Part shown: positions 1 through 64,000 of the stretch, one piece after another | How the letters are laid out: each line of letters begins with the position of its first letter | How positions within the stretch are numbered: the first letter of the stretch is position 1 | IMG/VR virus record: IMGVR_UViG_3300025765_000001 | Direction: 5' to 3' (one strand) | Length of the DNA: 64,000 bases | Source: a virus | Taxonomy: Duplodnaviria; Heunggongvirae; Uroviricota; Caudoviricetes | Program-made: the position numbers and the translations under genes | Notes under the pieces: model-generated | What the model was told of the DNA's origin: nothing | Databases searched by the model: none | Seen by the model: only the letters and a program-made list of their open reading frames with translations

Positions 1-476
1 CCGATTGTAGAATACTTTTCATTGAATGCGGCAATTACCTTTTTCAAATCTTCTGGATTCTTGACGCCATTGGGGAAGAAGTGCCGCAATATAGTCATAA
101 CAACAGGGAAGTTGTCCCAATGCTTAGCAAAACTCACATTGGCAGAGAGCGGCGAGAAGAGCATGACCTGGGCGAAGTTGGCAGGGCTGCTCATCGCATA
201 TTGTTGGATGACTTTGATTTCTTTGTCGTAAGAACTAAGAGGCGTGATGGGGCAGCCTTGAAACTCAGGACGTGCGTACTTGGCTTTTGGGTCTTCGTTT
301 GGATCATCGAAGAGTCCCAATTGATTTGAGATTGTGGCGTTACGGAACTTATTGGGGTCTTTTCTCTCTACAAGAGCTAGTTGCCGGTCATGTTCCAGGT
401 ACAGGGCGGTTTCTATGTACGCTGCAAGAGCCTCACCCAACGCCAGCCATTGTCCGAATTTATCCGTGCAGTTCAT
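1..476 (-). pseudogene. Hypothetical gene running off the left edge, apparent frameshift near 403-406
   Basis: ATG at 476 (MNCTDKFGQWLALGE) preceded by CTACATA; a second frame (YLEHDRQLALVERKDPNK...) stays open to position 1. Confidence 0.5.
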
Positions 477-533
477 GAAGTTATGTAGAACTGCAAAGGA
501 ATAATTTTGCTAGCACAGAAAGGTTGGCAGGTG

Positions 534-836
534 TTATTCGCAGAAAACCTCGCTGAATTCGAGGGCGTTGGCGTCCAGGGCGATGTCCTCGTTGACCGAG
601 TTGACTTCTTCCTCGATTTTCTCGGTCTTTTTCTTGAGGGTCGGAAACAGTTCTGTGCCGTCGAGCTTCTGGCCCTTGACGACAACGGCATCCCGCCGAT
701 TGAGCAAGTGTTTGTAGTCCTTGCTCTTCTTGAATTCGGCGACACGCTCTTCGTGACCTTCGCTCTTGACCTCGGTGATGCGTTGTGCAACCTGCCCTAG
801 CTCATCCAGCGAAAGCTGGCTCAGATCGACGGACAT
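534..836 (-). CDS. Hypothetical protein
   Basis: 100-aa ORF, GAAGGGG RBS, co-oriented with neighbours. Confidence 0.65.
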   Translation of the reverse strand: MSVDLSQLSLDELGQVAQRITEVKSEGHEERVAEFKKSKDYKHLLNRRDAVVVKGQKLDGTELFPTLKKKTEKIEEEVNSVNEDIALDANALEFSEVFCE

Positions 837-929
837 AGTTCACCCCTTCCGTGTAAGCAGAAACGGCTAGTGCGTAGTAAACGAGGCTATACACTGCCGT
901 TTTTCGCTTGATCTGTCAATACAGAGTTT

Positions 930-1481
930 TTAGTAGTCATCTTTGTCACGCCCACTGGCCTTCGAGGGACGCCAAGTAGTGACATACTTGATGATCTCGG
1001 CCAGCAAGATTGTCTTCTGCGGCCCCACCAGCTTGCAGTACGCTTCGCAGAGCGGTTCAAGTGTCTCCATGTCGATCCGTCGCTTGTTATCCTTGCGTTC
1101 CTTCGCCTTCATGTCGATGCCGTAGTCAATGGCACGGCTCTTAGCCTGCCACTTGGCAACATCTTCCTTATTCTTCCATTGGCCTTGATAGCTGGCAGAA
1201 TGGGGATAAATGCTGCCACGATCATTGGTAGACGGGTCTTCCTGCTCGAATTTGTAGATGGAGCCGGGCGAGGCACCAGCGGCGACGTTGTTGTACTTCT
1301 TTTTCTTCGCTCCATAGATTCGTGTTTTCACGTCCTTGGGGAGCGGGCTGCCGTCGTTCGGAATACCCTCGATCTCAGCCCACTTGTGGACCTTGAGAGC
1401 ATCTTGGCCCGCACGGACACCCAGATAGAGGAGGGTGATGAAGAACTTGGGCTTGTTCTCGGTTTTTGTATCTTCACTCAT
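930..1481 (-). CDS. Hypothetical protein
   Basis: 183-aa ORF with GGAGG RBS. Confidence 0.7.
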   Translation of the reverse strand: MSEDTKTENKPKFFITLLYLGVRAGQDALKVHKWAEIEGIPNDGSPLPKDVKTRIYGAKKKKYNNVAAGASPGSIYKFEQEDPSTNDRGSIYPHSASYQGQWKNKEDVAKWQAKSRAIDYGIDMKAKERKDNKRRIDMETLEPLCEAYCKLVGPQKTILLAEIIKYVTTWRPSKASGRDKDDY

Positions 1482-1785
1482 CTTTTACCTCCCAGGCAAT
1501 GAGGGGCTTTAGTTCGTAGACTTCCACTTTCGTCAGACCGTAAATAGGTTCACAGGAATCACTCAACTCAGCATACAATCTACTGTCGTAGCCGACGTAA
1601 TGTTTCGGCCTGAACACAGGAGTGTAGATATGCCGAGTGATACAGATGACCACCGAGATACACGAGGCGTTGATTGGTTCGATGTTGTAACACTGACGGC
1701 AGAAGTCCTTCGGCACGCCCAGCATGTCGAGGATTCAGTCCTTGCTATACGCATCGCCAACCACATCTTTTAGCGTGACCTTCAT
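1474..1785 (-). pseudogene. Hypothetical gene with in-frame TGA at 1735-1737
   Basis: MKVTLKDVVGDAYSKD*ILDMLGVP... continues in frame into ORF 1474..1725. Confidence 0.5.
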
Positions 1786-1787
1786 GC

Positions 1788-2057
1788 TTAGTTCTCGCTC
1801 GGTTGTAGTTCGTTTCTTGATCTCAGCACCACCCTCGCACCCGGAGGCGGTTCCTGGCCCTGAATGCAAACAATGGCCCATTTGCCAAATGGTTGCTCGA
1901 TCTCCCTATCGTTGAACCCCATTGCGATGCTCCTGGCATTCCATATGCCGATATAGTCGCTGATCGGCATGAACGCCAAGCCGCTCTCTGGGTTGTCCTG
2001 CCAGTGCGTCGGACGGAACGCCGCCATGTCGTAGGTAATCAACCACACTTTGAACAT
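1788..2057 (-). CDS. Hypothetical protein
   Basis: 89-aa ORF abutting the next gene. Confidence 0.55.
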   Translation of the reverse strand: MFKVWLITYDMAAFRPTHWQDNPESGLAFMPISDYIGIWNARSIAMGFNDREIEQPFGKWAIVCIQGQEPPPGARVVLRSRNELQPSEN

Positions 2058-2441
2058 GGTATGCCTTCCTATGCTGTAACAGGGAACGACGCCATTCCTT
2101 GAACGTCGAGATGGTCAGATCGCCGTTCTCATCAACGTGGTAAACGACATCCACGTTCTTCGAGCCGGGAACGACCATGCCGTAGACGATCACGAAAAGG
2201 TAGATTTCGTGCAGGCCCATCTCGCTGACGATCTGGGCGAGGCGGGCACCCATCTCCTCGACGATCCAGTTGACCTTGCGGGGCTTGACGGTGATCTCGT
2301 CCTTCTGGATGAAGTCGTTCCACTCGTCGCATCGGGCGATTCCCGGCCTTCGTAGGCCCCATCTAGGGCCTTCCGCACCATCTTGCGAACGTCATTGTAT
2401 GTTATTGGTCCCTCTTGCCGTTGGGTTTCGTCAACAGGCCC

Positions 2442-2469
2442 ATTGTAGTGCTTCCTGGGCCGATGTCAA
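2442..2469 (-). promoter_or_regulatory. Sigma70-type promoter TTGACA-N16-TACAAT
   Basis: Read directly; heads a minus-strand gene run. Confidence 0.75.
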
Positions 2470-2889
2470 GCGACATTATTAGGGACATTTTTTCGGAAAA
2501 CTTTTCAGAAAAAAGCCGGACGAATCGCTTTCCCGCCGTTATTGAGCTTTTGAAAGGAGGGCACAATGATCCCACAAGCGATTCGAGAGGCGGTTGTCGA
2601 GCTTCGCAAGGGCCTGGATTACATCAACACCGTCCTGTTTATCTCGATCACGCCGGATGAGATTATCGACCTGTATCCCTCGGACCATGAAATTGCCGAG
2701 AGCATCGAATACACCCTGGGCGATGCTTGGCAAGCTCTACGTCCAGGTGACTTATGCCGATTGGCCTCACACCAGGACGCCTCGCACTGTCAACGACGTG
2801 CTGTGGAATGTGCTGGTCCATTGCTGGTACGAATTGAGCCGGGCAGTGGATTGCAACACGGATCGACGTATCTCGCTGATGTTGGAAAT

Positions 2890-3707
2890 ATGCTAGCAGC
2901 TAGAAGACTGACTCAATTCCATTTACCCAGAGGAGGATTAGCTATTCTCTACCAAGTGAAATTCCTGCGTCTCGAATGTGTAGCTACCGATAGCTGGATT
3001 ACGTTTGAGCTATCCTACGCTATGGACTTCGGCAATGAGGTAGACAAATTCCTGGCCCATATGATGCCGGGCTAGGAACTGGTGTCGGGTTGCATTGCCG
3101 TAAGCAAATGGCTCACGATGATGCCAATCTAGCCGTGCGTAGGGTAGAGAAAGCCGCTCAGAAAGGTCTAAAGATCGATGTAACAGGCAATCATATTGCC
3201 GGTAGTCTTGATGAATTCAAGAGACTATTGAATGAGAATGTAAAAAAGAATGCCTCTCCTGGCGATACACTGGTTATTCACACGATAGGTCATGGTTTTG
3301 GAGATGGCAGTTTGGCGATGCTAGGCCAAAGAAGTGGGATCACAGATGCTATAGCACAAGCAGCCGAAACTAATAGCCAGTAAATACTATGGTGGCAGTT
3401 GAGTTGTCACGCCGCAGCTAGACTACCTCCTATAAACTCACTCAATGATGTGCGGCAAAGGCTATTAAGCATGATAGCCAGTTCTCATGCCAGCCAGACC
3501 AGTCCGGCAGGCGTTGAGGGCCGTATTATGGAGCGGGTATTTGTAGCCATTGCCGATGACGATAGAGGCATAGACCCAAACCAAGACGGCATTATTACAG
3601 TCGAGGAGTTGAAGGGCTTCTTAAACACAGGTCAATACAAGCGAGGAGACCTATTGTTTGCTCGCTCGCTCCAAGACCCTATATTTGGAATCTACAGACC
3701 AGCATAG
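2890..3707 (+). pseudogene. Caspase/legumain-like (clan CD) protease, interrupted
   Basis: LVIHTIGHG and WQLSCHA His-Gly/Ser-Cys motifs lie in one frame separated by TAA at 3381-3383; further lesions near 3073-3090. Confidence 0.5.
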
Positions 3708-3790
3708 GACTTGTCTATTAGAGACCCGCAAAACCCCGGACAAGTGCATCCAAGGAATTTCATACCATATCCAGATCGGCCATTATCATT

Positions 3791-4447
3791 TCAGAGGGTC
3801 TTGAACATAGGTTCGACCACCTGGAAGAGCCGTTCGTTCTTAGTCATGTAGGATAGGCCGCAACCTTTGTAGTAATCACAGCTTCGTACTTTGTTGTCGT
3901 CTGTGTAATAGAAGCCACGGTGATTTGAGAAGATAAATCTGTAGAGCCACGGTCCTTGGAATCGCTCTATGTCAATCCAAGTATCGTGTGCAAGAATTGT
4001 TTCAGTGCCCGCCTTCAACAGCATCCGAATCTCGGCAAAGCACCCGTAGAGACTGTGATCCCCGTCTACGAAAATGAAATCAAACTCCGGGGAGATGATT
4101 TCGAGTGAGGGCTTCTGGATTAGCTGAACCTTATCGAGCCTCGTGCAGTGGGCGAGGACGTTGGCGTGAATCTTCCTTGAAGGTTTTGGATCGCATGTGG
4201 TGAAATGAAAGTCGGCACCCTGATTCAGTGCCTCAAGAAAAGCTGAAGTTGAGTAGCCATTGCAACAACCAATTTCGAGGCATCTCTTAGGCTTGGTAGC
4301 CATGAGAATGTCGTAGATCAATTGGCGGTATACAGGGCCGATAGATGACTTGATGCCGACACGGTACTTGGTGAAGTCCATACCGTATCTAGGATTCTTT
4401 TGGCGGTTTCGGCGGCTCTGGTAGCGAGATGACTGTGACCTGGACAT
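3791..4447 (-). CDS. Class I SAM-dependent methyltransferase (Methyltransf_24-like)
   Basis: LEIGCCNGYST, FDFIFVDGDHS and ILAHD motifs. Confidence 0.8.
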   Translation of the reverse strand: MSRSQSSRYQSRRNRQKNPRYGMDFTKYRVGIKSSIGPVYRQLIYDILMATKPKRCLEIGCCNGYSTSAFLEALNQGADFHFTTCDPKPSRKIHANVLAHCTRLDKVQLIQKPSLEIISPEFDFIFVDGDHSLYGCFAEIRMLLKAGTETILAHDTWIDIERFQGPWLYRFIFSNHRGFYYTDDNKVRSCDYYKGCGLSYMTKNERLFQVVEPMFKTL

Positions 4448-4946
4448 GAGGCATTACTTGCCTCAGTTCATCGGCCATTACCAAGGCGAATTCCGTACTC
4501 CCCAGCACCATGTTGAAGAAATAATTGAGGCCACGTTCCGCTACACGGATGCCGCCCATCTCGAAGCTTGTATCTAGCTCATTCAAGATGAACCTCTCCA
4601 TGTGAATGTCAACGAACGGATGCATTTCCCGCCGTCGTGCCTTCTCCAGCAACATTTGCTTCCAATGCCTGTAGTAAGGCCGCTGCATGTAGATAGGAAG
4701 CCGCCGCACGAGGCCAACGTAGCCGAAAATAAAAATGCCAGCCCCAACTACGCCGCCAAGGAAGGCTCCGTGGTAGGCCCACAGGCTGTTGTATTCGTGT
4801 TGGACGCTGAGATGGTCGATGACCAGCCAGACAGGGACCGCCACGACCCAGAACACGATGAACAGTGCGTACTGTAGACCGTCATTGAACAACACCGTCG
4901 CTCCATCCTGCCCACCACCAGTCCCATTCTTTGGTTCCGACGACAT
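4389..4946 (-). CDS. Membrane protein (two hydrophobic segments)
   Basis: Two TM-like stretches, GAGGAG RBS. Confidence 0.6.
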   Translation of the reverse strand: MSSEPKNGTGGGQDGATVLFNDGLQYALFIVFWVVAVPVWLVIDHLSVQHEYNSLWAYHGAFLGGVVGAGIFIFGYVGLVRRLPIYMQRPYYRHWKQMLLEKARRREMHPFVDIHMERFILNELDTSFEMGGIRVAERGLNYFFNMVLGSTEFALVMADELRQVMPHVQVTVISLPEPPKPPKES

Positions 4947-5039
4947 ATGGACACTCCTCGTCGCTGTGGGTGCCAGCCCTCCAGCCCAGATGATAGGCTT
5001 GATGAAGGTAGTGCTTCGAGTTTCTGTATACGGGGCAGA

Positions 5040-5459
5040 TCATCGTTTGCATCCGTGCATTGGACAGGTTTTCACGGTGTCGTCATCGCAACGACACACG
5101 ACGCCAGGGGCGATGTTGGGCTGTCGTTCCTCAGCCAACACATCAGCACGTTCACGCAACGCTTGGGCCACGGCCCTACCGTAAGCCTGGGACTGGAAGC
5201 CTCGGCCTCGTGCTACAGAACCGGGATGCTTCTCGCCGCCTGTGATTTTCTCATACAGGAAGACGCAGAAGCTCTCCCACCCGGCCTCGATGTTCACCCG
5301 GCCATAGTGTTTGCTTTGAAACGTCTTCTGCATTTTGATACCCAGGATGTTGAGATCATCCTGAGTAATGGTGGCGTCTTCGTGCCCGTAGGCGGCTTTC
5401 TCAACCTTGTCCGCTAGGGCTAGAATCGCCTGCTTCTTGTCCGTTGCTGTCGCTGACAT
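5040..5459 (-). CDS. Hypothetical protein (start MSATATDKKQ)
   Basis: GGAGG RBS before internal ATG of ORF 5040..5711. Confidence 0.55.
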   Translation of the reverse strand: MSATATDKKQAILALADKVEKAAYGHEDATITQDDLNILGIKMQKTFQSKHYGRVNIEAGWESFCVFLYEKITGGEKHPGSVARGRGFQSQAYGRAVAQALRERADVLAEERQPNIAPGVVCRCDDDTVKTCPMHGCKR

Positions 5460-5907
5460 CTTCGGGTTCCTCCTTCGGAGCCGGGGGCGGTTCCACCTGA
5501 TCGAGCCAGTGATAGTTGGGTAGTTCGTCGGCGGTGCAGTGTGCCCAATCATAGGGTTGAACAGGACCGCCATCCGATGAGCCGTTGTCGTAGTCGGTGC
5601 GGCAGTTGAGCCAGCCCTTGCGAGGCCCATCCTCGATTTCTTGACCGCCGTGAGCGGGGAACCACTCACCACCAGACAAGATGAAGTACATGATCGGTTT
5701 CTTTGCCACACCGTCTGTGTTGATGGGCAGTGCCTCGATCTTATCTTGCAAAACCTGCCGCAGCGGGTTGAGAACTGAGCTATGAATCCCCGCCAGTTGT
5801 AGCGATTGCTCTAACTGCACCAGTTGTCGGACTGCCGACTTCAGGACATACTTGGTGCGAGGCATTTCGGGCTTGGGCTTGGGCTTGGCTGGCAATGCAC
5901 GCTTCAT
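5401..5907 (-). CDS. Hypothetical protein
   Basis: 168-aa ORF coupled (ATGA) to upstream gene. Confidence 0.6.
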   Translation of the reverse strand: MKRALPAKPKPKPEMPRTKYVLKSAVRQLVQLEQSLQLAGIHSSVLNPLRQVLQDKIEALPINTDGVAKKPIMYFILSGGEWFPAHGGQEIEDGPRKGWLNCRTDYDNGSSDGGPVQPYDWAHCTADELPNYHWLDQVEPPPAPKEEPEDVSDSNGQEAGDSSPSGQG

Positions 5908-6325
5908 TTCGCTGCCTTCTCTTTCTTTTTTCTCTGCTGCGATTTATGGATGCGTTCTAGTGCATCCTTCGCATCCACAACCTCGAAGCCAGAGGTATTA
6001 CCAAGAGACTCTACCTGCTCCTTCAAGTCCGGCGTGGTTTTTATATTGTGGTTGGCGTCGTAGATCGCATCCTCACGAGTCTGGCCTTCGCCAAGCAACC
6101 CGCCAGTCTTTAGTTCGTGAACCCGCCACTTTTTGGAGAATGGGCACCGGAACATGAAGCCCTTGAATCCCCTTAGCAGCTTCGGCGTCGATCTCAAACC
6201 GCTTCCATACCCAGGGCGGGCCAAACCTCATGAATTCGTAGAACTGACAGATCGCCCAGCGTTTCACAGTCATGTGTTCCTCCACCAGCATGATATTGTA
6301 AAACGCTGCGATGTAAAGTCAGTTG

Positions 6326-6682
6326 TCAGTCCTCGAAGATGGATTCCCTGTCACGATCTAGCTCAAGGCGGGCCGGAATCTGAGAGATGATTAGCTCGTG
6401 TGCCGTGTCGCCGATGATACCCATACTCTCCAGAGCTTCCCTCACAACAGTCTCCCAGAAATGGCGAGTCTTGGCCGACCGATCATCCCAAGGGATCACA
6501 AGGCCCATAGGGTTCATTGCCTTGTCACGCTGAGGGTCTTGAGACTTCCGAATGCGAGCGTAGATCATCCGTGCCAACGTGCAGTACAATGTTTCCGGGT
6601 CGGAAAAGTCTGCGGGGTGCATGTTGGCCTCCTCAACGTCGCATCTCGTGCTGGCACACTGCATTGTAGCCTCTTCGGGCAT
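6326..6682 (-). CDS. Hypothetical protein
   Basis: 118-aa ORF in the co-oriented run. Confidence 0.55.
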   Translation of the reverse strand: MPEEATMQCASTRCDVEEANMHPADFSDPETLYCTLARMIYARIRKSQDPQRDKAMNPMGLVIPWDDRSAKTRHFWETVVREALESMGIIGDTAHELIISQIPARLELDRDRESIFED

Positions 6683-6696
6683 CGAAGTAAAGCGGG

Positions 6697-7488
6697 TTAA
6701 TGATTGTGGGGCGTCACAAGTCCTTGCAGGCCGGTAATTACGGTTTGAAGCACCGGCGTATGAACGGACATGAATTGCTGGAAAGGGTTTGCGAATTCTT
6801 CTAAGTCCTGATTCACGAACTGCTGAATGCGGCGAAAAACACCATCGCAGTGACGCAGTTGCAGGATCGTGGCCTTCCAGCCAGCAAAGTTCCTCGGAGG
6901 ATTTGGCGGCGGTGCGGGGCCTTCATCAGCCTCGTCAACGACTCGCCCGACCTGAATCATTATCCGACGCACCAGCATCTTGAAGTTGACCCACTCACGC
7001 ACTGCTCTCGCCATCTCTTGCCTGGGCAGCGTTGGAGCGTAACGAGCGGCATGGGTCATGGCCTCTTGGTATTGGTCAAGCACTGTGCGAGGTTGTGCGA
7101 ACCTCTCCTAGCCGGGCGATGGCGAAGCTGCGGCACCGATCTCTGGGGCCATATAGTCAATCATGCCGTCTGCACCCGTAGCTGCTAAGCCAGCGTTGTT
7201 CCGGTCGTCCAAGTGCCCATCTACCATATGCATCAATTGCCACAAGCGAAGCAGTGGGTGACGCTCAGTAAGTTGTTCTGGCCTGGGTGGTCTAGGTCCG
7301 TTGCTGAATATATCTTCCTCATCCTCTGGATCGGGAGGCGGATTAGGGCCGTGGTCAGCCCAGCCATCAGTAGGAAGTGTAGACACGCCTGTTAGAGTTC
7401 TTCGAGGCGGCGGCAAAGAAACAGTATCCCCGATGTCGCCCTCGGATTCTCTGGCTAGAACCCACTCCTTGTACGATTTAATAGCCAT
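6697..7488 (-). pseudogene. Single gene split by in-frame TAG (7108-7110); possible head-packaged protein
   Basis: ORFs 7108..7488 and 6697..7083 share a frame; N-terminus MAIKSYKEWVLARE; TAAATA 4 nt before ATG. Confidence 0.5.
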
Positions 7489-7539
7489 GCCGTATTTAAG
7501 CCGACGTGACTACATTATTTCATGGAGTTGTTAGTTCTA

Positions 7540-8046
7540 TTAGCGTGCGTTGCCTTGTGGTATTGGACCAAAGATGATGATGTGCAGTACAATTAAATAG
7601 GAACGGCCCGCCTTCGGCGGGCCGTTCTGCGAATCGGGCGGGTGTTGCAGCTTTGGTTTCGGTAGAACAGGCACGTAGAATTCGCAGCGGTAGACCTCGA
7701 TTTCGGGGCCGTCGCCGTGTTTTTCAGATATGCCTAATCCACCACCTGGGCCTTCCTTCTTCTTGTAGATTTTGGCCTTGTCGTAGGGCGTCTTGTCTTT
7801 GTAGGTGAAGCCGATGTCGGTCTCGCCTGTGTTGCTGGTACTGACTTTGATCTCAGACGGCATATAGCCGTTGATGATCGGGACTCGAACGGCAAACCCC
7901 TCGTACTTGACGTACTCGATGGTCTTGATCTCGAAGTCCAGATTCACGAACATGATCTTGGGTTCTTGTTTTTTCGCTGGCTCCTGGGCTTGAGTCAGTA
8001 GTGCGGTTGCTACGATCATGGTAGCGATAGCGGTCAAGCGAAACAT
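7540..8046 (-). CDS. Exported protein with signal peptide
   Basis: MFRLTAIATMIVATALLTQA-QEP signal-like N-terminus, AGGAG RBS. Confidence 0.65.
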   Translation of the reverse strand: MFRLTAIATMIVATALLTQAQEPAKKQEPKIMFVNLDFEIKTIEYVKYEGFAVRVPIINGYMPSEIKVSTSNTGETDIGFTYKDKTPYDKAKIYKKKEGPGGGLGISEKHGDGPEIEVYRCEFYVPVLPKPKLQHPPDSQNGPPKAGRSYLIVLHIIIFGPIPQGNAR

Positions 8047-8157
8047 CTCTTCTCCTTACTTGTTCGACCGCAACTTAGCAAGGAGTCGGAGTAGTACCCA
8101 ATGTTGGCATTCGTGCCCTTGTTGCTAATCCGCACACGATATTGTGGTTGCGACATC

Positions 8158-9372
8158 TTAGATCAACCAAATACTATTCCGGCCCGCCTCGGTAGAGAGG
8201 AACTTGGGATCAGGGACAATGCCAACCCTGGACAGATCAAGTCGGTCGGCATCCCAGCACACGCCCACTGTGGGGTCGTCGCTCACTTGCCCGTCGTTGT
8301 GTAGACGGCAAGCATGTAGCAGCTTTTCCAGCCGGTCTCCCTTCAGTTCCTTGAGCATCCAGTTCTCACGGTTCTTGAGGATGAATTCGGCTGCACGATA
8401 ACCGTGCCGTGGATCGTCCATCTCATTCTCACGCTGGCAGTCATGCGTGATTGCAAAGAGGCGACATACTAGCTCATCGGCCCCCTTGGTCTTCTTGGCG
8501 AGGGCGATAGCATTTCGCTCTACCTTCTCCCAATGGTGAGGGCCATGATCGCTCCAGCCCTTGTCCAGAGGGAAAGCCTTCTTGCAGTCATCCAGAATGA
8601 TCTCTAGGATACCTGGACGACTCAACTTCCGCAGGGTTTTGAATTCGATATTGGCCGGGTCTACCACGATCTCTAATTCGTTACGCCCGCCCAGGTAGGC
8701 GATAACATGCTCCTTGCGAACGCTGGCAATGGCGACGTGGCCCGCTCGCTGGAATCGGTGTGCGAACCACTTGGCCTTGTTATAGCTGAGGGTCCAGCTA
8801 TAGCCCCGGCGATTGACGGTGTGGTGCCCTCGGTAGATCATGAACTGGTCGGGTAGTTTGGCTAGAAACGCACGCTCCTTCTCGTCCATCATGCGTTCAC
8901 GAGAGCCACGAGGACTCCTAAGCAGTCTGGAGATGAAGTAGATTTGCCAGAGGTTCTCGGTGTCCGACCACACTTTGCCCAGCAACTCCCAATACTCTTC
9001 GTCGGTGAGCATGTAGGCAATCTCATCGAATGCCTCAAAGCGGTGGGGCCGCTCGTGCAGGAAGATGAAACTACCCCACTTGCCTTTTTCCCTGGCCTCC
9101 TCGACGGCTTTTTGCTTGTACCTGTACTGTTCGTTATAGAGAGCGTTTTGCATCTCCATGTACGGCACTGCGAATAGAAGCGGATGTTTGAGCATTGGCC
9201 AGCCAAGCGATGAACCACGGCCCGGCTTGGTGAGACAGGCGGCGAGATCAGGATGCAGAGCCTCTTTGCGTTCGAGCAGCTTGGTGAATTCATTCATAGC
9301 TGTCTCGGCTTGTTCCTTATTCATTAACCCCGCAGGGAGTTTTGGAGCGGCGTTGGACATTCTCTCCTCCAT
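8158..9372 (-). CDS. Protein with C-terminal HD phosphohydrolase domain
   Basis: HGPHHWEKV...AITHD...HG...CWDADRLDL motifs. Confidence 0.8.
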   Translation of the reverse strand: MEERMSNAAPKLPAGLMNKEQAETAMNEFTKLLERKEALHPDLAACLTKPGRGSSLGWPMLKHPLLFAVPYMEMQNALYNEQYRYKQKAVEEAREKGKWGSFIFLHERPHRFEAFDEIAYMLTDEEYWELLGKVWSDTENLWQIYFISRLLRSPRGSRERMMDEKERAFLAKLPDQFMIYRGHHTVNRRGYSWTLSYNKAKWFAHRFQRAGHVAIASVRKEHVIAYLGGRNELEIVVDPANIEFKTLRKLSRPGILEIILDDCKKAFPLDKGWSDHGPHHWEKVERNAIALAKKTKGADELVCRLFAITHDCQRENEMDDPRHGYRAAEFILKNRENWMLKELKGDRLEKLLHACRLHNDGQVSDDPTVGVCWDADRLDLSRVGIVPDPKFLSTEAGRNSIWLI

Positions 9373-9604
9373 CGAACTTCAGTGCTAGTTCTAACATCGC
9401 TTTCTCCTTGTGTAGTTGGAGATAGCGATTACCCATTGTGTCAACGGCTGCGATCTTCGCAATTGCACGAGGGTAGTCCATGAAGCGGGCCTCGGTCTCT
9501 CGCTCTTGCAACAGGGATTCCGGCGAGATTACCGTGAATCCTAAAGACCGGGCTTGAGCGTCAGTCATCCCCCGTATGCGTGCAACCGCCGTCAACATGA
9601 TTCC

Positions 9605-9632
9605 ATTATACTCCTGAAAGGCCTCCTGTCTA
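9605..9632 (-). promoter_or_regulatory. Promoter TAGACA-N16-TATAAT
   Basis: Read directly, just upstream of ORF 9317..9598. Confidence 0.6.
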
Positions 9633-9671
9633 TTTACGGTGTCAGAGATTAAGTACCTTCCCTCTATTTTG

Positions 9672-10295
9672 TCAGAGTTTCAAAATCTGACCCCGATGGA
9701 CTCTCCGCATGTATTCGATGATCGTCTCGGTGGGTTTCTTGACCCCAGGAAGATGAAATTCGTTGGCCTCGTGCTGGCCGAAGACTTCGGCGTAGCCACA
9801 CAGAGAGTAGCCCATCTGCATGTAGAACTTCATCCACTCTTCCATCGAGAACATGCCGTTGTACAGATCGTAGATCAGCGTGTCAAGGTTGAGACTGGCC
9901 CTGGTTTCCGTGCAGTGGCTTCCGTAACCCTGCTCGCCGTCAGCGTGGTTCTCGACGGACGCCGGGATGTAGACGCCGCTATATTCATACAACCAGTTGA
10001 TGAAACTGTTTTCTTTCCACCGCCATGTCCGGCCTCGCCGTGGGTCTGCGGGCTGCGGGGTTTCCACGATATCGTGGTTGAAGATAACAGCAAGATCGGC
10101 CATGTCCTCGTATTCGGAGTCTCGCACTTCTTCAAGCGGGATCACCCGCTTGATCTCGCAGGGTGTGACTTCGACCTTGTTGCCCTTCTCGGTGACATAA
10201 CGCTCGATGTTACGTCGGGGCGGAAAAGAAAGTTGATAACCCTTCATCGGATCGTCCTTTCGATTGGAGATTTTGTGGGGTCCATTGGCTGTCAT
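9672..10295 (-). CDS. Hypothetical protein
   Basis: 207-aa ORF, protein-like composition. Confidence 0.65.
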   Translation of the reverse strand: MTANGPHKISNRKDDPMKGYQLSFPPRRNIERYVTEKGNKVEVTPCEIKRVIPLEEVRDSEYEDMADLAVIFNHDIVETPQPADPRRGRTWRWKENSFINWLYEYSGVYIPASVENHADGEQGYGSHCTETRASLNLDTLIYDLYNGMFSMEEWMKFYMQMGYSLCGYAEVFGQHEANEFHLPGVKKPTETIIEYMRRVHRGQILKL

Positions 10296-10602
10296 TGTGC
10301 CTTTACAGTCTGGTCTTCTATTTTGGCACTAGTCGGGGTCGTAGTCTCGCTCGATGGGCACGCCCTCGCATTCCTCGACCCAATAGGTAATGCGGTTGCC
10401 ATTGATGGCACGGTCTTTTTTGTTTTTGTATGGCATGGCTACAGTATAAACCGTAGCCGATCTTTGGTTTAACTGTTCTCCGTGACGAACCTTGTGATTT
10501 CGCCGCCGCTGTGCAGTGATTCAAGTTGTTCGATAGTCTTGTCCATATCGAGGCCGATGTCGGCCAAGTTTCGAGCTACCTGCAAGAGATAATCTCGCCC
10601 AC

Positions 10603-10878
10603 TCATGGGAATGTATTGTAGTCGGTCTTCTTGGAATCCTCATCGACACGGTATCTGTCGGCCTGGAACTCGTTGTAGCGAACGATCTCAGAGCCGCAGA
10701 ACGTAGAACTCGGTCCCTGGGCGGCGACAATGACGCAAAGATACGACATCTCGCTGGGGCAAACGAATTCGTCATTTGGAAACCGCTCTTTGATCCAGGC
10801 TGCGAACTCGTCCCTGTTGTGCAAGATTGGTGACTTCAGTAGCGTTACCGCAAACTGGCTTGTGGACTGTTGGAACAT
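10603..10878 (-). CDS. Hypothetical protein
   Basis: 91-aa ORF. Confidence 0.55.
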   Translation of the reverse strand: MFQQSTSQFAVTLLKSPILHNRDEFAAWIKERFPNDEFVCPSEMSYLCVIVAAQGPSSTFCGSEIVRYNEFQADRYRVDEDSKKTDYNTFP

Positions 10879-10904
10879 TGCTTTCTCGCTTCACTACATA
10901 CCGT

Positions 10905-11153
10905 ATGAGAAACACCATCATGTTCATCATAGGCATGTCTATAATTGTGTTCCTCGGATGGTTTGTTTGTTACGACTACTATCTCTCAATGACTGGCAGT
11001 AGGACGTTCAGTACCGTGGTCTACGACTGGACGCAAGCAAATCTCAAGAAACCCCACGTCCTAATTAGTACCGCCGTCACCATTGGGCTTACAATCGGCT
11101 TCGTGCTTGGCTTCATCCTTGGACACCTTTTCTGGCCGCACAATCCATCTTAG
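10905..11153 (+). CDS. Small two-TM membrane protein
   Basis: Two hydrophobic helices; CTACATA 4 nt before ATG. Confidence 0.6.
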   Translation: MRNTIMFIIGMSIIVFLGWFVCYDYYLSMTGSRTFSTVVYDWTQANLKKPHVLISTAVTIGLTIGFVLGFILGHLFWPHNPS

Positions 11154-13381
11154 TGCAAAATGGCCTTTGGTAAATCAAAAAGCCCAGGCCCGCAAGGGCC
11201 TGGGCTTTGTTGATACAACGCCTTGGCAAGCACTTGTTCAAGGTGCTGCACCGCACCAGCCTCGTCCAAGAACAAGCCATCAAGCTGTGCTTCGTAGCAT
11301 TCGCCGATGACCTGTCCAAACAGCGGCCCCGGCTTGAAACCACGGTCGATCAGGTGTTGTCCGCCAATGATCGGCCTTGGTTTTGCAGCCTCAATAGCCA
11401 ATCGCTCTGCGATAGCAGCGATCTCCTTGGCTGGTTCTGGTAGACCACCGGCAAGCGGGGGGCGTCCTGAATGGTCGGCTTCGAGAATGAGCAATAATTC
11501 TTTCATTGTTGCTTTCCCAAGCCGAACAGATAGACGCCGTACCACTCGATCCGTGATCTCGCTGGTGGTCATGCAAATCATATGCTCTGCAACCAGCGGC
11601 AGAACCTTATCTACAATCCTTTGTAGACACCCAATCCTTTCCAAGAATCGGCGAGCTAAAGGTACTCCTACCTCTGCGTGACCCGGCGATCTCCACCTGT
11701 ACGTTGATGAGTGGATTCCTTGTTCTGGCAATGTCTTGCCAAGGTCTTGACAACTTCTATTTTGTCCATTCTCATCAACGTACACGGTGGTCCCGCCGTT
11801 TTGTGGTAGGGCTTTCCCTAAATCGTGGCAGAGAGCCGCAAGTATGATCGTAGCACGATCCTCGCCTTGCAAGCCTTCTCTATCACAGATACGGGCAGCG
11901 GCATCGCATACATGGAGCGTGTGTGTCCAGGCACAACCGATTCTGACTTCAAAACTAGATTTTTCTTCTAGTTTTTGAAGTAGTTCTACTCCATTATAGG
12001 GTGAAGGCAGGTACACAGGAGTAGAACCATGACAGTCAATGCTTCCATTCACTCGAAGGTCGAAGTGAACGAGTACATCACCATCAATGGTAGAACCAGT
12101 CGCATCCACTACAACAAGGGATACGCTTACACCAGTTGGCCTGGGCATAACGGAACCATTGGTGTCCATCGAATCTTGATGGAATTGCACTTGGGGCGAG
12201 AACTCTTTTCCAGTGAGCATGTTCATCACAAAGATGGCAACCGACTCAACAATAGCCTCGATAACCTCGAAATCATTGATGGCTCGATTCACAACCGACA
12301 GCATACAACTCTCAGGAATCTTAAACATGATCCTGATAATTTTACCTGCCTCGATTGCGGATCGACCGAACGACCACACAAGGCTTTCGGGATTTGCGAA
12401 AGTTGTTGGTTCAAACGTCGCCGAAAAACCATCGCCAAGAGACCCTGTGCTATTTGCAGCAGAGAGACCGTCAACGGCACCGTCTATGCCGGGCTTTGCG
12501 GGCGATGTGCCTGCAACAACTGGCATTGCTGCCGACTTTGCAGAAGAACTAGAAAAGAACTTCCGCAAAGTAAAACTCCGATCAACCCTGATGGTTTGTG
12601 TAGAGCTTGCCAAGCGAGAGTTAAACGGAAACTCCAAGAACTTTCGTTCAAGTAGCTCCCATCCTTCCGGGTGCCATTCAGGGTCTTGTGGAACGTCGAT
12701 CAGATTCAATAGCTCTGGGTAGAGCCGAATCCAGCCGCTCTCTACAAGGAATCGAAGGCCCAGAGAAGGAAGTACGCCTTTCAAAGCCCACTTCTCCCAC
12801 TCGCCCCAGATACGCTCAATAGCTAAGGTATCGGCCTCGCAGATTAGCTTCTGGCACATATCAAGCGTTCTAGCATCGGCGATCAGCTTAAACCGGCTTG
12901 CGAACTGGAAGCCCCTCAGCACCCGTAGTGGGTCTTCAGAGAAGTGTTCGCTGATAGCTCGCAATACGCCGTTGAGCAAATCCTGCTTGCCGCCATATGG
13001 GTCTACCAATTGCCCGTCTAACCTCTTGCCGATGGCATTGATGGTGAAGTCACGCCGCAGTGCGGCCTCAGCCGGGGTCATCGTGTGATCGACTTCGACC
13101 TGAAAGCCTCTGTGCCCTCGCCCGGTCTTGTTGTCACGGCGAGGTAGAGAGAAATCGAAGTCTTCATCCTCGGTAGTCAGCTTGATAACACCAAAGGACT
13201 CGCCGACTATGCTCACCTTGCCGAAACGACGCAGTACGATGCACAGAGCCTCGGCACTAAGGCCAAAGACTTCAACATCTACGTCTTTGCTTTCCAGGCC
13301 GAGTAGCTCGTCACGAATACAGCCACCGACCTTGATGGGGTCGCCGCCTGCCGCAACGATGGCTTGTAGGATATGGTTCAT
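11150..13381 (-). CDS. cca: CCA-adding tRNA nucleotidyltransferase with HD domain, carrying a 726-bp in-frame insertion
   Basis: VGGCIRD, DVDVE, RRDFTINA, EDPLRVLR, ERIWGE, PQDPEWHPEG...WTHT, LCHDLGK motifs. Confidence 0.9.
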   Translation of the reverse strand: MNHILQAIVAAGGDPIKVGGCIRDELLGLESKDVDVEVFGLSAEALCIVLRRFGKVSIVGESFGVIKLTTEDEDFDFSLPRRDNKTGRGHRGFQVEVDHTMTPAEAALRRDFTINAIGKRLDGQLVDPYGGKQDLLNGVLRAISEHFSEDPLRVLRGFQFASRFKLIADARTLDMCQKLICEADTLAIERIWGEWEKWALKGVLPSLGLRFLVESGWIRLYPELLNLIDVPQDPEWHPEGWELLERKFLEFPFNSRLASSTQTIRVDRSFTLRKFFSSSSAKSAAMPVVAGTSPAKPGIDGAVDGLSAANSTGSLGDGFSATFEPTTFANPESLVWSFGRSAIEAGKIIRIMFKIPESCMLSVVNRAINDFEVIEAIVESVAIFVMNMLTGKEFSPQVQFHQDSMDTNGSVMPRPTGVSVSLVVVDATGSTIDGDVLVHFDLRVNGSIDCHGSTPVYLPSPYNGVELLQKLEEKSSFEVRIGCAWTHTLHVCDAAARICDREGLQGEDRATIILAALCHDLGKALPQNGGTTVYVDENGQNRSCQDLGKTLPEQGIHSSTYRWRSPGHAEVGVPLARRFLERIGCLQRIVDKVLPLVAEHMICMTTSEITDRVVRRLSVRLGKATMKELLLILEADHSGRPPLAGGLPEPAKEIAAIAERLAIEAAKPRPIIGGQHLIDRGFKPGPLFGQVIGECYEAQLDGLFLDEAGAVQHLEQVLAKALYQQSPGPCGPGLFDLPKAILH
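11936..12661. mobile_element. HNH-bearing insertion in cca
   Basis: Interrupts the conserved HPEG|xxWTHT motif; 242 codons, open on both strands. Confidence 0.75.
12029..12655 (+). CDS. HNH homing endonuclease with Cys-rich C-terminus, antisense inside cca
   Basis: VHRILMELHLGRELFSSEHVHHKDGNRLNNSLDNL, several CxxC pairs, GGAG RBS. Confidence 0.85.
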   Translation: MTVNASIHSKVEVNEYITINGRTSRIHYNKGYAYTSWPGHNGTIGVHRILMELHLGRELFSSEHVHHKDGNRLNNSLDNLEIIDGSIHNRQHTTLRNLKHDPDNFTCLDCGSTERPHKAFGICESCWFKRRRKTIAKRPCAICSRETVNGTVYAGLCGRCACNNWHCCRLCRRTRKELPQSKTPINPDGLCRACQARVKRKLQELSFK

Positions 13382-14451
13382 CTCGGCCTCCTATTTTTAT
13401 CCTTCCTCTTGACACGCCTGCGGTCTTCTGGGTTCGGGTCATCTAAATAACCCCTTCTTCTGTGAAAGAAAAGGGCCTGCGGCCCCGTAGGGCCAACCAA
13501 AGTTTGTCGGCTAGTTCAGGGTGTTTGGCAACAACAAGATCGCTTCCGTTGATCGTCCAACGCCTGTAATCACCATCGGCTTCATCGAAGTCTTGTTCTT
13601 CGTAAGCCTTCGCCATCCTCTTCTGCCGTTTGGTTAATGCCAACTTCCAACCTCCAACCTCCGATCAATGTTCGGCCTGTAGGCCACGCCGACGCAGGAA
13701 TTCACGAATCAACTGGTCAGGGGTTTCGATACCGTGTAGCGTTCCGCCTTGCTCGACAATCGTGGTCGCCATCGAGCTTACGGAGTAGGTACAAGGGTTG
13801 TCGCCCTCGTGATCCTGCACCACGATGAGGAAGCACCGCTTGCCCAGCTTTTTTACTAACGTCTGGACTGGCGAGAACAGTTGCTTGAAGCCCACGGCAT
13901 CGCACATGTAGTAGTCACCGGTATCGGCCTTTTTCTTGTACGAAGCCGTTGGCCTCTCCGTGTGGAGACCAGTTCTCACCCTGCATCTTGGCGAAAGCAT
14001 CATTGATGTCGTTGGCCTTGATGTGCGTGCGTTCGGGCCTGTCGATATCAGGCAGGGCATTCTGTTCTTCCAGAAAGGCATACCCCATGATGCCGTCACG
14101 GAAAAAACCGGGCGACATATACCAGACATGGTATTCGGTTGTGCCGTGGTTCAGGCCAGGAAATTCGCTCAGCTTCACGATTGGTCCTCCTCTGTTCACA
14201 GCCATCTAGTAATGACCAGATAAGCAAAGATAGCGATGCCGATGAACGGCAGGGCGATCAGCAGGATCAGAAGTCACAAGCGTAGCGTAGTCGTCCTCGG
14301 CCCCGCCGCTCATCGTGAATCCTTGGCCCGCATCTTCTTCAGTTCCGTCACTCCCGCTTACCTTCGATCAGGTCATCGATGCTCTTGGCATCGAGAGTGA
14401 GAAACTCAGCCATGTCAGACCCTCGTGTGGTTGAGGCATGGAGCGTGCCGG

Positions 14452-14733
14452 TTAGTCGTCCTCATCATCGTCCGGATCGTCATCATCATCTAAGTCGTCA
14501 TCGTCCGAATCGTCATCATCGAAGTCGTCATCGTCCAGATCGTCGTCATCATCCAGATCGTCGTTATCGAATTCTTCGTCCTCGAAGTCGTCGTCGTCTG
14601 GCTCATCGAATTCCGGGTCATCATCAAAATCGTCTTCGTCCTCGTCGGGACCGGCGACGACGACATCCGCACCGTGAGCGAAAATGACGGTCTCGACATC
14701 GGGCAACTGAACTTCAAACGTTTGGGTTGTCAT
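14452..14733 (-). CDS. Extremely Asp-rich acidic protein
   Basis: AAGGAG RBS; C-terminal two-thirds mostly D/E. Confidence 0.65.
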   Translation of the reverse strand: MTTQTFEVQLPDVETVIFAHGADVVVAGPDEDEDDFDDDPEFDEPDDDDFEDEEFDNDDLDDDDDLDDDDFDDDDSDDDDLDDDDDPDDDEDD

Positions 14734-14773
14734 GGGTATTACTCCTTTTTGCGAGAACAACCTAGTTCAGGAG

Positions 14774-14913
14774 TGGAGGCGAGGGGAGTCGAACTCCTGT
14801 CTAACTGAGTTGCTAGGTTGCCGCCGAGTTTTCGTTGTACGCATTTGTCTCGGCTTGGGCTACCACGCCCCAGGTATCTACTTGGCTCAGCTATCGAAAC
14901 CGTGAACGCCCCC
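14774..14913 (-). ncRNA. ssrA: Miniature tmRNA-like RNA (140 nt) with tag ORF AYNENSAAT*
   Basis: Acceptor stem GGGGGCG/CGCCTCC-A with G3.U70, 5' GGTTTCGA, helix TAGCTGAG/CTCAGTTA, GAC-AGGAG-TTCGACT-CCCCT T-arm, internal 9-codon frame at 14842-14813. Confidence 0.8.
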
Positions 14914-14980
14914 TTTAGCCACACTTGCGAAGGTGTGGCTTTGTACGACAGTCGCATATAGTTCTTCTATTTTGATCCTC

Positions 14981-15352
14981 CTATACAAGAATTTTACGAT
15001 CAACCGCCTGCTGGAACGCCCGTTCGTATAGTTCCAGTAAACGAGCCATTGGGTCCGTTGTCTTTTTGGGGATGTATTGCACGACAACCCAGGAAGGCAC
15101 ATTCTGTTCGTTGTACCTGTCCACGCCACGCATAATGCAGGTGATCTTCTCGCCGTAGCCAAACTTCACAAAAAGGCGATTTGCGAGTTTGCGACCCTCA
15201 TCCGTCCAGGGCAGAACCACGAAGCGAATCCGATTATTGCCACGGCAAGCTGAGTAGCTGCCGCTCAGAGCCTTGACCGCCTTCGTGAACTTGATGAAGG
15301 ACGGGTTGGCATGTAGATGCAACTCGACGTGCTTGGGTACTGGTGCTGTCAT
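14981..15352 (-). CDS. Hypothetical protein
   Basis: 123-aa ORF, AGGAGG RBS. Confidence 0.65.
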   Translation of the reverse strand: MTAPVPKHVELHLHANPSFIKFTKAVKALSGSYSACRGNNRIRFVVLPWTDEGRKLANRLFVKFGYGEKITCIMRGVDRYNEQNVPSWVVVQYIPKKTTDPMARLLELYERAFQQAVDRKILV

Positions 15353-15651
15353 TGGTCCTCCTTAATTCAGGCCCCATTGTATTGCCAAAGCACTTTCTGT
15401 AAAGCCGGGTTTAGCGGCTTTTCTTCGCCTGTTGTTTGGCTTTATAGCGTTCCAGAGCGACCTGCCTCGGTCATGTTAAGCAAGGCCCAGCCGGAAAAAC
15501 CACTCCACGCTGCCCAGCCAGCATCTACAATAGATTTAACAGTGCGGGCGTGTCGTTGCCGTTCATGGTTTTAACTTCCCGATCCTGCAACGGCAAGGCC
15601 CGCAACTACCGGCCCGCAACTACCGGACTTGTTGTTTCGATGGCGTCCGCA

Positions 15652-16170
15652 TCACTTTTCCTTCATGCGTGGAGCGTTGGGGAAGTCACGGTCGAAGCCG
15701 TCTAGCTCGTACTTGGCCTGATTCCTGGCGATGCGAAGGCTCTCACGGCAGTAGGCCATGATACGCAGATCGTTTTCACTCTCGCCACGCCCGCACATGC
15801 GAGCTAAACGAGCGAAATGTACGGGTGGATAGAGACCTAGGTTGATATAGCTTTCGCAAATCTCCCAGGACAGATTCATCCCGCCGCCCGTCAACACTAG
15901 TGCCAGCTTGTCATCCGCCTCGAAGCGAACGATGGTGGTACAAACCAACAACTCCTGCACATTGTCTGGGATATCGAATCCATCAGGCAACGGGTAGTAG
16001 TTCATCATGGGGAACCAGCCGTCATTGTTCTCGGTGTCCCTCATGCCGCTGCCATTGCAATCCTCGCAATCAACTTCGCCGTCGCCCCCACATTCGGGGT
16101 ATTCCAATGATTCCTCCTCACTTACAAAGACGCTGTTGGATAGCCTCGGCCTTCGTGTAGGTCGAAGCAC
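15652..16170 (-). CDS. Phage-type hypothetical protein with CxxC motifs (true start probably near 16107)
   Basis: PMMNYYPLP and LTGGGMNLSWEI segments; 5' end overlaps tandem repeat. Confidence 0.6.
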   Translation of the reverse strand: MLRPTRRPRLSNSVFVSEEESLEYPECGGDGEVDCEDCNGSGMRDTENNDGWFPMMNYYPLPDGFDIPDNVQELLVCTTIVRFEADDKLALVLTGGGMNLSWEICESYINLGLYPPVHFARLARMCGRGESENDLRIMAYCRESLRIARNQAKYELDGFDRDFPNAPRMKEK

Positions 16171-16410
16171 GATTTAGTTCCTTGCCCTTGCCGTCCTTGA
16201 CGATCAGGATGCCCACTTACAAAGACACTATTGAATAGCCTCGGCCTTCGTGTAGGTCGAAGCACGATTTAGTTCCTTGCCCTTGCCGTTCTTGACGATC
16301 AGGATGCCCACTTACAAAGACACTATTGGATAGCCTCGGCCTTCGTGTAGGTCGAAGCACGATTTAGTTCCTTGCCCTTGCCCTTGCCATCCTTGACGAT
16401 CAGGATGCCA
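16121..16410. repeat. Three tandem ~95-bp copies of a gene 3' end
   Basis: CTTACAAAGAC recurs at 16121, 16216 and 16311. Confidence 0.9.
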
Positions 16411-17036
16411 TTCTCCATCACGGCATTGACATTACCACCACTGCCGAAGAAGTTGATGTCTTCAGCGATCTTTTCGGCTTCGTCCAGCGTGAGAGCATCA
16501 GCAGGGACGCCACAGGTGCAGACCGGTTCGTCCCGACCTTTCTTCACTGGCTTCTTGACTCCGGCCTTCGGCTCTTCCTTCGTTCGTTCTTCGGGCGGCT
16601 TGCAGCCGCCGACGCAGTAGCCGTAGTCTGATGTATAGTCCTCACGGACCATCTCTCCGCAGTAACCACAGCGGCGGGTTGTTAGGCCATAACCCTTCGG
16701 CCACGCCTTGCGGCCATGCACGTTCCGCAAGGCCCACAGCAGGGTCTTGAAGGGCATCGAATCTTCTTCCCAGCGAGACTTCGTGGTGATCCGATATAGC
16801 CGTACTCCCTCTCCAGAGCCGGGTGATTGGTGCGTACTAGCGAGGCGAAGAACCGGCGAGTCTTGCCGGTGCCATTGCAGTTCATGTAGTGCGTGTTGCC
16901 AATTGCGATGCAATCAAGCTCGGCCAACGTGATCTTGTAGACGAATTCGTGATCGTTGGCGTTGTGTACATGGAAGATGGCGTTGCCGCTGAACAACCAC
17001 TCCCAGCATGGTACGGTAGTGCTAGTTGCCACGGTC

Positions 17037-17525
17037 TCAGTCCTCTTTCTGGATGTTCCTCGTGTACCGGCAGTTGGGGTAGTTGCTGCACCCCAGGAAT
17101 CGCCGCTTGTCGTCTCTGGTCTGCTTCGGAATGATCGGATGATCGCATTCCGGGCACCGCTCCTTCGGCATGTAGTCGAGCCAGGAGTCCAGGCGATTTT
17201 GCAGGTTCTTCTTCCAGGTCTGAATGCGGAGAACCTTCTTGCTGCCGCCGACTTCGACGGGGTAGCCATCGGACGGACGACGCATCCAGAGAGCGACCCG
17301 AATGGCGTCTTCTCCAGACGCACGGCTCTCGCCTGTCGGATTGATGCCGGTGTAGATGCGGAGCGACAGCACCAAACCGTCCTGATCGACCCGCTTGGCG
17401 TACACGACTTCGATGGTGCGGTCTTCGGGTCGGAACTTCTTGGAATCGACACGCTTGAAGCCCTGGGGAGCCAGGAAAGCGTCGATCTCATCCAGTGTGA
17501 CGTTGTGATAAGCCTTCTTGGTCAT
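17037..17525 (-). CDS. Protein with C-terminal topoisomerase-type C4 zinc ribbon
   Basis: CPECDHP...FLGCSNYPNCRYT; CACGAGG box upstream. Confidence 0.75.
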   Translation of the reverse strand: MTKKAYHNVTLDEIDAFLAPQGFKRVDSKKFRPEDRTIEVVYAKRVDQDGLVLSLRIYTGINPTGESRASGEDAIRVALWMRRPSDGYPVEVGGSKKVLRIQTWKKNLQNRLDSWLDYMPKERCPECDHPIIPKQTRDDKRRFLGCSNYPNCRYTRNIQKED

Positions 17526-17565
17526 GGGTCAGGCCCTCGTGCGATGGTGAACCTCAACTACACCC

Positions 17566-17593
17566 ATTGTAGTCGTGGCGGGGCCGATGTCAA
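17566..17593 (-). promoter_or_regulatory. Promoter TTGACA-N16-TACAAT
   Basis: Read directly. Confidence 0.75.
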
Positions 17594-18124
17594 GTTGCTT
17601 TAGCTCAGTAAGGCGTTTTTCTTCAGAATCTCGATGATCTCGGCTAGGGTTACCCTATCCTGGTTGTGAAACACCAGTTCTAGCTTGTAGGCCCCGTTCG
17701 TGGTCGTGTAGCCGGTGAAGTAGCGGCCATTTTCTAGTTTCTACCCCATGCTTCTAGGATCGAGACCCAGGCTGAGAACGAATTGATCCATCACCAGTTT
17801 TGCGGCGGCATCGTTGAGGTCACGTTGACGGCTGGCCCTGATACCGTCTACCTCGGCCAGCAACCACTTCACGGCCAGTTCGATCTTGTCGTCTGGCATC
17901 GTGCCGCCTTCGTCGCTGTAGATGCGTTGTTGGTGCTTACCGTATCTGGCCTTCTTGATGACAATTCTATTTTCGCCATATAGCCGGTAATCCACATGGA
18001 TTCGCTCGCCGTAGACGGTGAAGACAGATGCCTCCTTGCTGGCTGCGGGATCGTGTACTTTCACACGCTCTAGCAGCTTGTTTGAAATAACCTCGGTCAG
18101 TGTTTAGAAGTCCATTGGCCCTCC

Positions 18125-18616
18125 TTATTTTGTTGCTTGCTTTGCCAGCCATTCCGTCATCGTGATCCTGGCATCCTCGACCATGATGACGCAGTTCTTC
18201 CCCTGGGGGTTGAATTCGGTTGCTCCATAGTCGAATTCGTACCAAGCGTCCTTGCCTGTTTCTTCCTTGGCCTTGGCTACCTCTTTACGAATGCGGCGGC
18301 TGCCGCTATCCGTAACCTTGAGACTGAGGCCCTGGTCGCCCATGCGAACGGCGACATGGAACCGCTTGTATTCTTTTGCCGTGGTCACGTCTACATCGGC
18401 GATGTCGGTGATATGACGCTTCGGTTCGTTGGCCGACTGCCAATTCGGTTTCGTGGCCGGGCTGTTGTCCTCGTGAGTCGCCGGTGTTGTCCAGCTTGCA
18501 TCATTGGACAGATTGATACTCTGCCAAATCATGATGCCGCCACGAGTACGAATCCATTCTGCGATCTTCGCAGCGTTGGCCTCGTCACACGTATATCGTT
18601 CCATTGTTTCTGGCAT
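18125..18616 (-). CDS. Hypothetical protein
   Basis: 163-aa ORF, AAGGA RBS. Confidence 0.7.
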   Translation of the reverse strand: MPETMERYTCDEANAAKIAEWIRTRGGIMIWQSINLSNDASWTTPATHEDNSPATKPNWQSANEPKRHITDIADVDVTTAKEYKRFHVAVRMGDQGLSLKVTDSGSRRIRKEVAKAKEETGKDAWYEFDYGATEFNPQGKNCVIMVEDARITMTEWLAKQATK

Positions 18617-19187
18617 TGCGTGTTCCTTTCTTTCGGTGTTTCCAGGTCCAGACCACCTTCACCCTCGCCCATTGCTCGGTGTCGGTCTTGTCGGTCAAAT
18701 CGTGATATCGGCGATCTCCTGTTTGAAATGATTGGTCATTGTTGAGACCATTCACTCCTGAATGGCAATGGTAAACGAGCGGTTGAAGTTGTGATATACA
18801 CGACAGCGAACCATGCCACGACCCGCCCAGGCCATCCCACCCCATCCTTCGGGCTTGTCGTTCGGGTCGTCCTCATCGTGAACGACATCAGGAGTCAATT
18901 GCACTGTAATCTTCTGGTGTTCCGGCACCTTGTTGTGGCGAGCGAACACCACGACGCAGGCAAGCCATATCGACCGAATCTCTTCAGCCGAATTGGGTAG
19001 ACGGCATGACTTCTTATTGCCGTAACCGTCTGTTTTCAGGAACACCAATTCGGGTAGAAAAGTTATTTTCTTCATCGGTTTTCCCAATCCTCTTCTTCGG
19101 CGATACGATCCACGCAACCGTAACAGAAGCCGGTGATCTCAGGACTCTTGACCGCTGTGTCTTGCCACTCATCGTCATGCGGCCCTC

Positions 19188-19712
19188 CTAGAACGGAATC
19201 TCGTCATCGCTGTAATCACGAGGAGGCGGATTCCTGGCTTCATTGACTACCTCGGCAGCGTAGTCTGGTTGATCGGGAACGTCTTCGGGTTTCTGGCCCT
19301 GCACCAGCCGGTACTGTTCTTCGGTCATCTGGTTATCGGGCACCAGTGTATCGAGGACGGCAGCGTAAACATACGGGTCTAGTTTCCGCAGTTCTCGCTC
19401 CAGTCGGATTTCATGATCTGCACACCGATGCTCGGTGTAGGTGCGAATGTCGAGCGTATTTTCGGCGGCACAAAACGCACAATCCTCTCCATCGGGGTTC
19501 TGATCCCGCAGCGTGCGTTCACGTTCCACGGCGGCATTGGCGAGGGTGCCAACCAGGGCCATGAACCGATCTTCCTGCCACTGCTCTTCGGTAATGAACC
19601 CTTCGGTGCCACAGTGATAGCAGGCATCCCAGATCGGCTCGCCGTACTCTGGGTCTTCATCGCTGATTTGACGGCCATCACCATCGCACTTCGGGCACAC
19701 TCGTCTCGGCAT
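19188..19712 (-). CDS. Zn-finger (CxxCxG) protein with SSB-like acidic tail DDEIPF
   Basis: CPKCDG, CYHCG, C-terminal DYSDDEIPF. Confidence 0.65.
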   Translation of the reverse strand: MPRRVCPKCDGDGRQISDEDPEYGEPIWDACYHCGTEGFITEEQWQEDRFMALVGTLANAAVERERTLRDQNPDGEDCAFCAAENTLDIRTYTEHRCADHEIRLERELRKLDPYVYAAVLDTLVPDNQMTEEQYRLVQGQKPEDVPDQPDYAAEVVNEARNPPPRDYSDDEIPF

Positions 19713-19729
19713 GATTTGGTCCTCGTGCG

Positions 19730-19969
19730 TTAGTGCCAGATCATACGCTTCGGCAGGTTGGCAAGTATGCCAACAAACATCTCGTCATTGTGCGTACACT
19801 GGCTACAGGTCGGGGCTTTGGGCTTCAAGCTAGAATCTTCGGGATGAAACACGGCGTACATCAGACTGCGTGATTTCTTGCAGGTCTTGCAGCGACCGAC
19901 CTTCTTCATGCAAAGGCCGATTTTGCCGATAACCACACCATTCTGAGTGACGTTCATGGGTTCCTCCAA
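19730..19969 (-). CDS. Small Zn-ribbon protein
   Basis: CKTC and CSQC pairs, directly below a promoter. Confidence 0.55.
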   Translation of the reverse strand: MEEPMNVTQNGVVIGKIGLCMKKVGRCKTCKKSRSLMYAVFHPEDSSLKPKAPTCSQCTHNDEMFVGILANLPKRMIWH

Positions 19970-19977
19970 CTCAGCCC

Positions 19978-20005
19978 ATTGTAGTGCTGGTCTTATCTAT
20001 GTCAA
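19978..20005 (-). promoter_or_regulatory. Promoter TTGACA-N16-TACAAT
   Basis: Read directly. Confidence 0.75.
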
Positions 20006-20080
20006 GCGACCTTACATGCCAAGGCAAAAAAGCCAGAGTCTTTGAAACCCCGGCTTGCTTGAGACTGGTTGTTGTCTAGG

Positions 20081-20416
20081 CTATGCCCGACTGAAGAAAA
20101 ACGGGTCCAGCCGGTTCGACAGTTCCATCCATTCGGCTTTCACATAGCCCGCTTGATGGGTTGCTCTAGTCCATAGGATCAAAAAGAGGTCTCTGGTCGA
20201 AATCTCTTCGAGCCTCGGAATCTTCGTGTTGTCGTCTGCGTGAGTCACAACATCGGGAACGGGAAGGGGGTCGGGGTGCGTGTCCGTCACATATAGTTCC
20301 CCGACCATATATGAATTACCCACCGAGATCGTGACGGACTGGTGTTTGTGACCATCATTGCCAAAGACGTGGGTACGCCCCGGCTTGCAGGCGAGCATGA
20401 GATGCGAGTCACGCAT
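20081..20416 (-). CDS. Hypothetical protein
   Basis: 111-aa ORF, GGAGG RBS, hairpin downstream. Confidence 0.6.
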   Translation of the reverse strand: MRDSHLMLACKPGRTHVFGNDGHKHQSVTISVGNSYMVGELYVTDTHPDPLPVPDVVTHADDNTKIPRLEEISTRDLFLILWTRATHQAGYVKAEWMELSNRLDPFFFSRA

Positions 20417-20733
20417 TTGCTCGGCCTCCTTGCTAGGTGTAACGAATACGGACGTTTACCTAGTTGCAAGCAATCCGTGCTAAACGTACCCGCCGCTCCA
20501 ATGCGACGGGTCATCTCCCCCAAAACATCAGAGGGTGGGCGGTGATAGCTGACTGCCACCACGGAGGATTTCGTCCATTTCCTCCAGTTCTGGCAAACCA
20601 TCTACTCGCTCTGTTACAAGCTGACCAGCCAGGGGTAGGCTAGAAGGGCCAACGTGTCGTTTGGACGGGGGAACATAGGGGTTTCCAATGCGGATTTAGA
20701 CACCATTCACAATCGGTCCTCCTGGTAAGGGGA

Positions 20734-21279
20734 TCACGGCAACCGCCACTCGCCCTGTACCGCCAGGAAGGTTGACAGATCAACCGTGATCGGTTGGTCT
20801 GGATGCATGTACGCCGCTTCGATCTTGTGGGAATCAGACTCGGTACACGGCATCCCACGGTTGGCGTGCATCATACGCACCACGTCATCAATTGTCCCGG
20901 TATAGCTACGCAGGTCTACCCGGAATTTCAGCTTGGGCTTGGGCCAGAATAGCGTCAGGTCTGATTCTAGTTCATACAACCGAGAGACATCCATGATCTC
21001 TTCTAGCCGCTGACCAGAACAGAGCCTTGCGTGCGTCCACTTTGCTTTACGGGGCGGATTCCAGTCGTACATTCCTAGCAAGACTGGTTCCGGTAGCGAA
21101 CGCCAATGCTCCGTGTGGATGTGTTGAATGATCTTGTCCACGTCACGCTTGCGAGCAAGGAAGGCCCGGTCGTAACGCAGTAGATCGAAGAAGTTGTAGA
21201 GGCTGCCGGTGAACAGAGCAAAATTATATTGGGTGTATCCCTCAATCTTGCTCACGTCGAGTTTTTGTAAGTCCATCAT
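20734..21279 (-). CDS. Hypothetical protein (start MMDLQKL)
   Basis: GAGGA RBS within ORF 20734..21402. Confidence 0.6.
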   Translation of the reverse strand: MMDLQKLDVSKIEGYTQYNFALFTGSLYNFFDLLRYDRAFLARKRDVDKIIQHIHTEHWRSLPEPVLLGMYDWNPPRKAKWTHARLCSGQRLEEIMDVSRLYELESDLTLFWPKPKLKFRVDLRSYTGTIDDVVRMMHANRGMPCTESDSHKIEAAYMHPDQPITVDLSTFLAVQGEWRLP

Positions 21280-21834
21280 TGCATCCTCTTTTCCACACGA
21301 ACGAGTATACTGCAAGAAACATCGGGTGTAAAGCTGATAAGGGAAAGAAACACGGGTTTTGCCGTTATTTCGACAAAGGCCGACCGAAAAAGACCGGGGC
21401 ACGCAAGTTGGGGGGAGCTAACAAGGCTTCGCAACATGGTTTCTACACGGCCACGGTCAGCAAATAGCTGCTGTACTATTTCCAGCCGTTTGCGTACCTT
21501 GTCCCTGTACTTCTTCTTCGGGATCATCGAACCCGACCTCTTTTGCAGCTTGAAAAATGGTCAGGCCCGCCTTACGATTGCGTGGAAATGGCCGATACCA
21601 CAGGCCCATACGACTGTAAGACCACCCTAGTTCCCACAATCGAGCCTTCGCTCGCTTCAGCCAGTCCAACGATGTCATTTTTATTCCTCTTGAGTGATGA
21701 CCGTGAAAACACCGTGGGCGAGAGTTGTTTTGCCTGATTTGCTTCGCATCGCCCGTTCTACCAAGAACGCAAGTAGCTTCGTGTGCCGTCACACAGAATC
21801 AGTATGTTGCAGAAGCCGCACCGGATGGCCTTCG

Positions 21835-22548
21835 TCATTTTTGCACCCTGTTCTTGTTGATGGTTCTCTCGTTCCACAATTGTCCTTGTTTGAATGTGAC
21901 CCGCACCATCTTGAAACGATGCGTTAGCCAGCGTCCATCGCCGACCTTGATGTACAAGCCCTCTCGCTTGGCTTTGGTGGAGTATGGTGATTCACTATTG
22001 CTCCATTCCTCAACCTCGACGTAGTTTGTCAGCGGACCTTGGTGAACCAGAGGCACGACTGCAAACCCGGCCTCGGTCAGCGATGCTCGTGCGATACCAG
22101 GATCAATATAGTGCAGGGCCTCGTAGTCGTAAAGGTCGTAGGCGATAAAAAGCGAAGGCAGTTTGTCGTACTCCATGCCGTGTTGGGCAAGCATCCACTC
22201 GCCGTAGACAGACACAGGCCCAGCCAGATCAAAGAGCTTCTTGAAGCACTTCTGATTCTGGTAGTACCAATTCCACAATGGAGCAAACTGCATTTTGGCA
22301 GCGGACGTTTTCTTGGCATTGAAGCCCTTGTGGAGAATATAACTCCGGTTTCGCACGATAGGATGGCCGTTGACTAGAGCGATACCACAGTTGGCCCCAT
22401 CTACCTTCTCTTCTACAAAGACACGAGGAGCGGTGAATAGAATCTCCGCATCGGCCTTATCAGAGATAGGGTCATCGTCCGTGGCATTCGGGTTCCACGG
22501 CAAGTGCCTTGTCCGTGGAAACTCTGGTAGATAATCGCTCTCAATCAT
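21835..22548 (-). CDS. ATP-dependent RNA ligase family protein
   Basis: FPRTRHL, EKVDGAN (motif I), YGEW, FIAYD, EGLYIK, FKMV. Confidence 0.85.
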   Translation of the reverse strand: MIESDYLPEFPRTRHLPWNPNATDDDPISDKADAEILFTAPRVFVEEKVDGANCGIALVNGHPIVRNRSYILHKGFNAKKTSAAKMQFAPLWNWYYQNQKCFKKLFDLAGPVSVYGEWMLAQHGMEYDKLPSLFIAYDLYDYEALHYIDPGIARASLTEAGFAVVPLVHQGPLTNYVEVEEWSNSESPYSTKAKREGLYIKVGDGRWLTHRFKMVRVTFKQGQLWNERTINKNRVQK

Positions 22549-22792
22549 TTTTGGCTTTAGCTATATCTTGTTAGCTGCCGTAGCGTAGGAGTTTTTTCTA
22601 CTGTGTCAGTAAACGTCGATCTCAACCTCGGTGTGGGCACGGATGTACCGCTTGTAGGTCTTGCCCTTGTGGGTGCGGGTGATGCACACATTGCGGCGGT
22701 CGCCGTTCATGTGGGCACCAGTCCAAAGCACCTTGCTCCCTTGACGTGGAAGCTCTTGAACTTGGTTTCGGGCCTGAGTAATTCGTGAGCCT

Positions 22793-23395
22793 TCATGGTT
22801 TCCTCTTAGTGAATGTAGACAGTAGGCCATGCTGCGGATTCTTCTTCTTGCCCTCGATGATGCCCTTGCACACCACACCTTCTAGCGTGACCGGATACCG
22901 GCTTTCCTTGATGTCATCTACAAACTGCGGGCCAAAGCGTCCTTCATAGATCACCTTCGGTATCTTCAGGTGCCTGAAGTTGTTTAGAAACTCTCTGGGC
23001 AACACGAAGCCACGTTTGTGTATGTTGACATCGAATAGCACCAGTTCTTTTGGCTCTGGTGTCACGCAGTTGGGATCGAAGAAGTCATGCCAACCAGCGA
23101 AAGAGGATGGTCCGAAGAATTCACAAAATGCAATGCATTCGGTTACTCCCCGGTAGTCCTTGTTATCTCGGATGACCTTTTCGATGCCTTCGGCATAGGT
23201 CTGTTTGAATAGCTCGATGGCACAGCCGTACTCCGGGTTTGAGGCATCGAACAATCTAGTCCTGGTGCCGAATATGTGCCAGCCTTTCTTTCTCTGCCAG
23301 CCGAACCGTAGATTGCTTCCATCTAGCTTGTCGAAAGCGATCATCGGTAGGCGAGGGGCCTTGCTAGGCCCTGGTATCTACCAATACGTTTTCAT
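22793..23395 (-). pseudogene. Second RNA-ligase-like gene, with TAG at codon 6 and apparently truncated C-terminus
   Basis: MKTYW*IPG...DKLDGSN...FCEFFG...LFDV...EGVVCK. Confidence 0.6.
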
Positions 23396-23402
23396 TCAAT
23401 CC

Positions 23403-23897
23403 TCAATCATATCCAATCGAGGACTTGAGGCCACGTCGCCGTACCTCATTCTTGATCTGTTCGTCACTGGCCCGCTTGAGAGCAGTGGCGATCAAAGTGC
23501 GTTCCTTGTCCGCCGTCAGTCTCTCGGCCTCGGCTCGGACCCCTTGCACGTTCAGCTTGGCGACGATCCGTTGTGGGGCTTTGCCTGCCGTCCAATTGAA
23601 CAAGGCCGACCGAGTACACCGTGATTCATGCTCAGGGTGACGGCATCGCCAGTCGCCGGTCCTGAGAGTCAGCGTATAAGTGCGATACCGCACACTATCG
23701 TATTCGGGAACGAGAGCCGTGATCTCCCGAACTGTTTGTTTGTTCTCGCTGAGATAAAATTCCCCGATGGTAACTTCCCGACGCCTGCTCATTGTGCTCT
23801 CCGTATCGAAGTTCGATGGATGTAGTAAGTGGCGTTTCTTGACCCTCGATTCTCCAATCTTTATGCACCCTGAACACCACGACGCTTTGGCAGCCAC
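23403..23897 (-). CDS. Hypothetical protein (start probably MSRRRE near 23790)
   Basis: ORF in co-oriented run. Confidence 0.5.
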   Translation of the reverse strand: MAAKASWCSGCIKIGESRVKKRHLLHPSNFDTESTMSRRREVTIGEFYLSENKQTVREITALVPEYDSVRYRTYTLTLRTGDWRCRHPEHESRCTRSALFNWTAGKAPQRIVAKLNVQGVRAEAERLTADKERTLIATALKRASDEQIKNEVRRRGLKSSIGYD

Positions 23898-24012
23898 ACA
23901 AGCCGAACGTCAGAGCCAACAAAATCCTTTTCATGGTACCACCGTTTTAAGAATCAGGCCCACCGTAGGCCATACAGTCAGAGTATCGGTTCCATCACTA
24001 CTCCGACTTGAC

Positions 24013-24441
24013 TCATTTTCCCTTCACTTTCAAGTCCCAATAGATTTGGGTTGAGATATTTACATCCTCGAACCCCTTGGGACGCTTCTTTCTGTAGTTG
24101 AGCCGGAACACGGAGGCATCGGCCATGAACTGAGCCAGGGCCTCGATCTCCTCATGGGTGAGCGGCTTGTCACGGTTGAGATGGACTTTGACCGTCGCTT
24201 CAAGCTCGATCACTTTAGTCTTCAATTTGAACTGGAGCCGCTTCCACTCTTCTCTCACCACAGAGAGAGAAGCATACAATGTAGCTTCTCCCGCATGATG
24301 AGTCCAGACCTTTGTATGGTCGTTCCACCACGTTCCATTCTCGCACTTGATGGCGTAGCGTGGAAAGTCGGGATTGCCAATTTGCTTGACGTAGAGTTTC
24401 ATGTTACAATCCCTTTCTGTTGGTGGTTGTGATTCTGACAA
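24013..24441 (-). CDS. Hypothetical protein
   Basis: 142-aa ORF directly below ardC. Confidence 0.6.
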   Translation of the reverse strand: MSESQPPTERDCNMKLYVKQIGNPDFPRYAIKCENGTWWNDHTKVWTHHAGEATLYASLSVVREEWKRLQFKLKTKVIELEATVKVHLNRDKPLTHEEIEALAQFMADASVFRLNYRKKRPKGFEDVNISTQIYWDLKVKGK

Positions 24442-24445
24442 TTGA

Positions 24446-25489
24446 TTAGGCGATCATCCTTTCGACTTCCTTGCCGTCGCCCTCCTCCTCGCCTTCTTCG
24501 CCGACCTTGGCCGGTGTTACCTTGTCGCCACGTCCGCTGAAGTTCAGCAGGAAATCGGTAGCCGTACTTGCTAGCGTCGATGCCTTGAAGATGAAGGCGT
24601 TGTCGTTACTCATCTTCGACAACCACTCGGCCAGATACCGAGTGTGGTTGTCCAGGTTCTCAGACTGCGGCAGATGAAGCTCGGCTGCCATGTAGCAGGC
24701 CGTAATCTCGGCCACTAACTCGCACATTGCATAGCCCAGCGTCTCACGGTCAATCGAGATACGAACCTCGCTCCAGTGGGCAAGCTCATGAAACTCGGTG
24801 TCATAGAATTCGCCTTCATCGGCGAAGTTGCCCTTGGGCGGCATCTGGATATAGTCGCCGCCCTTATGCTTCGGCCACTTGCCGCCAGTCGGCAACTTGT
24901 AGCACGCCCGGTCGCCGCCGAACACGATCTTGGCACCAGTAGCCTCCACGACTTTCTGAGCAACCGAGAAGTCAGGGCTGACCTTGATCTTGGTGTCCGC
25001 CATTGGACCGGGGCGGAACTTGTCTAGATTCTCGCCCTCGACCTGATCCAGATTGAACACCGTGTACGTCCGCATCAGCGGAATCTTTTTGACCTTCGGT
25101 TTGCCGTCCTTGGTCTTGGCATCCTTGTCAACGACTTCTAAGAACTTCCAGTAAACGATATGTGTTCCCCACTGGCCCGAAGACACGTCGGCAGGCCGCT
25201 TCTTGACCTGACCGTCCAGGGCTTCCCACTGGCGGTAGGTTGCCCACCACTGGCTGCGGAAGCCGTAGAATTCAGATGCTAGTTCCAGAAGCAGCGGGTT
25301 GATGCCCCTGTACTTTTTCTTGCTCACGATGTTGCGAGGCAAACCACAGTTGGGGTCTGACCGCCAGGGCCGCACCCAGGGCCGCTTACCTTCCTTCAAG
25401 GCGTCGTTGATCTTCTTGGTGATGGCGGTGCGGATTTCCTCGGTCCACTGCCGACTATTGCCCCCGCCGCTCTTCTTGGCTTTCGCCAT
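24446..25489 (-). CDS. ardC: ArdC-family ssDNA-binding antirestriction protein with zincin-like domain
   Basis: PWVRPW, YRGIN, WATYRQW, VFNLDQ, FHELAHW, ELVAEI. Confidence 0.88.
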   Translation of the reverse strand: MAKAKKSGGGNSRQWTEEIRTAITKKINDALKEGKRPWVRPWRSDPNCGLPRNIVSKKKYRGINPLLLELASEFYGFRSQWWATYRQWEALDGQVKKRPADVSSGQWGTHIVYWKFLEVVDKDAKTKDGKPKVKKIPLMRTYTVFNLDQVEGENLDKFRPGPMADTKIKVSPDFSVAQKVVEATGAKIVFGGDRACYKLPTGGKWPKHKGGDYIQMPPKGNFADEGEFYDTEFHELAHWSEVRISIDRETLGYAMCELVAEITACYMAAELHLPQSENLDNHTRYLAEWLSKMSNDNAFIFKASTLASTATDFLLNFSGRGDKVTPAKVGEEGEEEGDGKEVERMIA

Positions 25490-25502
25490 GATGGTTCTCC
25501 TT

Positions 25503-26708
25503 TCAGGCAACGAGGGCCGCATCGCTATAGCGAATACCACGCTTTTGTAGCTCTGCGGCACCGGACATAGTTAGAGTATAGCCCTTGCCAGCCTTGATCT
25601 TCACCAATGGCTCAAGCTGGTCAGGCAGCTTCATCACCAGAGGCGACATGACCTCTAGCAATTCGTTCTCATCTTCACAGCCAGTAACATCGATCATGCG
25701 GGCCTTGCTCACCGGCCCCAGGGCCAGTGCCTTCAGCACGTTAACTCGCTGGAGGGTCATGCCGTGTTCGTCAATCTCCCATTCCCGCCGAATCGTTTCG
25801 CAAGCCGTCTCCCAAGAGACCTGGGACTGTTCAACTTCATCAGAAACGTCCTCGGCGAAGTCCACAACCTCACGAGGAATGCGACCGGCGATTTCGGCGA
25901 TACGCTCGCAGATGTCATCCGGCACCAAAGGCAGGTGGACCTTAATGATGTCGGCAATCTCATCTGCGGAATACGGGTGCAGGCTGATCTTGGTGAATCG
26001 AGTCTTGAACGGGCCGAACAGCCTGCTACGGTGCGTAGTGGCAATCATCCAACACACGTTCGAGCAATCCACCGTCCAACCAGCTTCCGTTACCAGCGTG
26101 CGGTCCTTCTTCTCGGTCGCCTTTAGCAAAGCGTTCACGATGCCGTCACGCAGGGCGTGAACCTCATCCAGCAGCACGATGCACGGCGGCAGAATGACAT
26201 GCCCCGGTTTCGGCGGAATGATGCCCAGGGTCACAGTCTGGTCGCCAACCTTGACCTCGAATTCATCAAGGACTCGCCCAATATACACCAACAGGTCGTT
26301 GCACGACTCGATGGAGCGAGGGTGAACCTCGATGAAAGGCAGACCCAGGCCCTTTGCACGAGCCTTGCCAACGCTGGTCTTGCCAACGCTAGACGGACCA
26401 AGCAATGCCACGTTCTTGAACGCAGCAGAATGATTGCGGTTCTTCAAAGCCCGGCGATCTAGCCGCTGGAGCCGCCGCTTTGCATTCTCATTGCCAATGA
26501 TCCATGAATACATGCGGCGGGCATGGACAGTACGCTCTTCCAGGCTCGGCGACTCGCCGATAAAGAAGATGCGTTCACGCTGCTTGATCTCACCGACATG
26601 GTAAGCCGGTTCCTGCTCCATCAGCTTCTTGGCCTTCTCTACTGCCTTGAGCGGAGTCTGGTCCAAGTAGTGCTTCAGGTACAGCAGAATAGTTTTGGCA
26701 TTGATCAC
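25503..26708 (-). CDS. RuvB-like AAA+ ATPase
   Basis: GPSSVGKT, LLDEVHAL, IATT...PFKTRF, L..YS..E, GRIPR. Confidence 0.8.
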   Translation of the reverse strand: MINAKTILLYLKHYLDQTPLKAVEKAKKLMEQEPAYHVGEIKQRERIFFIGESPSLEERTVHARRMYSWIIGNENAKRRLQRLDRRALKNRNHSAAFKNVALLGPSSVGKTSVGKARAKGLGLPFIEVHPRSIESCNDLLVYIGRVLDEFEVKVGDQTVTLGIIPPKPGHVILPPCIVLLDEVHALRDGIVNALLKATEKKDRTLVTEAGWTVDCSNVCWMIATTHRSRLFGPFKTRFTKISLHPYSADEIADIIKVHLPLVPDDICERIAEIAGRIPREVVDFAEDVSDEVEQSQVSWETACETIRREWEIDEHGMTLQRVNVLKALALGPVSKARMIDVTGCEDENELLEVMSPLVMKLPDQLEPLVKIKAGKGYTLTMSGAAELQKRGIRYSDAALVA

Positions 26709-26737
26709 TGTTGGTTCTCCTGCTCGCTCTCAAAGTA

Positions 26738-26848
26738 GCCTACCCCCCCCCCATGTACTACCTAACTCTTTAGGTTTTTCAAAATAATTTTCACATTGTT
26801 GATAATGATATGGACCGGTCCATACTATGGACCGGTCCATATCACACA
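26738..26848. repeat. Left copy of ~110-bp inverted repeat (partner 61085-61191)
   Basis: Reverse complement identical apart from C10 vs C6 run and a 3-nt spacer; contains two ATGGACCGGTCCAT palindromes. Confidence 0.95.
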
Positions 26849-26863
26849 AGCCCAGTAACCAGT

Positions 26864-26891
26864 ATTATAGGCCGCTGGGCATAGATGTCAA
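26864..26891 (-). promoter_or_regulatory. Promoter TTGACA-N16-TATAAT reading through the repeat into the RuvB-like gene
   Basis: Consensus hexamers. Confidence 0.8.
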
Positions 26892-26913
26892 GTCAGTTTA
26901 CCTCGGTCCAGGG

Positions 26914-27879
26914 TTACACCAGCACCAATTCCGGGTCGTAGGCAGCCTTCAGCCGCTCACGAATCCGCACGGCGATCTGGTGGGCACGCTGGCGGGTGAC
27001 GCCGTGACTGTTGGCAACCTCGGTCAGATTGCCGTCATTGAGCAGGCAGTTGTAGATGTCGATCTCGAACTGTGTTTTGAGACCACGGCGAACGGTCTTC
27101 AGAGCGTTCTGCAAGTCCAGGTCGGGCATGTAGCTGTCCTCGGACACCAGCGAGGCCAGGGCCAGTTCATCGCCGTCGTCGTTGCCGGACTCCAGGGCAG
27201 ATTCATTGAGGACACGAACCATCAGGTCGTTGAGGATGGACGCCTGCTGAGGCGAGAGGCCCATCTTGGCGACAACCTGCTCGAACGTCACCGGCCCGTT
27301 GAACTGGTTCTTGGCTGCTTCGTAGGCCATGACCATCTTGCGGGCACGAGTAGACCAGTGCGACAGCGGCTTGCCCTTGTTAGCGGCAAGGGTCAACTCA
27401 CGGTAGATGACCCACTGGCTGTAGGTGGAGAACTGCTTGTCAGGCTCGGTGTAGTAGTAGATGGCGTTGGTCAGAGCCACGATGCCTTCATTGTAGAAGT
27501 CGCCGAATTCCATCTTGGTGCTGGACCGCTCATGCCGCCATATGGAATTGGCAATCTTGGCGATGATGCCGGTGTAGCCGCAGAGCAGCTTGTACTCGAT
27601 GTCACGGATGGCCTGGATGCTCGCCAAGTCACGCTTGGGCACCAGGAAGCCGAAGATGTTGACGGACTGCCCTGGGGTCTCGTCCATCTTGGCGAAGAGG
27701 GCGATGCGAAAGTCACGCCGACTGTACTCGGCACCCTTGACGAGCTTGGCTTTCTCGTGATGCCGGGCCAGAATGTTGTTGCCAGCCGCCATGATAGCCT
27801 GGGTCTCGGCTTTCTCCTTGGCGGACAACTCGATGAAGGGCAGCTTTACGATGTCATCAATCACGGTTTGGTCCTCCAA
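26914..27879 (-). CDS. Sigma-70 family RNA polymerase sigma factor
   Basis: Region 2 (DFYNEGIVALTNAI...FSTYSQWVI) and region 4 HTH (LTEVANSHGVTRQRAHQI). Confidence 0.8.
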   Translation of the reverse strand: MEDQTVIDDIVKLPFIELSAKEKAETQAIMAAGNNILARHHEKAKLVKGAEYSRRDFRIALFAKMDETPGQSVNIFGFLVPKRDLASIQAIRDIEYKLLCGYTGIIAKIANSIWRHERSSTKMEFGDFYNEGIVALTNAIYYYTEPDKQFSTYSQWVIYRELTLAANKGKPLSHWSTRARKMVMAYEAAKNQFNGPVTFEQVVAKMGLSPQQASILNDLMVRVLNESALESGNDDGDELALASLVSEDSYMPDLDLQNALKTVRRGLKTQFEIDIYNCLLNDGNLTEVANSHGVTRQRAHQIAVRIRERLKAAYDPELVLV

Positions 27880-27954
27880 AAACCTTAGTGTTCGGTGGTG
27901 TCGGCCTTTCCTGTACCGGGCAACTTCTCGTCTGAAACTGCTCAGTTTCAGGAA

Positions 27955-27985
27955 GGCCCACCGGCCCGCTAGGGCCGGTGGGCCG
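27955..27985. terminator. GC-rich hairpin between sigma and ParB-like genes
   Basis: GGCCCACCGGCCC-GCTA-GGGCCGGTGGGCC. Confidence 0.6.
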
Positions 27986-28024
27986 CTCTTCCTCTGTATG
28001 CCACAACTCCGTTCATGAAACTGC

Positions 28025-29089
28025 TCAGCTTGCGTGGGCGTGACGAAAGCCCTTGTCGGCCTTTGCAGCCTCGGCCACTTCCTTCGCAGCCACGGCTTCC
28101 AATCGGACCTTCGACTCCTTCTCTGCCAACTCCAGACTGATCCCCATGACTTCCGCCAGTGTCCGACGACGCTCGTAGGCGGACTTCGGCGTGGTGTCGA
28201 ATAGGGTCTCGACTTCCTTAAGGGTCATGACACGACGCCGGTTCTTCTTCCGACGCTTGACAGCCTTCTTCTGTTCCTCGCCGTCGTCCTCACCCAGCCC
28301 CTTGCGGTTCTTGATCCGCAAGCCCTTGTGCCACGCATCGGTCAGGTTGGTTTCCTTGCGGTCAACCTGCCGCTGCTCTTCGACCGTCAGATACGTTAGA
28401 GCCTCACGAGTCCGAACGTACTGGTAGTCGTAGCCGAGATCGGCAGCCAAGTCTTTGAGGGTATAGGGCTTCTTGTCGTCCTTCGTCAAGGTTTCGCCTG
28501 CCTCGGCCCGCTGCTTCCGACGCTCATGCTTGCGGCGGAAGAAATGACCCACTTCCGTCTCGGTCATTTCCTTCCGCTGATCGTTCTCGGCGAAAGCGTA
28601 ATCCTCGGCCTCTTCCACAATGCATTTGATGGACACAGCACCGATGTTGGCCGGGTCGCCATACTTAGCGTGATTGTAGCAGGCGGCGATGACACGACGC
28701 TCGCCGCAGATCACGCCCTGGCGGGTGATATACTCGCCGTCGTCGGTGCCCCTGGCCTTGACCCGGAAATTGCGGAGCAGAATCGGCTCGATCTCACGGA
28801 CACGGCGGGACGCCGCCAGTTCCACGATGCCCTTCTCGTAGCTCTCGAACTGTTCGACCAGTTCACAGAACGTGGCCTTGGCGGTGTCGTCGCCCAAGGC
28901 GTACTCGTAGCAAAACTCCAGCAACGTCATCCCGCCCATGTTGGCGGCGAGATGGTCCTGCAAGTCGGGGCACGGTCGGCGAGGGTTGTGTGACGTGGTA
29001 ATGTCACCCAACTCGATGCGGGCGATCACCTGCTCGCCCTTGTTGAACTGCACGATCCTGGGGTCACGCTTCGAGGTAGCAGTCGTCAT
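28025..29089 (-). CDS. ParB/Srx-like protein
   Basis: NPR, EPILL, ICGERRVIA, AENDQRKEM, HTH LKDLAADLG. Confidence 0.75.
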   Translation of the reverse strand: MTTATSKRDPRIVQFNKGEQVIARIELGDITTSHNPRRPCPDLQDHLAANMGGMTLLEFCYEYALGDDTAKATFCELVEQFESYEKGIVELAASRRVREIEPILLRNFRVKARGTDDGEYITRQGVICGERRVIAACYNHAKYGDPANIGAVSIKCIVEEAEDYAFAENDQRKEMTETEVGHFFRRKHERRKQRAEAGETLTKDDKKPYTLKDLAADLGYDYQYVRTREALTYLTVEEQRQVDRKETNLTDAWHKGLRIKNRKGLGEDDGEEQKKAVKRRKKNRRRVMTLKEVETLFDTTPKSAYERRRTLAEVMGISLELAEKESKVRLEAVAAKEVAEAAKADKGFRHAHAS

Positions 29090-29184
29090 GGGTTTAAGCT
29101 CCTTTCCACAGAGTCATCGGTTTCGGGACCAGCCCAGGGGCCGTGCGAATGACCCCTGGGCATCGTTGTATGACACAGCACCCC

Positions 29185-30474
29185 TTAAAAGGGTTCGCCA
29201 TCATCGGGGAACTGCCAGCCCGCATTGGGCTTCTCGACTTCCTTCTCAACAGGGGGCCGCTCGACGGCTGGCGACTGAATGGCAACTTTCAACTTCTCAA
29301 CGGCATCCTGCCGGGCAACCTCACACCGAAGCGTCGGCTCGCCCGCAGGCTTGTCTTGCGGCACGCTGTAGTTCGGCACCGCAACCGGCGATAGAGCCTT
29401 GTCCGTCGCCACGCCCAGCAGTTCTGCCACACTCGGCGGCGGGTCGAAGGGCAGGCACATCGACGGGCGAGGGCCGAACGGCCAAGTGTTGATGTAGTAG
29501 AACCGGTTCTGGGGCCGGGTGTCGGCAACGTAGGCGATATTATGCTCCTGCTTCATCTCCTTCTCATTCTTGGCGGCAGGGTGCGGGATCAGGTCGGGCC
29601 GCAAAATAAAAACGACACTCCACTCCTTCCCCTTCGCACGGTGAACCGTGCTGAGGGTGATGACGCCGGGCTTCGGCTTGTCGCTGAACAGGGCCTCGAT
29701 CTCACGGTAGATCGACGTGACCATATCATCCTTGACCTTGCCAGCGATGATCTCCAGGCAGTCCACGTCCTGCTGGAGCTTCTCCAGCTTGGCCTTGTCC
29801 TTCTCGCTGGTCAACTTCGAGGACTTGACACGAAACCAGTGAGCGAGCCGGGTCAGAAAGCCATCTTCGATGATCTCTTCCTTCTCATCCTTGAGATCGG
29901 TGATATGGTTGGTGTGGCCTTTCTCGCCCGGCTCCTTGCAGAGATCACGGACGATATGCTTCAGGCCCATGCCCAAGCTAGAATAGCCCAGGATGCACAC
30001 CCGCTTGCCCAGGCTCATCAGGTGATAAGCCGTCACCACCAGAGGCGTGTTGATGCGGCACAGAAAGCAGAAAGTGCATTCCTTGCCAGTGTACTCCGGG
30101 CCGGTGCCTTCGCCCAGCACTCGCACTGCACCGTTGACGCCATCAGGCAGAGCGATGTCCTTGCGGTCGTTGTTGGCCCGCTCACAAGCCTGAGCGAGCG
30201 ACAACACGCCAATGTCGCCGTAAGCCTGTGAATGGCCCTCGAACTTGGGCTGATGCTTGCGACGGGTCAACTCGGCGATGGAACGATCACAGCGGTAGTT
30301 GCGGGGCAGCAGAAGCTCTCGCACGTTGCGGGTCTGCTGAAGACGGGAGAGGATGCTGGAGAAGGTCTCGTCGCCATCGCCAGCCCCACGGAAGCGATAG
30401 ATAGCTTGCGACGGGTCGCCAACGACGATGATGCGGGCACCCTTGCGAGCCGGGGTCAAAACAGCGGTCGTCAT
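29185..30474 (-). CDS. UvrD/Rep SF1 helicase, C-terminal half (motifs III-VI)
   Basis: VGDPSQAIYRFRGA, RNYRC, LCRIN, STVHRAKGKEW, YVADTR; own promoter and CACGAGG box. Confidence 0.85.
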   Translation of the reverse strand: MTTAVLTPARKGARIIVVGDPSQAIYRFRGAGDGDETFSSILSRLQQTRNVRELLLPRNYRCDRSIAELTRRKHQPKFEGHSQAYGDIGVLSLAQACERANNDRKDIALPDGVNGAVRVLGEGTGPEYTGKECTFCFLCRINTPLVVTAYHLMSLGKRVCILGYSSLGMGLKHIVRDLCKEPGEKGHTNHITDLKDEKEEIIEDGFLTRLAHWFRVKSSKLTSEKDKAKLEKLQQDVDCLEIIAGKVKDDMVTSIYREIEALFSDKPKPGVITLSTVHRAKGKEWSVVFILRPDLIPHPAAKNEKEMKQEHNIAYVADTRPQNRFYYINTWPFGPRPSMCLPFDPPPSVAELLGVATDKALSPVAVPNYSVPQDKPAGEPTLRCEVARQDAVEKLKVAIQSPAVERPPVEKEVEKPNAGWQFPDDGEPF

Positions 30475-30519
30475 GAGAAAGCCCCTCGTGCGAAAAACGG
30501 GAAACCTCAACTACCCAAC

Positions 30520-30547
30520 ATTATAAAAATCTCGTCGCCTGTGTCAA
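30520..30547 (-). promoter_or_regulatory. Promoter TTGACA-N16-TATAAT for helicase C-half
   Basis: Consensus hexamers. Confidence 0.8.
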
Positions 30548-30845
30548 GCGACATTATCTCGGTTTCTTCGATTTTCCCTAAGTCGTTTTCTGGTCGAGCT
30601 TTGGCAAAGTTATTTTTGGTGCTTTTTCAGGGCTTCGGCAACCTGGGCATCTAGCTCGTTCTCCAAACGCTCGGCCTCGGCTCGGTCGATGCCCTGTTGT
30701 TTCATTCAGCACAGAATTCGCTGTTCTCGCAGGTAGGCTCGACATTCCGGGCAGAAACCGTGGCTGCCAGCAACTCCATAAGCTGCGAACAACCAGTCCT
30801 AGAGATCGTTTGCAGTCTCGCAATCTGATCGAGCAGGCTTTCTAT

Positions 30846-30992
30846 GATCGGCGTTCATGGTAGTCCTTGCAACATGGTTTGCTTGGTCGCCCTGCTCTGT
30901 ACTACTCAACACAGTCGGTCAACTGAGGCCCGCCCCGTAGGGGCGGGCCTCTAGGTGTTAGCTGAACAACTCCTGTAGTTCTTCGATGACCT
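30846..30992. repeat. 147-bp inverted copy of 58765-58911
   Basis: Reverse-complement identity by eye: gene end + hairpin + array motif + next gene start. Confidence 0.95.
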
Positions 30993-31104
30993 AGCTCCCG
31001 CTCGATCAGACGCCGATCTCCGTAATCTAGCCGCATGAATCGTTTGGTAGGTAGTTCACTAACGGCCTTGCGGAGCGACTTCATCAGTCTTGGAATTCGT
31101 TCAT

Positions 31105-31458
31105 TCATTTCAGTGGTGCGAAGTATTCGGCGATCACCCGTTCGGGAATGTCACACTCAACGCCGCCTTCTTCGGGGTCGTGCCGGATGCCAACGAACAC
31201 CGCTACGCCCTTGATGTAGTCACCAGTGACGGCAAACCGCCGCTTCATTGCAGCCAGCATTGTCTCTGTCACTCTCGTGGCCTCCTCGTTGTACGGCAGG
31301 CCCTTCGCAATGCCGTCCTCATCGACGTAGAGGGTGAAATCCTCGCCGACCGGCACAGCCTCCAAATAGCCGCCGCCTAGAGCAGCCTTGATGCCATTCC
31401 AGCCATCTACTTCCTGTAACACAGCCCGTTCGCCGGGTCGAATGACGATTGCCTTCAT
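31105..31458 (-). CDS. DUF3846-like protein
   Basis: LGGGYLEAV, YVDEDG...LPYN..AT, DYIKGVAVFVG. Confidence 0.75.
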   Translation of the reverse strand: MKAIVIRPGERAVLQEVDGWNGIKAALGGGYLEAVPVGEDFTLYVDEDGIAKGLPYNEEATRVTETMLAAMKRRFAVTGDYIKGVAVFVGIRHDPEEGGVECDIPERVIAEYFAPLK

Positions 31459-31826
31459 TGCTTTCTCCGCTTGGGGTTGGGGTCGAAGACCTGAAAGAGC
31501 GAGGGATCGACAGGCCCCTCTTGCTCAGTAATGACCATCGGAAGATGCCATTCTTGTGAACTAGCTCATCACGGTCGCCCTGGCTGTCATAGTAGAACAG
31601 CCGCCGCCCGTTAGCCAGATGACCGTTTACGTTCATGACAAACCAACTCGGCTGCGTTGGTGACAGTTTTATATTGGTCCCAGGGACCAAGATCACGAAT
31701 CACCAGCACTTCGGGCGTGCTTTCCTCGGCCACGATTTCATTTCTTCCTCCTACAGTTCCAGGGCAGACTGGACGTTGCCACGCACTTCTTCACGCCATT
31801 CGTTCTTCCGCTCTTCCTTGGCTTCG

Positions 31827-31894
31827 TCGTCCTCGTTCTCCTCCCCGCCGTCCTCGTTCTCCTCCCCGCCGTCCTCGTTCTCCTCCCCGCCGTC
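31827..31894. repeat. 21-bp tandem repeat encoding DGGEENE
   Basis: CGTCCTCGTTCTCCTCCCCGC three times. Confidence 0.85.
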
Positions 31895-31991
31895 CTTCTC
31901 GAAGTCGTCAACATCGACGCCCTCTAACTCGTCAGCCCAAGACTCACACTGCTGACAAAGCTGGTAGCATTGCGTTTTAGCAGCCAAGCAA

Positions 31992-32016
31992 AGGCCCGCC
32001 CGCAAGGGCGGGCCTT
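31992..32016 (-). terminator. Hairpin after helicase N-half
   Basis: AGGCCCGCCC-GCAA-GGGCGGGCCT. Confidence 0.65.
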
Positions 32017-32023
32017 GTAGTTT

Positions 32024-33247
32024 TTAACGGTTACTCAGACGTTCCAAAAGCAAAAGCTGGCAGGCGTTGAAGTCCTGGCTCTCGTCGGTGCAAACCAGAT
32101 CAAACTTGGGGAACGGCAGATCGAGCAGGAGCGACAGGTAGAGCATGTCGTCAAACTCGATGTCCGTGACCTGATCTCCAGGGTACGGGACGCAGCCCAG
32201 CACAACCCGGATCGTGTAATCGATCACCGCCGCTCGCACTTCAGCCGGGTTCGTGGCGTCGAAGGACTTGGGCATTTCCTCATCCTTCAAGTCATCGAAT
32301 TCCGGGTCTTCGACTTCGTACTCATCGTACAGAGAGTCGATGAACTGTACCTGGGCATCGCTGAACTGCCAGCCCTGGCCCTCGACGTACTTGGGAAACA
32401 CCGCCCAATTCTTGACGTAGCTCACCATCTCGATGACGGTGCTGGAGATGCGGTACTCGCCGATCTTGCGGACGGCCTTGAAATTCGGCCCGCTGTAGTC
32501 CAAGCCCAGATCATCGCACAGGCATTGTGTGAACAGTTCCCGATTGAATTCTAGTTGGTCACGAGGTTTATACCCCTGCCGGTTGAGGGCAGTGAACCGC
32601 TTCTTGAGAGCCGTGAAGCAGAACGAGTGGGTCGTGCGGGCCGGAACCCCGGTGCCCTGGAGCTTCTGCGAAAGCTCTTCCTGAATCTCCTTGTTGAATG
32701 CAAGGTAGATGGCGTTCAGGCCACGGAGCAGCCCTCGCTTCTTCAGTTCACGAATGAGCCATACCAGCGTAGAAGTCTTGCCGCAGCCCGCCAGGGCACG
32801 GATCAGCAGGTGGTCGCCCAACTGCGGATGGCCGCTCTCCAAGAGAGCGTCCAGAATCATCTGCTGGTACTCGTTGGCCTTGAAATCCTGGGCCACGGCC
32901 ACAGGTGCAGGCGGCACCCAGCCGGGCTTGAGGGGCCACTGGACGGAGATATGGTAGACCTCGCCGGATGGGAAGAGCTTCTCCCGCTCTTCCGACGTGA
33001 GGTTGTCCTTCGACTTATAGGCGATCTGTGTGCCCGCCTTGAAGCGGGTGTGGGTGTGCATGTCGTAGCCATCGAACTTCGACGCCATGACCCGCATGTT
33101 GCAGACTAGGACACCACCAGGGATTTCCTTGTCACAAATCAGAGCATCGACCCCGCCATTGGCAGGCTTGGCGGTCGTGGTCGGCACGCTAATTGCCGGA
33201 CGGGAAGGGGTGCGGGGCGTCGGACGGTTGCGGTTGAAGCCAGCCAT
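32024..33247 (-). CDS. UvrD/Rep SF1 helicase, N-terminal half (motifs Q, I, Ia, II)
   Basis: NEYQ, ALAGCGKTS, LAFNK, TTHSF, FDDML, DESQD. Confidence 0.85.
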   Translation of the reverse strand: MAGFNRNRPTPRTPSRPAISVPTTTAKPANGGVDALICDKEIPGGVLVCNMRVMASKFDGYDMHTHTRFKAGTQIAYKSKDNLTSEEREKLFPSGEVYHISVQWPLKPGWVPPAPVAVAQDFKANEYQQMILDALLESGHPQLGDHLLIRALAGCGKTSTLVWLIRELKKRGLLRGLNAIYLAFNKEIQEELSQKLQGTGVPARTTHSFCFTALKKRFTALNRQGYKPRDQLEFNRELFTQCLCDDLGLDYSGPNFKAVRKIGEYRISSTVIEMVSYVKNWAVFPKYVEGQGWQFSDAQVQFIDSLYDEYEVEDPEFDDLKDEEMPKSFDATNPAEVRAAVIDYTIRVVLGCVPYPGDQVTDIEFDDMLYLSLLLDLPFPKFDLVCTDESQDFNACQLLLLERLSNR

Positions 33248-33293
33248 TGGTCAAGTCCCTCGTGCGATGAATGATGTCACAGCCTCACCACCC

Positions 33294-33321
33294 ATTATAA
33301 GCGTAGCATCACCGATGTCAA
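33294..33321 (-). promoter_or_regulatory. Promoter TTGACA-N16-TATAAT for helicase N-half
   Basis: Consensus hexamers. Confidence 0.8.
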
Positions 33322-33808
33322 GCGGGTTTACACCGATTTTTTGGTCAGATGGCAAATTTATTTTGGCCTTGCTCGATCTGGCCTGCCCGCAAGGGATTGC
33401 GGCAAGAGAGATTGTCCGCTGTATGTGGAAGGCAGCAACAACCTCTGCCTTGTCTGCCGGGCCAAACATATTTGTCGGAAATGGGGGCGGAATGAATGAG
33501 CGATGTAGAGACTGGAAGAAGCACAAGAGATGAAGGCATTACCAGTATGTTGAAATAAAATAACGAAACAAGAATTCTTGGATTGGGCCGTTTCTACGAC
33601 CAACTACACTGCAAACACGGCCCACTAGATGTGGGTGTTACCGTAGACAGCACCGACCAGAAAAAGTACGAAGGGGTGACTAAGTGCCTTTTGAAATTTT
33701 GCAGGGACTACAATACGAATGCGGAAAAAGCTGCCGAGTTTGCTTTGAAAGCAATTAGACTAGCAGGTATAAAGTAACACCTGGCATGATCGAATACCGG
33801 GCGTTTGG

Positions 33809-34411
33809 TTACATTTCCCTGATCGCTGTTTCTAGCCGTTTGTCGGCCTGGGCTTCTAGTTCCCTGATTCTGTCCCGTAGCTGCTTGTTCTCGGCTACTA
33901 GCTCCTCGGTTCGCTGGTGTGAGGCTATAAGCGTTTGGTAGGCTTCCTCGAAGCCTTCTTGCAATGCTTCCTCGGCTTCTAGCCGCATCTCCCGTAGTTG
34001 CTCGGTATGAGCAGACAACAGGTTTTCGATTCTGCTGAACCAGCGTCTAGCATCGTCAATCATCTCGGCCTGCAACAGCAGATAGCGGTCACGCCAAATA
34101 TCGGTTCCAGCACGCTTCTTGCCAGCCGCTAGAGCCGGGTCACACCCAGCACCCATGAAGAACCCATGCGGGCGACTGCTTCCCGACCGACCACGAGCGA
34201 AAGTAGTGGGCGACACTATGTTGGTTATTGCTTCCTTATTAAAGGAGGCGGGGTTGTAGTTTTTTGGCATATCCTCACAAGGGCCTGAGTAGGCCCCTGG
34301 ATGACAAGCCTCTCCTGAATAAGCATGAGCCACTGGTTGCTTGCAACATTCGTTCTTGGGCAGAGCTTCGTCTACCCTGGAGCATTTGGATTTGTTTTTT
34401 TGCTTCATCAT
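33809..34411 (-). CDS. Hypothetical protein with coiled-coil C-terminus
   Basis: 200-aa ORF coupled to 34408..34599. Confidence 0.6.
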   Translation of the reverse strand: MMKQKNKSKCSRVDEALPKNECCKQPVAHAYSGEACHPGAYSGPCEDMPKNYNPASFNKEAITNIVSPTTFARGRSGSSRPHGFFMGAGCDPALAAGKKRAGTDIWRDRYLLLQAEMIDDARRWFSRIENLLSAHTEQLREMRLEAEEALQEGFEEAYQTLIASHQRTEELVAENKQLRDRIRELEAQADKRLETAIREM

Positions 34412-34658
34412 TTTCCTTGTTTGATGTTTATTTCTTCTACGACTTCAAGTACCCGTACCTTCACTATGTTCATCTTGTTGGACTCTGCGATCTCTCTGGC
34501 AATCTTCTTTGTCTTGGCTAGATCGTCGTTTCCCCAAGCTGTGTTGTGCCACTGGCCCACGTTTGAATCGGGTTCGGTCAATCTGAAAATCTGAATCATT
34601 CACACATAATATAGTAAGCGATTGCCGAAAACTAGAGCAACTCGAACTAAATAACAAC

Positions 34659-35375
34659 ATGACCTGGGATGCGAGAATACTTTGCGAAACCCGCCGTCTA
34701 GCTGGCTTAACGGACGCTATCGACCTTCGTGATCCACGAGGCTTTACGTCCCGCCATCTATACGAGCAACTGATGCGGCTCGATGAAATGTCGCTGGCCG
34801 CTACCAACACCACGGTCCTAGGAGGACCGCCGAAGCACGCTGGTCTCATCAGAAAAGCAACAAGTGCCTTTGACTGGATTCACAGGAACAGCATCCACGC
34901 CGTCATCATCGGCGGTGCCGCAGTGGTCAACTACCTGGACGGCGGCAGAGACCTAACCCCCGATATAGACTTCCTTGTGCCCGAAGTACGTTCGGTGATA
35001 GAGAAACTGAACCACGACGGCATCAAGTGGCAACAACTGCATGGCGAGGAAGGTGTGTTTTCAGGTGTTCAAGTCATGGCCTTCGATGCCGATTTCCTAG
35101 ACGGCAGTTACGGCAACCGAGTCCTCAATAACTACATCCTCTCCACGGCCATCTCGCAAATGGTCGGCGGTCAACAGTTCCCAATGATCGAGCCGCACGT
35201 TCTGGTCGTGCAGAAGTTCAGCAACCGCCGAGACAAGGACGACAACGACGCTTTCAAGCTGCTCGCCAAGCCGGGCCTGCTCAACAAGGCCGCTTTCAAG
35301 AAGGTTCTCCGTGATCTTCGGGGAGCCGTAGCTGTTGATGAAATAAAGGATTACATTCACATGATTACCGGGTGA
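34659..35375 (+). CDS. Pol-beta-superfamily nucleotidyltransferase-like protein
   Basis: IIGGAAV...R.TPDIDFLV, K...RRDKD..D; CTAAATA upstream. Confidence 0.7.
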   Translation: MTWDARILCETRRLAGLTDAIDLRDPRGFTSRHLYEQLMRLDEMSLAATNTTVLGGPPKHAGLIRKATSAFDWIHRNSIHAVIIGGAAVVNYLDGGRDLTPDIDFLVPEVRSVIEKLNHDGIKWQQLHGEEGVFSGVQVMAFDADFLDGSYGNRVLNNYILSTAISQMVGGQQFPMIEPHVLVVQKFSNRRDKDDNDAFKLLAKPGLLNKAAFKKVLRDLRGAVAVDEIKDYIHMITG

Positions 35376-35794
35376 CAAAGAGCCTGCCGGTGCCCATAAT
35401 GGACCTGGATTCTGTGAATCCCCTTGCTCTTGGACAATTCGGAAAGCGACAACGTAGAAGATCGCTACTTCATGAATAGCAATCCCTTTTTCAAGGGAGC
35501 CAAAATAGAAGGGAAGGGTTCGTGGCATTCTTAACTGATATTCAAGAGGAACAAAGTAGAAGAATTTCAGATTGAGCGGCACGGCGGCATAGCAATTGCC
35601 AAAATAGGAGAGTCAACATGAAAGCTGGCGAGATGAAGCAGGGATTGTAGCCATCGAGCAAGACAAAATACAAATCAGGCGTTTCGTGAACTCGGTTTTG
35701 AGAGCATCCCAAGCCAACTTTACATCCGAACCCCTGGTCGCTACAATACGACCATCGGCGTTGCCCAACTCACCTTGTCAAAAAGGCGTTACTC

Positions 35795-36392
35795 ATGCAC
35801 ATGCACTTTCAAGTTCGGGCGTCCGGTAAGTGGCTGTTTCCGAAGTTCTTTCAGTGCCTCTTCGACGCCAAAGGAACCGCCCTTGAAGGCAAACCTGAGC
35901 AAGTCGTGCCCATGTTCGACCACTGTGTTGATACGCTCCAAGACCTCAAACAGACCCAGAATCAGCACGTCAACAAGCTCATGAATCTCTTCTGGATGCT
36001 TGTCGATAACAAGGTCACGCCCGCCGCTCTCATGGAACCCGAAGGCATTAAAAGTCTTTTCATGGCCTTAAGGGACGTGCGGCATCCATTTCTGGGCAGA
36101 AATCAAACCAGACCTCTACATGCAAATGGACGGTCTAGTTTTCAACGCCTCCGCTGCCGCCGACTTCGCAAACAACCAGCTAGGCAAATATACCCCGCTG
36201 CGGAACACCGCATACGAGGCCGAATTCCTCCTCTACATGCTCAGCAAACCCAAGGCGGGGTTTCAGCCTAACGTCTGGCAAACCGAAACCCTCAACCGGA
36301 TGCCCAAGGGACTAGACTCCCTGCCCGCTGAGGCTAGATATAAACTACGCCCGTTCCAAGAACACGACTTCGATCAATACTACAAGGGGTAA
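35795..36392 (+). pseudogene. Hypothetical gene with frameshift near 36090-36120
   Basis: Protein-like ORFs 35795.. and 36120..36392 overlap in different frames. Confidence 0.45.
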
Positions 36393-36394
36393 TC

Positions 36395-36634
36395 ATGATC
36401 CGCATCGCTTTCCGAAAAGACAAATTCTTGATTTTTCTCGGAGCCGACGACGAAGCCGAGTTGCACCAGACGGCAACGCTCGAAGGGGCCATCGTCCACG
36501 CCGCCAGGGAATGCGTTGTCATCGGACAGCGACTCGGCAAACCCAAGGCTATCCCACTCGTTATCGACCCCAGCGTGGCTAAACACTTCGCCACTCAGGG
36601 CTTCGACGGCGACCCCACGTTCAAAGATAAGTGA
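36395..36634 (+). CDS. Hypothetical protein
   Basis: 79-aa ORF with AAGGGG RBS. Confidence 0.6.
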   Translation: MIRIAFRKDKFLIFLGADDEAELHQTATLEGAIVHAARECVVIGQRLGKPKAIPLVIDPSVAKHFATQGFDGDPTFKDK

Positions 36635-36988
36635 AGCATGAGCGAGTGGCGACTACACCACTGAGATTAGAATAGACAACTATACGCCTCCACCAGAACA
36701 TATCGCCTGAGCACGATCAATGATCGCCATGATGAAGGACGGAGGCGTTTGGGTTGCCTCTGTTTCTCAATAAACCTACGTCTTCAAGAAGAGCATCAAC
36801 CAACTCTAGTTGATCCAGGGGTCGGACGATGAAGTAGCTAAAGACGTATTCGAGAAGAACAAAATCTTGTTTGGACAGTTGGGCTACAAAGTGCTAGATA
36901 AGCAGCATGAGTCCAACTGAAAATTCGAGATTTTGGATTTTCAGAAAAAGAGTAATCGTGACCTGACGACTTTAACGGAGACTCGCAC

Positions 36989-37195
36989 ATGGAAGGGGAT
37001 AGGACTACCTTCTTCTGTCTCGACTGTGGATACGAGAACAAGTACACTGTCGAGCAACTCATCGGGCGACTGCCGCTCACCTGCAAAAACTGCAAATCCA
37101 TCAACGTCCAGAGAGATTCTCACGCTCGCCACAAAAAAGATTGGCAACGAAAAGCCATTTCTGATATAAAATTGGCGAAACGCCATTGCCCATGA
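36989..37195 (+). CDS. Small Zn-ribbon protein
   Basis: CLDC and CKNC; GGAG RBS. Confidence 0.55.
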   Translation: MEGDRTTFFCLDCGYENKYTVEQLIGRLPLTCKNCKSINVQRDSHARHKKDWQRKAISDIKLAKRHCP

Positions 37196-37406
37196 AAGGA
37201 GTCTCACGATGTCTGACTGGCTAATCGGAGTCCTGGTGTTCGTGGTGATCGCTGCCCTCATCATCTGGCTGCTCCCCACTTGGCTGTTCAAGTGGATCGG
37301 CATGGGCGTCGTCGCCATGTTTGTCCTGGGAGTCATCGCCAAGAAACGTATGAGCTAGAACGCCCACCCGCCATCAAAAACACGCCCACGACGTGGGCGT
37401 GTTAAT

Positions 37407-38021
37407 GTGAGTTCAAGCATGATCATAAAACTGTTGGAAGGACTGCCTCAACAAACAGTCCTCAAAATTGTTGTCATCAAGAAGAACGACCCCAAAGCCG
37501 TTCCCGCCCCCGGTGTCAACGATAGTGATGGTCTCGGTATCGTAAAAGAAGAATGGGACACACTCTACAAACTGTCCCAGGATTCTAGCTACCGTCATGT
37601 ACTCACGCTTTGCTCTCGCCCTGGTTCTAGCTACTTCGCTCGCTACCTGGAGTTGACCTACTTCCATCCAGATAAGCCAGAACTGAACAACCTGTTCGAC
37701 CAGAGATTTTTCAGGTGGAATGATCTCCACTTTACCATCTTAACTGTGCCAGCATCTTTCGATCACGTCCTGCACGAGACAGCCACGGTTGTTGGTGTGC
37801 GGTTGGTAGATCGAGCTTTACCAGTTCTCATCGGCGGCGGCAAAATCGAACGCCTCCCGCTACATGACTCCTATCTCTACACAATGGAAAACGCACCTGG
37901 ACATATGGTCTATACCCAGGGGTGGGAGAAGGCACACGAACAAGAAAACAAAGATGTGCAGACCATCGAGAACAAGAAGCTGACGCCGCACCATACAGTG
38001 CAGGGAGGCGATACCAAATGA
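37407..38021 (+). CDS. Hypothetical protein
   Basis: 204-aa ORF. Confidence 0.65.
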   Translation: MSSSMIIKLLEGLPQQTVLKIVVIKKNDPKAVPAPGVNDSDGLGIVKEEWDTLYKLSQDSSYRHVLTLCSRPGSSYFARYLELTYFHPDKPELNNLFDQRFFRWNDLHFTILTVPASFDHVLHETATVVGVRLVDRALPVLIGGGKIERLPLHDSYLYTMENAPGHMVYTQGWEKAHEQENKDVQTIENKKLTPHHTVQGGDTK

Positions 38022-38422
38022 GCCAACAACTATATATCCACGACAAGATCAGGGTTGACTTCCAGCGTGACGATACCTTCATGAAACGGCTCGCCTACGT
38101 CATGAAGGGCGAACTTCGGAAACACCAGCCGCAAGCCTATAAGGGCTGGGGCAAAAAAGAAACACCGCTCAGCAAGAAATTTATCTTCTGGGACGGCAAG
38201 CAATTCGTCTGTCTCAACGATGTCAAGAGCCTCACTGCCACAGCACAACTTGAGGCCACGCCCGATCTGACAGAACCCACTCAGCTATACTATAAGGGGC
38301 CTTATGGCAGCCCCATCAAAGAACTGTTCACCAAGCCGGTTCCCAAAGCTCAACGCCGTGGCAAATTACTGGTGCGTCATGCCCGAAGCGTTGAAGGAAA
38401 AACTCAAGAAACAGAAAAATAG
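38018..38422 (+). CDS. Hypothetical protein (start MSQQLY)
   Basis: ATGA coupling, GGAGG RBS. Confidence 0.65.
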   Translation: MSQQLYIHDKIRVDFQRDDTFMKRLAYVMKGELRKHQPQAYKGWGKKETPLSKKFIFWDGKQFVCLNDVKSLTATAQLEATPDLTEPTQLYYKGPYGSPIKELFTKPVPKAQRRGKLLVRHARSVEGKTQETEK

Positions 38423-38620
38423 AAGGAGGCACACCCAAACGTCGAACGGTGCCAACTATCCAAGACCTTCATCAACAAGCAAGAACGAGAAGAACAAATT
38501 CGCCTACGTACCTACCTGCTCTCGGAGTCGATAGGACACCCAAAAGGATACGCTGATGCCTTTTGGAGACTCGCAGAACTAGAATGGTAATCCCACCATC
38601 CAGATGTAAGGAACCCCCGT

Positions 38621-38938
38621 ATGTTGTATGTTGAAGATGCCATCCATGAACTCGTCAAAATCGGCTTCACCCTGAACGATGCTGAGGCAGCACGGAAAAC
38701 TGTGGCTACGCAAGAGCCTAAGTTTGTCCACTATCGCTTGCTGTACCTCACCAAAGGCGGGTCCGTCGAGAAATGGCATCGGGTCGAAAAAGCCTTCCAG
38801 CAGGGGTTCCTCCGTATGCACCACGCCGCCATCCGGCATCAGCGTGACCACGACACAAAAACCTGCCCCATGTGCAAAGCAGAACGTGATCGTCTCAATG
38901 AGTGCCATAATGCGACCCTCGAAAAGAAGCAGGCTTAA
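38621..38938 (+). CDS. Hypothetical protein
   Basis: 105-aa ORF, AAGGA RBS. Confidence 0.6.
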   Translation: MLYVEDAIHELVKIGFTLNDAEAARKTVATQEPKFVHYRLLYLTKGGSVEKWHRVEKAFQQGFLRMHHAAIRHQRDHDTKTCPMCKAERDRLNECHNATLEKKQA

Positions 38939-39240
38939 TAACCTATACGAACAGTGGGATTTTTTTCAAACACTCTCTATCGAGGATGGTTGTGAAATAG
39001 GTGCAATAACCAGACCCAGATGACATCATTGTTGTAGAAGAGATACCAGAACCGGCCCCCGCCTTCGCCCAACACTACGATGTCCTCTACGACGGCAAGA
39101 AAATCGGCAAAGTAAATGGAGCCGAATACAAGGACACAAAAAGCCTACGCCCTCGCCCAACAACACGGAGAGACAGCTAATCTCTCAAAAGTCCGCCTCA
39201 ACCAAGATAAGAAATCGGCAGCAGGTATACCCGACTACTG

Positions 39241-40164
39241 GTGATAACAATGAATGAAATCACCGTCCGAGACAAGATGCAACCAGACATCAAGACGATG
39301 TTTTATAACTACGTCGCTGGCGTCATCGACCAGGAAGGCGTCTACCCCTACCCCGCTATGTGGCACACCGTTGACCCCAATCTACTCAAAGACGGCTGCC
39401 CACCAGAAGAAGCCCTACGCCTCAACGTCGCCGCCCTCGACCTAAAACCCCACCAAGTTGTCCTCCACCTACTCAAACAACGCCTCGAAAGTGCCACGGA
39501 ACTCATCTATGGCATCGATCGCACCACCAAGGAAGGCCAAGGCACTACCCTCTCCGATGTACTAACCTGTGGCTATTGGTCCCAAACTACAGGTTGGCAA
39601 ATCGGCGTCATTGAATACAACGTCTCCAACCAGGGCAAAACCGTCCTCCCCTGGAACTGGAATAATCAGTTCTGGACGGAACTCGTCATGCAGGAAATCG
39701 AACATTATGAGCGGACAGTCAAAACACTTTCTCTCAAACTCGCTCACGCCAAAGCCATTCAGCGACAAGAACTTAACCGCCCTCTACTCGACCCACCTAC
39801 CCTCGAAAGGTATGAGGCCAAATTCCAGGCCGATCTCCAAGAAAATCCACCGGAACAAACAGCACCGCCGTACCTAAACCTTCGTGACATATACTTCGCT
39901 GGGTACTGGCTCGCAGATCGCCTAACAGAACTCAACGCCCCACAACACGAAATCTATGACGCCTGCCAAGTGCAAGGCCAACGCTCGTTTCTGTTTAACC
40001 CCTGGAAAGCCGCCCAGCTTGTCCTCGATAACTACAAGAAAGGAGTTAAAGAAACGCCCGGAGAACAACTCGCCCAACAAATCATGCTCGAAGAGATAAT
40101 CAGCCTCGATGACCTTAACCCCACCCAGGCTATCCGTTTTAACCTACGTGACCTAGACTCGTAA
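39241..40164 (+). CDS. Hypothetical protein
   Basis: 307-aa ORF. Confidence 0.7.
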   Translation: MITMNEITVRDKMQPDIKTMFYNYVAGVIDQEGVYPYPAMWHTVDPNLLKDGCPPEEALRLNVAALDLKPHQVVLHLLKQRLESATELIYGIDRTTKEGQGTTLSDVLTCGYWSQTTGWQIGVIEYNVSNQGKTVLPWNWNNQFWTELVMQEIEHYERTVKTLSLKLAHAKAIQRQELNRPLLDPPTLERYEAKFQADLQENPPEQTAPPYLNLRDIYFAGYWLADRLTELNAPQHEIYDACQVQGQRSFLFNPWKAAQLVLDNYKKGVKETPGEQLAQQIMLEEIISLDDLNPTQAIRFNLRDLDS

Positions 40165-40202
40165 CCAATGGAAGGTTCCCGTCAGAAAGCGAGCGTACCG
40201 AG

Positions 40203-40604
40203 ATGCTCTTCACAGTGCCCCACACGAAAATGGATCAGGTAGCTTCCTACCTGATCGGCCTCGCCAGGAAATACCCCTGGCGAGCTACCAAAGAGCCAGT
40301 ACACCCCCGACACCGCTGCTCCCTACACCTGGGAAAGATCACCCTCACCCTCCAGTTCATGCTGGTCCAATACGGCGTGAGGAAGTTCTATTCCCTCAAG
40401 ATCATCTCCAGGGACCATATCCCGCCCCAAGACGATCTCTGTAACTACGTCAAAGGATACTTCTTCAAAGACCACCCCGAAGATGTATCCGAGATAAAGA
40501 GCAGCCACGCCTACATCCGTACCTTCATCAACGAAGAATTGAACTGCGACCACCAATGCGATACCTACCCATCAAAACACGCCTGCCAGGATGTTTCCCT
40601 CTGA
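40203..40604 (+). CDS. Hypothetical protein
   Basis: 133-aa ORF; hairpin at 40670-40700. Confidence 0.55.
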   Translation: MLFTVPHTKMDQVASYLIGLARKYPWRATKEPVHPRHRCSLHLGKITLTLQFMLVQYGVRKFYSLKIISRDHIPPQDDLCNYVKGYFFKDHPEDVSEIKSSHAYIRTFINEELNCDHQCDTYPSKHACQDVSL

Positions 40605-40792
40605 CCTAGGAACATCCTACAGGATGTATCCTCCCACATAGGAGCATCCTGTACTGCAACGAGCCAATAAGAACGCCCTGGCCGTAGGCCAGGGCGTTCT
40701 AGTTTCTGTGTCCTACATCAATCGCTCACCCGTCCTAAACGCCCCACGAGCCGCCTTGTACTTGCGATCCAATGCCTCTAACTTTAGCCAGT

Positions 40793-41165
40793 CTACGTTC
40801 GTCTGCGAACCACACATTGTACCGCCCTCCAAAACAACTCAAGCATTCGTGAACAATCCAATATCTTCTTTAACACCGCATCCCTGTCATAGCCAGCCTC
40901 ACGCAACGATAACAACGAAGAGGCACCATCCCGCTTCGACAACGGCTTGCCGTGTTGATGGCAAGAAACTAATGTCACACTCACGTACTAAACCTATCTC
41001 CTCTAACAACCGATACAATATGACCTGCTTGCCAGTGTTGCTCATGTGATCCGTACCCCTGATTATTAAATTGACTCCCTCATCATAGTCATCCGTAACC
41101 CGGATCGCCCCTTTCCCTACAGGCGACTTCCACATAGGGCGTCCGACCCGCCTACAACTTTGCAT
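40793..41165 (-). pseudogene. Glutamyl-tRNA synthetase / GluQ-like relic
   Basis: DDYDEGVNLIIRGTDHMSNTGKQVILY in one frame, GKPLSKRDGA..L..LREAGY (KMSKS-type) in another. Confidence 0.65.
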
Positions 41166-41757
41166 CAGTTATTATCAAGCCATACTCTAATAGCTCGTTC
41201 TCCAGCAGACTCATTCACAGTAAACTCACCGTGTTCCTTGTATATAACTGTGATTTTGCTTCTTGCATTTGTATAGATGGTTTTCAAGTAATCGTAGGTA
41301 TTTCCATGAGTTGCAACACATCTTGAAATGAATTCATCATTAGTAAGCCTCATGGACTCTGTGTCACAGAATTTACATATGTTCTCTTGCCGCTCTAGGG
41401 AACGGAATTAAATATGGTCAGGAGGTCAGCCCCAAGAACTTGAAAATACTCGGTAGGAAACACTCACTACGCTTTGATTTTACTGCGTACCATAAGGGCC
41501 AAACTGTCATAATCGAGTTCAACGGCAGGCAGCACTATGAGCCAATTAGACTCCGTTGTAAAAAACTGGAGAGTGGAGAGTGGCGATTGACAGATTTTGC
41601 TTATCAATAACTCAAAGATCAGTTCAAGAGAGATTGGTGTCGGATACGAAAACTACCTTTTATCGAGATACCGTATTGGGAATTCAAAAACATTCCTGAT
41701 TTGCTAGATGGCCTTTTGTTAAAACTCGACAGAATCGTTTCTACCCCCCAGATTTGA
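41165..41757. pseudogene. Homing-endonuclease-like (PD-(D/E)XK) gene broken by a local inversion and a TAA
   Basis: N-half (EFI...HGNTYDY...HGEF...SAGERAI..WLDNN) on minus strand; C-half (GIKY..RFDF..IIEFNGRQHY..IPYW) on plus strand. Confidence 0.7.
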
Positions 41758-41954
41758 AAAAACCGTTTCGCTGATACCGTAGTATATAAGCATTTAGATG
41801 CACTTGTTGTCTGTTAGTTGTCATAGCTTATTAAGTTGTCCTAGTCGCCGTTTCTTTGTAACTATAGAATCTCGACCCGTCACAGGCGACTAGACTAGTA
41901 AAACCACAGGTCTCATCTATAAAACCCCGACTAATCTAGTAACCGCCAAGGCCC

Positions 41955-42640
41955 GCCCGCAGTTCTAACAGATTGGGACTATAGAAACAAAATCTATACG
42001 AATGTGTTAGCTCCACCCCGGCGAAGCCGGGGTGGAGCCGGGGTGGAGCCGGGGTGGAGCCGGGGTGGAGCTAACATGCAGTTCTAACAGATTGGGACTA
42101 TAGAAACAAAATCTATACGAATGTGTTAGCTCCACCCCGGCTTCGCCGGGGTGGAGCTAGTCCTATCGCCTAGCTCGTGATTAGATGTGTAGGAACTCGT
42201 GCGGCCCACGAGTTTTTATAGACCGGTCTGTATGTAGGCGGGTTTCTAGGCCCGTCCGCAGTTCTAATAGATTGGGTCTATAGAAACAAAATCTATACGA
42301 ATGTGTAGGCGGGTTTCTAGGCCCGTCCGTAGTTCTAACAGATTGGGTCTATAGAAACAAAATCTATACGAATGTGTTAGCTCCACCCCGGCTTTGCCGG
42401 GGTGGAGCAGTTTAGCCCGATGGAGTTTAGGTTCGACCTCGGCTTTGCCGGGGTGGAGCAGTTTAGCCCGATGGAGTTTAGTAGTACGAGGTTCGACCTC
42501 GGCGAAGCTATATCTGAGCAGTTTAGCCCGGTGGAGTTTAGTAGTACGAGGCTCCCCGCCTGACGAATGTGTTGGCTTCCTATATCTGAGCAGTTTAGCC
42601 CGGTGGAGTTTAGTAGTACGAGGCTCCCCGCCGCCTGCTG
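41955..42640. repeat. Complex non-coding repeat/palindrome region, possible origin or terminus
   Basis: Four copies of AGTTCTAA(C/T)AGATTGGG(A/T)CTATAGAAACAAAATCTATACGAATGTGT, CTCCACCCCGGC/GCCGGGGTGGAG palindromes, GAGCAGTTTAGCCCG repeats. Confidence 0.9.
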
Positions 42641-42880
42641 GCGGGGTGTGGGAAAGTGTTCCGGGTCTCGTACAACTCATCTTGTGCCGCCGACATACGG
42701 GCATTTTGGACAGTTGGACCAGAGGAGTTTAGTTGTACGAAGACCGGCCGTGGCCCGGTCCACGAGTTAAGTAGTACTGCAACAGTATTTATGGGTTTTT
42801 GGGCAGTTGGACCAATTGAGATGCGTTGTACAAGGGGGTTGTACGAGGGGGTTTTGACAACCGAGGCACGAGGAACTATC

Positions 42881-43090
42881 ATGACCAGGAAAGACTTCGA
42901 GATGATCGCTGAGGCGGTAGCCGAGGCTCGTGAGGTTCTGAAGCAAGATCAGGCCCATAACGGTCCGGTGCTGGCTGACAGCGAGTGGGCCTACATCTTC
43001 AACCGGGTGGGGGAGTCGTTGGTACGGCAGCTTCGCCGGTCGAATCCGCAGTTTGACGCTGAGCGGTTTGTGAAGGCGTGTCGGCAGTAA
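42881..43090 (+). CDS. Small hypothetical protein (MTRKDFEMIA...NPQFDAERFVKAC)
   Basis: CACGAGG box; first gene of array. Confidence 0.75.
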   Translation: MTRKDFEMIAEAVAEAREVLKQDQAHNGPVLADSEWAYIFNRVGESLVRQLRRSNPQFDAERFVKACRQ

Positions 43091-43211
43091 AAGTGGGCGG
43101 ATGGCTGACAAGTCATGATTAAGTTGTCGGCGGACTGCGGATGCGGGGTTTGTAGACCGATCTAGTTACGTGGTACAAGCGAGGCCGGGTTAATTAACGC
43201 ACGAGGGAACC

Positions 43212-43643
43212 ATGAAGCATAATTTCACGAAGAAGCAAGTAATGAGTGTGGCTCAGACGGGTCTGGAAAAGGCCGTCGCTGAGTGGCTCTGCGACCGGGC
43301 GGACGACTACGACGGTGATCCGTGCGGGCCGCTCCGTGACTTGTTTCAGGGCGGCTGCATGAGTGGGATGGTGTCGCATCTAGTTTATTATTGTGACACG
43401 GTGCCGTTCTACGAGCAGCACAAGGCGGACATTTGGGCCTTGGGCATCGAGCAGGCCGAAGACTTCGGCAACAAGAATGTGTTCGAGTTCTTTGCCGGGC
43501 TGAACGTGGGCAACCTAGGCGACCTGGGAGACTACAATCAGGTTGCGAATGGTTTGGCGTGGTACGGCTTTGAGGAAGCGGCTCGCCGGATTGAGAACGC
43601 CCTGAACAGCCTTGATGAAGAGGATGAGGATGATGAGGACTAG
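43212..43643 (+). CDS. Acidic phage-type protein, possible DNA mimic
   Basis: GCMSGMVSHLVYY.DT..FY...LAWYGFEE; poly-D/E tail. Confidence 0.75.
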   Translation: MKHNFTKKQVMSVAQTGLEKAVAEWLCDRADDYDGDPCGPLRDLFQGGCMSGMVSHLVYYCDTVPFYEQHKADIWALGIEQAEDFGNKNVFEFFAGLNVGNLGDLGDYNQVANGLAWYGFEEAARRIENALNSLDEEDEDDED

Positions 43644-44050
43644 AAACAAAAACACCTGACAGACCGGATAGGATTTCCCTTCTCCGATCTGTCAGGTGGA
43701 AGCCTCCATTACATGAGTAGTAAGGCTTTCGCCTCCCTGGGTCATGCAGGGGTGAGGCTTTTTCAGCCTTGCGAGTTGCTTGTTTAGGGCTTCCCGCTTG
43801 GCCCCGATTACCTTACTGGTCTCGCATTCGGCTGTGAGACCGAACGTGATTTTTGGATAATCGAGTTGCTTGCCGGTGTTCTCCGTCAAGCGTTGGTCTC
43901 AATTTAATGATTCGTGGCCGGAGTTCAATAGCTCTTGGCGAATTTTTTCGAGATTTTCTCATCTGGTTGGCTCGTCTCGACTTGGGGAGTTTAGTTGTAC
44001 GGGGCGAGTGTGGAAAAGTTGTTGATAACTCAAGAGGGACCAGAATAACG

Positions 44051-44299
44051 ATGCCATTTCCGACTGATGTGAGAGATATCCGGCCTGGAGAAACCGTTGA
44101 GAAGGTGATGCCGCACAGCGAAGTGTGTATGCACATGCGGGTTGCGGGCAAGTGGATGAAGGTCCGGCTTCTTGAATCGGGCCGCATGTGCCAGTTATAC
44201 TTCCTGGACTTCAAACCGTTCAGCAGCCCGATTACAATTGGCGAGGCCGGTATTTTTCACCGGGACGACACGTTCTACTACTACCCAGACCTGGGCTAG
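44051..44299 (+). CDS. Hypothetical protein
   Basis: Motif-preceded ORF. Confidence 0.6.
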   Translation: MPFPTDVRDIRPGETVEKVMPHSEVCMHMRVAGKWMKVRLLESGRMCQLYFLDFKPFSSPITIGEAGIFHRDDTFYYYPDLG

Positions 44300-44366
44300 T
44301 TTAGTTACGAAACGTGTGATGCGGCGGTCACAACCCTTGAGGGTGATCAGGAGAATAGTGGCATCG

Positions 44367-44522
44367 AATGTACTGGGTGCCACGAAATCTTCTGTGACAA
44401 CTGCTACGACTGTAGCAAGGGCGATGGTTGCCACTGTCACGAGCAATGTACTGGGTGCCACGAAATCTTCTGTGACAACTGCTACGACTGTAGCAAGGGC
44501 GATGGTTGCCACTGTCACGAGC
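44367..44522. repeat. Exact 78-bp tandem duplication in a start-less Cys-rich frame
   Basis: Unit starts at 44367 and 44445; encodes CTGCHEIFCDNCYDCSKGDGCHCHEQ. Confidence 0.9.
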
Positions 44523-44619
44523 AGGATTACGAAGTACTCATCATCCACCGGGGGTGATTTGTAGTACAGTGAGGGTTGAGCGAGACAACCTGAGTCCCTA
44601 AGCATGAGGGGGTTACACA

Positions 44620-45180
44620 GTGGCGAAACCGATGACCCCGGTGGACCGACCGAAGCTGGAGGCTGCACTTCGGGAGGCAGAGAAGAACGGACCGCTCGCC
44701 AACATGGGTGAGTTGTGGAAGCGAGTTGCCGAATTATACAATGCCAACCCTGGCGTGCAGCAGATCACGTTCAGCGTGGTCTTGTTGCGGGTCAAGGAGT
44801 GGGGCATCCAGGTCAAGACGCAGCCCGGTCGCAAGGGCGGGCCGATGAGCGAGGAGCATAAGCAGGCCTTTGCCGTCAGCCGTGGGAAGAGGACGCCCAG
44901 GGCTGAGAAGATGAAGGAATTCAAGACCTTCGATCTGCTCCGTGCGGAGTTGGGCAAGGATAATCGTCGTCGGTTTCTGCCGGTGGTTGATGCTGCCGAG
45001 AAGGGCAGCCTGCGGGCGGCGATCAAACTGACCTGCCTGGACTGTTGCAACTGGCAGACTTCGGAAATCAAATTGTGCGGCATTGAGTCCTGTGCAATGT
45101 TCCCGCACCGGCCCTACAAGCTAGGGCAGGTGGTCGAAGTCGATGAGGGCGATGAAGAGATGGACGAGGCCGAAGGATGA
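44620..45180 (+). CDS. Hypothetical protein with C-terminal Cys cluster
   Basis: AAIKLTCLDCC...C...C.MFPHRPY. Confidence 0.75.
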   Translation: MAKPMTPVDRPKLEAALREAEKNGPLANMGELWKRVAELYNANPGVQQITFSVVLLRVKEWGIQVKTQPGRKGGPMSEEHKQAFAVSRGKRTPRAEKMKEFKTFDLLRAELGKDNRRRFLPVVDAAEKGSLRAAIKLTCLDCCNWQTSEIKLCGIESCAMFPHRPYKLGQVVEVDEGDEEMDEAEG

Positions 45181-45232
45181 ACTGGCCGAGGTCGTTTGAC
45201 TATGAGAACGGCCCGCCTTCGGCGGGCCGTTC

Positions 45233-46009
45233 TTGTCGGTCTTGATGAATTGTGAAACGCAGCACTTCCCCGTAGATGTTTACGCCGCAGTCGTTGCACC
45301 ACAGGGCCGACTTTGTACAACTAAACTCAGTCAGTCAGCGACAAAAGATAGATTTCCGCTGCATGAGGAGGACGAAGATGGTGAGAAACGCTTCAAGGTG
45401 CCTCAGCCGGAAACCCAGATCACGGTATATGTCGTGGCGTGGCAGTACAACACCGGGGTCGGGTTCGACTGGTATCGTCGCCCTGGCGATGCTGATGCCG
45501 CCTACGAGGAAGAGAAGGGCAACGCTGACGAGATGGCTGATGAGGGGTGGTCGGCCTATCGTTTCGACTATGTTGTGTCCTCGAAGATGAGCGACGAGCA
45601 GATTACGCAGTTGATCGACTCTGAACTGGACGATCTGTATGTCAAGGCCACGGAGAAGCACGAAAACGTCCTCGACAAGTACGGCAAGAAGTTGAGCGAG
45701 ATCAAGCAGAGCCGAGGCGTGGTTTACAAGGCGGTGTCGTTCTGCTACACCAACAAGAGCGGCGGCACGAACATGATACAGTGCGAATCCCCCAAGCTGA
45801 CCCAGTTCCAGCGGCTCTCGGCCCGCTACAAGGATCAGAAGGTGAAATGGTTGGCCGAGTTTACGATCCAAAAGCAGTGGCACGACTACGAGACGGGCGG
45901 GCGAATGATCGGCTTGCCGGTCAACAAGGAACTGAAAGCGTTCCTCAAGCGGCACGCTCATCCTGACAAGCAGGTGATCTACGTCAGCCAGCACGACCTG
46001 TTGAGATAA
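45233..46009 (+). CDS. Hypothetical protein, 5' end uncertain
   Basis: Long ORF; reversed array motif at ~45310-45330 inside its 5' part. Confidence 0.55.
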   Translation: MSVLMNCETQHFPVDVYAAVVAPQGRLCTTKLSQSATKDRFPLHEEDEDGEKRFKVPQPETQITVYVVAWQYNTGVGFDWYRRPGDADAAYEEEKGNADEMADEGWSAYRFDYVVSSKMSDEQITQLIDSELDDLYVKATEKHENVLDKYGKKLSEIKQSRGVVYKAVSFCYTNKSGGTNMIQCESPKLTQFQRLSARYKDQKVKWLAEFTIQKQWHDYETGGRMIGLPVNKELKAFLKRHAHPDKQVIYVSQHDLLR

Positions 46010-46058
46010 GTCGTACAGGCGAGACCGGTGACAAAACTATTCTCTGGAGGACCGAGCA

Positions 46059-46499
46059 GTGAGCGATACCCTTGTGAACGCCTTGAAACTCATCAAGGCC
46101 CTGCACGACAAGCCTGAGTGTGGGGCGTTGTTCGTGCAGTTCAACCAGTCGGTGCGGGAGCAGGTGTTGCTCGCACCGAAAACGCTGGAGCAGTTGACAG
46201 CGGCAATCGACGTGGCCGAGAAGCGGGCGGTCGAGCCTGAGTACGTCTCTGTGATCGTGGTTCGCAACGACGTGGTGGACCAGAACTATCTTTTCGTTGG
46301 GCCGAGCCGCATCATTGCGGCGTCCGCCGAGGAGAAGTTCAAGGAACTGGTGAAGGGTGAGGGCCTGGAGCCGGACGACCTGGAGGCCGTGCTGGAGGAT
46401 GGCTATTGGGAGTTCAAGGACGGCAATGGTTCTGTCTGTATCAACTGGCCTGAGCGTCTTGCAGCAACGACTCTGGGCCGGGGTCTCAACGTCAAGTAA
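46059..46499 (+). CDS. Hypothetical protein
   Basis: Motif plus GGAGG RBS, hairpin downstream. Confidence 0.7.
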   Translation: MSDTLVNALKLIKALHDKPECGALFVQFNQSVREQVLLAPKTLEQLTAAIDVAEKRAVEPEYVSVIVVRNDVVDQNYLFVGPSRIIAASAEEKFKELVKGEGLEPDDLEAVLEDGYWEFKDGNGSVCINWPERLAATTLGRGLNVK

Positions 46500-46597
46500 G
46501 CCGAGGGGCTATCGAAACCCTAGGCGGCGTGCCGCCTAGGGTTTTTTGTGTTGTACTGGGTGAGTTTAGTTGTACGGTGAGGAACGAGGAGGGCACG

Positions 46598-46819
46598 ATG
46601 GACGAACAAGAAGCGACCAACAAACTCGAAAAACTGGTGGGCAGTGTGGACTGTTGTTTCCGCCTGATGCGGCTCTATGTGAGTTGCGAGCAGGCGGCAT
46701 CTGGCAACCGATTCACTTTGCAGAAGCTATCGACTGCCGAGGAGCGGTTTCGCAAGCGTGCGAAGGAAGAGGGCTATAGCCAAGCGGCTATCAACCACTA
46801 CCTGAACCACATTTGCTGA
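46598..46819 (+). CDS. Hypothetical protein
   Basis: Motif plus GAGGAGG RBS. Confidence 0.65.
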   Translation: MDEQEATNKLEKLVGSVDCCFRLMRLYVSCEQAASGNRFTLQKLSTAEERFRKRAKEEGYSQAAINHYLNHIC

Positions 46820-46838
46820 AAAATCTACATCAACCCAC

Positions 46839-46866
46839 TTGACATGGACACTAGCTAGACTAGAAT
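46839..46866 (+). promoter_or_regulatory. Promoter TTGACA-N16-TAGAAT
   Basis: Read directly; precedes a short ORF at 46892. Confidence 0.65.
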
Positions 46867-47131
46867 GCTTCATGTAGAAAGGACGTGGACTATGCAAACC
46901 GCACTTGGCACAATCACTCACCGTTACTGGTGGGATCAGGGCATCTACTTCCGGCAGGCTCTTCGGGGTGGGCCGGTGGAAACCTGGAACAGCCAGACCT
47001 GGGCTTGAGCTATGCCAAAAGAAGGTATGAATAAGCAGAAAGGCTGGTTGAGTTTCGGCGTACAAGAGAGATCGAGGCGATCGGCGGGGGCCTTCAATCC
47101 TGCCACAACAGCACGAGGAGGGTTCTATACT

Positions 47132-47512
47132 ATGCGTCCCATTTCCGAAAAGACCCAGGCCGTTCGCAACTTGCTCGACAAGAACCGTGGCACAACCTGG
47201 GGCGATGCGAAGGAAGGTCTCATCAAGGCGAAGCTGTTCGAGGACAACGACGCCGACGAGAGCTACTTCAACAACGTCAAGTCCCAATACCTCAAGCGGC
47301 TCGCCAGCGGCGGCAAGCGGAAGGCCCGGCGTGTGGCCCGGCCTCGTGTGGCTCGCACGGCGACGGTCGAGATCAGCCTGCCGGATGCCGTGGCTCTCAT
47401 CAACGCCAACGGCGGCAGCGTGACGGCGGTTCGTGGCCTGATCGCCAACCTGACGGCGGCAGTCGCCGTGGTCGAGGCCCAGGCATCGGCACTGACCAAG
47501 CTCGCCAGCTAA
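47132..47512 (+). CDS. Basic hypothetical protein
   Basis: CACGAGGAGG RBS. Confidence 0.7.
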   Translation: MRPISEKTQAVRNLLDKNRGTTWGDAKEGLIKAKLFEDNDADESYFNNVKSQYLKRLASGGKRKARRVARPRVARTATVEISLPDAVALINANGGSVTAVRGLIANLTAAVAVVEAQASALTKLAS

Positions 47513-47660
47513 CCCTCGTGCTGCCCTTGGCTCAAGGCCAGGGCCGGGGGAAGCAGACCCAGGGGCGGCGTCCGCCCCTGGGTTTTTCTAGCCTATCTGA
47601 TGAGTTAAGTTGTACAGGGCAGGGCGGACAGGACCAACAACTAGCACGAGGGACCAGACC

Positions 47661-48044
47661 ATGACCAAGAATCCCGTCGAGACCGGCGAGCTTATCCCGA
47701 TCACCACGCACGGCAGCCTGAACGTCATTGCGGCTGGACCGCTGACCAAGCAGCCGGGCACGATGCCATATCGCATCGTTATCCTCCAGGACTCCGATGG
47801 CAAGTACAGCGTCCACAATCAGGTCTACTCGGACCTGGGCAACCTCGTAGACCCCGACGTGAGGCTGCTGGCCGAGTTGGGGGCAACTTCCGACAAGCCG
47901 CCTTGTGCGAGCCTGTGCCACGGTCACTACTTCGGTGCCGGGGCTGAGGGGCTGACGAAGGCCACGATCAAGTTCTGCGAGAAGGTGCGGGACCATGCCC
48001 CGATGGTCGAGTCCATCTATCGGGAGGCCGTCGTAGTTTCGTAG
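47661..48044 (+). CDS. Hypothetical protein
   Basis: Motif-preceded; stop codon lies in next motif. Confidence 0.7.
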   Translation: MTKNPVETGELIPITTHGSLNVIAAGPLTKQPGTMPYRIVILQDSDGKYSVHNQVYSDLGNLVDPDVRLLAELGATSDKPPCASLCHGHYFGAGAEGLTKATIKFCEKVRDHAPMVESIYREAVVVS

Positions 48045-48097
48045 TACAGGGCAGGGTGAGGCGAGATAACTTTACCACTGGCACGAGGACCAAGACA

Positions 48098-48400
48098 ATG
48101 GCAGGCAAACGCAAGGCCAAGGCGAAGAAAGCCGAGTTCAAGGGTGTGAACATCGACTTCTCGTTCAGCGGCTACATCAACGGGGCACGGATCACGAAGG
48201 TAACGGAGAATCTCAAGCGTGCTCCGTACTTCCGGGTCATCAGCACCGAGGGCATGACGCCGAAGAAACTGGCTGCTAGCTTGAACAGCGGCAAGTACAC
48301 GATCAGCCTGGGCGACTTCCTGTACGAGAACAGCGAGGACCAGGAGATCGAGATTACGGACTTCCAAGAGTCCTACGAACAGTCGGGCGACGAGGACTAA
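48098..48400 (+). CDS. Hypothetical protein
   Basis: Motif-preceded. Confidence 0.7.
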   Translation: MAGKRKAKAKKAEFKGVNIDFSFSGYINGARITKVTENLKRAPYFRVISTEGMTPKKLAASLNSGKYTISLGDFLYENSEDQEIEITDFQESYEQSGDED

Positions 48401-48455
48401 CCCTGTTGCGTAGTACATGTCAAGGCGACCAGCAACCACGAGGGAGGATACATCC

Positions 48456-48701
48456 ATGTTCGAGAACGATATGGCTTCCGAGGGTCAGTTGACCGTCGCC
48501 GATCTGCGGAAGCGGACGAAGGGTGTGGACGGTCGGGCCGTGGTTTGTGTGTGCGTGGATGGATTCTCTTACGCCCCGATCACGGATGCCAAGTTCGATG
48601 CACCGAGCGAGCAGGAGAAGGCGGAAGGGGCCATCGGCGTGTTCCTGCTGATGCCCGATCCGTCCAGCGAGTTGATCCAGTCGCTTCCTGGTGGTGAGTA
48701 G
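48456..48701 (+). CDS. Hypothetical protein
   Basis: Motif-preceded. Confidence 0.65.
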   Translation: MFENDMASEGQLTVADLRKRTKGVDGRAVVCVCVDGFSYAPITDAKFDAPSEQEKAEGAIGVFLLMPDPSSELIQSLPGGE

Positions 48702-48853
48702 CCGCAAGGCGAGCCGGTACACCAGTGAGTTCCTATAGCTGGGCCGAAAGGGAGTTGCCCCTGGCCGGGTGGTTGTCACTGCCCGGCCAGGATTTATAAA
48801 ACCGGTTGAGTTGAGACGTACAAGAGAGGGCGAGGAATACAAGCTAATGTGAT

Positions 48854-48881
48854 TTGACATCGGTTGCGAGTTACTTATAAT
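48854..48881 (+). promoter_or_regulatory. Promoter TTGACA-N16-TATAAT
   Basis: Consensus hexamers, just downstream of an array motif. Confidence 0.8.
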
Positions 48882-48919
48882 GCTGGGTGAGGACTGACCC
48901 CTAGTACAAGGACAAGACC

Positions 48920-49900
48920 ATGACTAAGGAAAAGCTGACTCCGAGCGAAGTGGCCCTGCGACAACAGAAGATGTGGGCTGTTGTGTGTGGCCTAAGCAAG
49001 CTGCCGAACCTGCATCAGCCCTTGTTCGGCAAGAAGGGCGAGACCGAGGCGGGCGAGTACCACGAGCGGCTCGACTACATTCAAGAGATCGTCACCGAAG
49101 GATATGCGGAACCCGGCTACACCGATCCCCAGGTCGGTATCGTCACCGGCAATTGGAACGACGAAGAGCCGTGCATCTTGAGCGAGTTCGTGGACCCCGA
49201 CCACGAGGACACGGAGCCGGGTGAAATCATCACCCCTGGCCGTGCCCTGGAGCTTTTGGGGTGTGAACTGGAGTGGAGTGACGAGTGGGACTCGTGCCAT
49301 GACTGCATGAAGTTGGTGCGGTCCCAGCCCAACAGCTACGGCTGGAAGCGGGCGGCGTGGGTCAGCGACGACTGCGAGGTTTTCTGCCACGAGTGCGTCA
49401 AGGCCGATCCGTCGGACTACATTGAATCGCTGGTGGGCGTGGACAACAACGGCATCACCATCGAAGATATCGACCTGGAGAAGTATGGTTTCGTTAAGCT
49501 CCAGGACAATCTCGAAAACGGCTGGTACGGTGGTCAGAAGGCCGACCCCAAGGTGGTCGGCAAGGCCCTGCGGAAGCAAGGCATCGACCGCTACGTGTTC
49601 GTGATCGACAGCGTGGGTCAATTCGATCTGAGCTTCAGCGTGTGGGTGGACAAGGAACAGCTTGCGGCCACGGAGCTTGACCCTGAAAAGGGGTTGTCTT
49701 CCAGCGACACCGATGCTGAAGAAGACCCCGCCCATGTCATGCAGACATACCTATGTGACACTTTCAGGGCGATGGCTGAAGTGAAGCCAGGGGATGGGCC
49801 TGTCATCGTGCGGCCCGACCCTGAAGACCCGCACAAGGCCAAGGCCCGGCGTGTGTCTCTTGAAGACTTTATCGCTGGCAAGGCCCTGGACGACGAGTGA
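48920..49900 (+). CDS. Acidic phage-type protein with CxxC pairs
   Basis: GYAEPGY, EWSDEW..CHDC, CHEC, GQFD. Confidence 0.8.
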   Translation: MTKEKLTPSEVALRQQKMWAVVCGLSKLPNLHQPLFGKKGETEAGEYHERLDYIQEIVTEGYAEPGYTDPQVGIVTGNWNDEEPCILSEFVDPDHEDTEPGEIITPGRALELLGCELEWSDEWDSCHDCMKLVRSQPNSYGWKRAAWVSDDCEVFCHECVKADPSDYIESLVGVDNNGITIEDIDLEKYGFVKLQDNLENGWYGGQKADPKVVGKALRKQGIDRYVFVIDSVGQFDLSFSVWVDKEQLAATELDPEKGLSSSDTDAEEDPAHVMQTYLCDTFRAMAEVKPGDGPVIVRPDPEDPHKAKARRVSLEDFIAGKALDDE

Positions 49901-50231
49901 GGCGGGTGCAACCCCAGGGGTGCTGGTCCACCCCTGGGGTCTTTTCTACATAGCGACGAAGATACGCAAACGAGCGAAGCAAGCCGATGTCCATGTGTCG
50001 GACAGTGGCACCGTCTATTTAGTCACGCCCCTGAGCAGTGGGTCGAAGAGAACGTCCAGCTTGAGCCATACCAGTGCTGGCATCAAGACCACGCCAGGGC
50101 GAAGGGCCGGTCCACCAAAAGCCCGGCCTCCAGGCCGGGGCCGTTTCCTAGATCGACCTAGTTTAGTAGTACAAAGGAGGGCGGACCAAACAAGGCACGA
50201 GCCAAGACCAGACAACGGAAAGGAACATATC

Positions 50232-50774
50232 ATGAACAGTGAGACTATCGGCCAAATCCTAGTATTGATGGAATCCGGATTCAAGGCAGCAATCACCGAT
50301 CAAATGATCGGCACTTGGCTCTGTTGCGGCGTTCTCATTCGCCGTGACACCAACGGAGCACCGTTCACCGACGAATGGCATGTGGAAGGGCAGAAGTGCA
50401 AGGGTCGAGACGAAACGTGGGTGGCTTTCGCCCAAACTCTCAAGGCTCGTTACACACCCGTACCAGTCCCGAAAAAGAAGCGAGTGCCGACCACTCCCTT
50501 CCGTGTGTACGTCTCGTTCACCGGCATGATTGAAGTCTTGGTGCCCAAGTCGGTCCCAGCCGAACGTAGATTGGACTTGGCCGAGAAGAAGGCTCTGGCG
50601 GTCGTGGTGGCGACATTGGATAATCCCGATGCCCCGGAAGACGATGCCTGTTGCGAATACCAGGAACAACACGCCTTGACGAAAACTCGTGCCAACCGAG
50701 AGTGGGACACCACCGAGCTTGACAGCGTGAGTGGAAGCTGGACTGCGGTGGACACGGTGGAGTCAGGAAAATGA
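50232..50774 (+). CDS. Hypothetical protein
   Basis: Motif plus AAGGA RBS. Confidence 0.7.
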   Translation: MNSETIGQILVLMESGFKAAITDQMIGTWLCCGVLIRRDTNGAPFTDEWHVEGQKCKGRDETWVAFAQTLKARYTPVPVPKKKRVPTTPFRVYVSFTGMIEVLVPKSVPAERRLDLAEKKALAVVVATLDNPDAPEDDACCEYQEQHALTKTRANREWDTTELDSVSGSWTAVDTVESGK

Positions 50775-51481
50775 GTGACACGTGGCTGCGGGTCATTAAC
50801 CCGCCGCCCGAACAGCATACGGGCAACTGGATCGCCAAGTACATCCACCTTGAGGACGGCAAGCAGGAGTTCGATCACGACGCCACGCCGGGCGAGACGC
50901 ATACCGGCGACGAGTGGGCCAAGCTGCGACCCGATATGTTCAAGGAACATCTTGATGGGGCTGTCGGCCCCAACAGCATCTACCATTCGAGGAGGGACAA
51001 GGTGGACAAGACAAAATTATTTCAGGCCGTGGTGACGGTTCAGGTCGAGGGCAAGGACTTCACCACGAGCGAACTGGCGAGCGTTCTGGAAAAGTGTGTC
51101 ACCGTGGACCTTCTCATCGAGGACGGCGAACACGCTTTCGGCGACGACGGCGAGAACGAGGTCCAGGGCGTTTGCCTGGATTGGGAAACACTGCGGCTTG
51201 CTGGCAAGCCGGTTCATCTGCTACTCAAGGACATCAAGTGGGACAGCGACGGGATGCGGCCTGTCGAGGACTGCCTGTTGCCGCTCAACGTCCTGGCCCT
51301 CAACGCCCCTGCGAATTGGGATACGAAGGAGTATCGGGAAGCTCTGGCCGATGAGATCAGCAAGGTTTACGGCTTCCTGCATTACGGCTTCGAGATTGTG
51401 CCACACACGCCGGACAGTAAGGGCAAGCGGAACAATCCCCCGTTCCTGGCGGTGATGGAAGCTCCTGAACTGCCTGAGTAG
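50771..51481 (+). CDS. Hypothetical protein
   Basis: ATGA-coupled 236-aa ORF. Confidence 0.7.
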   Translation: MSDTWLRVINPPPEQHTGNWIAKYIHLEDGKQEFDHDATPGETHTGDEWAKLRPDMFKEHLDGAVGPNSIYHSRRDKVDKTKLFQAVVTVQVEGKDFTTSELASVLEKCVTVDLLIEDGEHAFGDDGENEVQGVCLDWETLRLAGKPVHLLLKDIKWDSDGMRPVEDCLLPLNVLALNAPANWDTKEYREALADEISKVYGFLHYGFEIVPHTPDSKGKRNNPPFLAVMEAPELPE

Positions 51482-51528
51482 TGTAGTACAGGGCAGGGCG
51501 GACCAATAACACCCAACACGAGGAAGCC

Positions 51529-51804
51529 ATGAAGTTCAAAGAGATCAAAATGAAGCTGCCTCGCCACGATGCCGACGTGGTGATCGAGTTCCCTGGCGGT
51601 AAGACGTTGACGATCCAAGCACGGCCCAGCAATGCGGACGTGAACTACAACGGCTCGCTCGACATCATCCTGCCGGATAATCAGCACGTCACGAATTGGG
51701 AAGGTGACGACATGAAACCGGCTCGTGGCGTGCGGGGGCAGGCTTGCACTCGTATCGCAAAGCAACTGGTGACGGACCTTCCAGGGGATTACCATGACGA
51801 TTAG
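51529..51804 (+). CDS. Hypothetical protein
   Basis: Motif-preceded. Confidence 0.7.
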   Translation: MKFKEIKMKLPRHDADVVIEFPGGKTLTIQARPSNADVNYNGSLDIILPDNQHVTNWEGDDMKPARGVRGQACTRIAKQLVTDLPGDYHDD

Positions 51805-52061
51805 GGAACTGACCAGCCGCTCGTCTGTGGCCGAAGGTGTGTACGATGCCCTGGGCGAGTTGATGGAAACAGACGACGGTGAGCCAAACACCATCACCAG
51901 CGTTAGTGGCCGGTCGGATCGTACTGCGGCGTCAGCGAGCCGTAGGGATCATCCCACTGGTGACGAATCACCCGGTCGCTGCCAGCGAACTTGTTCAGTG
52001 CCTCTTCGACCTGGACCTCGGCCCAATAGTCGCCCGCATCAGAAACCAAGAGGACCAAGTG

Positions 52062-52379
52062 ATGAAGCCGACTTACGACGAACTACACGATGCCCTGGAT
52101 GCCCTAGTGCATGAACTAGAGGAGTGGGACGTTCCGCAAACGGATGAAGAGGGCGAGTTCGGTCCCGATACTGCATTGGGCCACGCTCAGGCCCTCTTGA
52201 AGCGAGTCGAGGAACCAAGCTACGCCTTCCAGGTGCGGGACGGGGCACTATACGAAGGCGAATTGCTCCTGAGCGAGTGGGACGACGGCGAGTTTGTGCC
52301 GAGCCGCAAACTGCTGGAAATGCCTTCCAGCTACCAGCAGCAGGCCGACGCCTACGCACGAACCAACGGGCCGAGCTAG
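52062..52379 (+). CDS. Acidic hypothetical protein (start MKPTYDEL)
   Basis: GAGGA RBS within ORF 51879..52379. Confidence 0.6.
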   Translation: MKPTYDELHDALDALVHELEEWDVPQTDEEGEFGPDTALGHAQALLKRVEEPSYAFQVRDGALYEGELLLSEWDDGEFVPSRKLLEMPSSYQQQADAYARTNGPS

Positions 52380-52434
52380 TTACGTCGTACAGGGAAGGGC
52401 GAGATAACTTTACCACCACACGAGGACACGAAAC

Positions 52435-52866
52435 ATGACATGGCATCTGAACGCTGGCCGCAAGCGGAAGAACCCTCGCCCGATCAGGGCCGAGCGGACT
52501 ATCAAACGGCTCATCGCTCTGGTGAAGGGCACGAACCTGTGTTACAATCCCGAAGGCAAGGCCGAGTTTCACGACAAGGCCAGCGGCATCCTGTACTCGC
52601 TGGCCCTGGCCCTAGGATACAACGCCGACCAATTCGAGGTCCGGCACAACCAGGGCGGCATCGCTGTGTCTGGCGAAGTGACGCTCCATTCCGATACGTT
52701 GTACGTCCAGCTATCGCAAACGGCTCTGGGACCGAATTACGGTTTCATGTGGCGGACGTGCAGGGGGCGGCGTGACTTCACTGGTGGGCCGAACCAGTGG
52801 GCCAAGTGGGAGGAACTGCTGGACGTGGACGCCCTGGCCCGCAAGATGCAGGCCCAGGTTGAGTGA
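52435..52866 (+). CDS. Mobile-element-type hypothetical protein
   Basis: VRHNQGGIAVSGEVTLH...RTCRGRRDFTGGPN; motif-preceded. Confidence 0.75.
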   Translation: MTWHLNAGRKRKNPRPIRAERTIKRLIALVKGTNLCYNPEGKAEFHDKASGILYSLALALGYNADQFEVRHNQGGIAVSGEVTLHSDTLYVQLSQTALGPNYGFMWRTCRGRRDFTGGPNQWAKWEELLDVDALARKMQAQVE

Positions 52867-53165
52867 TAAAAGACAACGGGCGGCTTTGCCGCCCGTTGTC
52901 TAGTCTTCCTGAGTTGAGTTGTACAGGGCGTTGTTGGAGAAGTACCCAGACGCCAGCCCTGGTGTGTTCAATGCCGAGTATTCGTCCGAGTGGGACGATC
53001 AACGAAATGCAAATACGATCCCACGCTCAAGCTGTGCTTCGACATCGAGGACAGCGGCGAGGCTCCTGACGGCACACTGACCGACGAGTGGGTCTGGTTC
53101 GCCGATGTTTAGTGGTACAGGACAGGACAGGGCGAGGCGAGAACAAGACACGAGGAACTAGACCG

Positions 53166-54188
53166 ATGCGACCCGCAAGCAACTACCTCAAGCTGGTGGA
53201 CGAGGGCAAGCTGCTGCCTTACGACGAGTACGACCATATCATCGTGAGCTACAGCGGCGGCAAGGATAGTCTGGCCCTGACCCTACTGGCGATTGAGGAT
53301 ATGCCGCTCGAAAAGGTCGAGCTTTGGCACCAGCACGTTGACGGCGAGCCGAGCCAGGACAACGGCCTGATGGACTGGCCTTGCACTCATGGTTACTGCA
53401 AGGCCACGGCTTCTGTGTTCGGTTTCCCGCTCTACTTCCAGTGGAAACACGGCGGGTTCCTGGGCGAAATGCTCCGAGAGAACAGCCGCACACAGGGCAT
53501 CAGCTATCAAGCGGTCGATGGCCGCACGATCTACCTGCCGCCCTCCGACCGTGGCAAGCTGGCGACCCGTCGCCTGTTCCCCCAGGTGTCGGCGGACCTG
53601 TCTGTGCGGTGGTGCAGTGCGTATCTCAAGATCGACGTGGCCCGGCGTGTCATCAACAACGACCCTCGCTTCGACAATGCGAAGGTGTTGTTCCTGACGG
53701 GCGAGCGTCGGCAGGAGTCCACGGCCCGCAGTAAGTACGCCGAGGTCGAAGAACACGCTTGCAGCGGCAAGCGGCGGCGTGTAGACCAGTGGCGTATGGT
53801 GATCGACTGGACCGAGGAAGATGTCTGGAACATCATCAAGACTCATCATGTTGTGCCACACCCAGCGTATCGGCTGGGTTGGGGCCGGGTGAGTTGCATG
53901 GCCTGCATCTTCGGCGATGCGGACCAGTGGGCCAGCGTGCGGAGGATCGCACAAGAGCGGTTCAACAGGATCGCCGCCTATGAAACCGAGTTCGGCAAGA
54001 CCATCAAGAAGGGCCTGACCGTGCTGCAACAGGCCGACAAGGGCCAGTCCTTCGTTGATGATGCACCGGAATGGCTCATCAAGCTGGCGATGAGTCCGAA
54101 CTACCCGACCGGTCAAGTGTTCTTCTCGCACGGCCAGCCGTGGGAGTTGCCTGCGGGAGCGTACAAGCGGTGCGGTGGACCGAGCTAA
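53166..54188 (+). CDS. PAPS-reductase-family (PP-loop) protein
   Basis: SYSGGKDS, RWCSAYLK, GERRQES..RS, HPAY..GWGRVSC..C. Confidence 0.88.
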   Translation: MRPASNYLKLVDEGKLLPYDEYDHIIVSYSGGKDSLALTLLAIEDMPLEKVELWHQHVDGEPSQDNGLMDWPCTHGYCKATASVFGFPLYFQWKHGGFLGEMLRENSRTQGISYQAVDGRTIYLPPSDRGKLATRRLFPQVSADLSVRWCSAYLKIDVARRVINNDPRFDNAKVLFLTGERRQESTARSKYAEVEEHACSGKRRRVDQWRMVIDWTEEDVWNIIKTHHVVPHPAYRLGWGRVSCMACIFGDADQWASVRRIAQERFNRIAAYETEFGKTIKKGLTVLQQADKGQSFVDDAPEWLIKLAMSPNYPTGQVFFSHGQPWELPAGAYKRCGGPS

Positions 54189-54192
54189 CAAA

Positions 54193-54221
54193 AGCACCCT
54201 GGGCCTTCGGCCCAGGGTGCT
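54193..54221 (+). terminator. Hairpin after PAPS-reductase-like gene
   Basis: AGCACCCTGGGCC-TTCG-GCCCAGGGTGCT. Confidence 0.6.
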
Positions 54222-54282
54222 AGATCATCCTAGTTGTGTTGTACAGGACAGGGCGACGAGAACCCAAACACGAGGTATACCG

Positions 54283-54708
54283 ATGACCCCTGAGCAGATC
54301 AAGACCAAGTATGAACCCCGCATCCTCGTCATCCTCAACGCAATGCGGACGGCGTTGAATGAGGCGGGCCACAACTGCGGCGAGTCGTTTGACATGAGTT
54401 CGGACGACTACCGCTGGTCCATGATCATCAATGGCGATGATGGCAGCAACGGCATCAACATCAGCTTCATCATCGCCGAGAGTGAGTATTGGGACGGCGA
54501 GGAAAACGGCGTCAACTTTATGGTGGACGTGGTTGAGTTCGGCGGTCGCATGTTGGGAGGGCTGTGCCCGTACAACTACAGCAACAAGGTATGGGTCAGC
54601 CGTGATGATGAGGACGCTATCGAAGAGCGGTTCCGCATCTTCGAGCAGGCCGACCCCGCCGACATCATCAAATGCGTGGAACAGTCGGACATTTGCCCAT
54701 CGGCCTAA
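54283..54708 (+). CDS. Acidic hypothetical protein
   Basis: Motif-preceded. Confidence 0.7.
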   Translation: MTPEQIKTKYEPRILVILNAMRTALNEAGHNCGESFDMSSDDYRWSMIINGDDGSNGINISFIIAESEYWDGEENGVNFMVDVVEFGGRMLGGLCPYNYSNKVWVSRDDEDAIEERFRIFEQADPADIIKCVEQSDICPSA

Positions 54709-55000
54709 GTCTGCGGTGAAGGCTCAACCCAATGAGGTAGGCCAGAGCGGATGGGAACAGCCCCAGGGCGAAAGCCCTGGGGCTGGCCGGTATACCAGGA
54801 GTTGTGTTGTACAGGGAAGGGCGAGGAACGAACCAACACGAGGACCAACCATGTCAGTCAAGATGCGTCAGCACGTCGAGGCAACCCGTTGTCTACAACG
54901 CTGACACCCATGCTCAACGTCCTGGTCTATGAGTGGTTTCCAGACTGGTGAGGTTGCGTAGTACAGGCGAGGGCGAGACACCTAACACGAGGACCAGACC

Positions 55001-55159
55001 ATGTGGGAAAACGCTTCCTATGAAACCAAGCTACGGATTCTCGAAGCCGAGTCCACGGTGATGATCGGCCTGCTGCTTGAGGATGTCACACTCGTTGACA
55101 TGATCCGGCGTGGTGAATCGCAGGCCGCTTGCCTGAACTACATCAACGAGAACTGGTAG
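55001..55159 (+). CDS. 52-aa hypothetical protein (not in ORF track)
   Basis: Motif plus CACGAGGAC; MWENASYETK...YINENW*. Confidence 0.65.
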   Translation: MWENASYETKLRILEAESTVMIGLLLEDVTLVDMIRRGESQAACLNYINENW

Positions 55160-55206
55160 AGTTGTGACGTACAAGGCAAATCAACCTATCACGAGGAACC
55201 AAGACC

Positions 55207-55536
55207 ATGAGCGTCAAGATGCGTCAGTGTGTCGAGCGGATCATCGCCCGTCGTGTTATTTTGGACCTGAAGGCGGCTGGCTTCCTGCTCAACATCAACA
55301 ACGGCGGGGATGACTATGAACTTCCCCGGCCCACGAATAACATCAAGGAATTGCTGGCGGCGATGTTCGCCACGGACGATGAGCGGCTGTACGTCTTCCG
55401 GCCCGGCCAGGAAAAACCCTTCGCCTGGGTGTGGTTCGTGTACGGAAATGATGGGTGGGACGTGGTGAGCGACTACACCACCAATATCGACGCCTACATG
55501 AAGGGGGCCAGCGAGTTAGCCAACAAGTACAGCTAA
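55207..55536 (+). CDS. Phage-type hypothetical protein
   Basis: WVWFVYGNDGWDVVSDYTT; motif-preceded. Confidence 0.75.
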   Translation: MSVKMRQCVERIIARRVILDLKAAGFLLNINNGGDDYELPRPTNNIKELLAAMFATDDERLYVFRPGQEKPFAWVWFVYGNDGWDVVSDYTTNIDAYMKGASELANKYS

Positions 55537-55667
55537 GATACGTCGTACAGGGCAACCCGTTGTCTACAACGCCGACACGTCCTGGTCTATGAGTGGTTTC
55601 CAGACTGGTGAGGTTGTGTAGTACAAGGCAGGGCGAGGCGGAAACGAACCCCAATACGAGGATGACC

Positions 55668-56300
55668 ATGAAGAAGCTCATCGTTCGGATCGAACACGAC
55701 AGCGACATTGAGAACCCCTGCGAGAACGGCGATAACCAGTGGACGCTGTATAGCTTCTGCTCTCGCCATGTCAACTTCAAGCATCCCGATGACCTAGGCG
55801 TGACCGTGGGCCGCAATCACGTCGAGAAGGTCAGCAACCGCACGCTCAAGCGTCGGCTCGAATGTGGGCACGCCTTCTGGCTGGGATACTTCGAGCATGG
55901 ACAGTCCTGCTGGTTCAGGACCAATACCCCGCCCGTTGGAGTTGAGTTCCAGTGGGACGGCGTTCGCTATGCTGGCCTGCTGGTCTGGGAACACAAGCCG
56001 TCCGAAATGGGAGCCAAGACCTATGAGGACCGGGCCAAGGACGCCGACCTTTTCCTGCGAGTCTATACGTCCTGGGCCAATGGCGAAGGGCTGTACTACG
56101 TCATCGAAGATGAGGACGGCGAGCATGTCGATTCGTGCGGCGGCTTCTACGGCTGCGATTCGGACTACATGCTGCGAGAAATGGCCCATGAATTGATCGG
56201 CCACGAGTTCGAGGTCCAAGGCTATGCAGACTACCTGGAAGATGATCTGCGATCCATCGTTCGAGAACTGGAAGCCAAGCAGGAAACGACAACGGCCTAA
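55668..56300 (+). CDS. Phage-type hypothetical protein
   Basis: WANGE..Y..IEDEDGEHVDSCGGFYG; motif-preceded. Confidence 0.75.
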   Translation: MKKLIVRIEHDSDIENPCENGDNQWTLYSFCSRHVNFKHPDDLGVTVGRNHVEKVSNRTLKRRLECGHAFWLGYFEHGQSCWFRTNTPPVGVEFQWDGVRYAGLLVWEHKPSEMGAKTYEDRAKDADLFLRVYTSWANGEGLYYVIEDEDGEHVDSCGGFYGCDSDYMLREMAHELIGHEFEVQGYADYLEDDLRSIVRELEAKQETTTA

Positions 56301-56556
56301 CATGGCCGGGCTGCACCCGCCGCAAGGCGGGTGCAGCTAGATCATCTAAGTTGTGTTGTACAGGGCAGGGCGAGATGGATGACATGACCGTCACTGGCGA
56401 CGAGATGGAGAGCGAACGCACTACCGATGCATAAGGTGTGCGTGTCGAACATTACTTGCAATCTACAACCGTGGTGATTTTCTAGTGCGAATCTAAATCG
56501 GTCTAGTTGTGTTGTACTAGAGAGGACGGAATCTCACAAGCACGAGGACCAGGACC

Positions 56557-56925
56557 ATGAGCGTCGATGCTGTCGAGGAAATGCCGCACGGCAACCGTAT
56601 CGTCAATGCCTTCGAGCGTAAAAAGGCCGAGATCGCCAAGCGAATCAAGGACGGCCTGACCACGGCGGAAAAGGTCGAGATCGCCCGCAAGAGCCTAGAC
56701 ATGAACCTGGAGGAATATATCTCGCTCCAAGAAGTCAAGTCCCTGGCCGTCGCAATGGAACTGCTCACCGTCGATGAGGGCCAGTCCATCTATGCGGCCC
56801 TTGAGGGCGGCATCGAGATATTCAACCGCCAGCCGGTCCATATCAAGCACGTCATCAACGGCTTGCACGTTCAGCTTCTCATCTGGAAGCGTGCAGGCTG
56901 CCCGGTCCCGAAGAAGAAAGACTAG
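56557..56925 (+). CDS. Hypothetical protein
   Basis: Motif-preceded. Confidence 0.7.
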   Translation: MSVDAVEEMPHGNRIVNAFERKKAEIAKRIKDGLTTAEKVEIARKSLDMNLEEYISLQEVKSLAVAMELLTVDEGQSIYAALEGGIEIFNRQPVHIKHVINGLHVQLLIWKRAGCPVPKKKD

Positions 56926-56981
56926 GCCAGTTGTGTAGTACATGAGAAGGCGGATCAGTCACCTAATCAGGAGTTAGACTA

Positions 56982-57539
56982 ATGGCGACCATCACTCGTG
57001 ACGAACTGGAAACCATGCTTCGAGGTCTGGACCGCCCTCTCATCGCTACCCTGCTCACCGACGTTGAGCCGGAAATGGTGAAGAAGGATCGGGAAACCAA
57101 AGAGCCGAACCCCTACCTGGGCCGTGTCCGCAAGCAGTCCAGGGTCAACGGTATCATCGGTGCGTGGAACTACACGAACGCCGTCAACAACCAGCGGATG
57201 CGTGAGTCCGACGCCGAAACCGTGGAAGAGGTCGAGGCCGTGCCGATCTTCGAGGCACTGCCGAGAGCCTGGGGCGAACGGCTGACCGGAACTGCCCTGG
57301 TCCACCACAAGGGCCAGTATTACGTCGAGGTCAAGGTCGAGCGGGCTATCGAAACGGTCTACATGATCGACGGCAGACCGGCGAGCGAGGCCGAGGTCGA
57401 GGCCATCCGGCGATACCTGCCCAAGCGTGAAAACGAAGGGCAGCGGCAAGAGGTCGAGAAAATCGTGGTCCTTCGTGATTACAAGCTCGACTCCATCAAG
57501 GCCGTGCGTGTCGGCGGCGAACAGTATGACGTGAACTAA
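56982..57539 (+). CDS. Phage-type hypothetical protein
   Basis: NPY.G...YTNAVNNQ...WG...HKGQYY; AGGAG RBS. Confidence 0.75.
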   Translation: MATITRDELETMLRGLDRPLIATLLTDVEPEMVKKDRETKEPNPYLGRVRKQSRVNGIIGAWNYTNAVNNQRMRESDAETVEEVEAVPIFEALPRAWGERLTGTALVHHKGQYYVEVKVERAIETVYMIDGRPASEAEVEAIRRYLPKRENEGQRQEVEKIVVLRDYKLDSIKAVRVGGEQYDVN

Positions 57540-57644
57540 TCACAGGTTAGGCGGGCCATACGGCCCGCCTAACCTAGATCGGCTGTGTTCAGTTGTACGA
57601 GTGAGGGCGAGGTCGGAAGCGATAGCTCTAACCACGAGGTGACC

Positions 57645-57851
57645 ATGCACGCCAAGAAGGACAAGTACGACGGCTCAGGATACTACGAACTGCGGCACGA
57701 AAGCCGCTTGCTCAAGCGGGGAAATTATACCTACTGCGTTGCAGCCCTGCAATCGGTTTGCGGTTACTCCATCGAACGGGCTGCGGTCGAAGGCTACACC
57801 ATCCTGCCCATCGCCATGAACTGCTTGACCGGCGAGAACAAGATCGGCTAG
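57645..57851 (+). CDS. Hypothetical protein
   Basis: Motif-preceded. Confidence 0.65.
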   Translation: MHAKKDKYDGSGYYELRHESRLLKRGNYTYCVAALQSVCGYSIERAAVEGYTILPIAMNCLTGENKIG

Positions 57852-57913
57852 TGAGGTTGTGTTGTACAGGGCAGGGCGAGGCGAATGACAAAACTATTCC
57901 GCACGAGGTCAAC

Positions 57914-58174
57914 ATGACTGACAAAACCAAGACCGAGGTTCGGCTGACTTCTACCCCCTGGATCAACACGCCCGGCGTGCTGCGATGGACAATCAACGGC
58001 TACAAGTTCAAGAAGAACCGCAAGGCCATGCGGTGGATTCTCACCAAGGGCTACAACCTGACCGATGAGGTTGCGGACGGCCTGCTCAGCGGCAAGATTC
58101 CGCACCGCATCGAGGGCGAGGACGTGGTTTTCGAGGTCGAGGACGAGTACAAGCGGGCTGCCGTTGTTATGTAG
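57914..58174 (+). CDS. Hypothetical protein
   Basis: Motif-preceded; stop in next motif. Confidence 0.7.
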   Translation: MTDKTKTEVRLTSTPWINTPGVLRWTINGYKFKKNRKAMRWILTKGYNLTDEVADGLLSGKIPHRIEGEDVVFEVEDEYKRAAVVM

Positions 58175-58220
58175 TACAGGACAGGGCGAGTAAGACAACA
58201 AACCCAAACCGAGGTAAAAC

Positions 58221-58799
58221 ATGAACACGATCAAGCGAACCCTGAACCTAGGCAAGATCGCCCTGACCGGCAAGACCAAGCGAAACGAAGTCAGCCTTGA
58301 GCTTACCATCGGCACCGAGGGCACTGCAAGCGTTCAACGTGATTGGGATACTCTCGCCGAGGTCAAGGGCGGTGTGCGTATCTCCATCTGCGGCCACGTC
58401 TGGAACGCAACTACCCGCACCAAGTTGGCGACGGGCGGGCAGATCATCGACGTTATCTGCACCTACTTCGACCACGATAGGCGGGTCATGCGGATTTGTG
58501 CCCTCTGGGACCGCTGGCACCTAAACGACATGAAGGCCGGGACCAGAGTACAGACTGCCTACCTGGACGGCTACAAGGCGGCTCTGTTCAACGCCGGATC
58601 GGTCCTCAAGGGGGCCGAGGCCGTGGCCCAGGTCGAGACGTTCCGCCGTCTGTTCCAAACGAACTACCATAAGACCGCAAGCGGCATCCTCAAAGCCGCT
58701 GGCCTGCTGGTGGACCGGGGCTATAAGTACGGGTCTGCGTGGCTGATCGAACAGCCCCCGGCCCAGGTCATCGAAGAACTACAGGAGTTGTTCAGCTAA
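58221..58799 (+). CDS. Phage-type hypothetical protein
   Basis: GGQ...WDRWHLNDMKAG...GYKYGSAWL. Confidence 0.75.
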   Translation: MNTIKRTLNLGKIALTGKTKRNEVSLELTIGTEGTASVQRDWDTLAEVKGGVRISICGHVWNATTRTKLATGGQIIDVICTYFDHDRRVMRICALWDRWHLNDMKAGTRVQTAYLDGYKAALFNAGSVLKGAEAVAQVETFRRLFQTNYHKTASGILKAAGLLVDRGYKYGSAWLIEQPPAQVIEELQELFS

Positions 58800-58911
58800 C
58801 ACCTAGAGGCCCGCCCCTACGGGGCGGGCCTCAGTTGACCGACTGTGTTGAGTAGTACAGAGCAGGGCGACCAAGCAAACCATGTTGCAAGGACTACCAT
58901 GAACGCCGATC
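58765..58911. repeat. Source copy of the 147-bp inverted repeat
   Basis: Matches reverse complement of 30846-30992. Confidence 0.95.
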
Positions 58912-59069
58912 GTGCGAAAGACAAGGCTCGAACCCTGGCCCGCAAGCAGGCCCGCAAACAGAAGCAGGACGGCTGGTTACCCATCACCCAGCAGCGGCCC
59001 ATGAAGCACGACCGGCCTCGCAAGGCACCGAAGGGCTGGGAATACGTCGAAACCAGCGTGGAGGATTAG
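58899..59069 (+). CDS. Small basic protein
   Basis: Motif-preceded. Confidence 0.6.
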   Translation: MNADRAKDKARTLARKQARKQKQDGWLPITQQRPMKHDRPRKAPKGWEYVETSVED

Positions 59070-59124
59070 TCTAGTTGGGTCGTACAGGCGAGGGTGAGCA
59101 ACGAAACCCCAAGGAGCTAGTCCC

Positions 59125-59397
59125 ATGACCAAGACTGTGCTTGCGTTCCTGGCGGATGGCGGCGACGGCAAGGCCCTGGTGGGCCGTCAGGTCAACTTCG
59201 TTCATTGCAGCGGCAATACCAAGACGGCCCGCCTGGAGTCGGTCAACGACAACGGCACGGCTACCATTCGCTACAACGGGCGAACCGATGCGGACTGGTA
59301 TTTGCCCTTCGCCCTGCCCCTGGGCGAGTTGACCCTGGAGCTAGGGGCCGATGAACTGCCCCCGTACTATGACGCCAGACCGCTCACCCAACGGTGA
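59125..59397 (+). CDS. Hypothetical protein
   Basis: Motif plus AAGGAG RBS. Confidence 0.7.
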   Translation: MTKTVLAFLADGGDGKALVGRQVNFVHCSGNTKTARLESVNDNGTATIRYNGRTDADWYLPFALPLGELTLELGADELPPYYDARPLTQR

Positions 59398-59491
59398 GCG
59401 GTGGGCCGGGACTAGTCCCGGTCCTAAACCGGGTGAGTTGAGTAGTACGACTGAAGGCGAGGAACGATCACCCCGAACTGAGGACAACGCA

Positions 59492-59851
59492 ATGCACCCG
59501 AAGCTCAGCAAGCTCACCCGCCTGGGAAACAGCGTCTCTGTGTTCGTGCCTTCGCTTATCCACGCCACGGAGAACGACGGTGGAGCCAAGCAGAAGGAAT
59601 GGACCGACCGGCTCATGGTGGAACAGGCCAAGATGTTCGGCGGCGTCTCGGTCTACACCGTCGAAGGCGGCTGGTGGTCCGGCACGCATGGCTTGATTCG
59701 TGAAGGTGTCAAGGTGGTCCAGAGCATGGCTTCCGATGCCGACCTGGACGCCCATATCAAAACCGTCATCGGTCTGGCTGAACGAATGAAGGCTGACATG
59801 AGCCAGGAAGCGGTCTCGGTCATGGTCAACGGCGAAATGTATCTGGTCTGA
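59492..59851 (+). CDS. DUF3574-like / possible SAM-lyase-fold protein
   Basis: FGG.....GGW...LIRE...MK..MSQEAVSV.VNGEMYLV pattern, recalled not searched. Confidence 0.5.
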   Translation: MHPKLSKLTRLGNSVSVFVPSLIHATENDGGAKQKEWTDRLMVEQAKMFGGVSVYTVEGGWWSGTHGLIREGVKVVQSMASDADLDAHIKTVIGLAERMKADMSQEAVSVMVNGEMYLV

Positions 59852-60231
59852 CCAGAGCGACCGGCCCATAGGCCGGTCGCAATTTGCACCAGTCCGTGTA
59901 CAACGCATCTCACCAGGTCAAGAACAGGAGCGGGACAGCTAGCAATTTTATTTCGCCCACCTGTGTTGAGTTGTACGGGGGCGGGTGAAGGCCGAAACAA
60001 CCAGTCGAACCGAGGGCATCGCAATGCGGCGTCTCTTCTCCCACGGGCGGCGTAAGCTGTTCGGCAAACCCGTCTGGAGCAGCGGCTTGACGAACTGATT
60101 GCCGACCGCAAACGGATCACCCAACACCAACACCATCTGGGCGAGGCTGAGATCGAGCGGCGTATCCGGGGCTGATCTAGTTGTGTAGTACATGCAAGGG
60201 CGAAGTCGGAAGCATCCTCAGAGTGTGTCTC

Positions 60232-60438
60232 ATGAAGCTGGCTGACCTGGGCAACTGCAAGACCGGCTACTGGGTCGGGGTCCAGACCGGCAAGAAGGTC
60301 GTAGCTGTCTCGCCCGTCTTCACCTACAAGCAGCAGGCCGAGGCATGGAACGACCAGCAGAATCTCCCTAGCCGTGCCCTGGCATGGACGTACAAGGAAG
60401 CGGCCCGCTCCAGCGGGCCGCTTCGATCGGCACCCTGA
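60232..60438 (+). CDS. Hypothetical protein
   Basis: Motif-preceded. Confidence 0.55.
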   Translation: MKLADLGNCKTGYWVGVQTGKKVVAVSPVFTYKQQAEAWNDQQNLPSRALAWTYKEAARSSGPLRSAP

Positions 60439-60474
60439 GTTAAGTAGTACAGGGTAGGGCGAGGAGGACAAAAC

Positions 60475-60705
60475 ATGATCCCGTTCCTGCTGGCTCTGCT
60501 GTTCCTGGCTTCCCCTGGCTTGATGGCCTTGCTCGCTGGCGGGCTGTCGTATTACGGCTATCGCCGTCACACGGTCCTGGGCGAGTGGTCCTGGGATGCC
60601 TTCGGCGATGGGCTGGTGATGTTCGCTGCCGTCTGGCTCGGTGCTGGTTGGCTGCTTTGCCCCGCTCATCTACATGAGCGGGGCGTGATGAGTAGTACAG
60701 TGTAG
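60475..60705 (+). CDS. Small membrane protein
   Basis: Two hydrophobic segments, GAGGA RBS. Confidence 0.65.
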   Translation: MIPFLLALLFLASPGLMALLAGGLSYYGYRRHTVLGEWSWDAFGDGLVMFAAVWLGAGWLLCPAHLHERGVMSSTV

Positions 60706-60741
60706 GGCGAAGTGGACGACACACAACCCAAACCGAGGACG

Positions 60742-61068
60742 ATGAACATGGCTCACCGACGTTGCGAAGACGCCCCCTGCTGCGGCTGCTGCCCGGACTA
60801 CACCCAGGCCGAACCCTACGACCCGGAGTTCATGGACCACGACTTCGACGACGTGGACCACGACTTCGATGACGTGGACCACGACTTCGACGATGACGTG
60901 GACCACGACTTCGACGATGACGTGGACCGGTCCTATGATGACGAAGAGCCGGACCAGTTCCGTGACGACGTGGAGGCCGATGCCGACGTGCTGCGGTCTG
61001 CTGGCTTCGGGACCGATGAGGACTACGGTGCCTATGAGGACATGGGCGATTGGGGCTATGGCGACTAG
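60742..61068 (+). CDS. Very acidic protein with CEDAPCCGCC and DHDFDDV repeats
   Basis: Motif-preceded; 21/24-bp tandem repeats at ~60832-60927. Confidence 0.7.
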   Translation: MNMAHRRCEDAPCCGCCPDYTQAEPYDPEFMDHDFDDVDHDFDDVDHDFDDDVDHDFDDDVDRSYDDEEPDQFRDDVEADADVLRSAGFGTDEDYGAYEDMGDWGYGD

Positions 61069-61084
61069 GGCTAGGCCCTAGCTC

Positions 61085-61191
61085 TGTGTGATATGGACCG
61101 GTCCATGCAATGGACCGGTCCATATCATTATCAACAATGTGAAAATTATTTTGAAAAACCTAAAGAGTTAGGTAGTACATGGGGGGTAGGC
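61085..61191. repeat. Right copy of the ~110-bp inverted repeat
   Basis: Matches reverse complement of 26738-26848. Confidence 0.95.
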
Positions 61192-61355
61192 GGCAGCCAT
61201 TACGCTTTTTTCTTTTGATCTCGTGTTTCAAAACTAGAAATACAGGAATTTGCATTTCTCCTATAGAAACTTGGTTCCATCTCATTGGGTGGTATAAAAG
61301 AAAAGAAAAAAGCAGGCGTAGCGGCCTGCTTTTTCCTCCCAGTCCAGGGGTTCCC

Positions 61356-62486
61356 CTAGCTCGCCTTGTCCATCTCCAGGTTTTGCTGAATGGCAACGAT
61401 GTCGAAATTGGCGGCAACGGCGACCCGAAGCACTTCTTGGACGAACTCTTCATAGATTCGCCGTTGTTCTGAGGACCGCCTCTTGGTGAGATCACGGACG
61501 ATGTTGATGTGGCTGGTATTGAGCCGGTGGGACATTTGGGCAATAATCTTGAAGACGCCGCTCTTGGTGGGTTGAACGTCTTGCAGGGCATGGAGGGCCT
61601 TGTCAAAAGCATCTTCACCAGTCACTTTCTCCAGCACCTTTCTGGATTTCGGGTTCTGCAAAATGGGAATGAGTTGCCGGGCCTTGTGGTTGTTGGGAAC
61701 TTTGTTTTCGGCGAAAGCCTGGATGAATCCCCGACGAACTTCCGGGTCGGCGTCTACGACTGCCTTGCTGGTTCCCGTTTTGAGGGCCTCGTAGATCGGA
61801 CTGTACTTCGTCCGAACATCCACCTTCTTGCGGATAGGGGAGCGTTGAATTTCGTCTACCATCTTGTGGTTGTAGATCGCCCGTTCGACTTCCTGTACTG
61901 AGATGCCCATCAAGGCGGCGACATCCTTGTTGTTGAGCTTACGGGCGAGCATGGAGATGTACTTGGCCCGTTCATAGGCATTCCAGCCCTTCTTCCCCTG
62001 GCAGTGGATTTGGCCGATGAAAACCTCGACGGTCAATTCATCGATTTCATTGCCAAGGATGTAGACCGGGACAAGCTGTTTCGACCAGAACTCGCTCGTC
62101 TCCTTGTCCTCTCGCAGATTGCGGTAGCAGCACCAGCGGCGGTTGCCCTCACGAACCACATACTTGCCATCCTTGCGGCGACGAACGAAGAGCGGCTCGA
62201 TCAGGCCCTTGTTCTGGAGGATAGAGTTCCTTAGCATCTTGGTGTCTTCGGCTTCATCGTTGGACCAGTAGTAGGCGTATACACCATCGGGGTCGAGACC
62301 CTTTAATTGACCGATGACCTGGAGATGGTAAGAATGCCTGGGGTTGGTTGGGTCGGGGACCAAATCCTCGAATTTGAGATTGGTGAGCGGCAAGTTGTAT
62401 TCTTGACCCAGGATTGTGACGGCGATTCCACAATCCGTTTCACGCATTGACGCCGTTCCCTTCGCTTTCAGTGTTTTGCTGGACAT
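61356..62486 (-). CDS. ParB/Srx-domain protein with HTH
   Basis: DPTNPR, GLIEPL, VREGNRR, H..GKKGW, VAALMGIS; AAGGAG RBS before 62486. Confidence 0.8.
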   Translation of the reverse strand: MSSKTLKAKGTASMRETDCGIAVTILGQEYNLPLTNLKFEDLVPDPTNPRHSYHLQVIGQLKGLDPDGVYAYYWSNDEAEDTKMLRNSILQNKGLIEPLFVRRRKDGKYVVREGNRRWCCYRNLREDKETSEFWSKQLVPVYILGNEIDELTVEVFIGQIHCQGKKGWNAYERAKYISMLARKLNNKDVAALMGISVQEVERAIYNHKMVDEIQRSPIRKKVDVRTKYSPIYEALKTGTSKAVVDADPEVRRGFIQAFAENKVPNNHKARQLIPILQNPKSRKVLEKVTGEDAFDKALHALQDVQPTKSGVFKIIAQMSHRLNTSHINIVRDLTKRRSSEQRRIYEEFVQEVLRVAVAANFDIVAIQQNLEMDKAS

Positions 62487-63534
62487 CGGATAACTCCTTA
62501 GGCGATTGACCTGATTCTGATAATCCATCCAACGCTGGAGGATTCGACTCAAAGCATTGTAATCTCTCGCCCGCCGGTGTCAATGCGATATTTTTGATTT
62601 CAGGGAAACCCCTGAAAAATATCGCCTCATTAGTGATCTGCACAGTTACTTGCTCCACATCACGGTTTCGCTCCAATTGCGTGAAATACACACGAATGTG
62701 CGGCCAATCTTCGTCTCGGATCGTGATAACCTTGTTACGGTAAAAGCTGACGTAGCGATCCCCTAAAGATGTTACCACGTTCTCTTCTTCGGCCCTTTTG
62801 GTCGCAATCACATGGTATTCAGGGGATAATTCAGCACCGCTAAAAATGCGGTCGAGCCGCTTTGCGGCGAGTGCGGTTGTGCCGGTTCCCATGAAAGGAT
62901 CATACACTAAGTCGCCTTTATCTGAACACATGAGCAGTATTCGCTCAAGCAGCGTGTAAGGTAGCTGGCAGGGGTGACTCAGAAAGCGATCCTTGTTGTG
63001 GTTCAGACGGAAAATGTCATTCCAACAATCGGAAGTAAGGGAACCAAACGGGTGCAAAGTGTCCTTCTTGCCTCCGTGGTCCTTCATGAGACGGTTACAA
63101 GACTTGGCCCGGCAACGTCGGTGCGGCCCTCGAACTTGATAGAACGTGTTGGAAGAGGATTTAGAGAAATACAAAATTCCGTAATGGTTAGGGATTAGGG
63201 ACTTTCCCATTGGCCCTGCTGGGGAGTCCCAAGCGATCCAATGACGGAAGTTAGCTCCGTATTTTTCTAGGAGGGGTGCGATCTTGATTAACCAGTAGGG
63301 TATGTGGTGGATAAATATAGAACCATCGTCAGCAGTAATTCTGACTAGATGTGCTATCCATTTATCGCACCACTCTAGATACTCGGTTTCTACTACATTA
63401 TCCTTAAAGCCAGCACTATACTTCTTCTTGAGGTTAAAAGGAGGGTCGGCGAAAGTTATCTTGGCTATACGATCTGGCACATTTTCTAGATGATCCAGGC
63501 AGTCACCAAGGTATATTTGATTGGTGATTTCCAT
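62440..63534 (-). CDS. Beta-class N4-C/N6-A DNA methyltransferase
   Basis: FADPPFN before DPFMGTGTT; HPCQLP..LLERI. Confidence 0.9.
   Translation of the reverse strand: MEITNQIYLGDCLDHLENVPDRIAKITFADPPFNLKKKYSAGFKDNVVETEYLEWCDKWIAHLVRITADDGSIFIHHIPYWLIKIAPLLEKYGANFRHWIAWDSPAGPMGKSLIPNHYGILYFSKSSSNTFYQVRGPHRRCRAKSCNRLMKDHGGKKDTLHPFGSLTSDCWNDIFRLNHNKDRFLSHPCQLPYTLLERILLMCSDKGDLVYDPFMGTGTTALAAKRLDRIFSGAELSPEYHVIATKRAEEENVVTSLGDRYVSFYRNKVITIRDEDWPHIRVYFTQLERNRDVEQVTVQITNEAIFFRGFPEIKNIALTPAGERLQCFESNPPALDGLSESGQSPKELSDVQQNTESEGNGVNA
62556..62583 (-). promoter_or_regulatory. Promoter TTGACA-N16-TACAAT inside MTase 3' end
   Basis: Read directly, upstream of ParB-like start. Confidence 0.65.
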
Positions 63535-63597
63535 ATTTTCTTCTCTTTTCCATGCCCGACTGTAATAGAAAAGAGTGGAACAGTCAATATCTACAGT

Positions 63598-64000
63598 ATG
63601 ATCCGCACCTTTCTAGAATGGCTCGAAGCTAAGCTAGGTTCAAACGAACACGAAAGCGATGAAGAAAAGCTAACAGCTACAGAGCCGCCAGAAAAAGAAG
63701 TCCCTATCACTCAGCAGACTCCTTTGGTCATGACCAAACGAGGCGGCATGGTAGGTGATGTGATCCCAGACGTGAGCAAAACCGGATTAGGCACCACGGC
63801 GATGGACTATAATACCAGAGTCGCTCGTGGCAAGGGCGTTGAAGAGAAGATTAAACAGGCTTTGAAGGACCAGCACGGTATAGAAATCAGGGATAGTAAG
63901 GTGGGAGAAGAGCGGACTTTGGATAAGAGAATCACCGACGATGTAGATGACGGCATTGATGGGTATTGGAACGGCAGGGATTCTGTGCAGATCAAGTACA
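63598..64000 (+). CDS. Partial ORF, PD-(D/E)XK nuclease-like (not in ORF track)
   Basis: Open from ATG 63598 to window edge: MIRTFLEWLE...DDGIDGYW...VQIKY. Confidence 0.6.
   Translation, partial: MIRTFLEWLEAKLGSNEHESDEEKLTATEPPEKEVPITQQTPLVMTKRGGMVGDVIPDVSKTGLGTTAMDYNTRVARGKGVEEKIKQALKDQHGIEIRDSKVGEERTLDKRITDDVDDGIDGYWNGRDSVQIKY

What the first reader, a model, noticed from the sequence alone, without database searches (positions are those of the whole stretch)
11936..12661. Frame-preserving insertion: antisense HNH endonuclease inside cca
Seen: 726 bp (242 codons) inserted between HPEG and CAWTHT. The opposite strand encodes an intact HNH codon-to-codon with cca, and cca stays open throughout, so the HNH uses no TTA, CTA or TCA codon. 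There are no intein termini (starts W, ends G) and only ~100 nt of non-HNH sequence, too little for a group I or II ribozyme. Inference: a homing element that is neither intron nor intein. It is either tolerated as a translated antisense peptide at the NTase/HD boundary or removed by an unknown splice or ribosomal hop (Gly codons GGA and GGT flank it). Caveat: in-register antisense frames are often open by chance.
Basis: partly seen in the sequence, partly recalled or inferred. Interest (0 to 1): 0.8.

Follow-up and report, generated by a model that had tools for sequence, protein, structure and literature searches.

The report
Antisense HNH gene translated through inside cca
A selfish HNH endonuclease gene sits backwards inside a giant phage's tRNA CCA-adding enzyme gene, and across dozens of diverged relatives it avoids every codon that would read as a stop on the host strand, so the host protein is most likely made straight through it, a way for such elements to persist without an intron or an intein.

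Summary
A 726-nt insert (11936-12661) splits the WHPEG|(D/C)xWTHT motif of a 743-aa cca ORF on the minus strand of a 436-kb phage record. The plus strand holds an intact 208-aa HNH_3 endonuclease, codon-in-register with cca.

It is not chance.
- At least 34 clusters (50% identity) of long cca proteins carry the same insert at the same site.
- In 15 loci with DNA, insert lengths run from 663 to 744 nt and are all multiples of three. The non-coding spacer upstream of the HNH has 7 different lengths, all multiples of three.
- The cca frame has no stop in any of the 15.
- The HNH genes use 0 of 248 A-ending CTN/TCN codons, against 18% A-ending in their other four-fold families. In loci found through the HNH alone the count is 0 of 92 (P about 1e-8).
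- dN/dS is 0.10-0.26 in the HNH frame, about 1 in the cca frame over the same DNA, and 0.06-0.26 in both cca exons.

So the HNH is the selected protein. The antisense peptide evolves neutrally except for stop avoidance, and the downstream HD domain is still needed. The best reading is a free-standing homing endonuclease gene translated through as a roughly 240-aa linker.

No intein, ribozyme or bypass features were found. One relative (L050) instead has a cleanly split cca. No RNA or protein data were available.

The parts
11150..13381 (-). Whole cca reading frame (743 aa), open through the insert
   Evidence: ORF list. Pfam PolyA_pol and HD. AlphaFold2 pLDDT is above 90 in both exon-encoded parts. 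The N-terminal part superposes on solved class II CCA-adding enzymes.
12662..13381 (-). cca 5' exon-like part (codons 1-240): nucleotidyltransferase head and neck, ending in WHPEG
   Evidence: Alignments A1 and A3. dN/dS 0.07-0.20 between relatives.
11936..12661 (.). 726-nt inserted element (cca codons 241-482). It is absent from the closest allele L127/P0004.
   Evidence: Junction comparison with the empty allele. The same site is used in at least 34 protein clusters. Lengths of 663-744 nt are all 3n.
12029..12655 (+). HNH_3 homing-type endonuclease gene (208 aa): HNH core plus three invariant Cys4 clusters. The stop TAG at 12653-12655 reads as Leu (CTA) in the cca frame.
   Evidence: Pfam and PHROGs. 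Alignment A5 of 16 intact copies. dN/dS 0.10-0.26. The best solved fold match is I-HmuI, which is weak.
11936..12028 (+). Spacer upstream of the HNH start. It is AT-rich (61% A+T), with AGGAG at 12017-12021, 7 nt before the ATG. On the cca strand it is translated as 31 codons ending in Gly.
   Evidence: spacers of 36-108 nt in 15 loci, all 3n, with 0 stops in the cca frame against 0-6 in the other two frames. -10-like TATAAT motifs occur in several relatives; promoter function is inferred.
11947..11980 (.). Imperfect inverted repeat inside the spacer (arms 11947-11959 and 11967-11980). It is partly kept in L002 and L003.
   Evidence: Read from the sequence. Function unknown.
11150..11935 (-). 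cca 3' exon-like part (codons 483-743 plus stop): HD phosphohydrolase domain. No start codon of its own lies near the junction.
   Evidence: Pfam HD. H487, H519, D520, H568, H600 and D636 are invariant in all long forms. dN/dS 0.06-0.26.

Best explanation
A free-standing HNH homing endonuclease gene, with its own ribosome-binding site and probably its own promoter, has invaded the phage cca gene. The insertion point is the DNA that encodes the invariant WHPEG|DxWTHT motif at the start of the HD domain. The gene sits antisense to cca and in exact codon register with it.

In that arrangement its start and stop signals are invisible to ribosomes reading cca: its stop codon reads as Leu or Ser. 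The only HNH codons that would stop cca are TTA, CTA and TCA, and all three can be avoided by synonymous choice at no cost to the HNH protein.

cca is therefore translated straight through the element. The product is one polypeptide in which a roughly 240-residue, neutrally evolving, probably disordered linker joins the nucleotidyltransferase part to the HD part. Selection for cca function keeps the insert at 3n length and free of stops.

What is shown:
- the anatomy;
- conservation of 3n length and stop avoidance;
- purifying selection on the HNH and on both cca parts, with no selection on the linker sequence;
- patchy presence among close cca alleles.

What is inferred:
- that the long protein is made and is active;
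- that the HNH cuts insert-free cca alleles and spreads by homing.
For: (1) Same site, many lineages. 19 long forms appear among the top 120 cca homologues. A profile of the linker finds 34 clusters of 636-788 aa.

(2) Sampling independent of ORF calling. Loci were fetched through HNH peptide patterns. Six distinct complete loci are all open, one more is open up to its contig end, one has a single stop, and one is split.

(3) 3n length. Inserts of 663-744 nt and spacers of 7 different lengths (36-108 nt) are all 3n. Spacers have 0 stops in the cca frame but stops in the other frames.

(4) Codon avoidance. HNH genes have 220 Leu codons with 0 TTA/CTA and 183 Ser codons with 0 TCA. The exteins have 158 of 730 and 37 of 297. 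As an internal control, 18% of the HNH genes' other four-fold codons end in A against 0 of 248 here; for HNH-ascertained loci it is 0 of 92, P about 1e-8. L046 has the composition of its AT-rich host (36% GC in both HNH and exteins) and still has none.

(5) dN/dS is 0.10-0.26 in the HNH frame and 0.66-1.27 in the cca frame over the same DNA. The N and C exons give 0.06-0.26. HD catalytic residues are invariant in long forms.

(6) AlphaFold2 gives both cca parts at pLDDT above 90 and the insert at mostly below 70.

(7) Mobility. The extein tree needs at least 6 gains or losses of the insert, of which 4 are forced. The empty allele P0004 is sister to the occupied P0002. Between the window and L002 the insert is 88.6% identical and the exons 75.8%; HNH dS is 0.41 against exon dS of 1.4-2.3. 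HNH identity exceeds extein identity in 98 of 105 pairs.

(8) L050 shows that the site tolerates a break in the chain. There cca is two ORFs: one stops 5 codons past WHPE, and the other starts with ATG exactly at the junction Gly, behind an AAGGA box.
Against: There are no RNA or protein data.

Some relatives are not open:
- L053 has one CTA, which is TAG in the cca frame.
- L050 is split.
- P0141 looks frameshifted.
- P0158, on a 245-kb contig, and a few others start inside the insert.

So the cca C-part may work as a separate chain in some phages.

Lineages share ancestry, so the P values assume independence that is only approximate. Synonymous sites are near saturation between clades but not within them.

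No co-conversion tract is visible next to the junctions, and shallow clades of HNH and exteins co-diverge. Recent homing is therefore not demonstrated.

A 240-residue unstructured loop inside an invariant active-site motif is an unusual thing for an enzyme to tolerate.
Confidence: 0.75

Rival explanations
1. Split enzyme. Even where the frame is open, the working enzyme is two chains: the nucleotidyltransferase part, and an HD part started from an internal initiation site. This would match free-standing endonuclease insertions that split phage genes.
For: L050 is a clean split with its own stop, start and AAGGA box. Several database proteins begin inside the insert and run through the HD domain. 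Gene splitting by mobE and mobA is documented (PMC2988022).
Against: The window has no start codon near the 3' junction and no conserved internal start across lineages. If the C-part were started independently, there would be no reason to keep the first half of the insert and the spacer stop-free and 3n in length, yet both are kept. Without a stop, ribosomes from the N-part must read on.
Confidence: 0.1
2. The insert is removed by an unrecognised process: RNA splicing, protein splicing or long-range ribosomal bypass.
For: The insertion site is an invariant motif, as is typical of introns and inteins. Gly codons flank the insert, which recalls the take-off and landing codons of T4 gene 60. That bypass cassette travels with the HNH element MobA (bioRxiv 10.1101/2022.08.31.505936).
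Against: No Rfam family matches, even at E up to 10. The spacers are only 36-108 nt and poorly conserved. The insert starts with W, S or C and ends with G; the +1 residue varies (D, C, H, S); and the host-frame peptide has dN/dS about 1, so no Hint-like domain is conserved. The Gly codons are unmatched in 11 of 15 loci and no stop follows the first. None of these mechanisms needs an open, 3n frame, and that is exactly what is conserved.
Confidence: 0.05
3. The inserted peptide has become a useful domain of the enzyme (exaptation), and the frame is kept open for that reason rather than only to reach the HD domain.
For: AlphaFold2 gives some secondary structure with pLDDT 60-72 at residues 330-390. 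The insert has been retained over long divergence.
Against: dN/dS in the cca frame is about 1 (0.66-1.27), while the overlapping HNH frame is constrained. Pfam finds no domain there. The moderate pLDDT can come from alignment conservation imposed by the HNH on the other strand.
Confidence: 0.05
4. Chance plus ascertainment. The cca gene is dead, the antisense frame is open because of HNH codon bias, and only open cases were noticed.
For: In-register antisense frames are often open: 8 of 72 distant HNH_3 ORFs and 2 of 95 host genes. Protein databases list only the ORFs that gene callers accept.
Against: Loci ascertained through the HNH show the same pattern. The non-coding spacers are also open and 3n in length. 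Both exons are under purifying selection with invariant catalytic residues. The AT-rich L046 uses TTA/CTA for 67% of extein Leu codons and for none of 15 HNH Leu codons.
Confidence: 0.03

Closest known systems
Free-standing HNH homing endonuclease genes that insert into phage coding genes (mobE in Aeromonas phage Aeh1 nrdA; mobA in T4 gene 39/60)
   Same: An HNH gene with no intron or intein around it is inserted at a functionally critical, conserved site of a phage enzyme gene, and its presence is patchy among relatives (PMC2988022). The relative L050 is exactly this kind: cca is split into two ORFs.
   Different: Those insertions lie in the same orientation as the host gene and split it into two polypeptides. 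Here the HNH is antisense and codon-registered, and the host frame runs through it without a stop.
T4 gene 60 bypass cassette carried by the MobA element
   Same: An HNH mobile element brings along a device that limits damage to the invaded gene, and Gly codons flank the interruption (bioRxiv 10.1101/2022.08.31.505936).
   Different: That case has a 50-nt untranslated gap with matched take-off and landing codons and a stop at take-off. Here there are 663-744 nt with unmatched Gly codons in most loci and no stop, and the conserved feature is an open frame.
Inteins and group I introns that house homing endonucleases
   Same: They occupy the same ecological niche: an invariant motif of a conserved gene, with an immune occupied allele and a cleavable empty allele.
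   Different: There are no splicing termini, no Hint domain, no ribozyme, and the endonuclease is on the opposite strand. L050 carries a true intein elsewhere in the same gene, which makes the contrast direct.
Rickettsia palindromic elements and other in-frame MITEs
   Same: Selfish DNA that persists inside protein-coding genes because it is in frame, stop-free and translated as an extra peptide (PMC10969869).
   Different: Those are non-autonomous palindromes of about 150 bp. This is an autonomous protein-coding gene read on the other strand, with measurable codon-level selection imposed by the host frame.
In-frame insert with antiparallel overlapping ORFs and an HNH-like nuclease in Campsomeris wasp mitochondrial cox2
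   Same: The insert is in frame with both halves of the host gene, it carries antiparallel overlapping ORFs, and a nuclease is implicated (PMC5374615).
   Different: There the transcript is processed into separate cox2a and cox2b mRNAs and two polypeptides. It is a multi-ORF insert in an animal mitochondrion.
I-HmuI (HNH homing endonuclease of Bacillus phage SPO1, PDB 1u3e)
   Same: It is the best solved-structure match of the HNH model, and both belong to Pfam family HNH_3.
   Different: The match is weak (Foldseek E=0.012, 19% identity). I-HmuI is intron-encoded and lacks the three Cys4 clusters seen here.

Membership tests
HNH (HNH_3) homing endonuclease | HNH catalytic motif (beta-beta-alpha metal finger) | tested here: met
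   Pfam HNH_3 E=8e-10, above the curated cut-off. Nine PHROG 'HNH endonuclease' families match. EHVHH.D..R.NN...NLE...HN..H is invariant in 16 copies.
HNH (HNH_3) homing endonuclease | Occupies one specific conserved site, and insert-free alleles exist among close relatives | tested here: met
   The junction is the same in all loci. The empty allele L127 is 79-84% identical in the exons. The extein tree needs at least 4-6 gains or losses.
HNH (HNH_3) homing endonuclease | Horizontal spread (element younger than its host gene) | tested here: inconclusive
   For: the insert is 88.6% identical against 75.8% for the exons; dS is 0.41 against 1.4-2.3; and HNH identity exceeds extein identity in 98 of 105 pairs. 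Against: no co-conversion tract is seen, and shallow clades are congruent.
HNH (HNH_3) homing endonuclease | Cleaves the insert-free target allele | not testable with these tools
   This needs an enzyme assay on a target spanning the HPEG|CAWTHT coding DNA.
Intein | Cys/Ser/Thr at the first residue, His-Asn at the end, Cys/Ser/Thr at +1 | tested here: not met
   The insert starts with W (S, T or C in a few) and ends with G in all. The +1 residue is D, C, H, S or G.
Intein | Conserved Hint splicing domain encoded in the host frame | tested here: not met
   Pfam finds no domain in residues 241-482. Host-frame dN/dS is 0.66-1.27. pLDDT is low.
Group I or group II intron | Ribozyme core | tested here: not met
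   No Rfam hit at gathering score or at E up to 10. Only 36-108 nt are not HNH-coding, and they are poorly conserved. The boundaries lack the usual splice-site bases, as read from the sequence.
Programmed translational bypass (T4 gene 60 type) | Matched take-off and landing codons, a stop or hungry codon after take-off, and a short gap | tested here: not met
   The Gly codons differ in 11 of 15 loci. The next codon is TGG in 13 of 15. The gap is 663-744 nt.
Gene split by a free-standing endonuclease gene | Two separate ORFs with their own stop and start | tested here: not met
   The window and 14 other loci have one continuous ORF. The feature is met only in relative L050.
Class II CCA-adding enzyme with HD domain (host gene) | Nucleotidyltransferase head domain plus C-terminal HD phosphohydrolase domain | tested here: met
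   Pfam PolyA_pol E=5e-18 and HD E=3e-10. The N-part superposes on solved CCA-adding enzymes at rmsd 2-3 A. CCA-adding activity itself was not tested.
In-frame translated selfish DNA (RPE-like) | 3n length, no stop in the host frame, host protein otherwise intact | tested here: met
   Actual translation is not testable here.

The most novel reading that the evidence does not exclude
This is a third way of life for homing endonuclease genes, beside introns and inteins. The gene persists inside an essential, invariant motif by lying antisense and in codon register, so that the host ribosome reads through it. The host's need for an open frame then polices the endonuclease's synonymous codon choice (no TTA, CTA or TCA) over long evolutionary times. 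The arrangement is widespread in cca genes of uncultivated large phages and may occur in other genes: a 1089-aa protein with a pyrophosphatase domain also contains an antisense-HNH-like segment.
Probability: 0.7. Interest if true: 0.85.

Novelty: new variant of a known kind. Interest (0 to 1): 0.78.

Why it matters
Homing endonuclease genes are thought to survive inside essential genes only by hiding in a self-splicing intron or intein, or by splitting the gene into two working pieces. Here the comparative evidence points to a simpler route: no splicing, just an orientation and register in which the selfish gene is harmless to translate.

This gives a natural, replicated example of one gene's reading frame constraining the synonymous codons of a gene on the other strand. 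It shows that an enzyme can tolerate a roughly 240-residue neutral linker inside an invariant motif.

It also warns annotators. These loci are filed as ordinary or 'hypothetical' 680-740-aa nucleotidyltransferases, with the endonuclease left uncalled.

The idea is directly testable at the bench with one cloned gene.

Tried and rejected
- Rfam over the whole window and, permissively, over 11500-13100 gave no intron or ribozyme.
- blastn of cca against deposited phages gave no match.
- Searching with the HNH alone in IMG/VR found nothing. With the HNH alignment, IMG/VR gave only distant free-standing HNH_3 genes. GTDB genomes gave none. The element was therefore seen only in metagenomic, phage-like contigs.
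- The HNH is single-copy in its own genome.
- A single-sequence search with the linker reached only 4 proteins. The profile search was needed.
- Distant HNH_3 ORFs with no TTA/CTA/TCA were checked for host genes on the other strand. The open antisense frames barely exceed the HNH ORF, so those are chance.
- No co-conversion gradient appeared around the junctions.
- The HNH profile against PDB sequences gave only zinc-ribbon noise. The fold search gave a weak I-HmuI hit.
- Attempts to fetch DNA for the broken form P0158 and for the pyrophosphatase-domain protein P0226 failed.
- Pfam on ten neighbouring ORFs gave nothing.
Full report
**Setting.** The window is bases 310608-374607 of a 435,946-bp virus record that CheckV rates 85% complete, so it is a very large phage. 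GC content is 50%. Genes around the finding run on the minus strand and have no Pfam matches.

**What is there.** A 743-aa ORF lies at 11150..13381 on the minus strand. It has a nucleotidyltransferase head (PolyA_pol, residues 18-141) and an HD domain (485-607). Its first 232 residues or so superpose on solved class II CCA-adding enzymes.

Between WHPEG (residues 236-240) and CAWTHT (483-488) lie 242 codons, window 11936..12661. The plus strand of that stretch carries a 208-aa ORF (12029..12655) that Pfam and PHROGs identify as an HNH_3 endonuclease. It has an AGGAG box 7 nt before the ATG. The two frames are in exact codon register. The HNH stop TAG lies 6 nt from the 5' junction and reads as Leu in cca.

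The closest insert-free allele (P0004/L127, 455 aa) reads GAAGGT|TGTGCC at the site, so the insert is exactly 726 nt. A two-base GG ambiguity remains in where it begins.

**Is it chance?** For one gene, not overwhelmingly. In this genome TTA, CTA and TCA make up 2.65% of codons, which gives P of about 0.004 for 208 codons. Empirically, 2 of 95 similar-sized genes have an open in-register antisense frame. Of 72 distant HNH_3 ORFs, 8 are open, and in those the open antisense frame stops just outside the HNH.

**The family settles it.**
- A protein search found 19 long cca forms (674-743 aa, 40-79% identity) with an insert at the same site among the best 120 hits.
- A profile of the insert peptide, run against 1.84 billion cluster representatives, found 34 clusters of 636-788 aa with the insert at about residue 240-500.
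- To avoid the bias of looking only at called long ORFs, I fetched loci through HNH peptide patterns. Of nine distinct full-length relatives, six complete loci have cca open throughout. L052 is open up to its contig end. L053 has one CTA near its contig end. L050 is split.

**Fifteen loci with DNA.**
- Insert lengths run from 663 to 744 nt, with ten distinct values: 663, 666, 669, 675, 678, 699, 705, 708, 711, 726 and 744 minus repeats. All are 3n, and the cca frame has no stop.
- The part not constrained by HNH coding is the spacer between the 3' junction and the HNH start. It has seven different lengths from 36 to 108 nt, all 3n. It is 52-76% A+T. It carries 0-6 stops in the two other cca-sense frames and none in the cca frame.
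- The HNH genes hold 220 Leu codons with no TTA or CTA, and 183 Ser codons with no TCA. The exteins of the same genes use these codons for 158 of 730 Leu and 37 of 297 Ser.
- As an internal control, the HNH genes end 18% of their other four-fold codons in A but 0 of 248 CTN/TCN codons (45 expected). In the HNH-ascertained loci alone the count is 0 of 92 (16.7 expected, P about 1e-8).
- L046 is the sharpest case. Host and HNH are both 36% GC, and 67% of extein Leu codons are TTA or CTA, yet the HNH has none.

**Which strand is selected?** Nei-Gojobori estimates on 15 pairs give these dN/dS values:

| Region | dN/dS |
|---|---|
| HNH frame | 0.10-0.26 |
| cca frame over the same DNA | 0.66-1.27 |
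| cca N and C exons | 0.06-0.26 |

The HD catalytic residues are invariant in all long forms. So the HNH is a working protein. The antisense peptide is not selected for its sequence, only for having no stop. The HD domain downstream of the insert is still needed. Because the C-part has no start of its own in the window or most relatives, it can only be reached by translating the insert.

AlphaFold2 agrees in outline. Both cca parts have pLDDT above 90, and the insert is mostly below 70.

**Why antisense and in register (inference).** A free-standing ORF needs a stop codon, and in sense orientation that stop would end cca. In antisense, stop codons read as TTA, CTA or TCA. In the in-register frame, the only sense codons that make antisense stops are those same three, all of which have synonyms. 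This is the one arrangement in which an autonomous gene can sit inside another ORF at no amino-acid cost to itself.

**Splicing and bypass.**
- No ribozyme family matches. The non-coding remainder is too short and too variable.
- The insert starts with W (S, T or C in a few) and ends with G, with a variable +1 residue. A neutrally evolving peptide cannot be a splicing domain.
- The flanking Gly codons differ in 11 of 15 loci and are not followed by a stop. This is unlike the T4 gene 60 cassette that travels with MobA (bioRxiv 10.1101/2022.08.31.505936).
- None of these mechanisms would select for an open 3n frame.

**The exceptions.**
- In L050 the N-part ends WHPEESYP-stop because one G is missing from the GGGA run at the junction. 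The spacer is reduced to about 18 nt. The C-part begins ATG-GGA exactly at the junction Gly, behind AAGGA. The three ORFs are in three different frames, and the HNH is intact. This is the classical gene fission by a free-standing endonuclease gene (PMC2988022), and it shows the two halves can be separate chains.
- L053 has a single CTA.
- Among database proteins, P0141 looks frameshifted. P0158, on a 245-kb contig, starts inside the insert. P0137 and P0153 have near-identical full-length cluster mates, so they may be partial calls.
- Overall, read-through is the majority state, not a universal one.

**Mobility.**
- On a tree of 118 exteins the insert needs at least 6 changes, of which 4 are forced by supported branches. 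The empty P0004 is sister to the occupied P0002, with the window's protein just outside.
- Between the window and L002 the insert is 88.6% identical, while the exons are 75.8% identical. HNH dS is 0.41, against 1.4-2.3 for the exons.
- HNH identity exceeds extein identity in 98 of 105 pairs. The most extreme case is L046, with exteins about 30% and HNH 50-61%.
- Against recent homing: no co-conversion tract is visible, and shallow clades of the two trees agree.
- I therefore rate spread by homing as likely but not shown.
- No relative was found in 185,579 GTDB species genomes, nor in IMG/VR apart from the window's own record. All contexts look phage-like.

**The HNH protein.** Sixteen copies are intact, with an invariant catalytic motif and three invariant Cys4 clusters. 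The model has mean pLDDT 81, and its best solved match is the phage homing endonuclease I-HmuI. That match is weak (E=0.012).

**Comparison with what is known.** I found no paper describing an antisense, in-frame, read-through endonuclease gene. The library does not cover all journals. The nearest precedents are:
- gene-splitting mobE and mobA;
- the MobA bypass cassette;
- in-frame translated Rickettsia palindromic elements;
- the in-frame cox2 insert with antiparallel ORFs in a wasp mitochondrion.

**Verdict.** This is a new variant of the free-standing homing endonuclease lifestyle. The evidence is strong but purely comparative, and the protein-level claim needs one simple expression experiment.

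Noticed in passing
window 11690-11761 (-), cca residues 541-564: A second in-frame insertion lies in the same cca, inside the HD domain. It is 72 nt (24 aa, NGQ...STY) and is absent from P0002-P0005. It is bounded by inverted arms of about 19 bp (around 11693-11711 and 11771-11790). The predicted RNA hairpin is -43 kcal/mol, AlphaFold2 gives low pLDDT there, and the genome holds no other copy. It looks like a small palindromic in-frame element or an inverted duplication.
   Followed up: partly
window 14771-14913 (-): Rfam tmRNA (RF00023) matches at 55 bits, above the gathering score of 47. The match covers only 143 nt although it spans model positions 1-374. ARAGORN finds no tmRNA or tRNA anywhere in the 64-kb window. 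This may be a reduced or permuted phage tmRNA-like gene. A very acidic low-complexity ORF lies next to it at 14452-14760 (-).
   Followed up: no
L050 3121-4968 (-): The split cca of this relative also carries what looks like a true intein in the nucleotidyltransferase domain (DFTFN|CFAGETRV ... ILTSN|S). Its HD part is fused to a long Cys-rich C-terminal extension of more than 550 aa. cca seems to be a hotspot for mobile elements in these phages.
   Followed up: no
P0226 residues about 478-565 (protein only; DNA not retrievable): A 1089-aa protein with an inorganic pyrophosphatase domain (619-753) contains a segment that matches the antisense-HNH peptide profile (hhalign probability 96.5%, E=1e-9). 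P0167 (1296 aa) and P0238 (3253 aa, LPD1 domain) give weaker hits. These may be in-frame antisense HNH insertions in other host genes.
   Followed up: partly
hits P0164-P0266: About 165 database 'proteins' of 54-300 aa match only profile positions of about 115-180. That region is the antisense reading of the EHVHHKDGN...NLE motif. They are probably shadow ORFs called on the wrong strand of HNH_3 genes in public catalogues.
   Followed up: no
L047, L049, L051 junctions: In this clade the HNH ORF runs 21 nt past the 5' junction into the cca exon. It ends ...RMPF, which is the antisense of WHPEG plus two codons. Host exon DNA therefore encodes the endonuclease's C-terminal tail.
   Followed up: partly

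What the first reader, a model, noticed from the sequence alone, without database searches (positions are those of the whole stretch)
14774..14913. 140-nt miniature tmRNA that keeps a tag reading frame
Seen on the minus strand: GGGGGCGTTCACGGTTTCGA...GACAGGAGTTCGACTCCCCTCGCCTCCA, giving a 7-bp acceptor stem with G3.U70 and A73, a stemless D-loop, an 8-bp helix TAGCTGAG/CTCAGTTA and a T-arm with one mismatch. Inside, ACAAAT is followed by GCG TAC AAC GAA AAC TCG GCG GCA ACC TAG = AYNENSAAT*, resembling E. coli ANDENYALAA. Known: bacterial tmRNAs are typically about 350 nt with several pseudoknots, and ClpXP reads a terminal AA. Inference: a minimal phage tmRNA that rescues ribosomes with a possibly non-degrading tag (ends AAT) or acts as an SmpB/AlaRS decoy. 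CCA is not encoded (A-CT), and a cca gene lies 1.4 kb downstream.
Basis: partly seen in the sequence, partly recalled or inferred. Interest (0 to 1): 0.9.

Follow-up and report, generated by a model that had tools for sequence, protein, structure and literature searches.

The report
Conserved miniature tmRNA of a megaphage
A 436-kb phage carries, besides a normal ribosome-rescue RNA (tmRNA) and its protein partner SmpB, a conserved 140-base stripped-down copy that keeps the alanine-accepting tRNA-like end, but whose apparent "tag" reading frame is not conserved in related phages.

Summary
Window 14774-14913 (minus strand) is a 140-nt tmRNA-like gene. It passes the Rfam tmRNA threshold (55.2 bits, cut-off 47), with about 290 middle model positions replaced by 59 nt. 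ARAGORN misses it.

It is not a one-off deletion. Three related metagenomic contigs carry a 140-143-nt homologue at the same place. These homologues are 77-89% identical to each other, while the flanking spacers are not conserved. Compensatory changes support helix 2, an extension helix and two hairpins.

The same phage also encodes a full-length tmRNA (tag GETPAYRMAA), a complete SmpB, a CCA-adding-type enzyme and about 60 tRNAs. All of these RNAs lack an encoded CCA.

The tag reading is not supported. From the invariant GCG the four homologues give 9, 13 and 1 codons, and one has no stop inside the RNA. The window's UAG depends on a base that covaries with its pairing partner. Variable sites show no third-position bias. 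The site scores far below real resume sites.

My best reading is a tag-less tmRNA derivative that acts through its tRNA-like end. It is a longer variant of the "TLD-only" RNA known from mycobacteriophage DS6A. IMG/VR holds at least 132 shorter phage examples. This scan reached similar verdicts on other DNA (e1-3474622, e1-5409587). Expression could not be tested.

The parts
14774..14913 (-). Mini-tmRNA gene, from G1 to discriminator A73 (140 nt). The Rfam match runs 14771-14913.
   Evidence: Rfam RF00023 scores 55.2 bits, E 6e-19. Syntenic homologues are L018:783-923, L021:744-885 and L020:2068-2207. The family model R1 scores 141-173 bits on all four.
14907..14913 (-). Acceptor stem, 5' strand (GGGGGCG). 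G3 forms the G3.U70 alanine identity pair.
   Evidence: All 7 pairs are invariant in the 4 homologues.
14774..14781 (-). Acceptor stem, 3' strand (CGCCUCC) plus discriminator A73. It is followed by C-U, so CCA is not encoded.
   Evidence: About 60 phage tRNAs and the full-length tmRNA share the same N73-C-T ending.
14894..14906 (-). Stemless D-loop analogue (UUCACGGUUUCGA), as in a tmRNA tRNA-like domain.
   Evidence: Aligned to RF00023 positions 8-20. GGUUUCGA is invariant.
14886..14893 (-). Helix 2 (P2), 5' strand UAGCUGAG.
   Evidence: Pairs with 14802-14809. Two pairs change on both sides among the homologues.
14802..14809 (-). Helix 2 (P2), 3' strand CUCAGUUA.
14873..14880 (-). Extension helix ('helix C'), 5' strand (RNA nt 34-41).
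   Evidence: Pairs with RNA nt 92-100. A35-U99 in the window corresponds to C-G in the three relatives. TLD-constrained folds of L018, L020 and L021 all give this helix.
14814..14822 (-). Extension helix ('helix C'), 3' strand (RNA nt 92-100). It includes U99 and A100 of the window's UAG.
14857..14870 (-). Hairpin A: 4-bp stem GGGC/GCCC with an invariant loop GUGGUA.
   Evidence: G45-C56 becomes A-U in two homologues. The loop could instead pair with nt 60-63 as a small pseudoknot. This is compatible with the data but unproven.
14823..14854 (-). Hairpin B: 6-bp stem GCCGAG/CUCGGC around a 20-nt A-rich loop.
   Evidence: One pair changes on both sides and one changes to G.U.
14838..14848 (-). 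Most conserved block of the loop, A(C/U)A(A/G)AUGCGUA. It contains the supposed resume codon GCG.
   Evidence: AUGCGUA is invariant. U/C at -5 and A at -4 resemble the U85-A86 frame-setting motif of E. coli tmRNA (PMC2481249). The weight-matrix score is low, and such a motif occurs by chance in 53% of shuffles.
14813..14842 (-).
   Evidence: Present in the window. Length, frame and stop are not conserved.
14782..14798 (-). T arm: 5-bp stem with a UUCGACU loop. It has an A.C mismatch at 52.62, in this phage only.
14917..14940 (-). Hairpin (GCCACAC/GUGUGGC) 3 nt upstream of the RNA 5' end. It could be a processing or termination structure.
   Evidence: Read from the sequence. Relatives have different hairpins or only a 6-nt spacer. 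No T-tract terminator was found.
14981..15352 (-). Upstream gene (123 aa, unknown function). It served as the synteny anchor.
   Evidence: Homologues at 67-72% identity precede the RNA in L018, L020 and L021. No Pfam, NCBIfam or PHROG match.
15376..15403 (-). Promoter-like site (TTTACA-16-TACAAT) upstream of the 123-aa gene. It is a possible source of a transcript that includes the RNA.
   Evidence: This is a consensus match only.
14452..14733 (-). Downstream gene (93 aa, acidic), in the same orientation.
   Evidence: Its N-terminal 20 aa are shared with the gene after the RNA in L018.
11150..13381 (-). CCA-adding-type nucleotidyltransferase with an HD domain (743 aa).
   Evidence: PolyA_pol head at 4.9e-18 and HD at 3.4e-10. 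The best NCBIfam match is the CCA addition/repair protein, below its equivalog cut-off.

Best explanation
This is a functional phage gene for a miniature, tag-less derivative of tmRNA. It keeps a complete alanine-type tRNA-like domain (TLD) and helix 2. The roughly 290-nt pseudoknot and message part of tmRNA is replaced by a conserved 76-nt extension helix that ends in two hairpins.

Inferred mechanism:
1. The RNA is cut out of a longer transcript, like the phage's tRNAs.
2. It receives CCA from a CCA-adding enzyme.
3. It is charged with alanine by AlaRS and bound by SmpB (the phage's or the host's).
4. It enters ribosomes with an empty A site, in competition with full-length tmRNA.

Because it has no conserved message or stop codon, the outcome would be engagement of SmpB and stalled ribosomes without a defined degradation tag. 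It would act as a tag-less competitor or modulator of trans-translation, not as a device that appends AYNENSAAT.

Shown: the gene, its conservation, its fold, its TLD features, the genomic partners, and the non-conservation of the frame. Inferred: processing, charging, SmpB binding, ribosome entry and the net effect.
For: - The Rfam tmRNA match is above threshold and spans both TLD halves and helix 2.
- Three syntenic homologues of the same size exist.
- The RNA is 77-89% identical among homologues. The neighbouring gene is 67-81% identical at nucleotide level. The spacers are 17-55% identical and 6-166 nt long.
- For the six-helix structure, 93% of cells pair and 5 pairs change on both sides. 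Slid controls give 43-49% pairing and 0-2 such pairs.
- G3.U70, A73, the D-loop GGUUUCGA and the T loop are invariant.
- The TLD is about 90% identical to that of the phage's own full-length tmRNA, while the middle is unrelated.
- The genome encodes a full-length tmRNA and an SmpB with its C-terminal tail (198.6 bits against a cut-off of 130). It also encodes a CCA-type enzyme.
- The mini shares the N73-C-T, CCA-less ending of about 60 phage tRNAs.
- The frame is not conserved. The window's UAG depends on a covarying helix base. The resume-site score is low.
- There is precedent. The DS6A RNA is 'little more than the TLD', and a similar molecule strongly inhibits tmRNA, perhaps by titrating SmpB (PMC4131195, citing Mao et al. 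2009; PMC11915505).
- At least 132 shorter TLD-only genes occur in IMG/VR phage contigs.
Against: - Only four sequences are available (three distinct relatives), so covariation and frame statistics are thin.
- The most conserved block of the middle is exactly the motif (U/C)A(A/G)AU-GCG-UA. Its A at -4 and Ala codon match what real tmRNAs use to set the frame (PMC2481249). A pure decoy would not need this.
- Three of the four homologues do have an in-frame stop inside the RNA.
- The phage invests in its own SmpB and full-length tmRNA. That fits a helper role better than an inhibitor role.
- The conserved 76-nt middle is not explained by TLD-only activity.
Confidence: 0.55

Rival explanations
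1. It is a working minimal tmRNA. After alanine transfer, the ribosome resumes on GCG72 and translates a short tag whose sequence is free to vary (AYNENSAAT here). The tag lacks the terminal AA degron. The phage would thus rescue ribosomes without marking the products for ClpXP.
For: - GCG and the upstream U/C(-5) and A(-4) are invariant and lie in a loop. This pattern matches the frame-setting motif U85-A86 (PMC2481249).
- The GCG site is the best or second-best position inside each homologue on a resume-site matrix.
- Three of the four homologues have an in-frame stop.
- The first eight codons read AY[NK][EQ][ND][SL]AA in three homologues. This loosely recalls tags such as ADYEDLALAA of Verrucomicrobiota tmRNAs that share the TLD 3' end.
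- The phage SmpB keeps its C-terminal tail.
- A 4-bp PK1-like pseudoknot just upstream of the GCG is possible in all four.
Against: - L018 has no stop before the 3' end of the RNA, and a 1-nt deletion shifts the frame. L020 stops after one codon. L021 stops inside the 3' strand of helix 2, 4 nt from the T arm.
- There is no third-position bias; variable columns fall 4/4/3.
- The conserved codons 6-8 are the 3' strands of two helices supported by covariation.
- The window's stop rests on the covarying pair A35-U99.
- The absolute resume-site score is -3.4 to -2.7 bits. Real sites have a median of 16.4 and a 5th percentile of 7.7.
- The interior has no significant similarity to the message region of 168 tmRNAs. 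The best score is 34, against shuffle maxima averaging 28.9 and reaching 38.
- The motif alone occurs in 53% of shuffles.
Confidence: 0.15
2. The tRNA-like end is only a scaffold that provides stability, processing and perhaps charging. The conserved three-way junction is the active part. Its invariant loops GUGGUA and AUGCGUA would bind some other partner, such as a host or phage protein, a nuclease of a defence system, or another RNA.
For: - The middle is under purifying selection. Hairpin A is invariant at 12 of 14 positions, and the 3' strands of stem B and helix C at 9 of 10.
- Other phage minis carry unrelated middles on the same TLD (L009, L010, L012).
- Earlier scan notes describe tRNA-scaffolded decoys on other DNA (e1-5355289, unchecked).
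Against: - No partner was found.
- Complementarity to the phage's full-length tmRNA is limited to 7-8-nt perfect words and one 14-nt imperfect (86%) stretch, as expected by chance.
- No Rfam family other than tmRNA matches.
- The flanking proteins have no known domains.
- More distant homologues of the upstream protein lack the RNA.
Confidence: 0.15
3. It is a decaying duplicate of the phage's full-length tmRNA (an internal-deletion pseudogene) with no function.
For: - The TLD is nearly the same as that of the full-length copy.
- The window copy has a T-stem mismatch that the relatives lack.
- The open frame is degenerate.
Against: - The same size and architecture are kept in four lineages whose neighbouring protein is only 67-72% identical.
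- The RNA is an island of conservation between unalignable spacers.
- There are compensatory changes in four helices.
- All identity elements are invariant.
Confidence: 0.05

Closest known systems
'TLD-only' tmRNA of mycobacteriophage DS6A (tmRNA Website; Hudson, Lau and Williams 2014, PMC4131195; Nawrocki, Petrov and Williams 2025, PMC11915505; Mao et al. 2009, as cited there)
   Same: Both are phage-encoded. Both keep the tmRNA tRNA-like domain with alanine identity. Neither has a credible tag reading frame. Both are expected to bind SmpB, and the cited experiment showed inhibition of tmRNA by a similar molecule.
   Different: DS6A is described as 'little more than the TLD'. This RNA is 140 nt, with helix 2, an extension helix and two conserved hairpins. 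It retains a resume-like GCG motif. It coexists with a full-length tmRNA and an SmpB gene in the same phage.
Canonical one-piece tmRNA (SsrA, Rfam RF00023), including phage copies (cluster C mycobacteriophages, Bacillus phage G, huge phages; PMC4131195, PMC7162821)
   Same: Acceptor stem with G3.U70 and A73, stemless D loop, T arm, helix 2, and a partner SmpB in the genome. The TLD is about 90% identical to this phage's own full-length tmRNA.
   Different: No PK1-PK4 were demonstrated, and about 290 model positions are missing. There is no conserved tag frame or stop. ARAGORN does not call it.
CDS-less organellar tmRNAs (jakobid mitochondria; about 65-bp plastid forms of Mallomonadaceae; PMC11915505)
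   Same: Both are reduced tmRNAs without a tag frame that are nevertheless conserved together with SmpB. For the organellar forms a tag-less role in handling incomplete mRNAs is proposed.
   Different: The organellar forms arose by reductive evolution of the only tmRNA present. Here the mini is an extra copy beside an intact tmRNA, and it carries a sizeable conserved insert.
Short phage TLD-only genes found here in IMG/VR (at least 132 contigs, 63-115 nt, mode 77-80 nt)
   Same: They share the same 5' and 3' TLD signature. Seven of eight sampled pass the Rfam tmRNA threshold, with the middle deleted. ARAGORN misses them.
   Different: They are about half the size, with a single short helix-2 hairpin. 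Their middles are unrelated in sequence to this family. No member of this 140-nt family is among them.

Membership tests
tmRNA (SsrA, Rfam RF00023) | Score at or above the curated Rfam gathering threshold | tested here: met
   55.2 bits against 47. Relatives score 57.5, 62.7 and 46.5 bits, the last one cut by a contig end.
tmRNA (SsrA, Rfam RF00023) | tRNA-like domain: 7-bp acceptor stem with G3.U70, discriminator A73, T arm, D loop without a stem | tested here: met
   All these elements are invariant in four homologues. One T-stem A.C mismatch occurs in the window copy only.
tmRNA (SsrA, Rfam RF00023) | Long helix 2 in place of the anticodon arm | tested here: met
   An 8-bp P2 with two compensated pairs, plus an extension helix.
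tmRNA (SsrA, Rfam RF00023) | Pseudoknots PK1-PK4 around the message | tested here: not met
   About 290 model positions are replaced by 59 nt. The interior folds as two hairpins. One 4-bp PK1-like alternative is compatible with the data but has no change on both sides.
tmRNA (SsrA, Rfam RF00023) | Tag reading frame: resume codon in a recognisable context, a conserved frame and an in-frame stop | tested here: not met
   Frames of 9, 13 and 1 codons, and one with no stop. There is no codon-position bias. The resume-site matrix gives -3.4 to -2.7 bits, against a median of 16.4 for real sites.
tmRNA (SsrA, Rfam RF00023) | SmpB partner available | tested here: met
   The phage SmpB is an equivalog match at 198.6 bits and is full length with its tail. 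It lies about 21 kb from the RNA.
tmRNA (SsrA, Rfam RF00023) | Alanylation, SmpB and EF-Tu binding, trans-translation activity | not testable with these tools
   These need biochemistry. Expression data could not be obtained.
TLD-only / CDS-less tmRNA derivatives (DS6A type) | tmRNA-type TLD present and no functional tag frame | tested here: met
   See the rows above.
TLD-only / CDS-less tmRNA derivatives (DS6A type) | [quoted passage not shown] | tested here: not met
   The RNA is 140 nt with a conserved 76-nt interior. The short class found in IMG/VR is 63-115 nt, mode 77-80 nt.
TLD-only / CDS-less tmRNA derivatives (DS6A type) | Inhibits tmRNA, perhaps by titrating SmpB | not testable with these tools
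   Known only from the experiment cited in PMC4131195 and PMC11915505 for a similar molecule.

The most novel reading that the evidence does not exclude
The RNA is the smallest natural tag-encoding tmRNA. It would be a form without the pseudoknot ring, or with a single pseudoknot, that still resumes translation at GCG72. It would add short, non-degron tails, giving the phage a second, 'non-destructive' ribosome-rescue channel beside its full-length, degron-adding tmRNA.
Probability: 0.13. Interest if true: 0.75.

Novelty: new variant of a known kind. Interest (0 to 1): 0.45.

Why it matters
Phage tmRNAs and one TLD-only phage RNA (DS6A) are on record. In the papers I could reach, there is no conserved intermediate form that keeps helix 2 and a structured remnant of the middle, in a phage that also has a full tmRNA and SmpB.

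This form gives a natural test case for two questions. The first is what the tRNA-like end of tmRNA can do without a message: tag-less rescue or inhibition. The second is how little RNA a ribosome-rescue RNA needs.

The side observation may matter more. At least 132 IMG/VR phage contigs carry ARAGORN-invisible TLD-only genes. This suggests that tampering with, or supplementing, trans-translation is a common phage strategy that standard annotation misses.

Tried and rejected
- GenBank phages: blastn of the locus found no match.
- Flanking proteins: the two flanking small proteins have no relatives in IMG/VR. The one IMG/VR relative of the CCA enzyme (197-kb contig) has no tmRNA-like RNA.
- Family-specific DNA pattern: no hit in IMG/VR. 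In JGI metagenomes it found only the contig already in hand.
- Fragments of the upstream protein at contig ends: none found.
- More distant homologues of the upstream protein: 231 representatives exist. The three contigs I fetched have no RNA after the gene, so the protein and the RNA are not a general pair.
- TLD 3' 24-mer scan: it is shared by at least 120 bacterial species of several phyla, so it does not identify a host. Among 119 viral contigs that carry it, none has a mini; 61 have a tmRNA of 300-450 nt.
- Homology of the interior to real tmRNA message regions: not above shuffled controls.
- Antisense pairing of the mini to the phage's full-length tmRNA: only 7-8-nt perfect words and one 14-nt imperfect (86%) stretch.
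- Stop-codon recoding that might void the UAG: ARAGORN predicts tRNAs with CUA and UCA anticodons. ORF coverage rises equally when either TAG or TGA is opened, so there is no recoding signal.
- Two other odd RNAs noted by the scan in this genome (about 77 kb and 44 kb): no Rfam match, and no match to the tmRNA model or to R1.
- The thermodynamic minimum-free-energy fold of the window copy alone differs from the family consensus, at -50.5 against about -41 to -45 kcal/mol. I rely on the comparative structure.

Full report
**What is there.** On the minus strand of window 14771-14913 lies a 140-nt RNA gene, counted to the discriminator base.
- a 7-bp acceptor stem with G3.U70 and A73;
- a D region without a stem (GGUUUCGA);
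- an 8-bp helix UAGCUGAG/CUCAGUUA;
- a T arm with one A.C mismatch;
- an open frame GCG...UAG (AYNENSAAT);
- a 3' end A-C-U without an encoded CCA.

Rfam's tmRNA model matches end to end at 55.2 bits (gathering score 47, E 6e-19). About 290 central model positions are replaced by 59 nt. ARAGORN finds nothing in the window. The genome's two tRNA-Ala genes reach only 30-32 bits on the tmRNA model. The tRNA-like end is therefore of the tmRNA type, not the tRNA type.

**Genome context.** The window is part of a 436-kb IMG/VR virus record that is about 85% complete.
- ARAGORN finds 62 tRNA genes (plus one unassigned tRNA-like call) and a full-length tmRNA at 100789-101150 with the tag GETPAYRMAA.
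- A complete SmpB with its basic C-terminal tail lies at 303976-304392, about 21 kb from the mini.
- A 743-aa protein with a CCA-type nucleotidyltransferase head and an HD domain lies 1.39 kb downstream of the mini.
- The mini's tRNA-like domain is about 90% identical to that of the full-length copy, but the middle parts are unrelated.
- Nearly all phage tRNAs, the full tmRNA and the mini end with discriminator-C-T and lack CCA. This places the mini in the phage's own tRNA-processing regime.
- The RNA sits in a 247-nt gap between two genes of the same orientation. The only promoter-like site lies upstream of the preceding gene, and no T-tract terminator was found. Co-transcription followed by processing is therefore likely. 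This is an inference.

**Relatives.** The small flanking proteins have no relatives in IMG/VR. A search of the large protein collection found three homologues of the upstream 123-aa protein at 67-72% identity.
- Their contigs (L018 = L019, L020, L021) each carry a 140-143-nt tmRNA-model hit directly downstream, at 57.5, 46.5 (cut by the contig end) and 62.7 bits.
- The RNA is 77-89% identical between lineages. The neighbouring gene is 67-81% identical at nucleotide level. The spacers are 17-55% identical and vary from 6 to 166 nt.
- No further members turned up.

**Structure.** With the tRNA-like domain constrained, L018, L020 and L021 fold into one architecture:
- acceptor stem;
- helix 2;
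- an extension helix (nt 34-41 with 92-100);
- a three-way junction carrying hairpin A (GGGC/GCCC, invariant loop GUGGUA) and hairpin B (GCCGAG/CUCGGC, 20-nt A-rich loop);
- the T arm.

On the four-sequence alignment, 93% of cells pair and five pairs change on both sides. When partners are slid by 1-3 columns, pairing falls to 43-49% and only 0-2 pairs change on both sides. RNAalifold finds both hairpins independently.

A 4-bp pseudoknot between the hairpin A loop and nt 60-63 is possible in all four sequences, but it has only one-sided changes. The window copy's own minimum-energy fold differs from the consensus. With four sequences the statistics are modest.

**The tag frame.** From the invariant GCG the four homologues read as follows:

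| Homologue | Reading from GCG |
|---|---|
| window | AYNENSAAT, then stop |
| L021 | AYKEDSAANEQHN, then stop; the stop lies in the 3' strand of helix 2, 4 nt before the T arm |
| L020 | A, then stop |
| L018 | 23 codons with no stop before the RNA's 3' end; a 1-nt deletion shifts the frame |

- Variable columns fall 4/4/3 on codon positions 1/2/3.
- Codons 6-8, the conserved 'SAA/LAA', are the 3' strands of hairpin B and the extension helix.
- The U of the window's UAG pairs with A35, where the relatives have C35-G99. The stop is thus tied to a covarying helix position and is not conserved as a codon.

**The resume site.** The most conserved block of the interior is (U/C)A(A/G)AU-GCG-UA, in the loop of hairpin B. 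Its -5 U/C and -4 A fit the U85-A86 frame-setting motif of E. coli tmRNA. In that motif A86 is nearly universal and U85C is tolerated (PMC2481249). I do not count this as support, for three reasons:
- Such a motif occurs in 53% of shuffled interiors.
- I built a weight matrix from 84 distinct real resume contexts. In cross-validation it finds the true site in 83 of 84 tmRNAs. It scores real sites at a median of 16.4 bits (5th percentile 7.7) and the phage's own full tmRNA at 9.0 bits. It scores the mini's GCG at only -3.4 to -2.7 bits.
- Local alignment of the interior to the message regions of 168 tmRNAs does not exceed shuffled controls.

A loose likeness of AYKEDLAA to Verrucomicrobiota tags such as ADYEDLALAA may be a relic of descent, or it may be chance. 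I conclude that descent from a tag-coding tmRNA is plausible, but present-day tag coding is not supported.

**A wider class.** Pattern scans of IMG/VR for both TLD halves gave these counts:

| Spacing between the TLD halves | Contigs found |
|---|---|
| 50-80 nt | 12 |
| 80-110 nt | 4, of which three are mini-like with unrelated middles |

- The short forms are 63-115 nt, with a mode of 77-80 nt.
- ARAGORN calls none of them.
- Seven of eight sampled pass the Rfam tmRNA threshold, and they often lie beside phage tRNA genes.
- In the papers I could read, only the DS6A 'TLD only' RNA is described. A similar molecule is reported there to inhibit tmRNA, perhaps by titrating SmpB (PMC4131195; PMC11915505).
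- Earlier follow-ups of this scan reached similar conclusions on other DNA (e1-3474622, e1-5409587). I verified the class here independently.

**Mechanism.** The selected parts are the alanine-type tRNA-like domain, helix 2 and a folded interior. A reading frame is not among them. The most economical reading is a tag-less tmRNA derivative. It would be matured like the phage's tRNAs, charged with alanine and bound by SmpB. It would then enter stalled ribosomes in competition with full-length tmRNA, so that SmpB and ribosomes are engaged without a degron being added. All steps after 'the gene exists, is conserved and has the identity elements' are inferred.

Whether the net effect is rescue or inhibition cannot be decided here. 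The phage's own SmpB and tmRNA argue for a helper role. The DS6A-type experiment argues for inhibition. The rivals, in order of my estimate, are:
- a truly translating minimal tmRNA (0.15);
- a tRNA-scaffolded RNA whose junction binds another partner (0.15);
- a pseudogene (0.05).

**Verdict.** The element is a new, longer variant of a known but barely described kind, the phage TLD-only or CDS-less tmRNA derivatives. Expression and biochemistry are untested.

Noticed in passing
IMG/VR loci L269-L400 (for example L269:3031-3110, L273:1884-1966, L286:4019-4084, L396:761-866): At least 132 phage contigs carry 63-115-nt genes made of the two halves of a tmRNA tRNA-like domain around a short hairpin. 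ARAGORN calls none of them. Seven of eight sampled pass the Rfam tmRNA threshold, and they often lie beside phage tRNA genes. Only the DS6A example is in the papers I could read.
   Followed up: partly
Own genome G000:C1:100789-101150 (+), outside the window: A full-length phage tmRNA with tag GETPAYRMAA. Fourteen IMG/VR contigs carry tmRNAs with the related tag GETQLALAA. Among the genomes sampled, the closest bacterial tmRNA is from a Planctomycetia MAG (L182).
   Followed up: partly
Own genome, all tRNA genes (for example 12152-18069 and 165134-192503): Nearly all of the roughly 60 phage tRNA genes end with discriminator-C-T and none encodes CCA. This uniform 3' signature is shared by the full tmRNA and the mini. 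It fits dependence on the phage's CCA-type enzyme.
   Followed up: partly
Own genome G000:C1:219242-219319 (-) and 191389-191459 (+): ARAGORN predicts tRNAs with anticodons CUA and UCA, which are suppressor-like. ORF coverage rises equally when TAG or TGA is opened, so I saw no sign of stop-codon recoding.
   Followed up: partly
window 14981-15352 (-): The 123-aa protein upstream of the RNA belongs to a family with 231 cluster representatives (E <= 1e-3). It has no Pfam, NCBIfam or PHROG match. More distant members are not followed by the RNA.
   Followed up: partly
window about 14755-14765 (-); L018 about 928-935; L021 about 892-898: A short motif CUAG(G)U lies 8-10 nt after the RNA's 3' end in three homologues, within otherwise unalignable spacers. 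It may be a processing signal.
   Followed up: no
L012:10684-10809, L010:669-802, L009:40-175: Three other IMG/VR contigs carry 123-140-nt tmRNA-like minis with middles unrelated to this family and to each other. Two of them pass the Rfam threshold, at 63.9 and 56.7 bits.
   Followed up: partly
Own genome G000:C1:303976-304392 (-), 6.2 kb before the window: The phage-encoded SmpB is full length (150 aa) with the basic C-terminal tail. It is an equivalog-level match at 198.6 bits.
   Followed up: yes

What the first reader, a model, noticed from the sequence alone, without database searches (positions are those of the whole stretch)
42475..61190. About 35-gene array punctuated by a fixed-geometry GTAC motif
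Seen: about 40 copies of AGTT-N2-GT-N-GTAC-A-N4-AGGGCG, usually 35-60 nt before an ATG and followed by a CACGAGG box. The motif often overlaps the previous stop codon (48044, 52379, 55159, 58174) or follows a GC hairpin. Outside 42.4-61.2 kb I saw it only in the two repeat copies (26755, 30899), where it points with the local genes. Some copies front broken ORFs (44300, 52921, 56358) and one is reversed (45315). It matches no sigma70 promoter, attC or CRISPR repeat I know. Inference: either a one-promoter-per-gene early regulon read by a phage factor (the sigma at 26914 is a candidate) or crossover sites of an integron-like cassette system that shuffles anti-defence genes.
Basis: partly seen in the sequence, partly recalled or inferred. 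Interest (0 to 1): 0.85.

Follow-up and report, generated by a model that had tools for sequence, protein, structure and literature searches.

The report
Private promoter array in a megaphage
A giant uncultured T4-like phage puts the same 35-base signal, most likely a phage-specific promoter, in front of about 35 small unknown genes, and related phages keep the signal while gaining, losing and moving the genes; this is a new variant of the known promoter-terminator cassettes (PeSLs) of T4-type phages.

Summary
A position matrix finds 44 clear copies of tGACC-N5-AGTTnnGTnGTACAGGnnAGGGCGA in the 436-kb phage genome. All lie at window 26767-61166, and 40 are on the + strand at 42475-61166.

Each copy follows a GC hairpin or abuts the previous stop codon. 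Its last conserved G usually lies 25-39 nt before an ATG. The "CACGAGG box" is the Shine-Dalgarno site.

Four metagenomic relatives carry homologous arrays with the same motif. Core motif bases are 97-100% identical between orthologous sites, against 63% at third codon positions. Gene order is mostly collinear, with single-cassette moves, gains and losses.

One orthologous gene (an AAA ATPase) has a sigma70-type promoter in one relative, the motif in another, and both in this phage.

The motif forms no array in IMG/VR or in 185,579 bacterial genomes. The genome shows no tyrosine recombinase and no recognisable phage RNA polymerase. It has three sigma-family genes, one beside the array behind a degenerate motif copy.

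Best reading: a phage-private promoter in PeSL-like cassettes of a hyperplastic ORFan region, probably read by host core polymerase with a phage sigma. The integron reading is not supported. This scan has reported similar private-promoter arrays in other phages.

The parts
42475..61189 (+). Array of about 35 small co-directional genes. It holds 40 forward motif copies, has the highest GC in the genome (0.57-0.60 against 0.50) and uses the (C)ACGAGG Shine-Dalgarno.
41760..42860 (+). Gene-less left border. It has four ~90-nt repeats, an 11-bp tandem repeat and five weak or partial motif copies lacking the AGGGCG block (42475, 42535, 42607, 42726, 42819). The GC skew changes sign here. The same layout occurs in relatives L052 and L049.
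43164..43187 (+). Motif copy (34.6 bits) before gene 43212-43643 (DUF7222).
44555..44578 (+). Motif copy (25.7 bits) before gene 44620-45180.
45304..45327 (-). Reversed motif copy (28 bits) in the gap before gene 45378-46009. The orthologous gap in relative L049 holds a forward copy.
46004..46027 (+). Motif copy (29.7 bits) overlapping the previous stop codon, before gene 46059-46499.
46563..46586 (+). Motif copy (29.2 bits) only 11 nt before the ATG of 46598-46819. The short spacing is kept in L049. This may be a leaderless transcript.
47051..47074 (+). Motif copy (31.1 bits) before gene 47132-47512.
47603..47626 (+). Motif copy (37.4 bits) after a -30.7 kcal/mol hairpin, before gene 47661-48044.
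48035..48058 (+). Motif copy (39.2 bits) overlapping the stop codon of 47661-48044, before gene 48098-48400.
48404..48427 (+). Motif copy (31.8 bits) before gene 48456-48701.
48809..48881 (+). Motif copy (40.1 bits, 48809-48832) followed by a perfect TTGACA-N16-TATAAT promoter (48854-48881). The two promoters lie in tandem before gene 48920-49900 (phrog_35561).
50160..50183 (+). Motif copy (39.2 bits) before genes 50232-50774 and 50771-51481.
51477..51804 (+). Motif copy (38.8 bits) plus gene 51529-51804. In relative A this cassette lies elsewhere, between the homologues of 42881-43090 and 43212-43643.
52378..52401 (+). Motif copy (39.5 bits) overlapping the previous stop codon, before gene 52435-52866.
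52912..53112 (+). Weak motif copy (15.9 bits) with a 40-codon remnant of a gene that is 126-133 aa in relatives.
53106..53129 (+). Motif copy (25.6 bits) before gene 53166-54188 (PAPS-reductase domain).
54232..54255 (+). Motif copy (39.1 bits) after a -29 kcal/mol hairpin, before gene 54283-54708.
54800..54975 (+). Two motif copies (54800, 33.5 bits; 54952, 40.4 bits). The first precedes a 33-codon ORF and the second precedes gene 55001-55159.
54917..55637 (+). A 61-nt direct repeat (gene tail plus motif; copies at 54917-54977 and 55577-55637, 93% identical) flanks genes 55001-55159 and 55207-55536. Relatives lack 55207-55536 at this place.
55160..55183 (+). Motif copy (24.7 bits) before gene 55207-55536, a cassette that lies elsewhere in relative A.
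55612..55635 (+). Motif copy (42.6 bits) before gene 55668-56300 (phrog_6186).
56349..56372 (+). Orphan motif copy (42 bits) with no gene behind it. Relatives have an extra cassette here.
56505..56528 (+). Motif copy (31.7 bits) before gene 56557-56925.
56929..56952 (+). Motif copy (34.4 bits) before gene 56982-57539.
57586..57609 (+). Motif copy (37 bits) after a -30.9 kcal/mol hairpin, before gene 57645-57851.
57855..58174 (+). Motif copy (40 bits) plus gene 57914-58174. This cassette lies elsewhere in relative A, next to the PAPS-reductase homologue.
58165..58188 (+). Motif copy (40.2 bits) overlapping the previous stop codon, before gene 58221-58799.
58765..58911 (+). Right arm of the 147-nt, 100% identical inverted repeat. 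It holds a terminator hairpin, a motif copy (58846, 43.6 bits), the leader and the first 5 codons of gene 58899-59069.
30846..30992 (-). Left arm of the same repeat. Here the identical terminator-motif-leader cassette (motif at 30911) precedes a different gene (30578-30823), inside the insertion that splits a UvrD-like helicase gene.
59073..59096 (+). Motif copy (35.6 bits) before gene 59125-59397.
59436..59459 (+). Motif copy (34.4 bits) before gene 59492-59851.
59964..60202 (+). Motif copies at 59964 (31.5 bits, no gene called behind it) and 60179 (38.1 bits, before gene 60232-60438).
60438..60461 (+). Motif copy (37 bits) 13 nt before the ATG of gene 60475-60705.
60686..60709 (+). Motif copy (29.9 bits) before gene 60742-61068, the last array gene.
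61085..61186 (+). Right copy of a 102-nt AT-rich element ending in a motif copy (61166, 18.5 bits). No gene follows it.
26747..26848 (-). Left copy of the 102-nt element (motif at 26767, 23.5 bits). It is inserted between a perfect TTGACA-N16-TATAAT promoter (starting at 26891) and the AAA-ATPase gene 25503-26708. Relative L004 lacks the insert.
26914..27879 (-). Divergent sigma70-family gene and candidate reader of the motif.
27902..27925 (-). Degenerate motif copy (2.4 bits; 14 of 17 defined bases) 37 nt before the sigma gene start. It is the only weak site in the genome with canonical spacing to a gene.

Best explanation
The motif is a promoter private to a small clade of uncultured T4-like megaphages. 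With an upstream GC hairpin (a terminator) or the preceding stop codon, and a downstream A/C-rich leader with an ACGAGG ribosome-binding site, it forms a one-gene expression cassette.

About 35 such cassettes are strung head to tail in a GC-rich, fast-changing accessory region full of ORFans. This is the same architecture as the PeSL (promoter-early stem-loop) cassettes of T4-type hyperplastic regions.

Unlike PeSLs, the promoter is not the host sigma70 consensus. That consensus drives genes elsewhere in this genome as TTGACA-N16-TAyAATGg.

Inferred steps. Transcription starts inside or within about 10 nt after the AGGGCGA block. The divergent sigma next to the array (26914-27879) is the first candidate. 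It would be made from host-type promoters in the left arm and would then switch on the array.

Because the cassettes share 35-150 nt of near-identical sequence, they also serve as substrates for homologous recombination. That recombination moves, deletes, duplicates and inverts single genes. This is a by-product, not a dedicated site-specific system.
For: Shown here:
- 44 copies, all inside one 34-kb stretch of a 436-kb genome, against 0.13 expected by chance.
- Copies point with their genes, including the left-arm copies on the - strand.
- The spacing to the start codon is tight: 25-39 nt in 58 of 79 cases, and no credible gene start lies closer than 11 nt.
- Strong hairpins lie upstream of 36% of sites against 6% of controls. 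In 62 of 111 sites the motif abuts the previous stop codon.
- Only three good sigma70-like promoters lie in the 19-kb array. Genome-wide there are 28 TTGACA/TAyAAT matches against about 4 in shuffles.
- Four metagenomic relatives have homologous arrays with 8-47 co-oriented copies.
- In 33 orthologous pairs the core bases are 97-100% identical, against 63% at third codon positions and 30-45% in flanks.
- Natural promoter replacement occurs at the AAA-ATPase gene. L004 has the sigma70-type promoter only. L052 has the motif only, 32 nt before the start. This phage has both.
- No motif array exists in IMG/VR. Only 7 single hits occur in 185,579 bacterial genomes. A phage-encoded specificity factor is therefore more likely than a host regulon.
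- No RNA polymerase beta or beta' domains were found, with positive controls. No T7-like polymerase was found.
- There are three sigma-family genes. The one beside the array has a degenerate motif at canonical spacing.
- Its only homologue found in 5.8 billion proteins is one 77%-identical metagenomic protein, a distribution as narrow as that of the motif.
- Cassette turnover is seen as three transposed cassettes, many gains and losses, an orphan promoter, a decapitated unit, a flanking 61-nt direct repeat, and a 147-nt, 100% identical cassette copied in front of an unrelated gene.

Geometry. The motif can be read as AGTT-N15-GGGCGA. The sigma28 fliC promoter has TAAA around -34..-31 and GCCGATAA at -15..-8 (PMC12784957). 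On that alignment the start site falls at motif position 36. The three closest start codons lie at positions 36-38.
Against: - Promoter activity and the start site are therefore inferred.
- The strongly conserved GTnGTACA block would lie in the spacer of any sigma28- or sigmaB-like reading. Known sigma promoters do not conserve the spacer.
- The motif is one contiguous 35-nt signal, more like a single-subunit polymerase promoter or an activator site.
- Nothing ties the motif to one of the three sigmas in particular. The FliA-like sigma at genome 143.6 kb is an equal candidate on family grounds.
- The genome is estimated to be 85% complete, so a polymerase gene could be missing.
- The sigma model folded poorly (pLDDT 52).
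- Homology often resumes at the motif simply because the motif is conserved. Breakpoint positions therefore do not prove recombination within it.
Confidence: 0.6

Rival explanations
1. The motif is a promoter, but for an unrecognised phage RNA polymerase. This could be a single-subunit or virion-delivered enzyme that is too divergent to detect or is encoded in the missing 15% of the genome. It would start in the AGGGCG block, as T7-type enzymes start in GGGAGA.
For: The signal is contiguous, about 24-35 nt long, with a conserved G-rich 3' block. Four sites have the ribosome-binding site directly after position 24, which suits a start inside the block. The motif is absent from bacterial genomes. 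The record is 85% complete.
Against: PF00940 and a tblastn with T7 RNA polymerase find nothing. The PF00940 search has no positive control. No beta or beta' domains were found, with positive controls. The genome already encodes three sigma-family proteins, which implies use of host core polymerase.
Confidence: 0.1
2. The conserved upstream part (GACC-N5-AGTTnnGTnGTAC) is the binding site of a phage activator or repressor, comparable to the MotA box of T4 middle promoters. The regulator would redirect or gate host polymerase carrying the host sigma. On this reading the motif is a regulator site rather than a sigma-specific core promoter.
For: The conserved blocks are spaced about one helical turn apart, centred near -7.5, 3, 11.5 and 22. 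That suits a protein on one face of the DNA. Partial copies that keep the upstream half but lack AGGGCG are clustered in the gene-less left border, here and in relatives. Tandem arrangements with a sigma70-type promoter exist at 48809/48854 and 26891/26767.
Against: Most copies have no TAnnnT -10 element or other host-type promoter nearby. In L052 the motif alone replaces the sigma70-type promoter of the AAA gene. No MotA- or AsiA-like protein was identified, but none was searched for either.
Confidence: 0.15
3. The motifs are crossover sites of a dedicated site-specific, integron-like cassette system.
For: The region is an array of co-oriented ORFan cassettes separated by one repeated element. 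Cassettes have been gained, lost, moved and inverted between relatives.
Against: The genome has no tyrosine recombinase, with positive controls in 14 of 14 genomes. The only serine recombinase lies about 185 kb away. The motif is asymmetric, has no consensus fold and a folding z-score near 0. Its spacing to the ribosome-binding site and ATG is fixed. It is conserved base for base at orthologous genes that have not moved. In the one junction examined, the moved unit is promoter plus gene, and the resident motif stays with the downstream gene.
Confidence: 0.03
4. The motif acts in RNA. It would be a processing site or a target of a trans-acting RNA or ribonuclease that cuts a long early transcript into single-gene messages, or a translation enhancer.
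For: About half of the copies abut the previous stop codon without a hairpin, so they would be transcribed by read-through. The invariant GTA-C could serve as a hammerhead NUH site. This scan reported such a case in another phage.
Against: There is no consensus RNA structure and no Rfam family in 24-64 kb. No hammerhead core with arms matching the motif was found, and no antisense match beyond the known reversed copies. Variable bases at positions 5, 6, 9, 17 and 18 would break pairing with one guide. Many copies follow strong hairpins, stand in gene-less tandem clusters or are orphans. The motif substitutes for a sigma70-type promoter at the AAA gene.
Confidence: 0.05

Closest known systems
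PeSL (promoter-early stem-loop) cassettes of T4-type phages (Arbiol et al. 2010, PMC2839356; Comeau et al. 2014, PMC4122927)
   Same: - A composite intergenic unit: stop codon, stem-loop terminator, promoter, Shine-Dalgarno and start codon.
- About 50 copies per genome, concentrated in hyperplastic regions immediately upstream of ORFans.
- Relatives differ by insertions, deletions and replacements at the cassettes.
- PeSL-like sequences lie between the halves of split genes. Here a cassette sits in the insertion that splits a UvrD-like helicase.
- The phage has a T4 gp23-type capsid gene.
   Different: - PeSL promoters are identical to the host sigma70 consensus with an AT-rich upstream region. 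Here the promoter is a 35-nt GC-rich signal unlike sigma70 promoters, while sigma70-type promoters are used elsewhere in the same genome.
- All copies sit in one 19-kb co-directional block plus three copies in the adjacent arm.
- The hairpin is always upstream of the promoter, never inside it.
- Promoter, terminator and mini-circle activities were shown experimentally for PeSLs. None is shown here.
Phage sigma-factor cascades with private promoters (SPO1 gp28 and gp33/34; phiEco32 gp36 and the phage 7-11 group, PMC4331800; named from the literature list and from general knowledge)
   Same: The phage encodes sigma70-family proteins and uses host core polymerase. A class of phage genes carries a consensus unlike the host promoter. 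The host-type promoters can make the phage sigma first.
   Different: - No experimental link exists between any of the three sigmas and the motif.
- The motif conserves bases in what would be the spacer.
- It drives nearly every gene singly rather than a few operons.
Sigma28 (FliA) promoters, TAAA-N15-GCCGATAA (PMC12784957)
   Same: Two of the three phage sigmas align best with the FliA/WhiG family. The motif can be read as a 4-nt upstream element, a 15-nt spacer and a G/C-rich -10 element with a central CGA. The start site predicted from that alignment coincides with the closest start codons.
   Different: The sequences of both elements differ. The spacer is conserved. Canonical sigma28 promoters are not enriched in the genome: 89 matches against 86-122 in shuffles. 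The sigma beside the array scores far below the family cut-off (26.9 against 189.6 bits).
T7-type single-subunit RNA polymerase promoters
   Same: A contiguous signal of about 23-35 nt, identical in many copies, with a G-rich 3' end. It often follows terminators and is private to the phage.
   Different: No such polymerase gene was found. The melting region is not AT-rich.
Integron attC cassette arrays
   Same: A head-to-tail array of small, mostly unknown, co-oriented genes separated by a repeated element, with gene content that varies between relatives.
   Different: There is no integrase and no imperfect-palindrome or folded site. Every cassette has its own promoter-like signal and ribosome-binding site rather than relying on one Pc promoter.

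Membership tests
PeSL-type promoter-terminator cassettes (T4-type phages) | Repeated intergenic composite of stem-loop, promoter, Shine-Dalgarno and start codon. | tested here: met
   Strong hairpins lie upstream of 36% of sites against 6% of controls. In the rest the motif abuts the previous stop codon. The Shine-Dalgarno and ATG follow at a fixed distance.
PeSL-type promoter-terminator cassettes (T4-type phages) | Concentrated in hyperplastic regions, immediately upstream of ORFans. | tested here: met
   All 44 copies lie in one region. 28 of 31 array proteins have no Pfam family. Gene content varies between relatives.
PeSL-type promoter-terminator cassettes (T4-type phages) | The promoter is identical to the host sigma70 consensus (early promoter). 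| tested here: not met
   The motif has no TTGACA/TATAAT pair. Sigma70-type promoters exist elsewhere in the genome and only three lie in the array.
PeSL-type promoter-terminator cassettes (T4-type phages) | Insertions, deletions and replacements between related phages occur at the cassettes. | tested here: met
   Three transposed cassettes and many gains and losses were seen, plus an orphan promoter, a 147-nt identical cassette at a second locus and a flanking 61-nt direct repeat.
PeSL-type promoter-terminator cassettes (T4-type phages) | Promoter and terminator activity, and mini-circles formed by recombination. | not testable with these tools
Integron (attC cassette array) | An IntI-type tyrosine recombinase next to the array. 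| tested here: not met
   PF00589 has no match in the genome. The controls were positive in 14 of 14 genomes.
Integron (attC cassette array) | The recombination site is an imperfect palindrome that folds as a hairpin. | tested here: not met
   RNAalifold on 82 sites gives no structure, and the mean folding z-score is 0.08.
Sigma70-family factor (protein at 26914-27879) | Regions 2 and 4 are recognisable by profile. | tested here: inconclusive
   phrog_351 (sigma factor) matches residues 102-318 at E 2.3e-13. TIGR02937 gives E 1e-7, below its cut-off (31.7 against 42.9 bits), and the FliA/WhiG alignment is full length. Pfam Sigma70_r4 scores 19.8 bits, below its 24.1 cut-off, and region 2 is not detected. 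The fold model is poor.
Sigma28-type promoter | TAAA-N15-GCCGATAA consensus. | tested here: not met
   Only the geometry (4 nt, N15, an 8-nt element with CGA) is shared; the sequence differs. Canonical sites are not enriched.
Single-subunit RNA polymerase promoter | A cognate T7-like RNA polymerase gene in the genome. | tested here: not met
   PF00940 gives no match. A tblastn with T7 gene 1 gives only noise (E 0.8 or higher). The genome is 85% complete.

The most novel reading that the evidence does not exclude
One of the phage's divergent sigma-family proteins, most likely the 316-aa one beside the array, recognises an unusually long contiguous promoter of about 35 bp. Recognition would include bases (GTnGTACA) in what is normally the non-specific spacer. 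This would give the phage a private, orthogonal transcription channel for a shuffling set of ORFan genes. It would be a PeSL-like gene-exchange system uncoupled from the host sigma70 and therefore portable only within phages that carry the matching sigma.
Probability: 0.35. Interest if true: 0.6.

Novelty: new variant of a known kind. Interest (0 to 1): 0.45.

Why it matters
The finding gives a clean, testable promoter consensus (111 natural sites in five genomes) for a clade of uncultured megaphages whose transcription programme is unknown.

It extends the PeSL idea, in which regulatory cassettes double as recombination handles for shuffling ORFans. Here the promoter is not the host's, so exchanged genes are expressed only in phages with the matching factor.

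The array also marks about 35 ORFans as a co-regulated set. With ArdC-like and PAPS-reductase-like neighbours, it is a reasonable place to look for host-takeover or counter-defence genes.

Tried and rejected
- **Near-identical phage records:** none found for the array.
- **Motif scans:** IMG/VR gave only 1 and 3 single chance hits. The bacterial genome collection gave 7 single hits and no arrays.
- **Relatives in IMG/VR:** none found for the sigma, for the 326-aa array protein or for the FliA-like sigma. The protein database gave a single 77%-identical sigma relative on a 1,962-bp contig.
- **Structure of the sigma:** predicted from a two-sequence alignment, pLDDT 51.6, not used for fold search.
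- **Canonical sigma28 promoters:** not enriched.
- **T4 late promoter TATAAATA:** only 3 copies in the genome.
- **Dyad search for further promoter classes outside the array:** nothing useful.
- **Rfam on window 24-64 kb:** no family.
- **Trans-hammerhead or antisense partner for the motif:** none found.
- **Generic terminator scan:** the tool requires a T-run and was not discriminating (24 found against 17.6 expected). A hairpin-energy comparison was used instead.
- **Sigma54-type reading:** considered and dropped because the GG/GC dinucleotides do not fit.
- **Host sigma70 reading:** dropped because the -10 TAnnnT is absent.

Full report
**1. The observation**

The window lies in a 435,946-bp virus record with 50% GC, estimated 85% complete. 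In that whole genome the pattern matches only inside the window.

An iterated 35-nt position matrix gives a bimodal score distribution. 44 sites score 11 bits or more, and all lie at window 26767-61166. Forty are on the + strand between 42475 and 61166. Two are reversed inside the array (45327, 59910). Two lie on the - strand in the neighbouring arm (26767, 30911).

Pooling 111 sites from this phage and its relatives gives the full signal tGACC-N5-AGTTnnGTnGTACAGGnnAGGGCGA. G2, T4, G7, T8 and G10-C13 are almost invariant.

**2. Anatomy of a unit**

- The gap from the last conserved G (position 24) to the start codon is 23-41 nt for most window copies. With relatives included it is 25-39 nt for 58 of 79 copies. 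No credible gene start lies closer than 11 nt.
- The leader between motif and ribosome-binding site is A/C-rich.
- Upstream, 36% of sites have a hairpin of -20 kcal/mol or lower within 60 nt, against 6% of control positions. In 62 of 111 sites a long open frame ends within -12..+10 of the motif start, so the motif overlaps the previous stop codon.
- All copies next to genes point with those genes.
- The array proteins are nearly all ORFans. 28 of 31 have no Pfam family. The exceptions are DUF7222, a PAPS-reductase domain and a weak DUF3574 match.

**3. The rest of the genome differs**

Outside the array, upstream regions are enriched for AAGGAG-type ribosome-binding sites and for a host-type promoter, TTGACA or CTTTACA, N16-17, TAyAATGg. 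There are 28 promoter matches with at most one mismatch, against about 4 in shuffles.

Only three good sigma70-type promoters lie in the 19-kb array. The array and the adjacent left arm are the most GC-rich parts of the genome, at 0.56-0.59. The motif therefore marks a second promoter class confined to one region.

**4. Relatives**

No phage record or IMG/VR contig has the array or the motif. The bacterial genome collection has 7 isolated hits.

The metagenome scan found multi-hit contigs. With the matrix:
- contig Ga0187892_10003487 (loci L049, L043, L034, L013) has 47 co-oriented sites;
- L016 has 19;
- L052 has 12;
- L033 has 8.

Their proteins are 41-90% identical to the window's array proteins, mostly 50-88%.

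Orthologous intergenic regions keep only the motif and the ribosome-binding site. In 33 orthologous pairs the core bases are 97-100% identical. Third codon positions are 63% identical and the flanks 30-45%. The motif is therefore under strong purifying selection.

**5. Promoter replacement**

The AAA-ATPase gene (window 25503-26708, - strand) has three arrangements:
- In relative L004 it is preceded only by a perfect TTGACA-N16-TATAAT promoter.
- In L052 it is preceded only by the motif, 32 nt before the start, and it is the first gene of the array.
- In this phage it has the sigma70-type promoter followed by a 102-nt insert that ends in a motif copy.

The same position and spacing are thus filled by either signal. 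This is the strongest sequence-only evidence here that the motif is a promoter.

**6. Cassette turnover**

Gene order is collinear overall. However, three single cassettes lie elsewhere in relative A (those starting at window 51477, 55160 and 57855). Many cassettes are present in only some genomes.

- At the one junction examined, the inserted unit is motif plus gene, and the resident motif stays with the downstream gene.
- The window has an orphan motif (56349) where relatives have a gene, and a 40-codon remnant behind a weak copy (52912).
- A reversed copy (45327) sits where the relative has a forward one.
- A 61-nt direct repeat (gene tail plus motif) flanks genes 55001-55536.
- A 147-nt stretch holding terminator, motif, leader and five codons is 100% identical at 58765-58911 and, inverted, at 30846-30992. 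There it heads a different gene inside the insertion that splits a UvrD-like helicase.

This matches what Arbiol et al. and Comeau et al. describe for PeSLs, including PeSL-like sequences between halves of split genes. The phage has a gp23-type capsid gene, so it belongs to the wider T4-like group.

**7. What reads the motif**

- No RNA polymerase beta or beta' domain is present, with controls positive in 14 of 14 genomes.
- PF00940 and a tblastn with T7 RNA polymerase find nothing.
- Three sigma-family genes exist: window 26914-27879 on the - strand, genome 143563-144114, and genome 157526-158137.
- The window gene matches the phage sigma family phrog_351 at E 2e-13. It aligns over its full length, weakly, with FliA/WhiG and RpoD.
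- Its only homologue found in 5.8 billion proteins is one 77%-identical metagenomic protein.
- It is preceded by a degenerate motif at canonical spacing. This is the only weak matrix hit in the genome with that property.

These points make it the first candidate, but nothing excludes the FliA-like sigma at 143.6 kb.

The motif can be read with sigma28 geometry as AGTT, N15, GGGCGA with a central CGA (PMC12784957). That reading puts +1 at position 36, where the three closest start codons lie (positions 36-38). It leaves the strongly conserved GTnGTACA in the spacer unexplained. Canonical sigma28 sites are not enriched.

**8. Rejected readings**

- *Integron-like system.* There is no tyrosine recombinase. 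The single serine recombinase lies about 185 kb away. The motif is asymmetric and unstructured.
- *RNA-level signal.* There is no consensus fold and no Rfam family. No hammerhead or antisense partner was found.
- *Host regulon.* There are no multi-copy hits in 185,579 bacterial genomes, although the host may be unsequenced.

**9. Verdict**

The best-supported reading is a phage-private promoter embedded in PeSL-like cassettes of a hyperplastic ORFan region, probably served by a phage sigma. Recombination between cassettes shuffles the genes.

This is a new variant of a known kind, not a new category. This scan has already reported comparable private-promoter arrays in other phages. They are on unrelated DNA, and no look-alike stretch was indexed.

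Noticed in passing
whole genome G000 (window included): CGCG occurs 0 times (about 790 expected) and GCGC 4 times (about 820 expected) in the parts counted (genome outside window 24000-64000, plus the array). All four RGATCY hexamers occur 0 times in the whole 436 kb although GATC occurs 2,054 times. The array shares this avoidance, so it is not a recent foreign import.
   Followed up: partly
window 41760-42860: Gene-less region at the sign change of the GC skew. It has four ~90-nt direct repeats, each ending in a hairpin, an 11-bp tandem repeat and tandem partial motif copies. A similar layout opens the arrays of relatives L052 and L049. It may be an origin, a genome end or a cluster of tandem start sites.
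   Followed up: partly
window 29185-33247 (- strand): A UvrD-like helicase is encoded as two genes (32024-33247 and 29185-30474), separated by about 1.5 kb of small ORFs. These include a motif-bearing cassette identical to one in the array.
   Followed up: partly
window 26747-26848 and 61085-61186: A 102-nt AT-rich element with two internal 14-nt palindromes ends in a motif copy. One copy is inserted between a sigma70-type promoter and the AAA-ATPase gene. The other lies at the right end of the array with no gene behind it. It looks like a small mobile or recombined module.
   Followed up: partly
window 44367-44522: A perfect 78-nt tandem duplication lies in a degenerate stretch of the array between motif copies 43988 and 44555.
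   Followed up: no
window 24446-25489 (- strand): An ArdC-like anti-restriction N-domain fused to a zincin metallopeptidase (PF08401, PF18818), directly downstream of the AAA-ATPase gene that carries the motif.
   Followed up: no
window 61356-63534 (- strand): Two convergent genes, one noted by another reader as a methyltransferase, are absent from the homologous position in relative A (L013). They look like an insertion at the right border of the array.
   Followed up: partly
genome-wide against window 10000-61000: The ribosome-binding site differs by region. (C)ACGAGG dominates in the array and the adjacent arm. AAGGAG dominates in the rest of the genome.
   Followed up: partly
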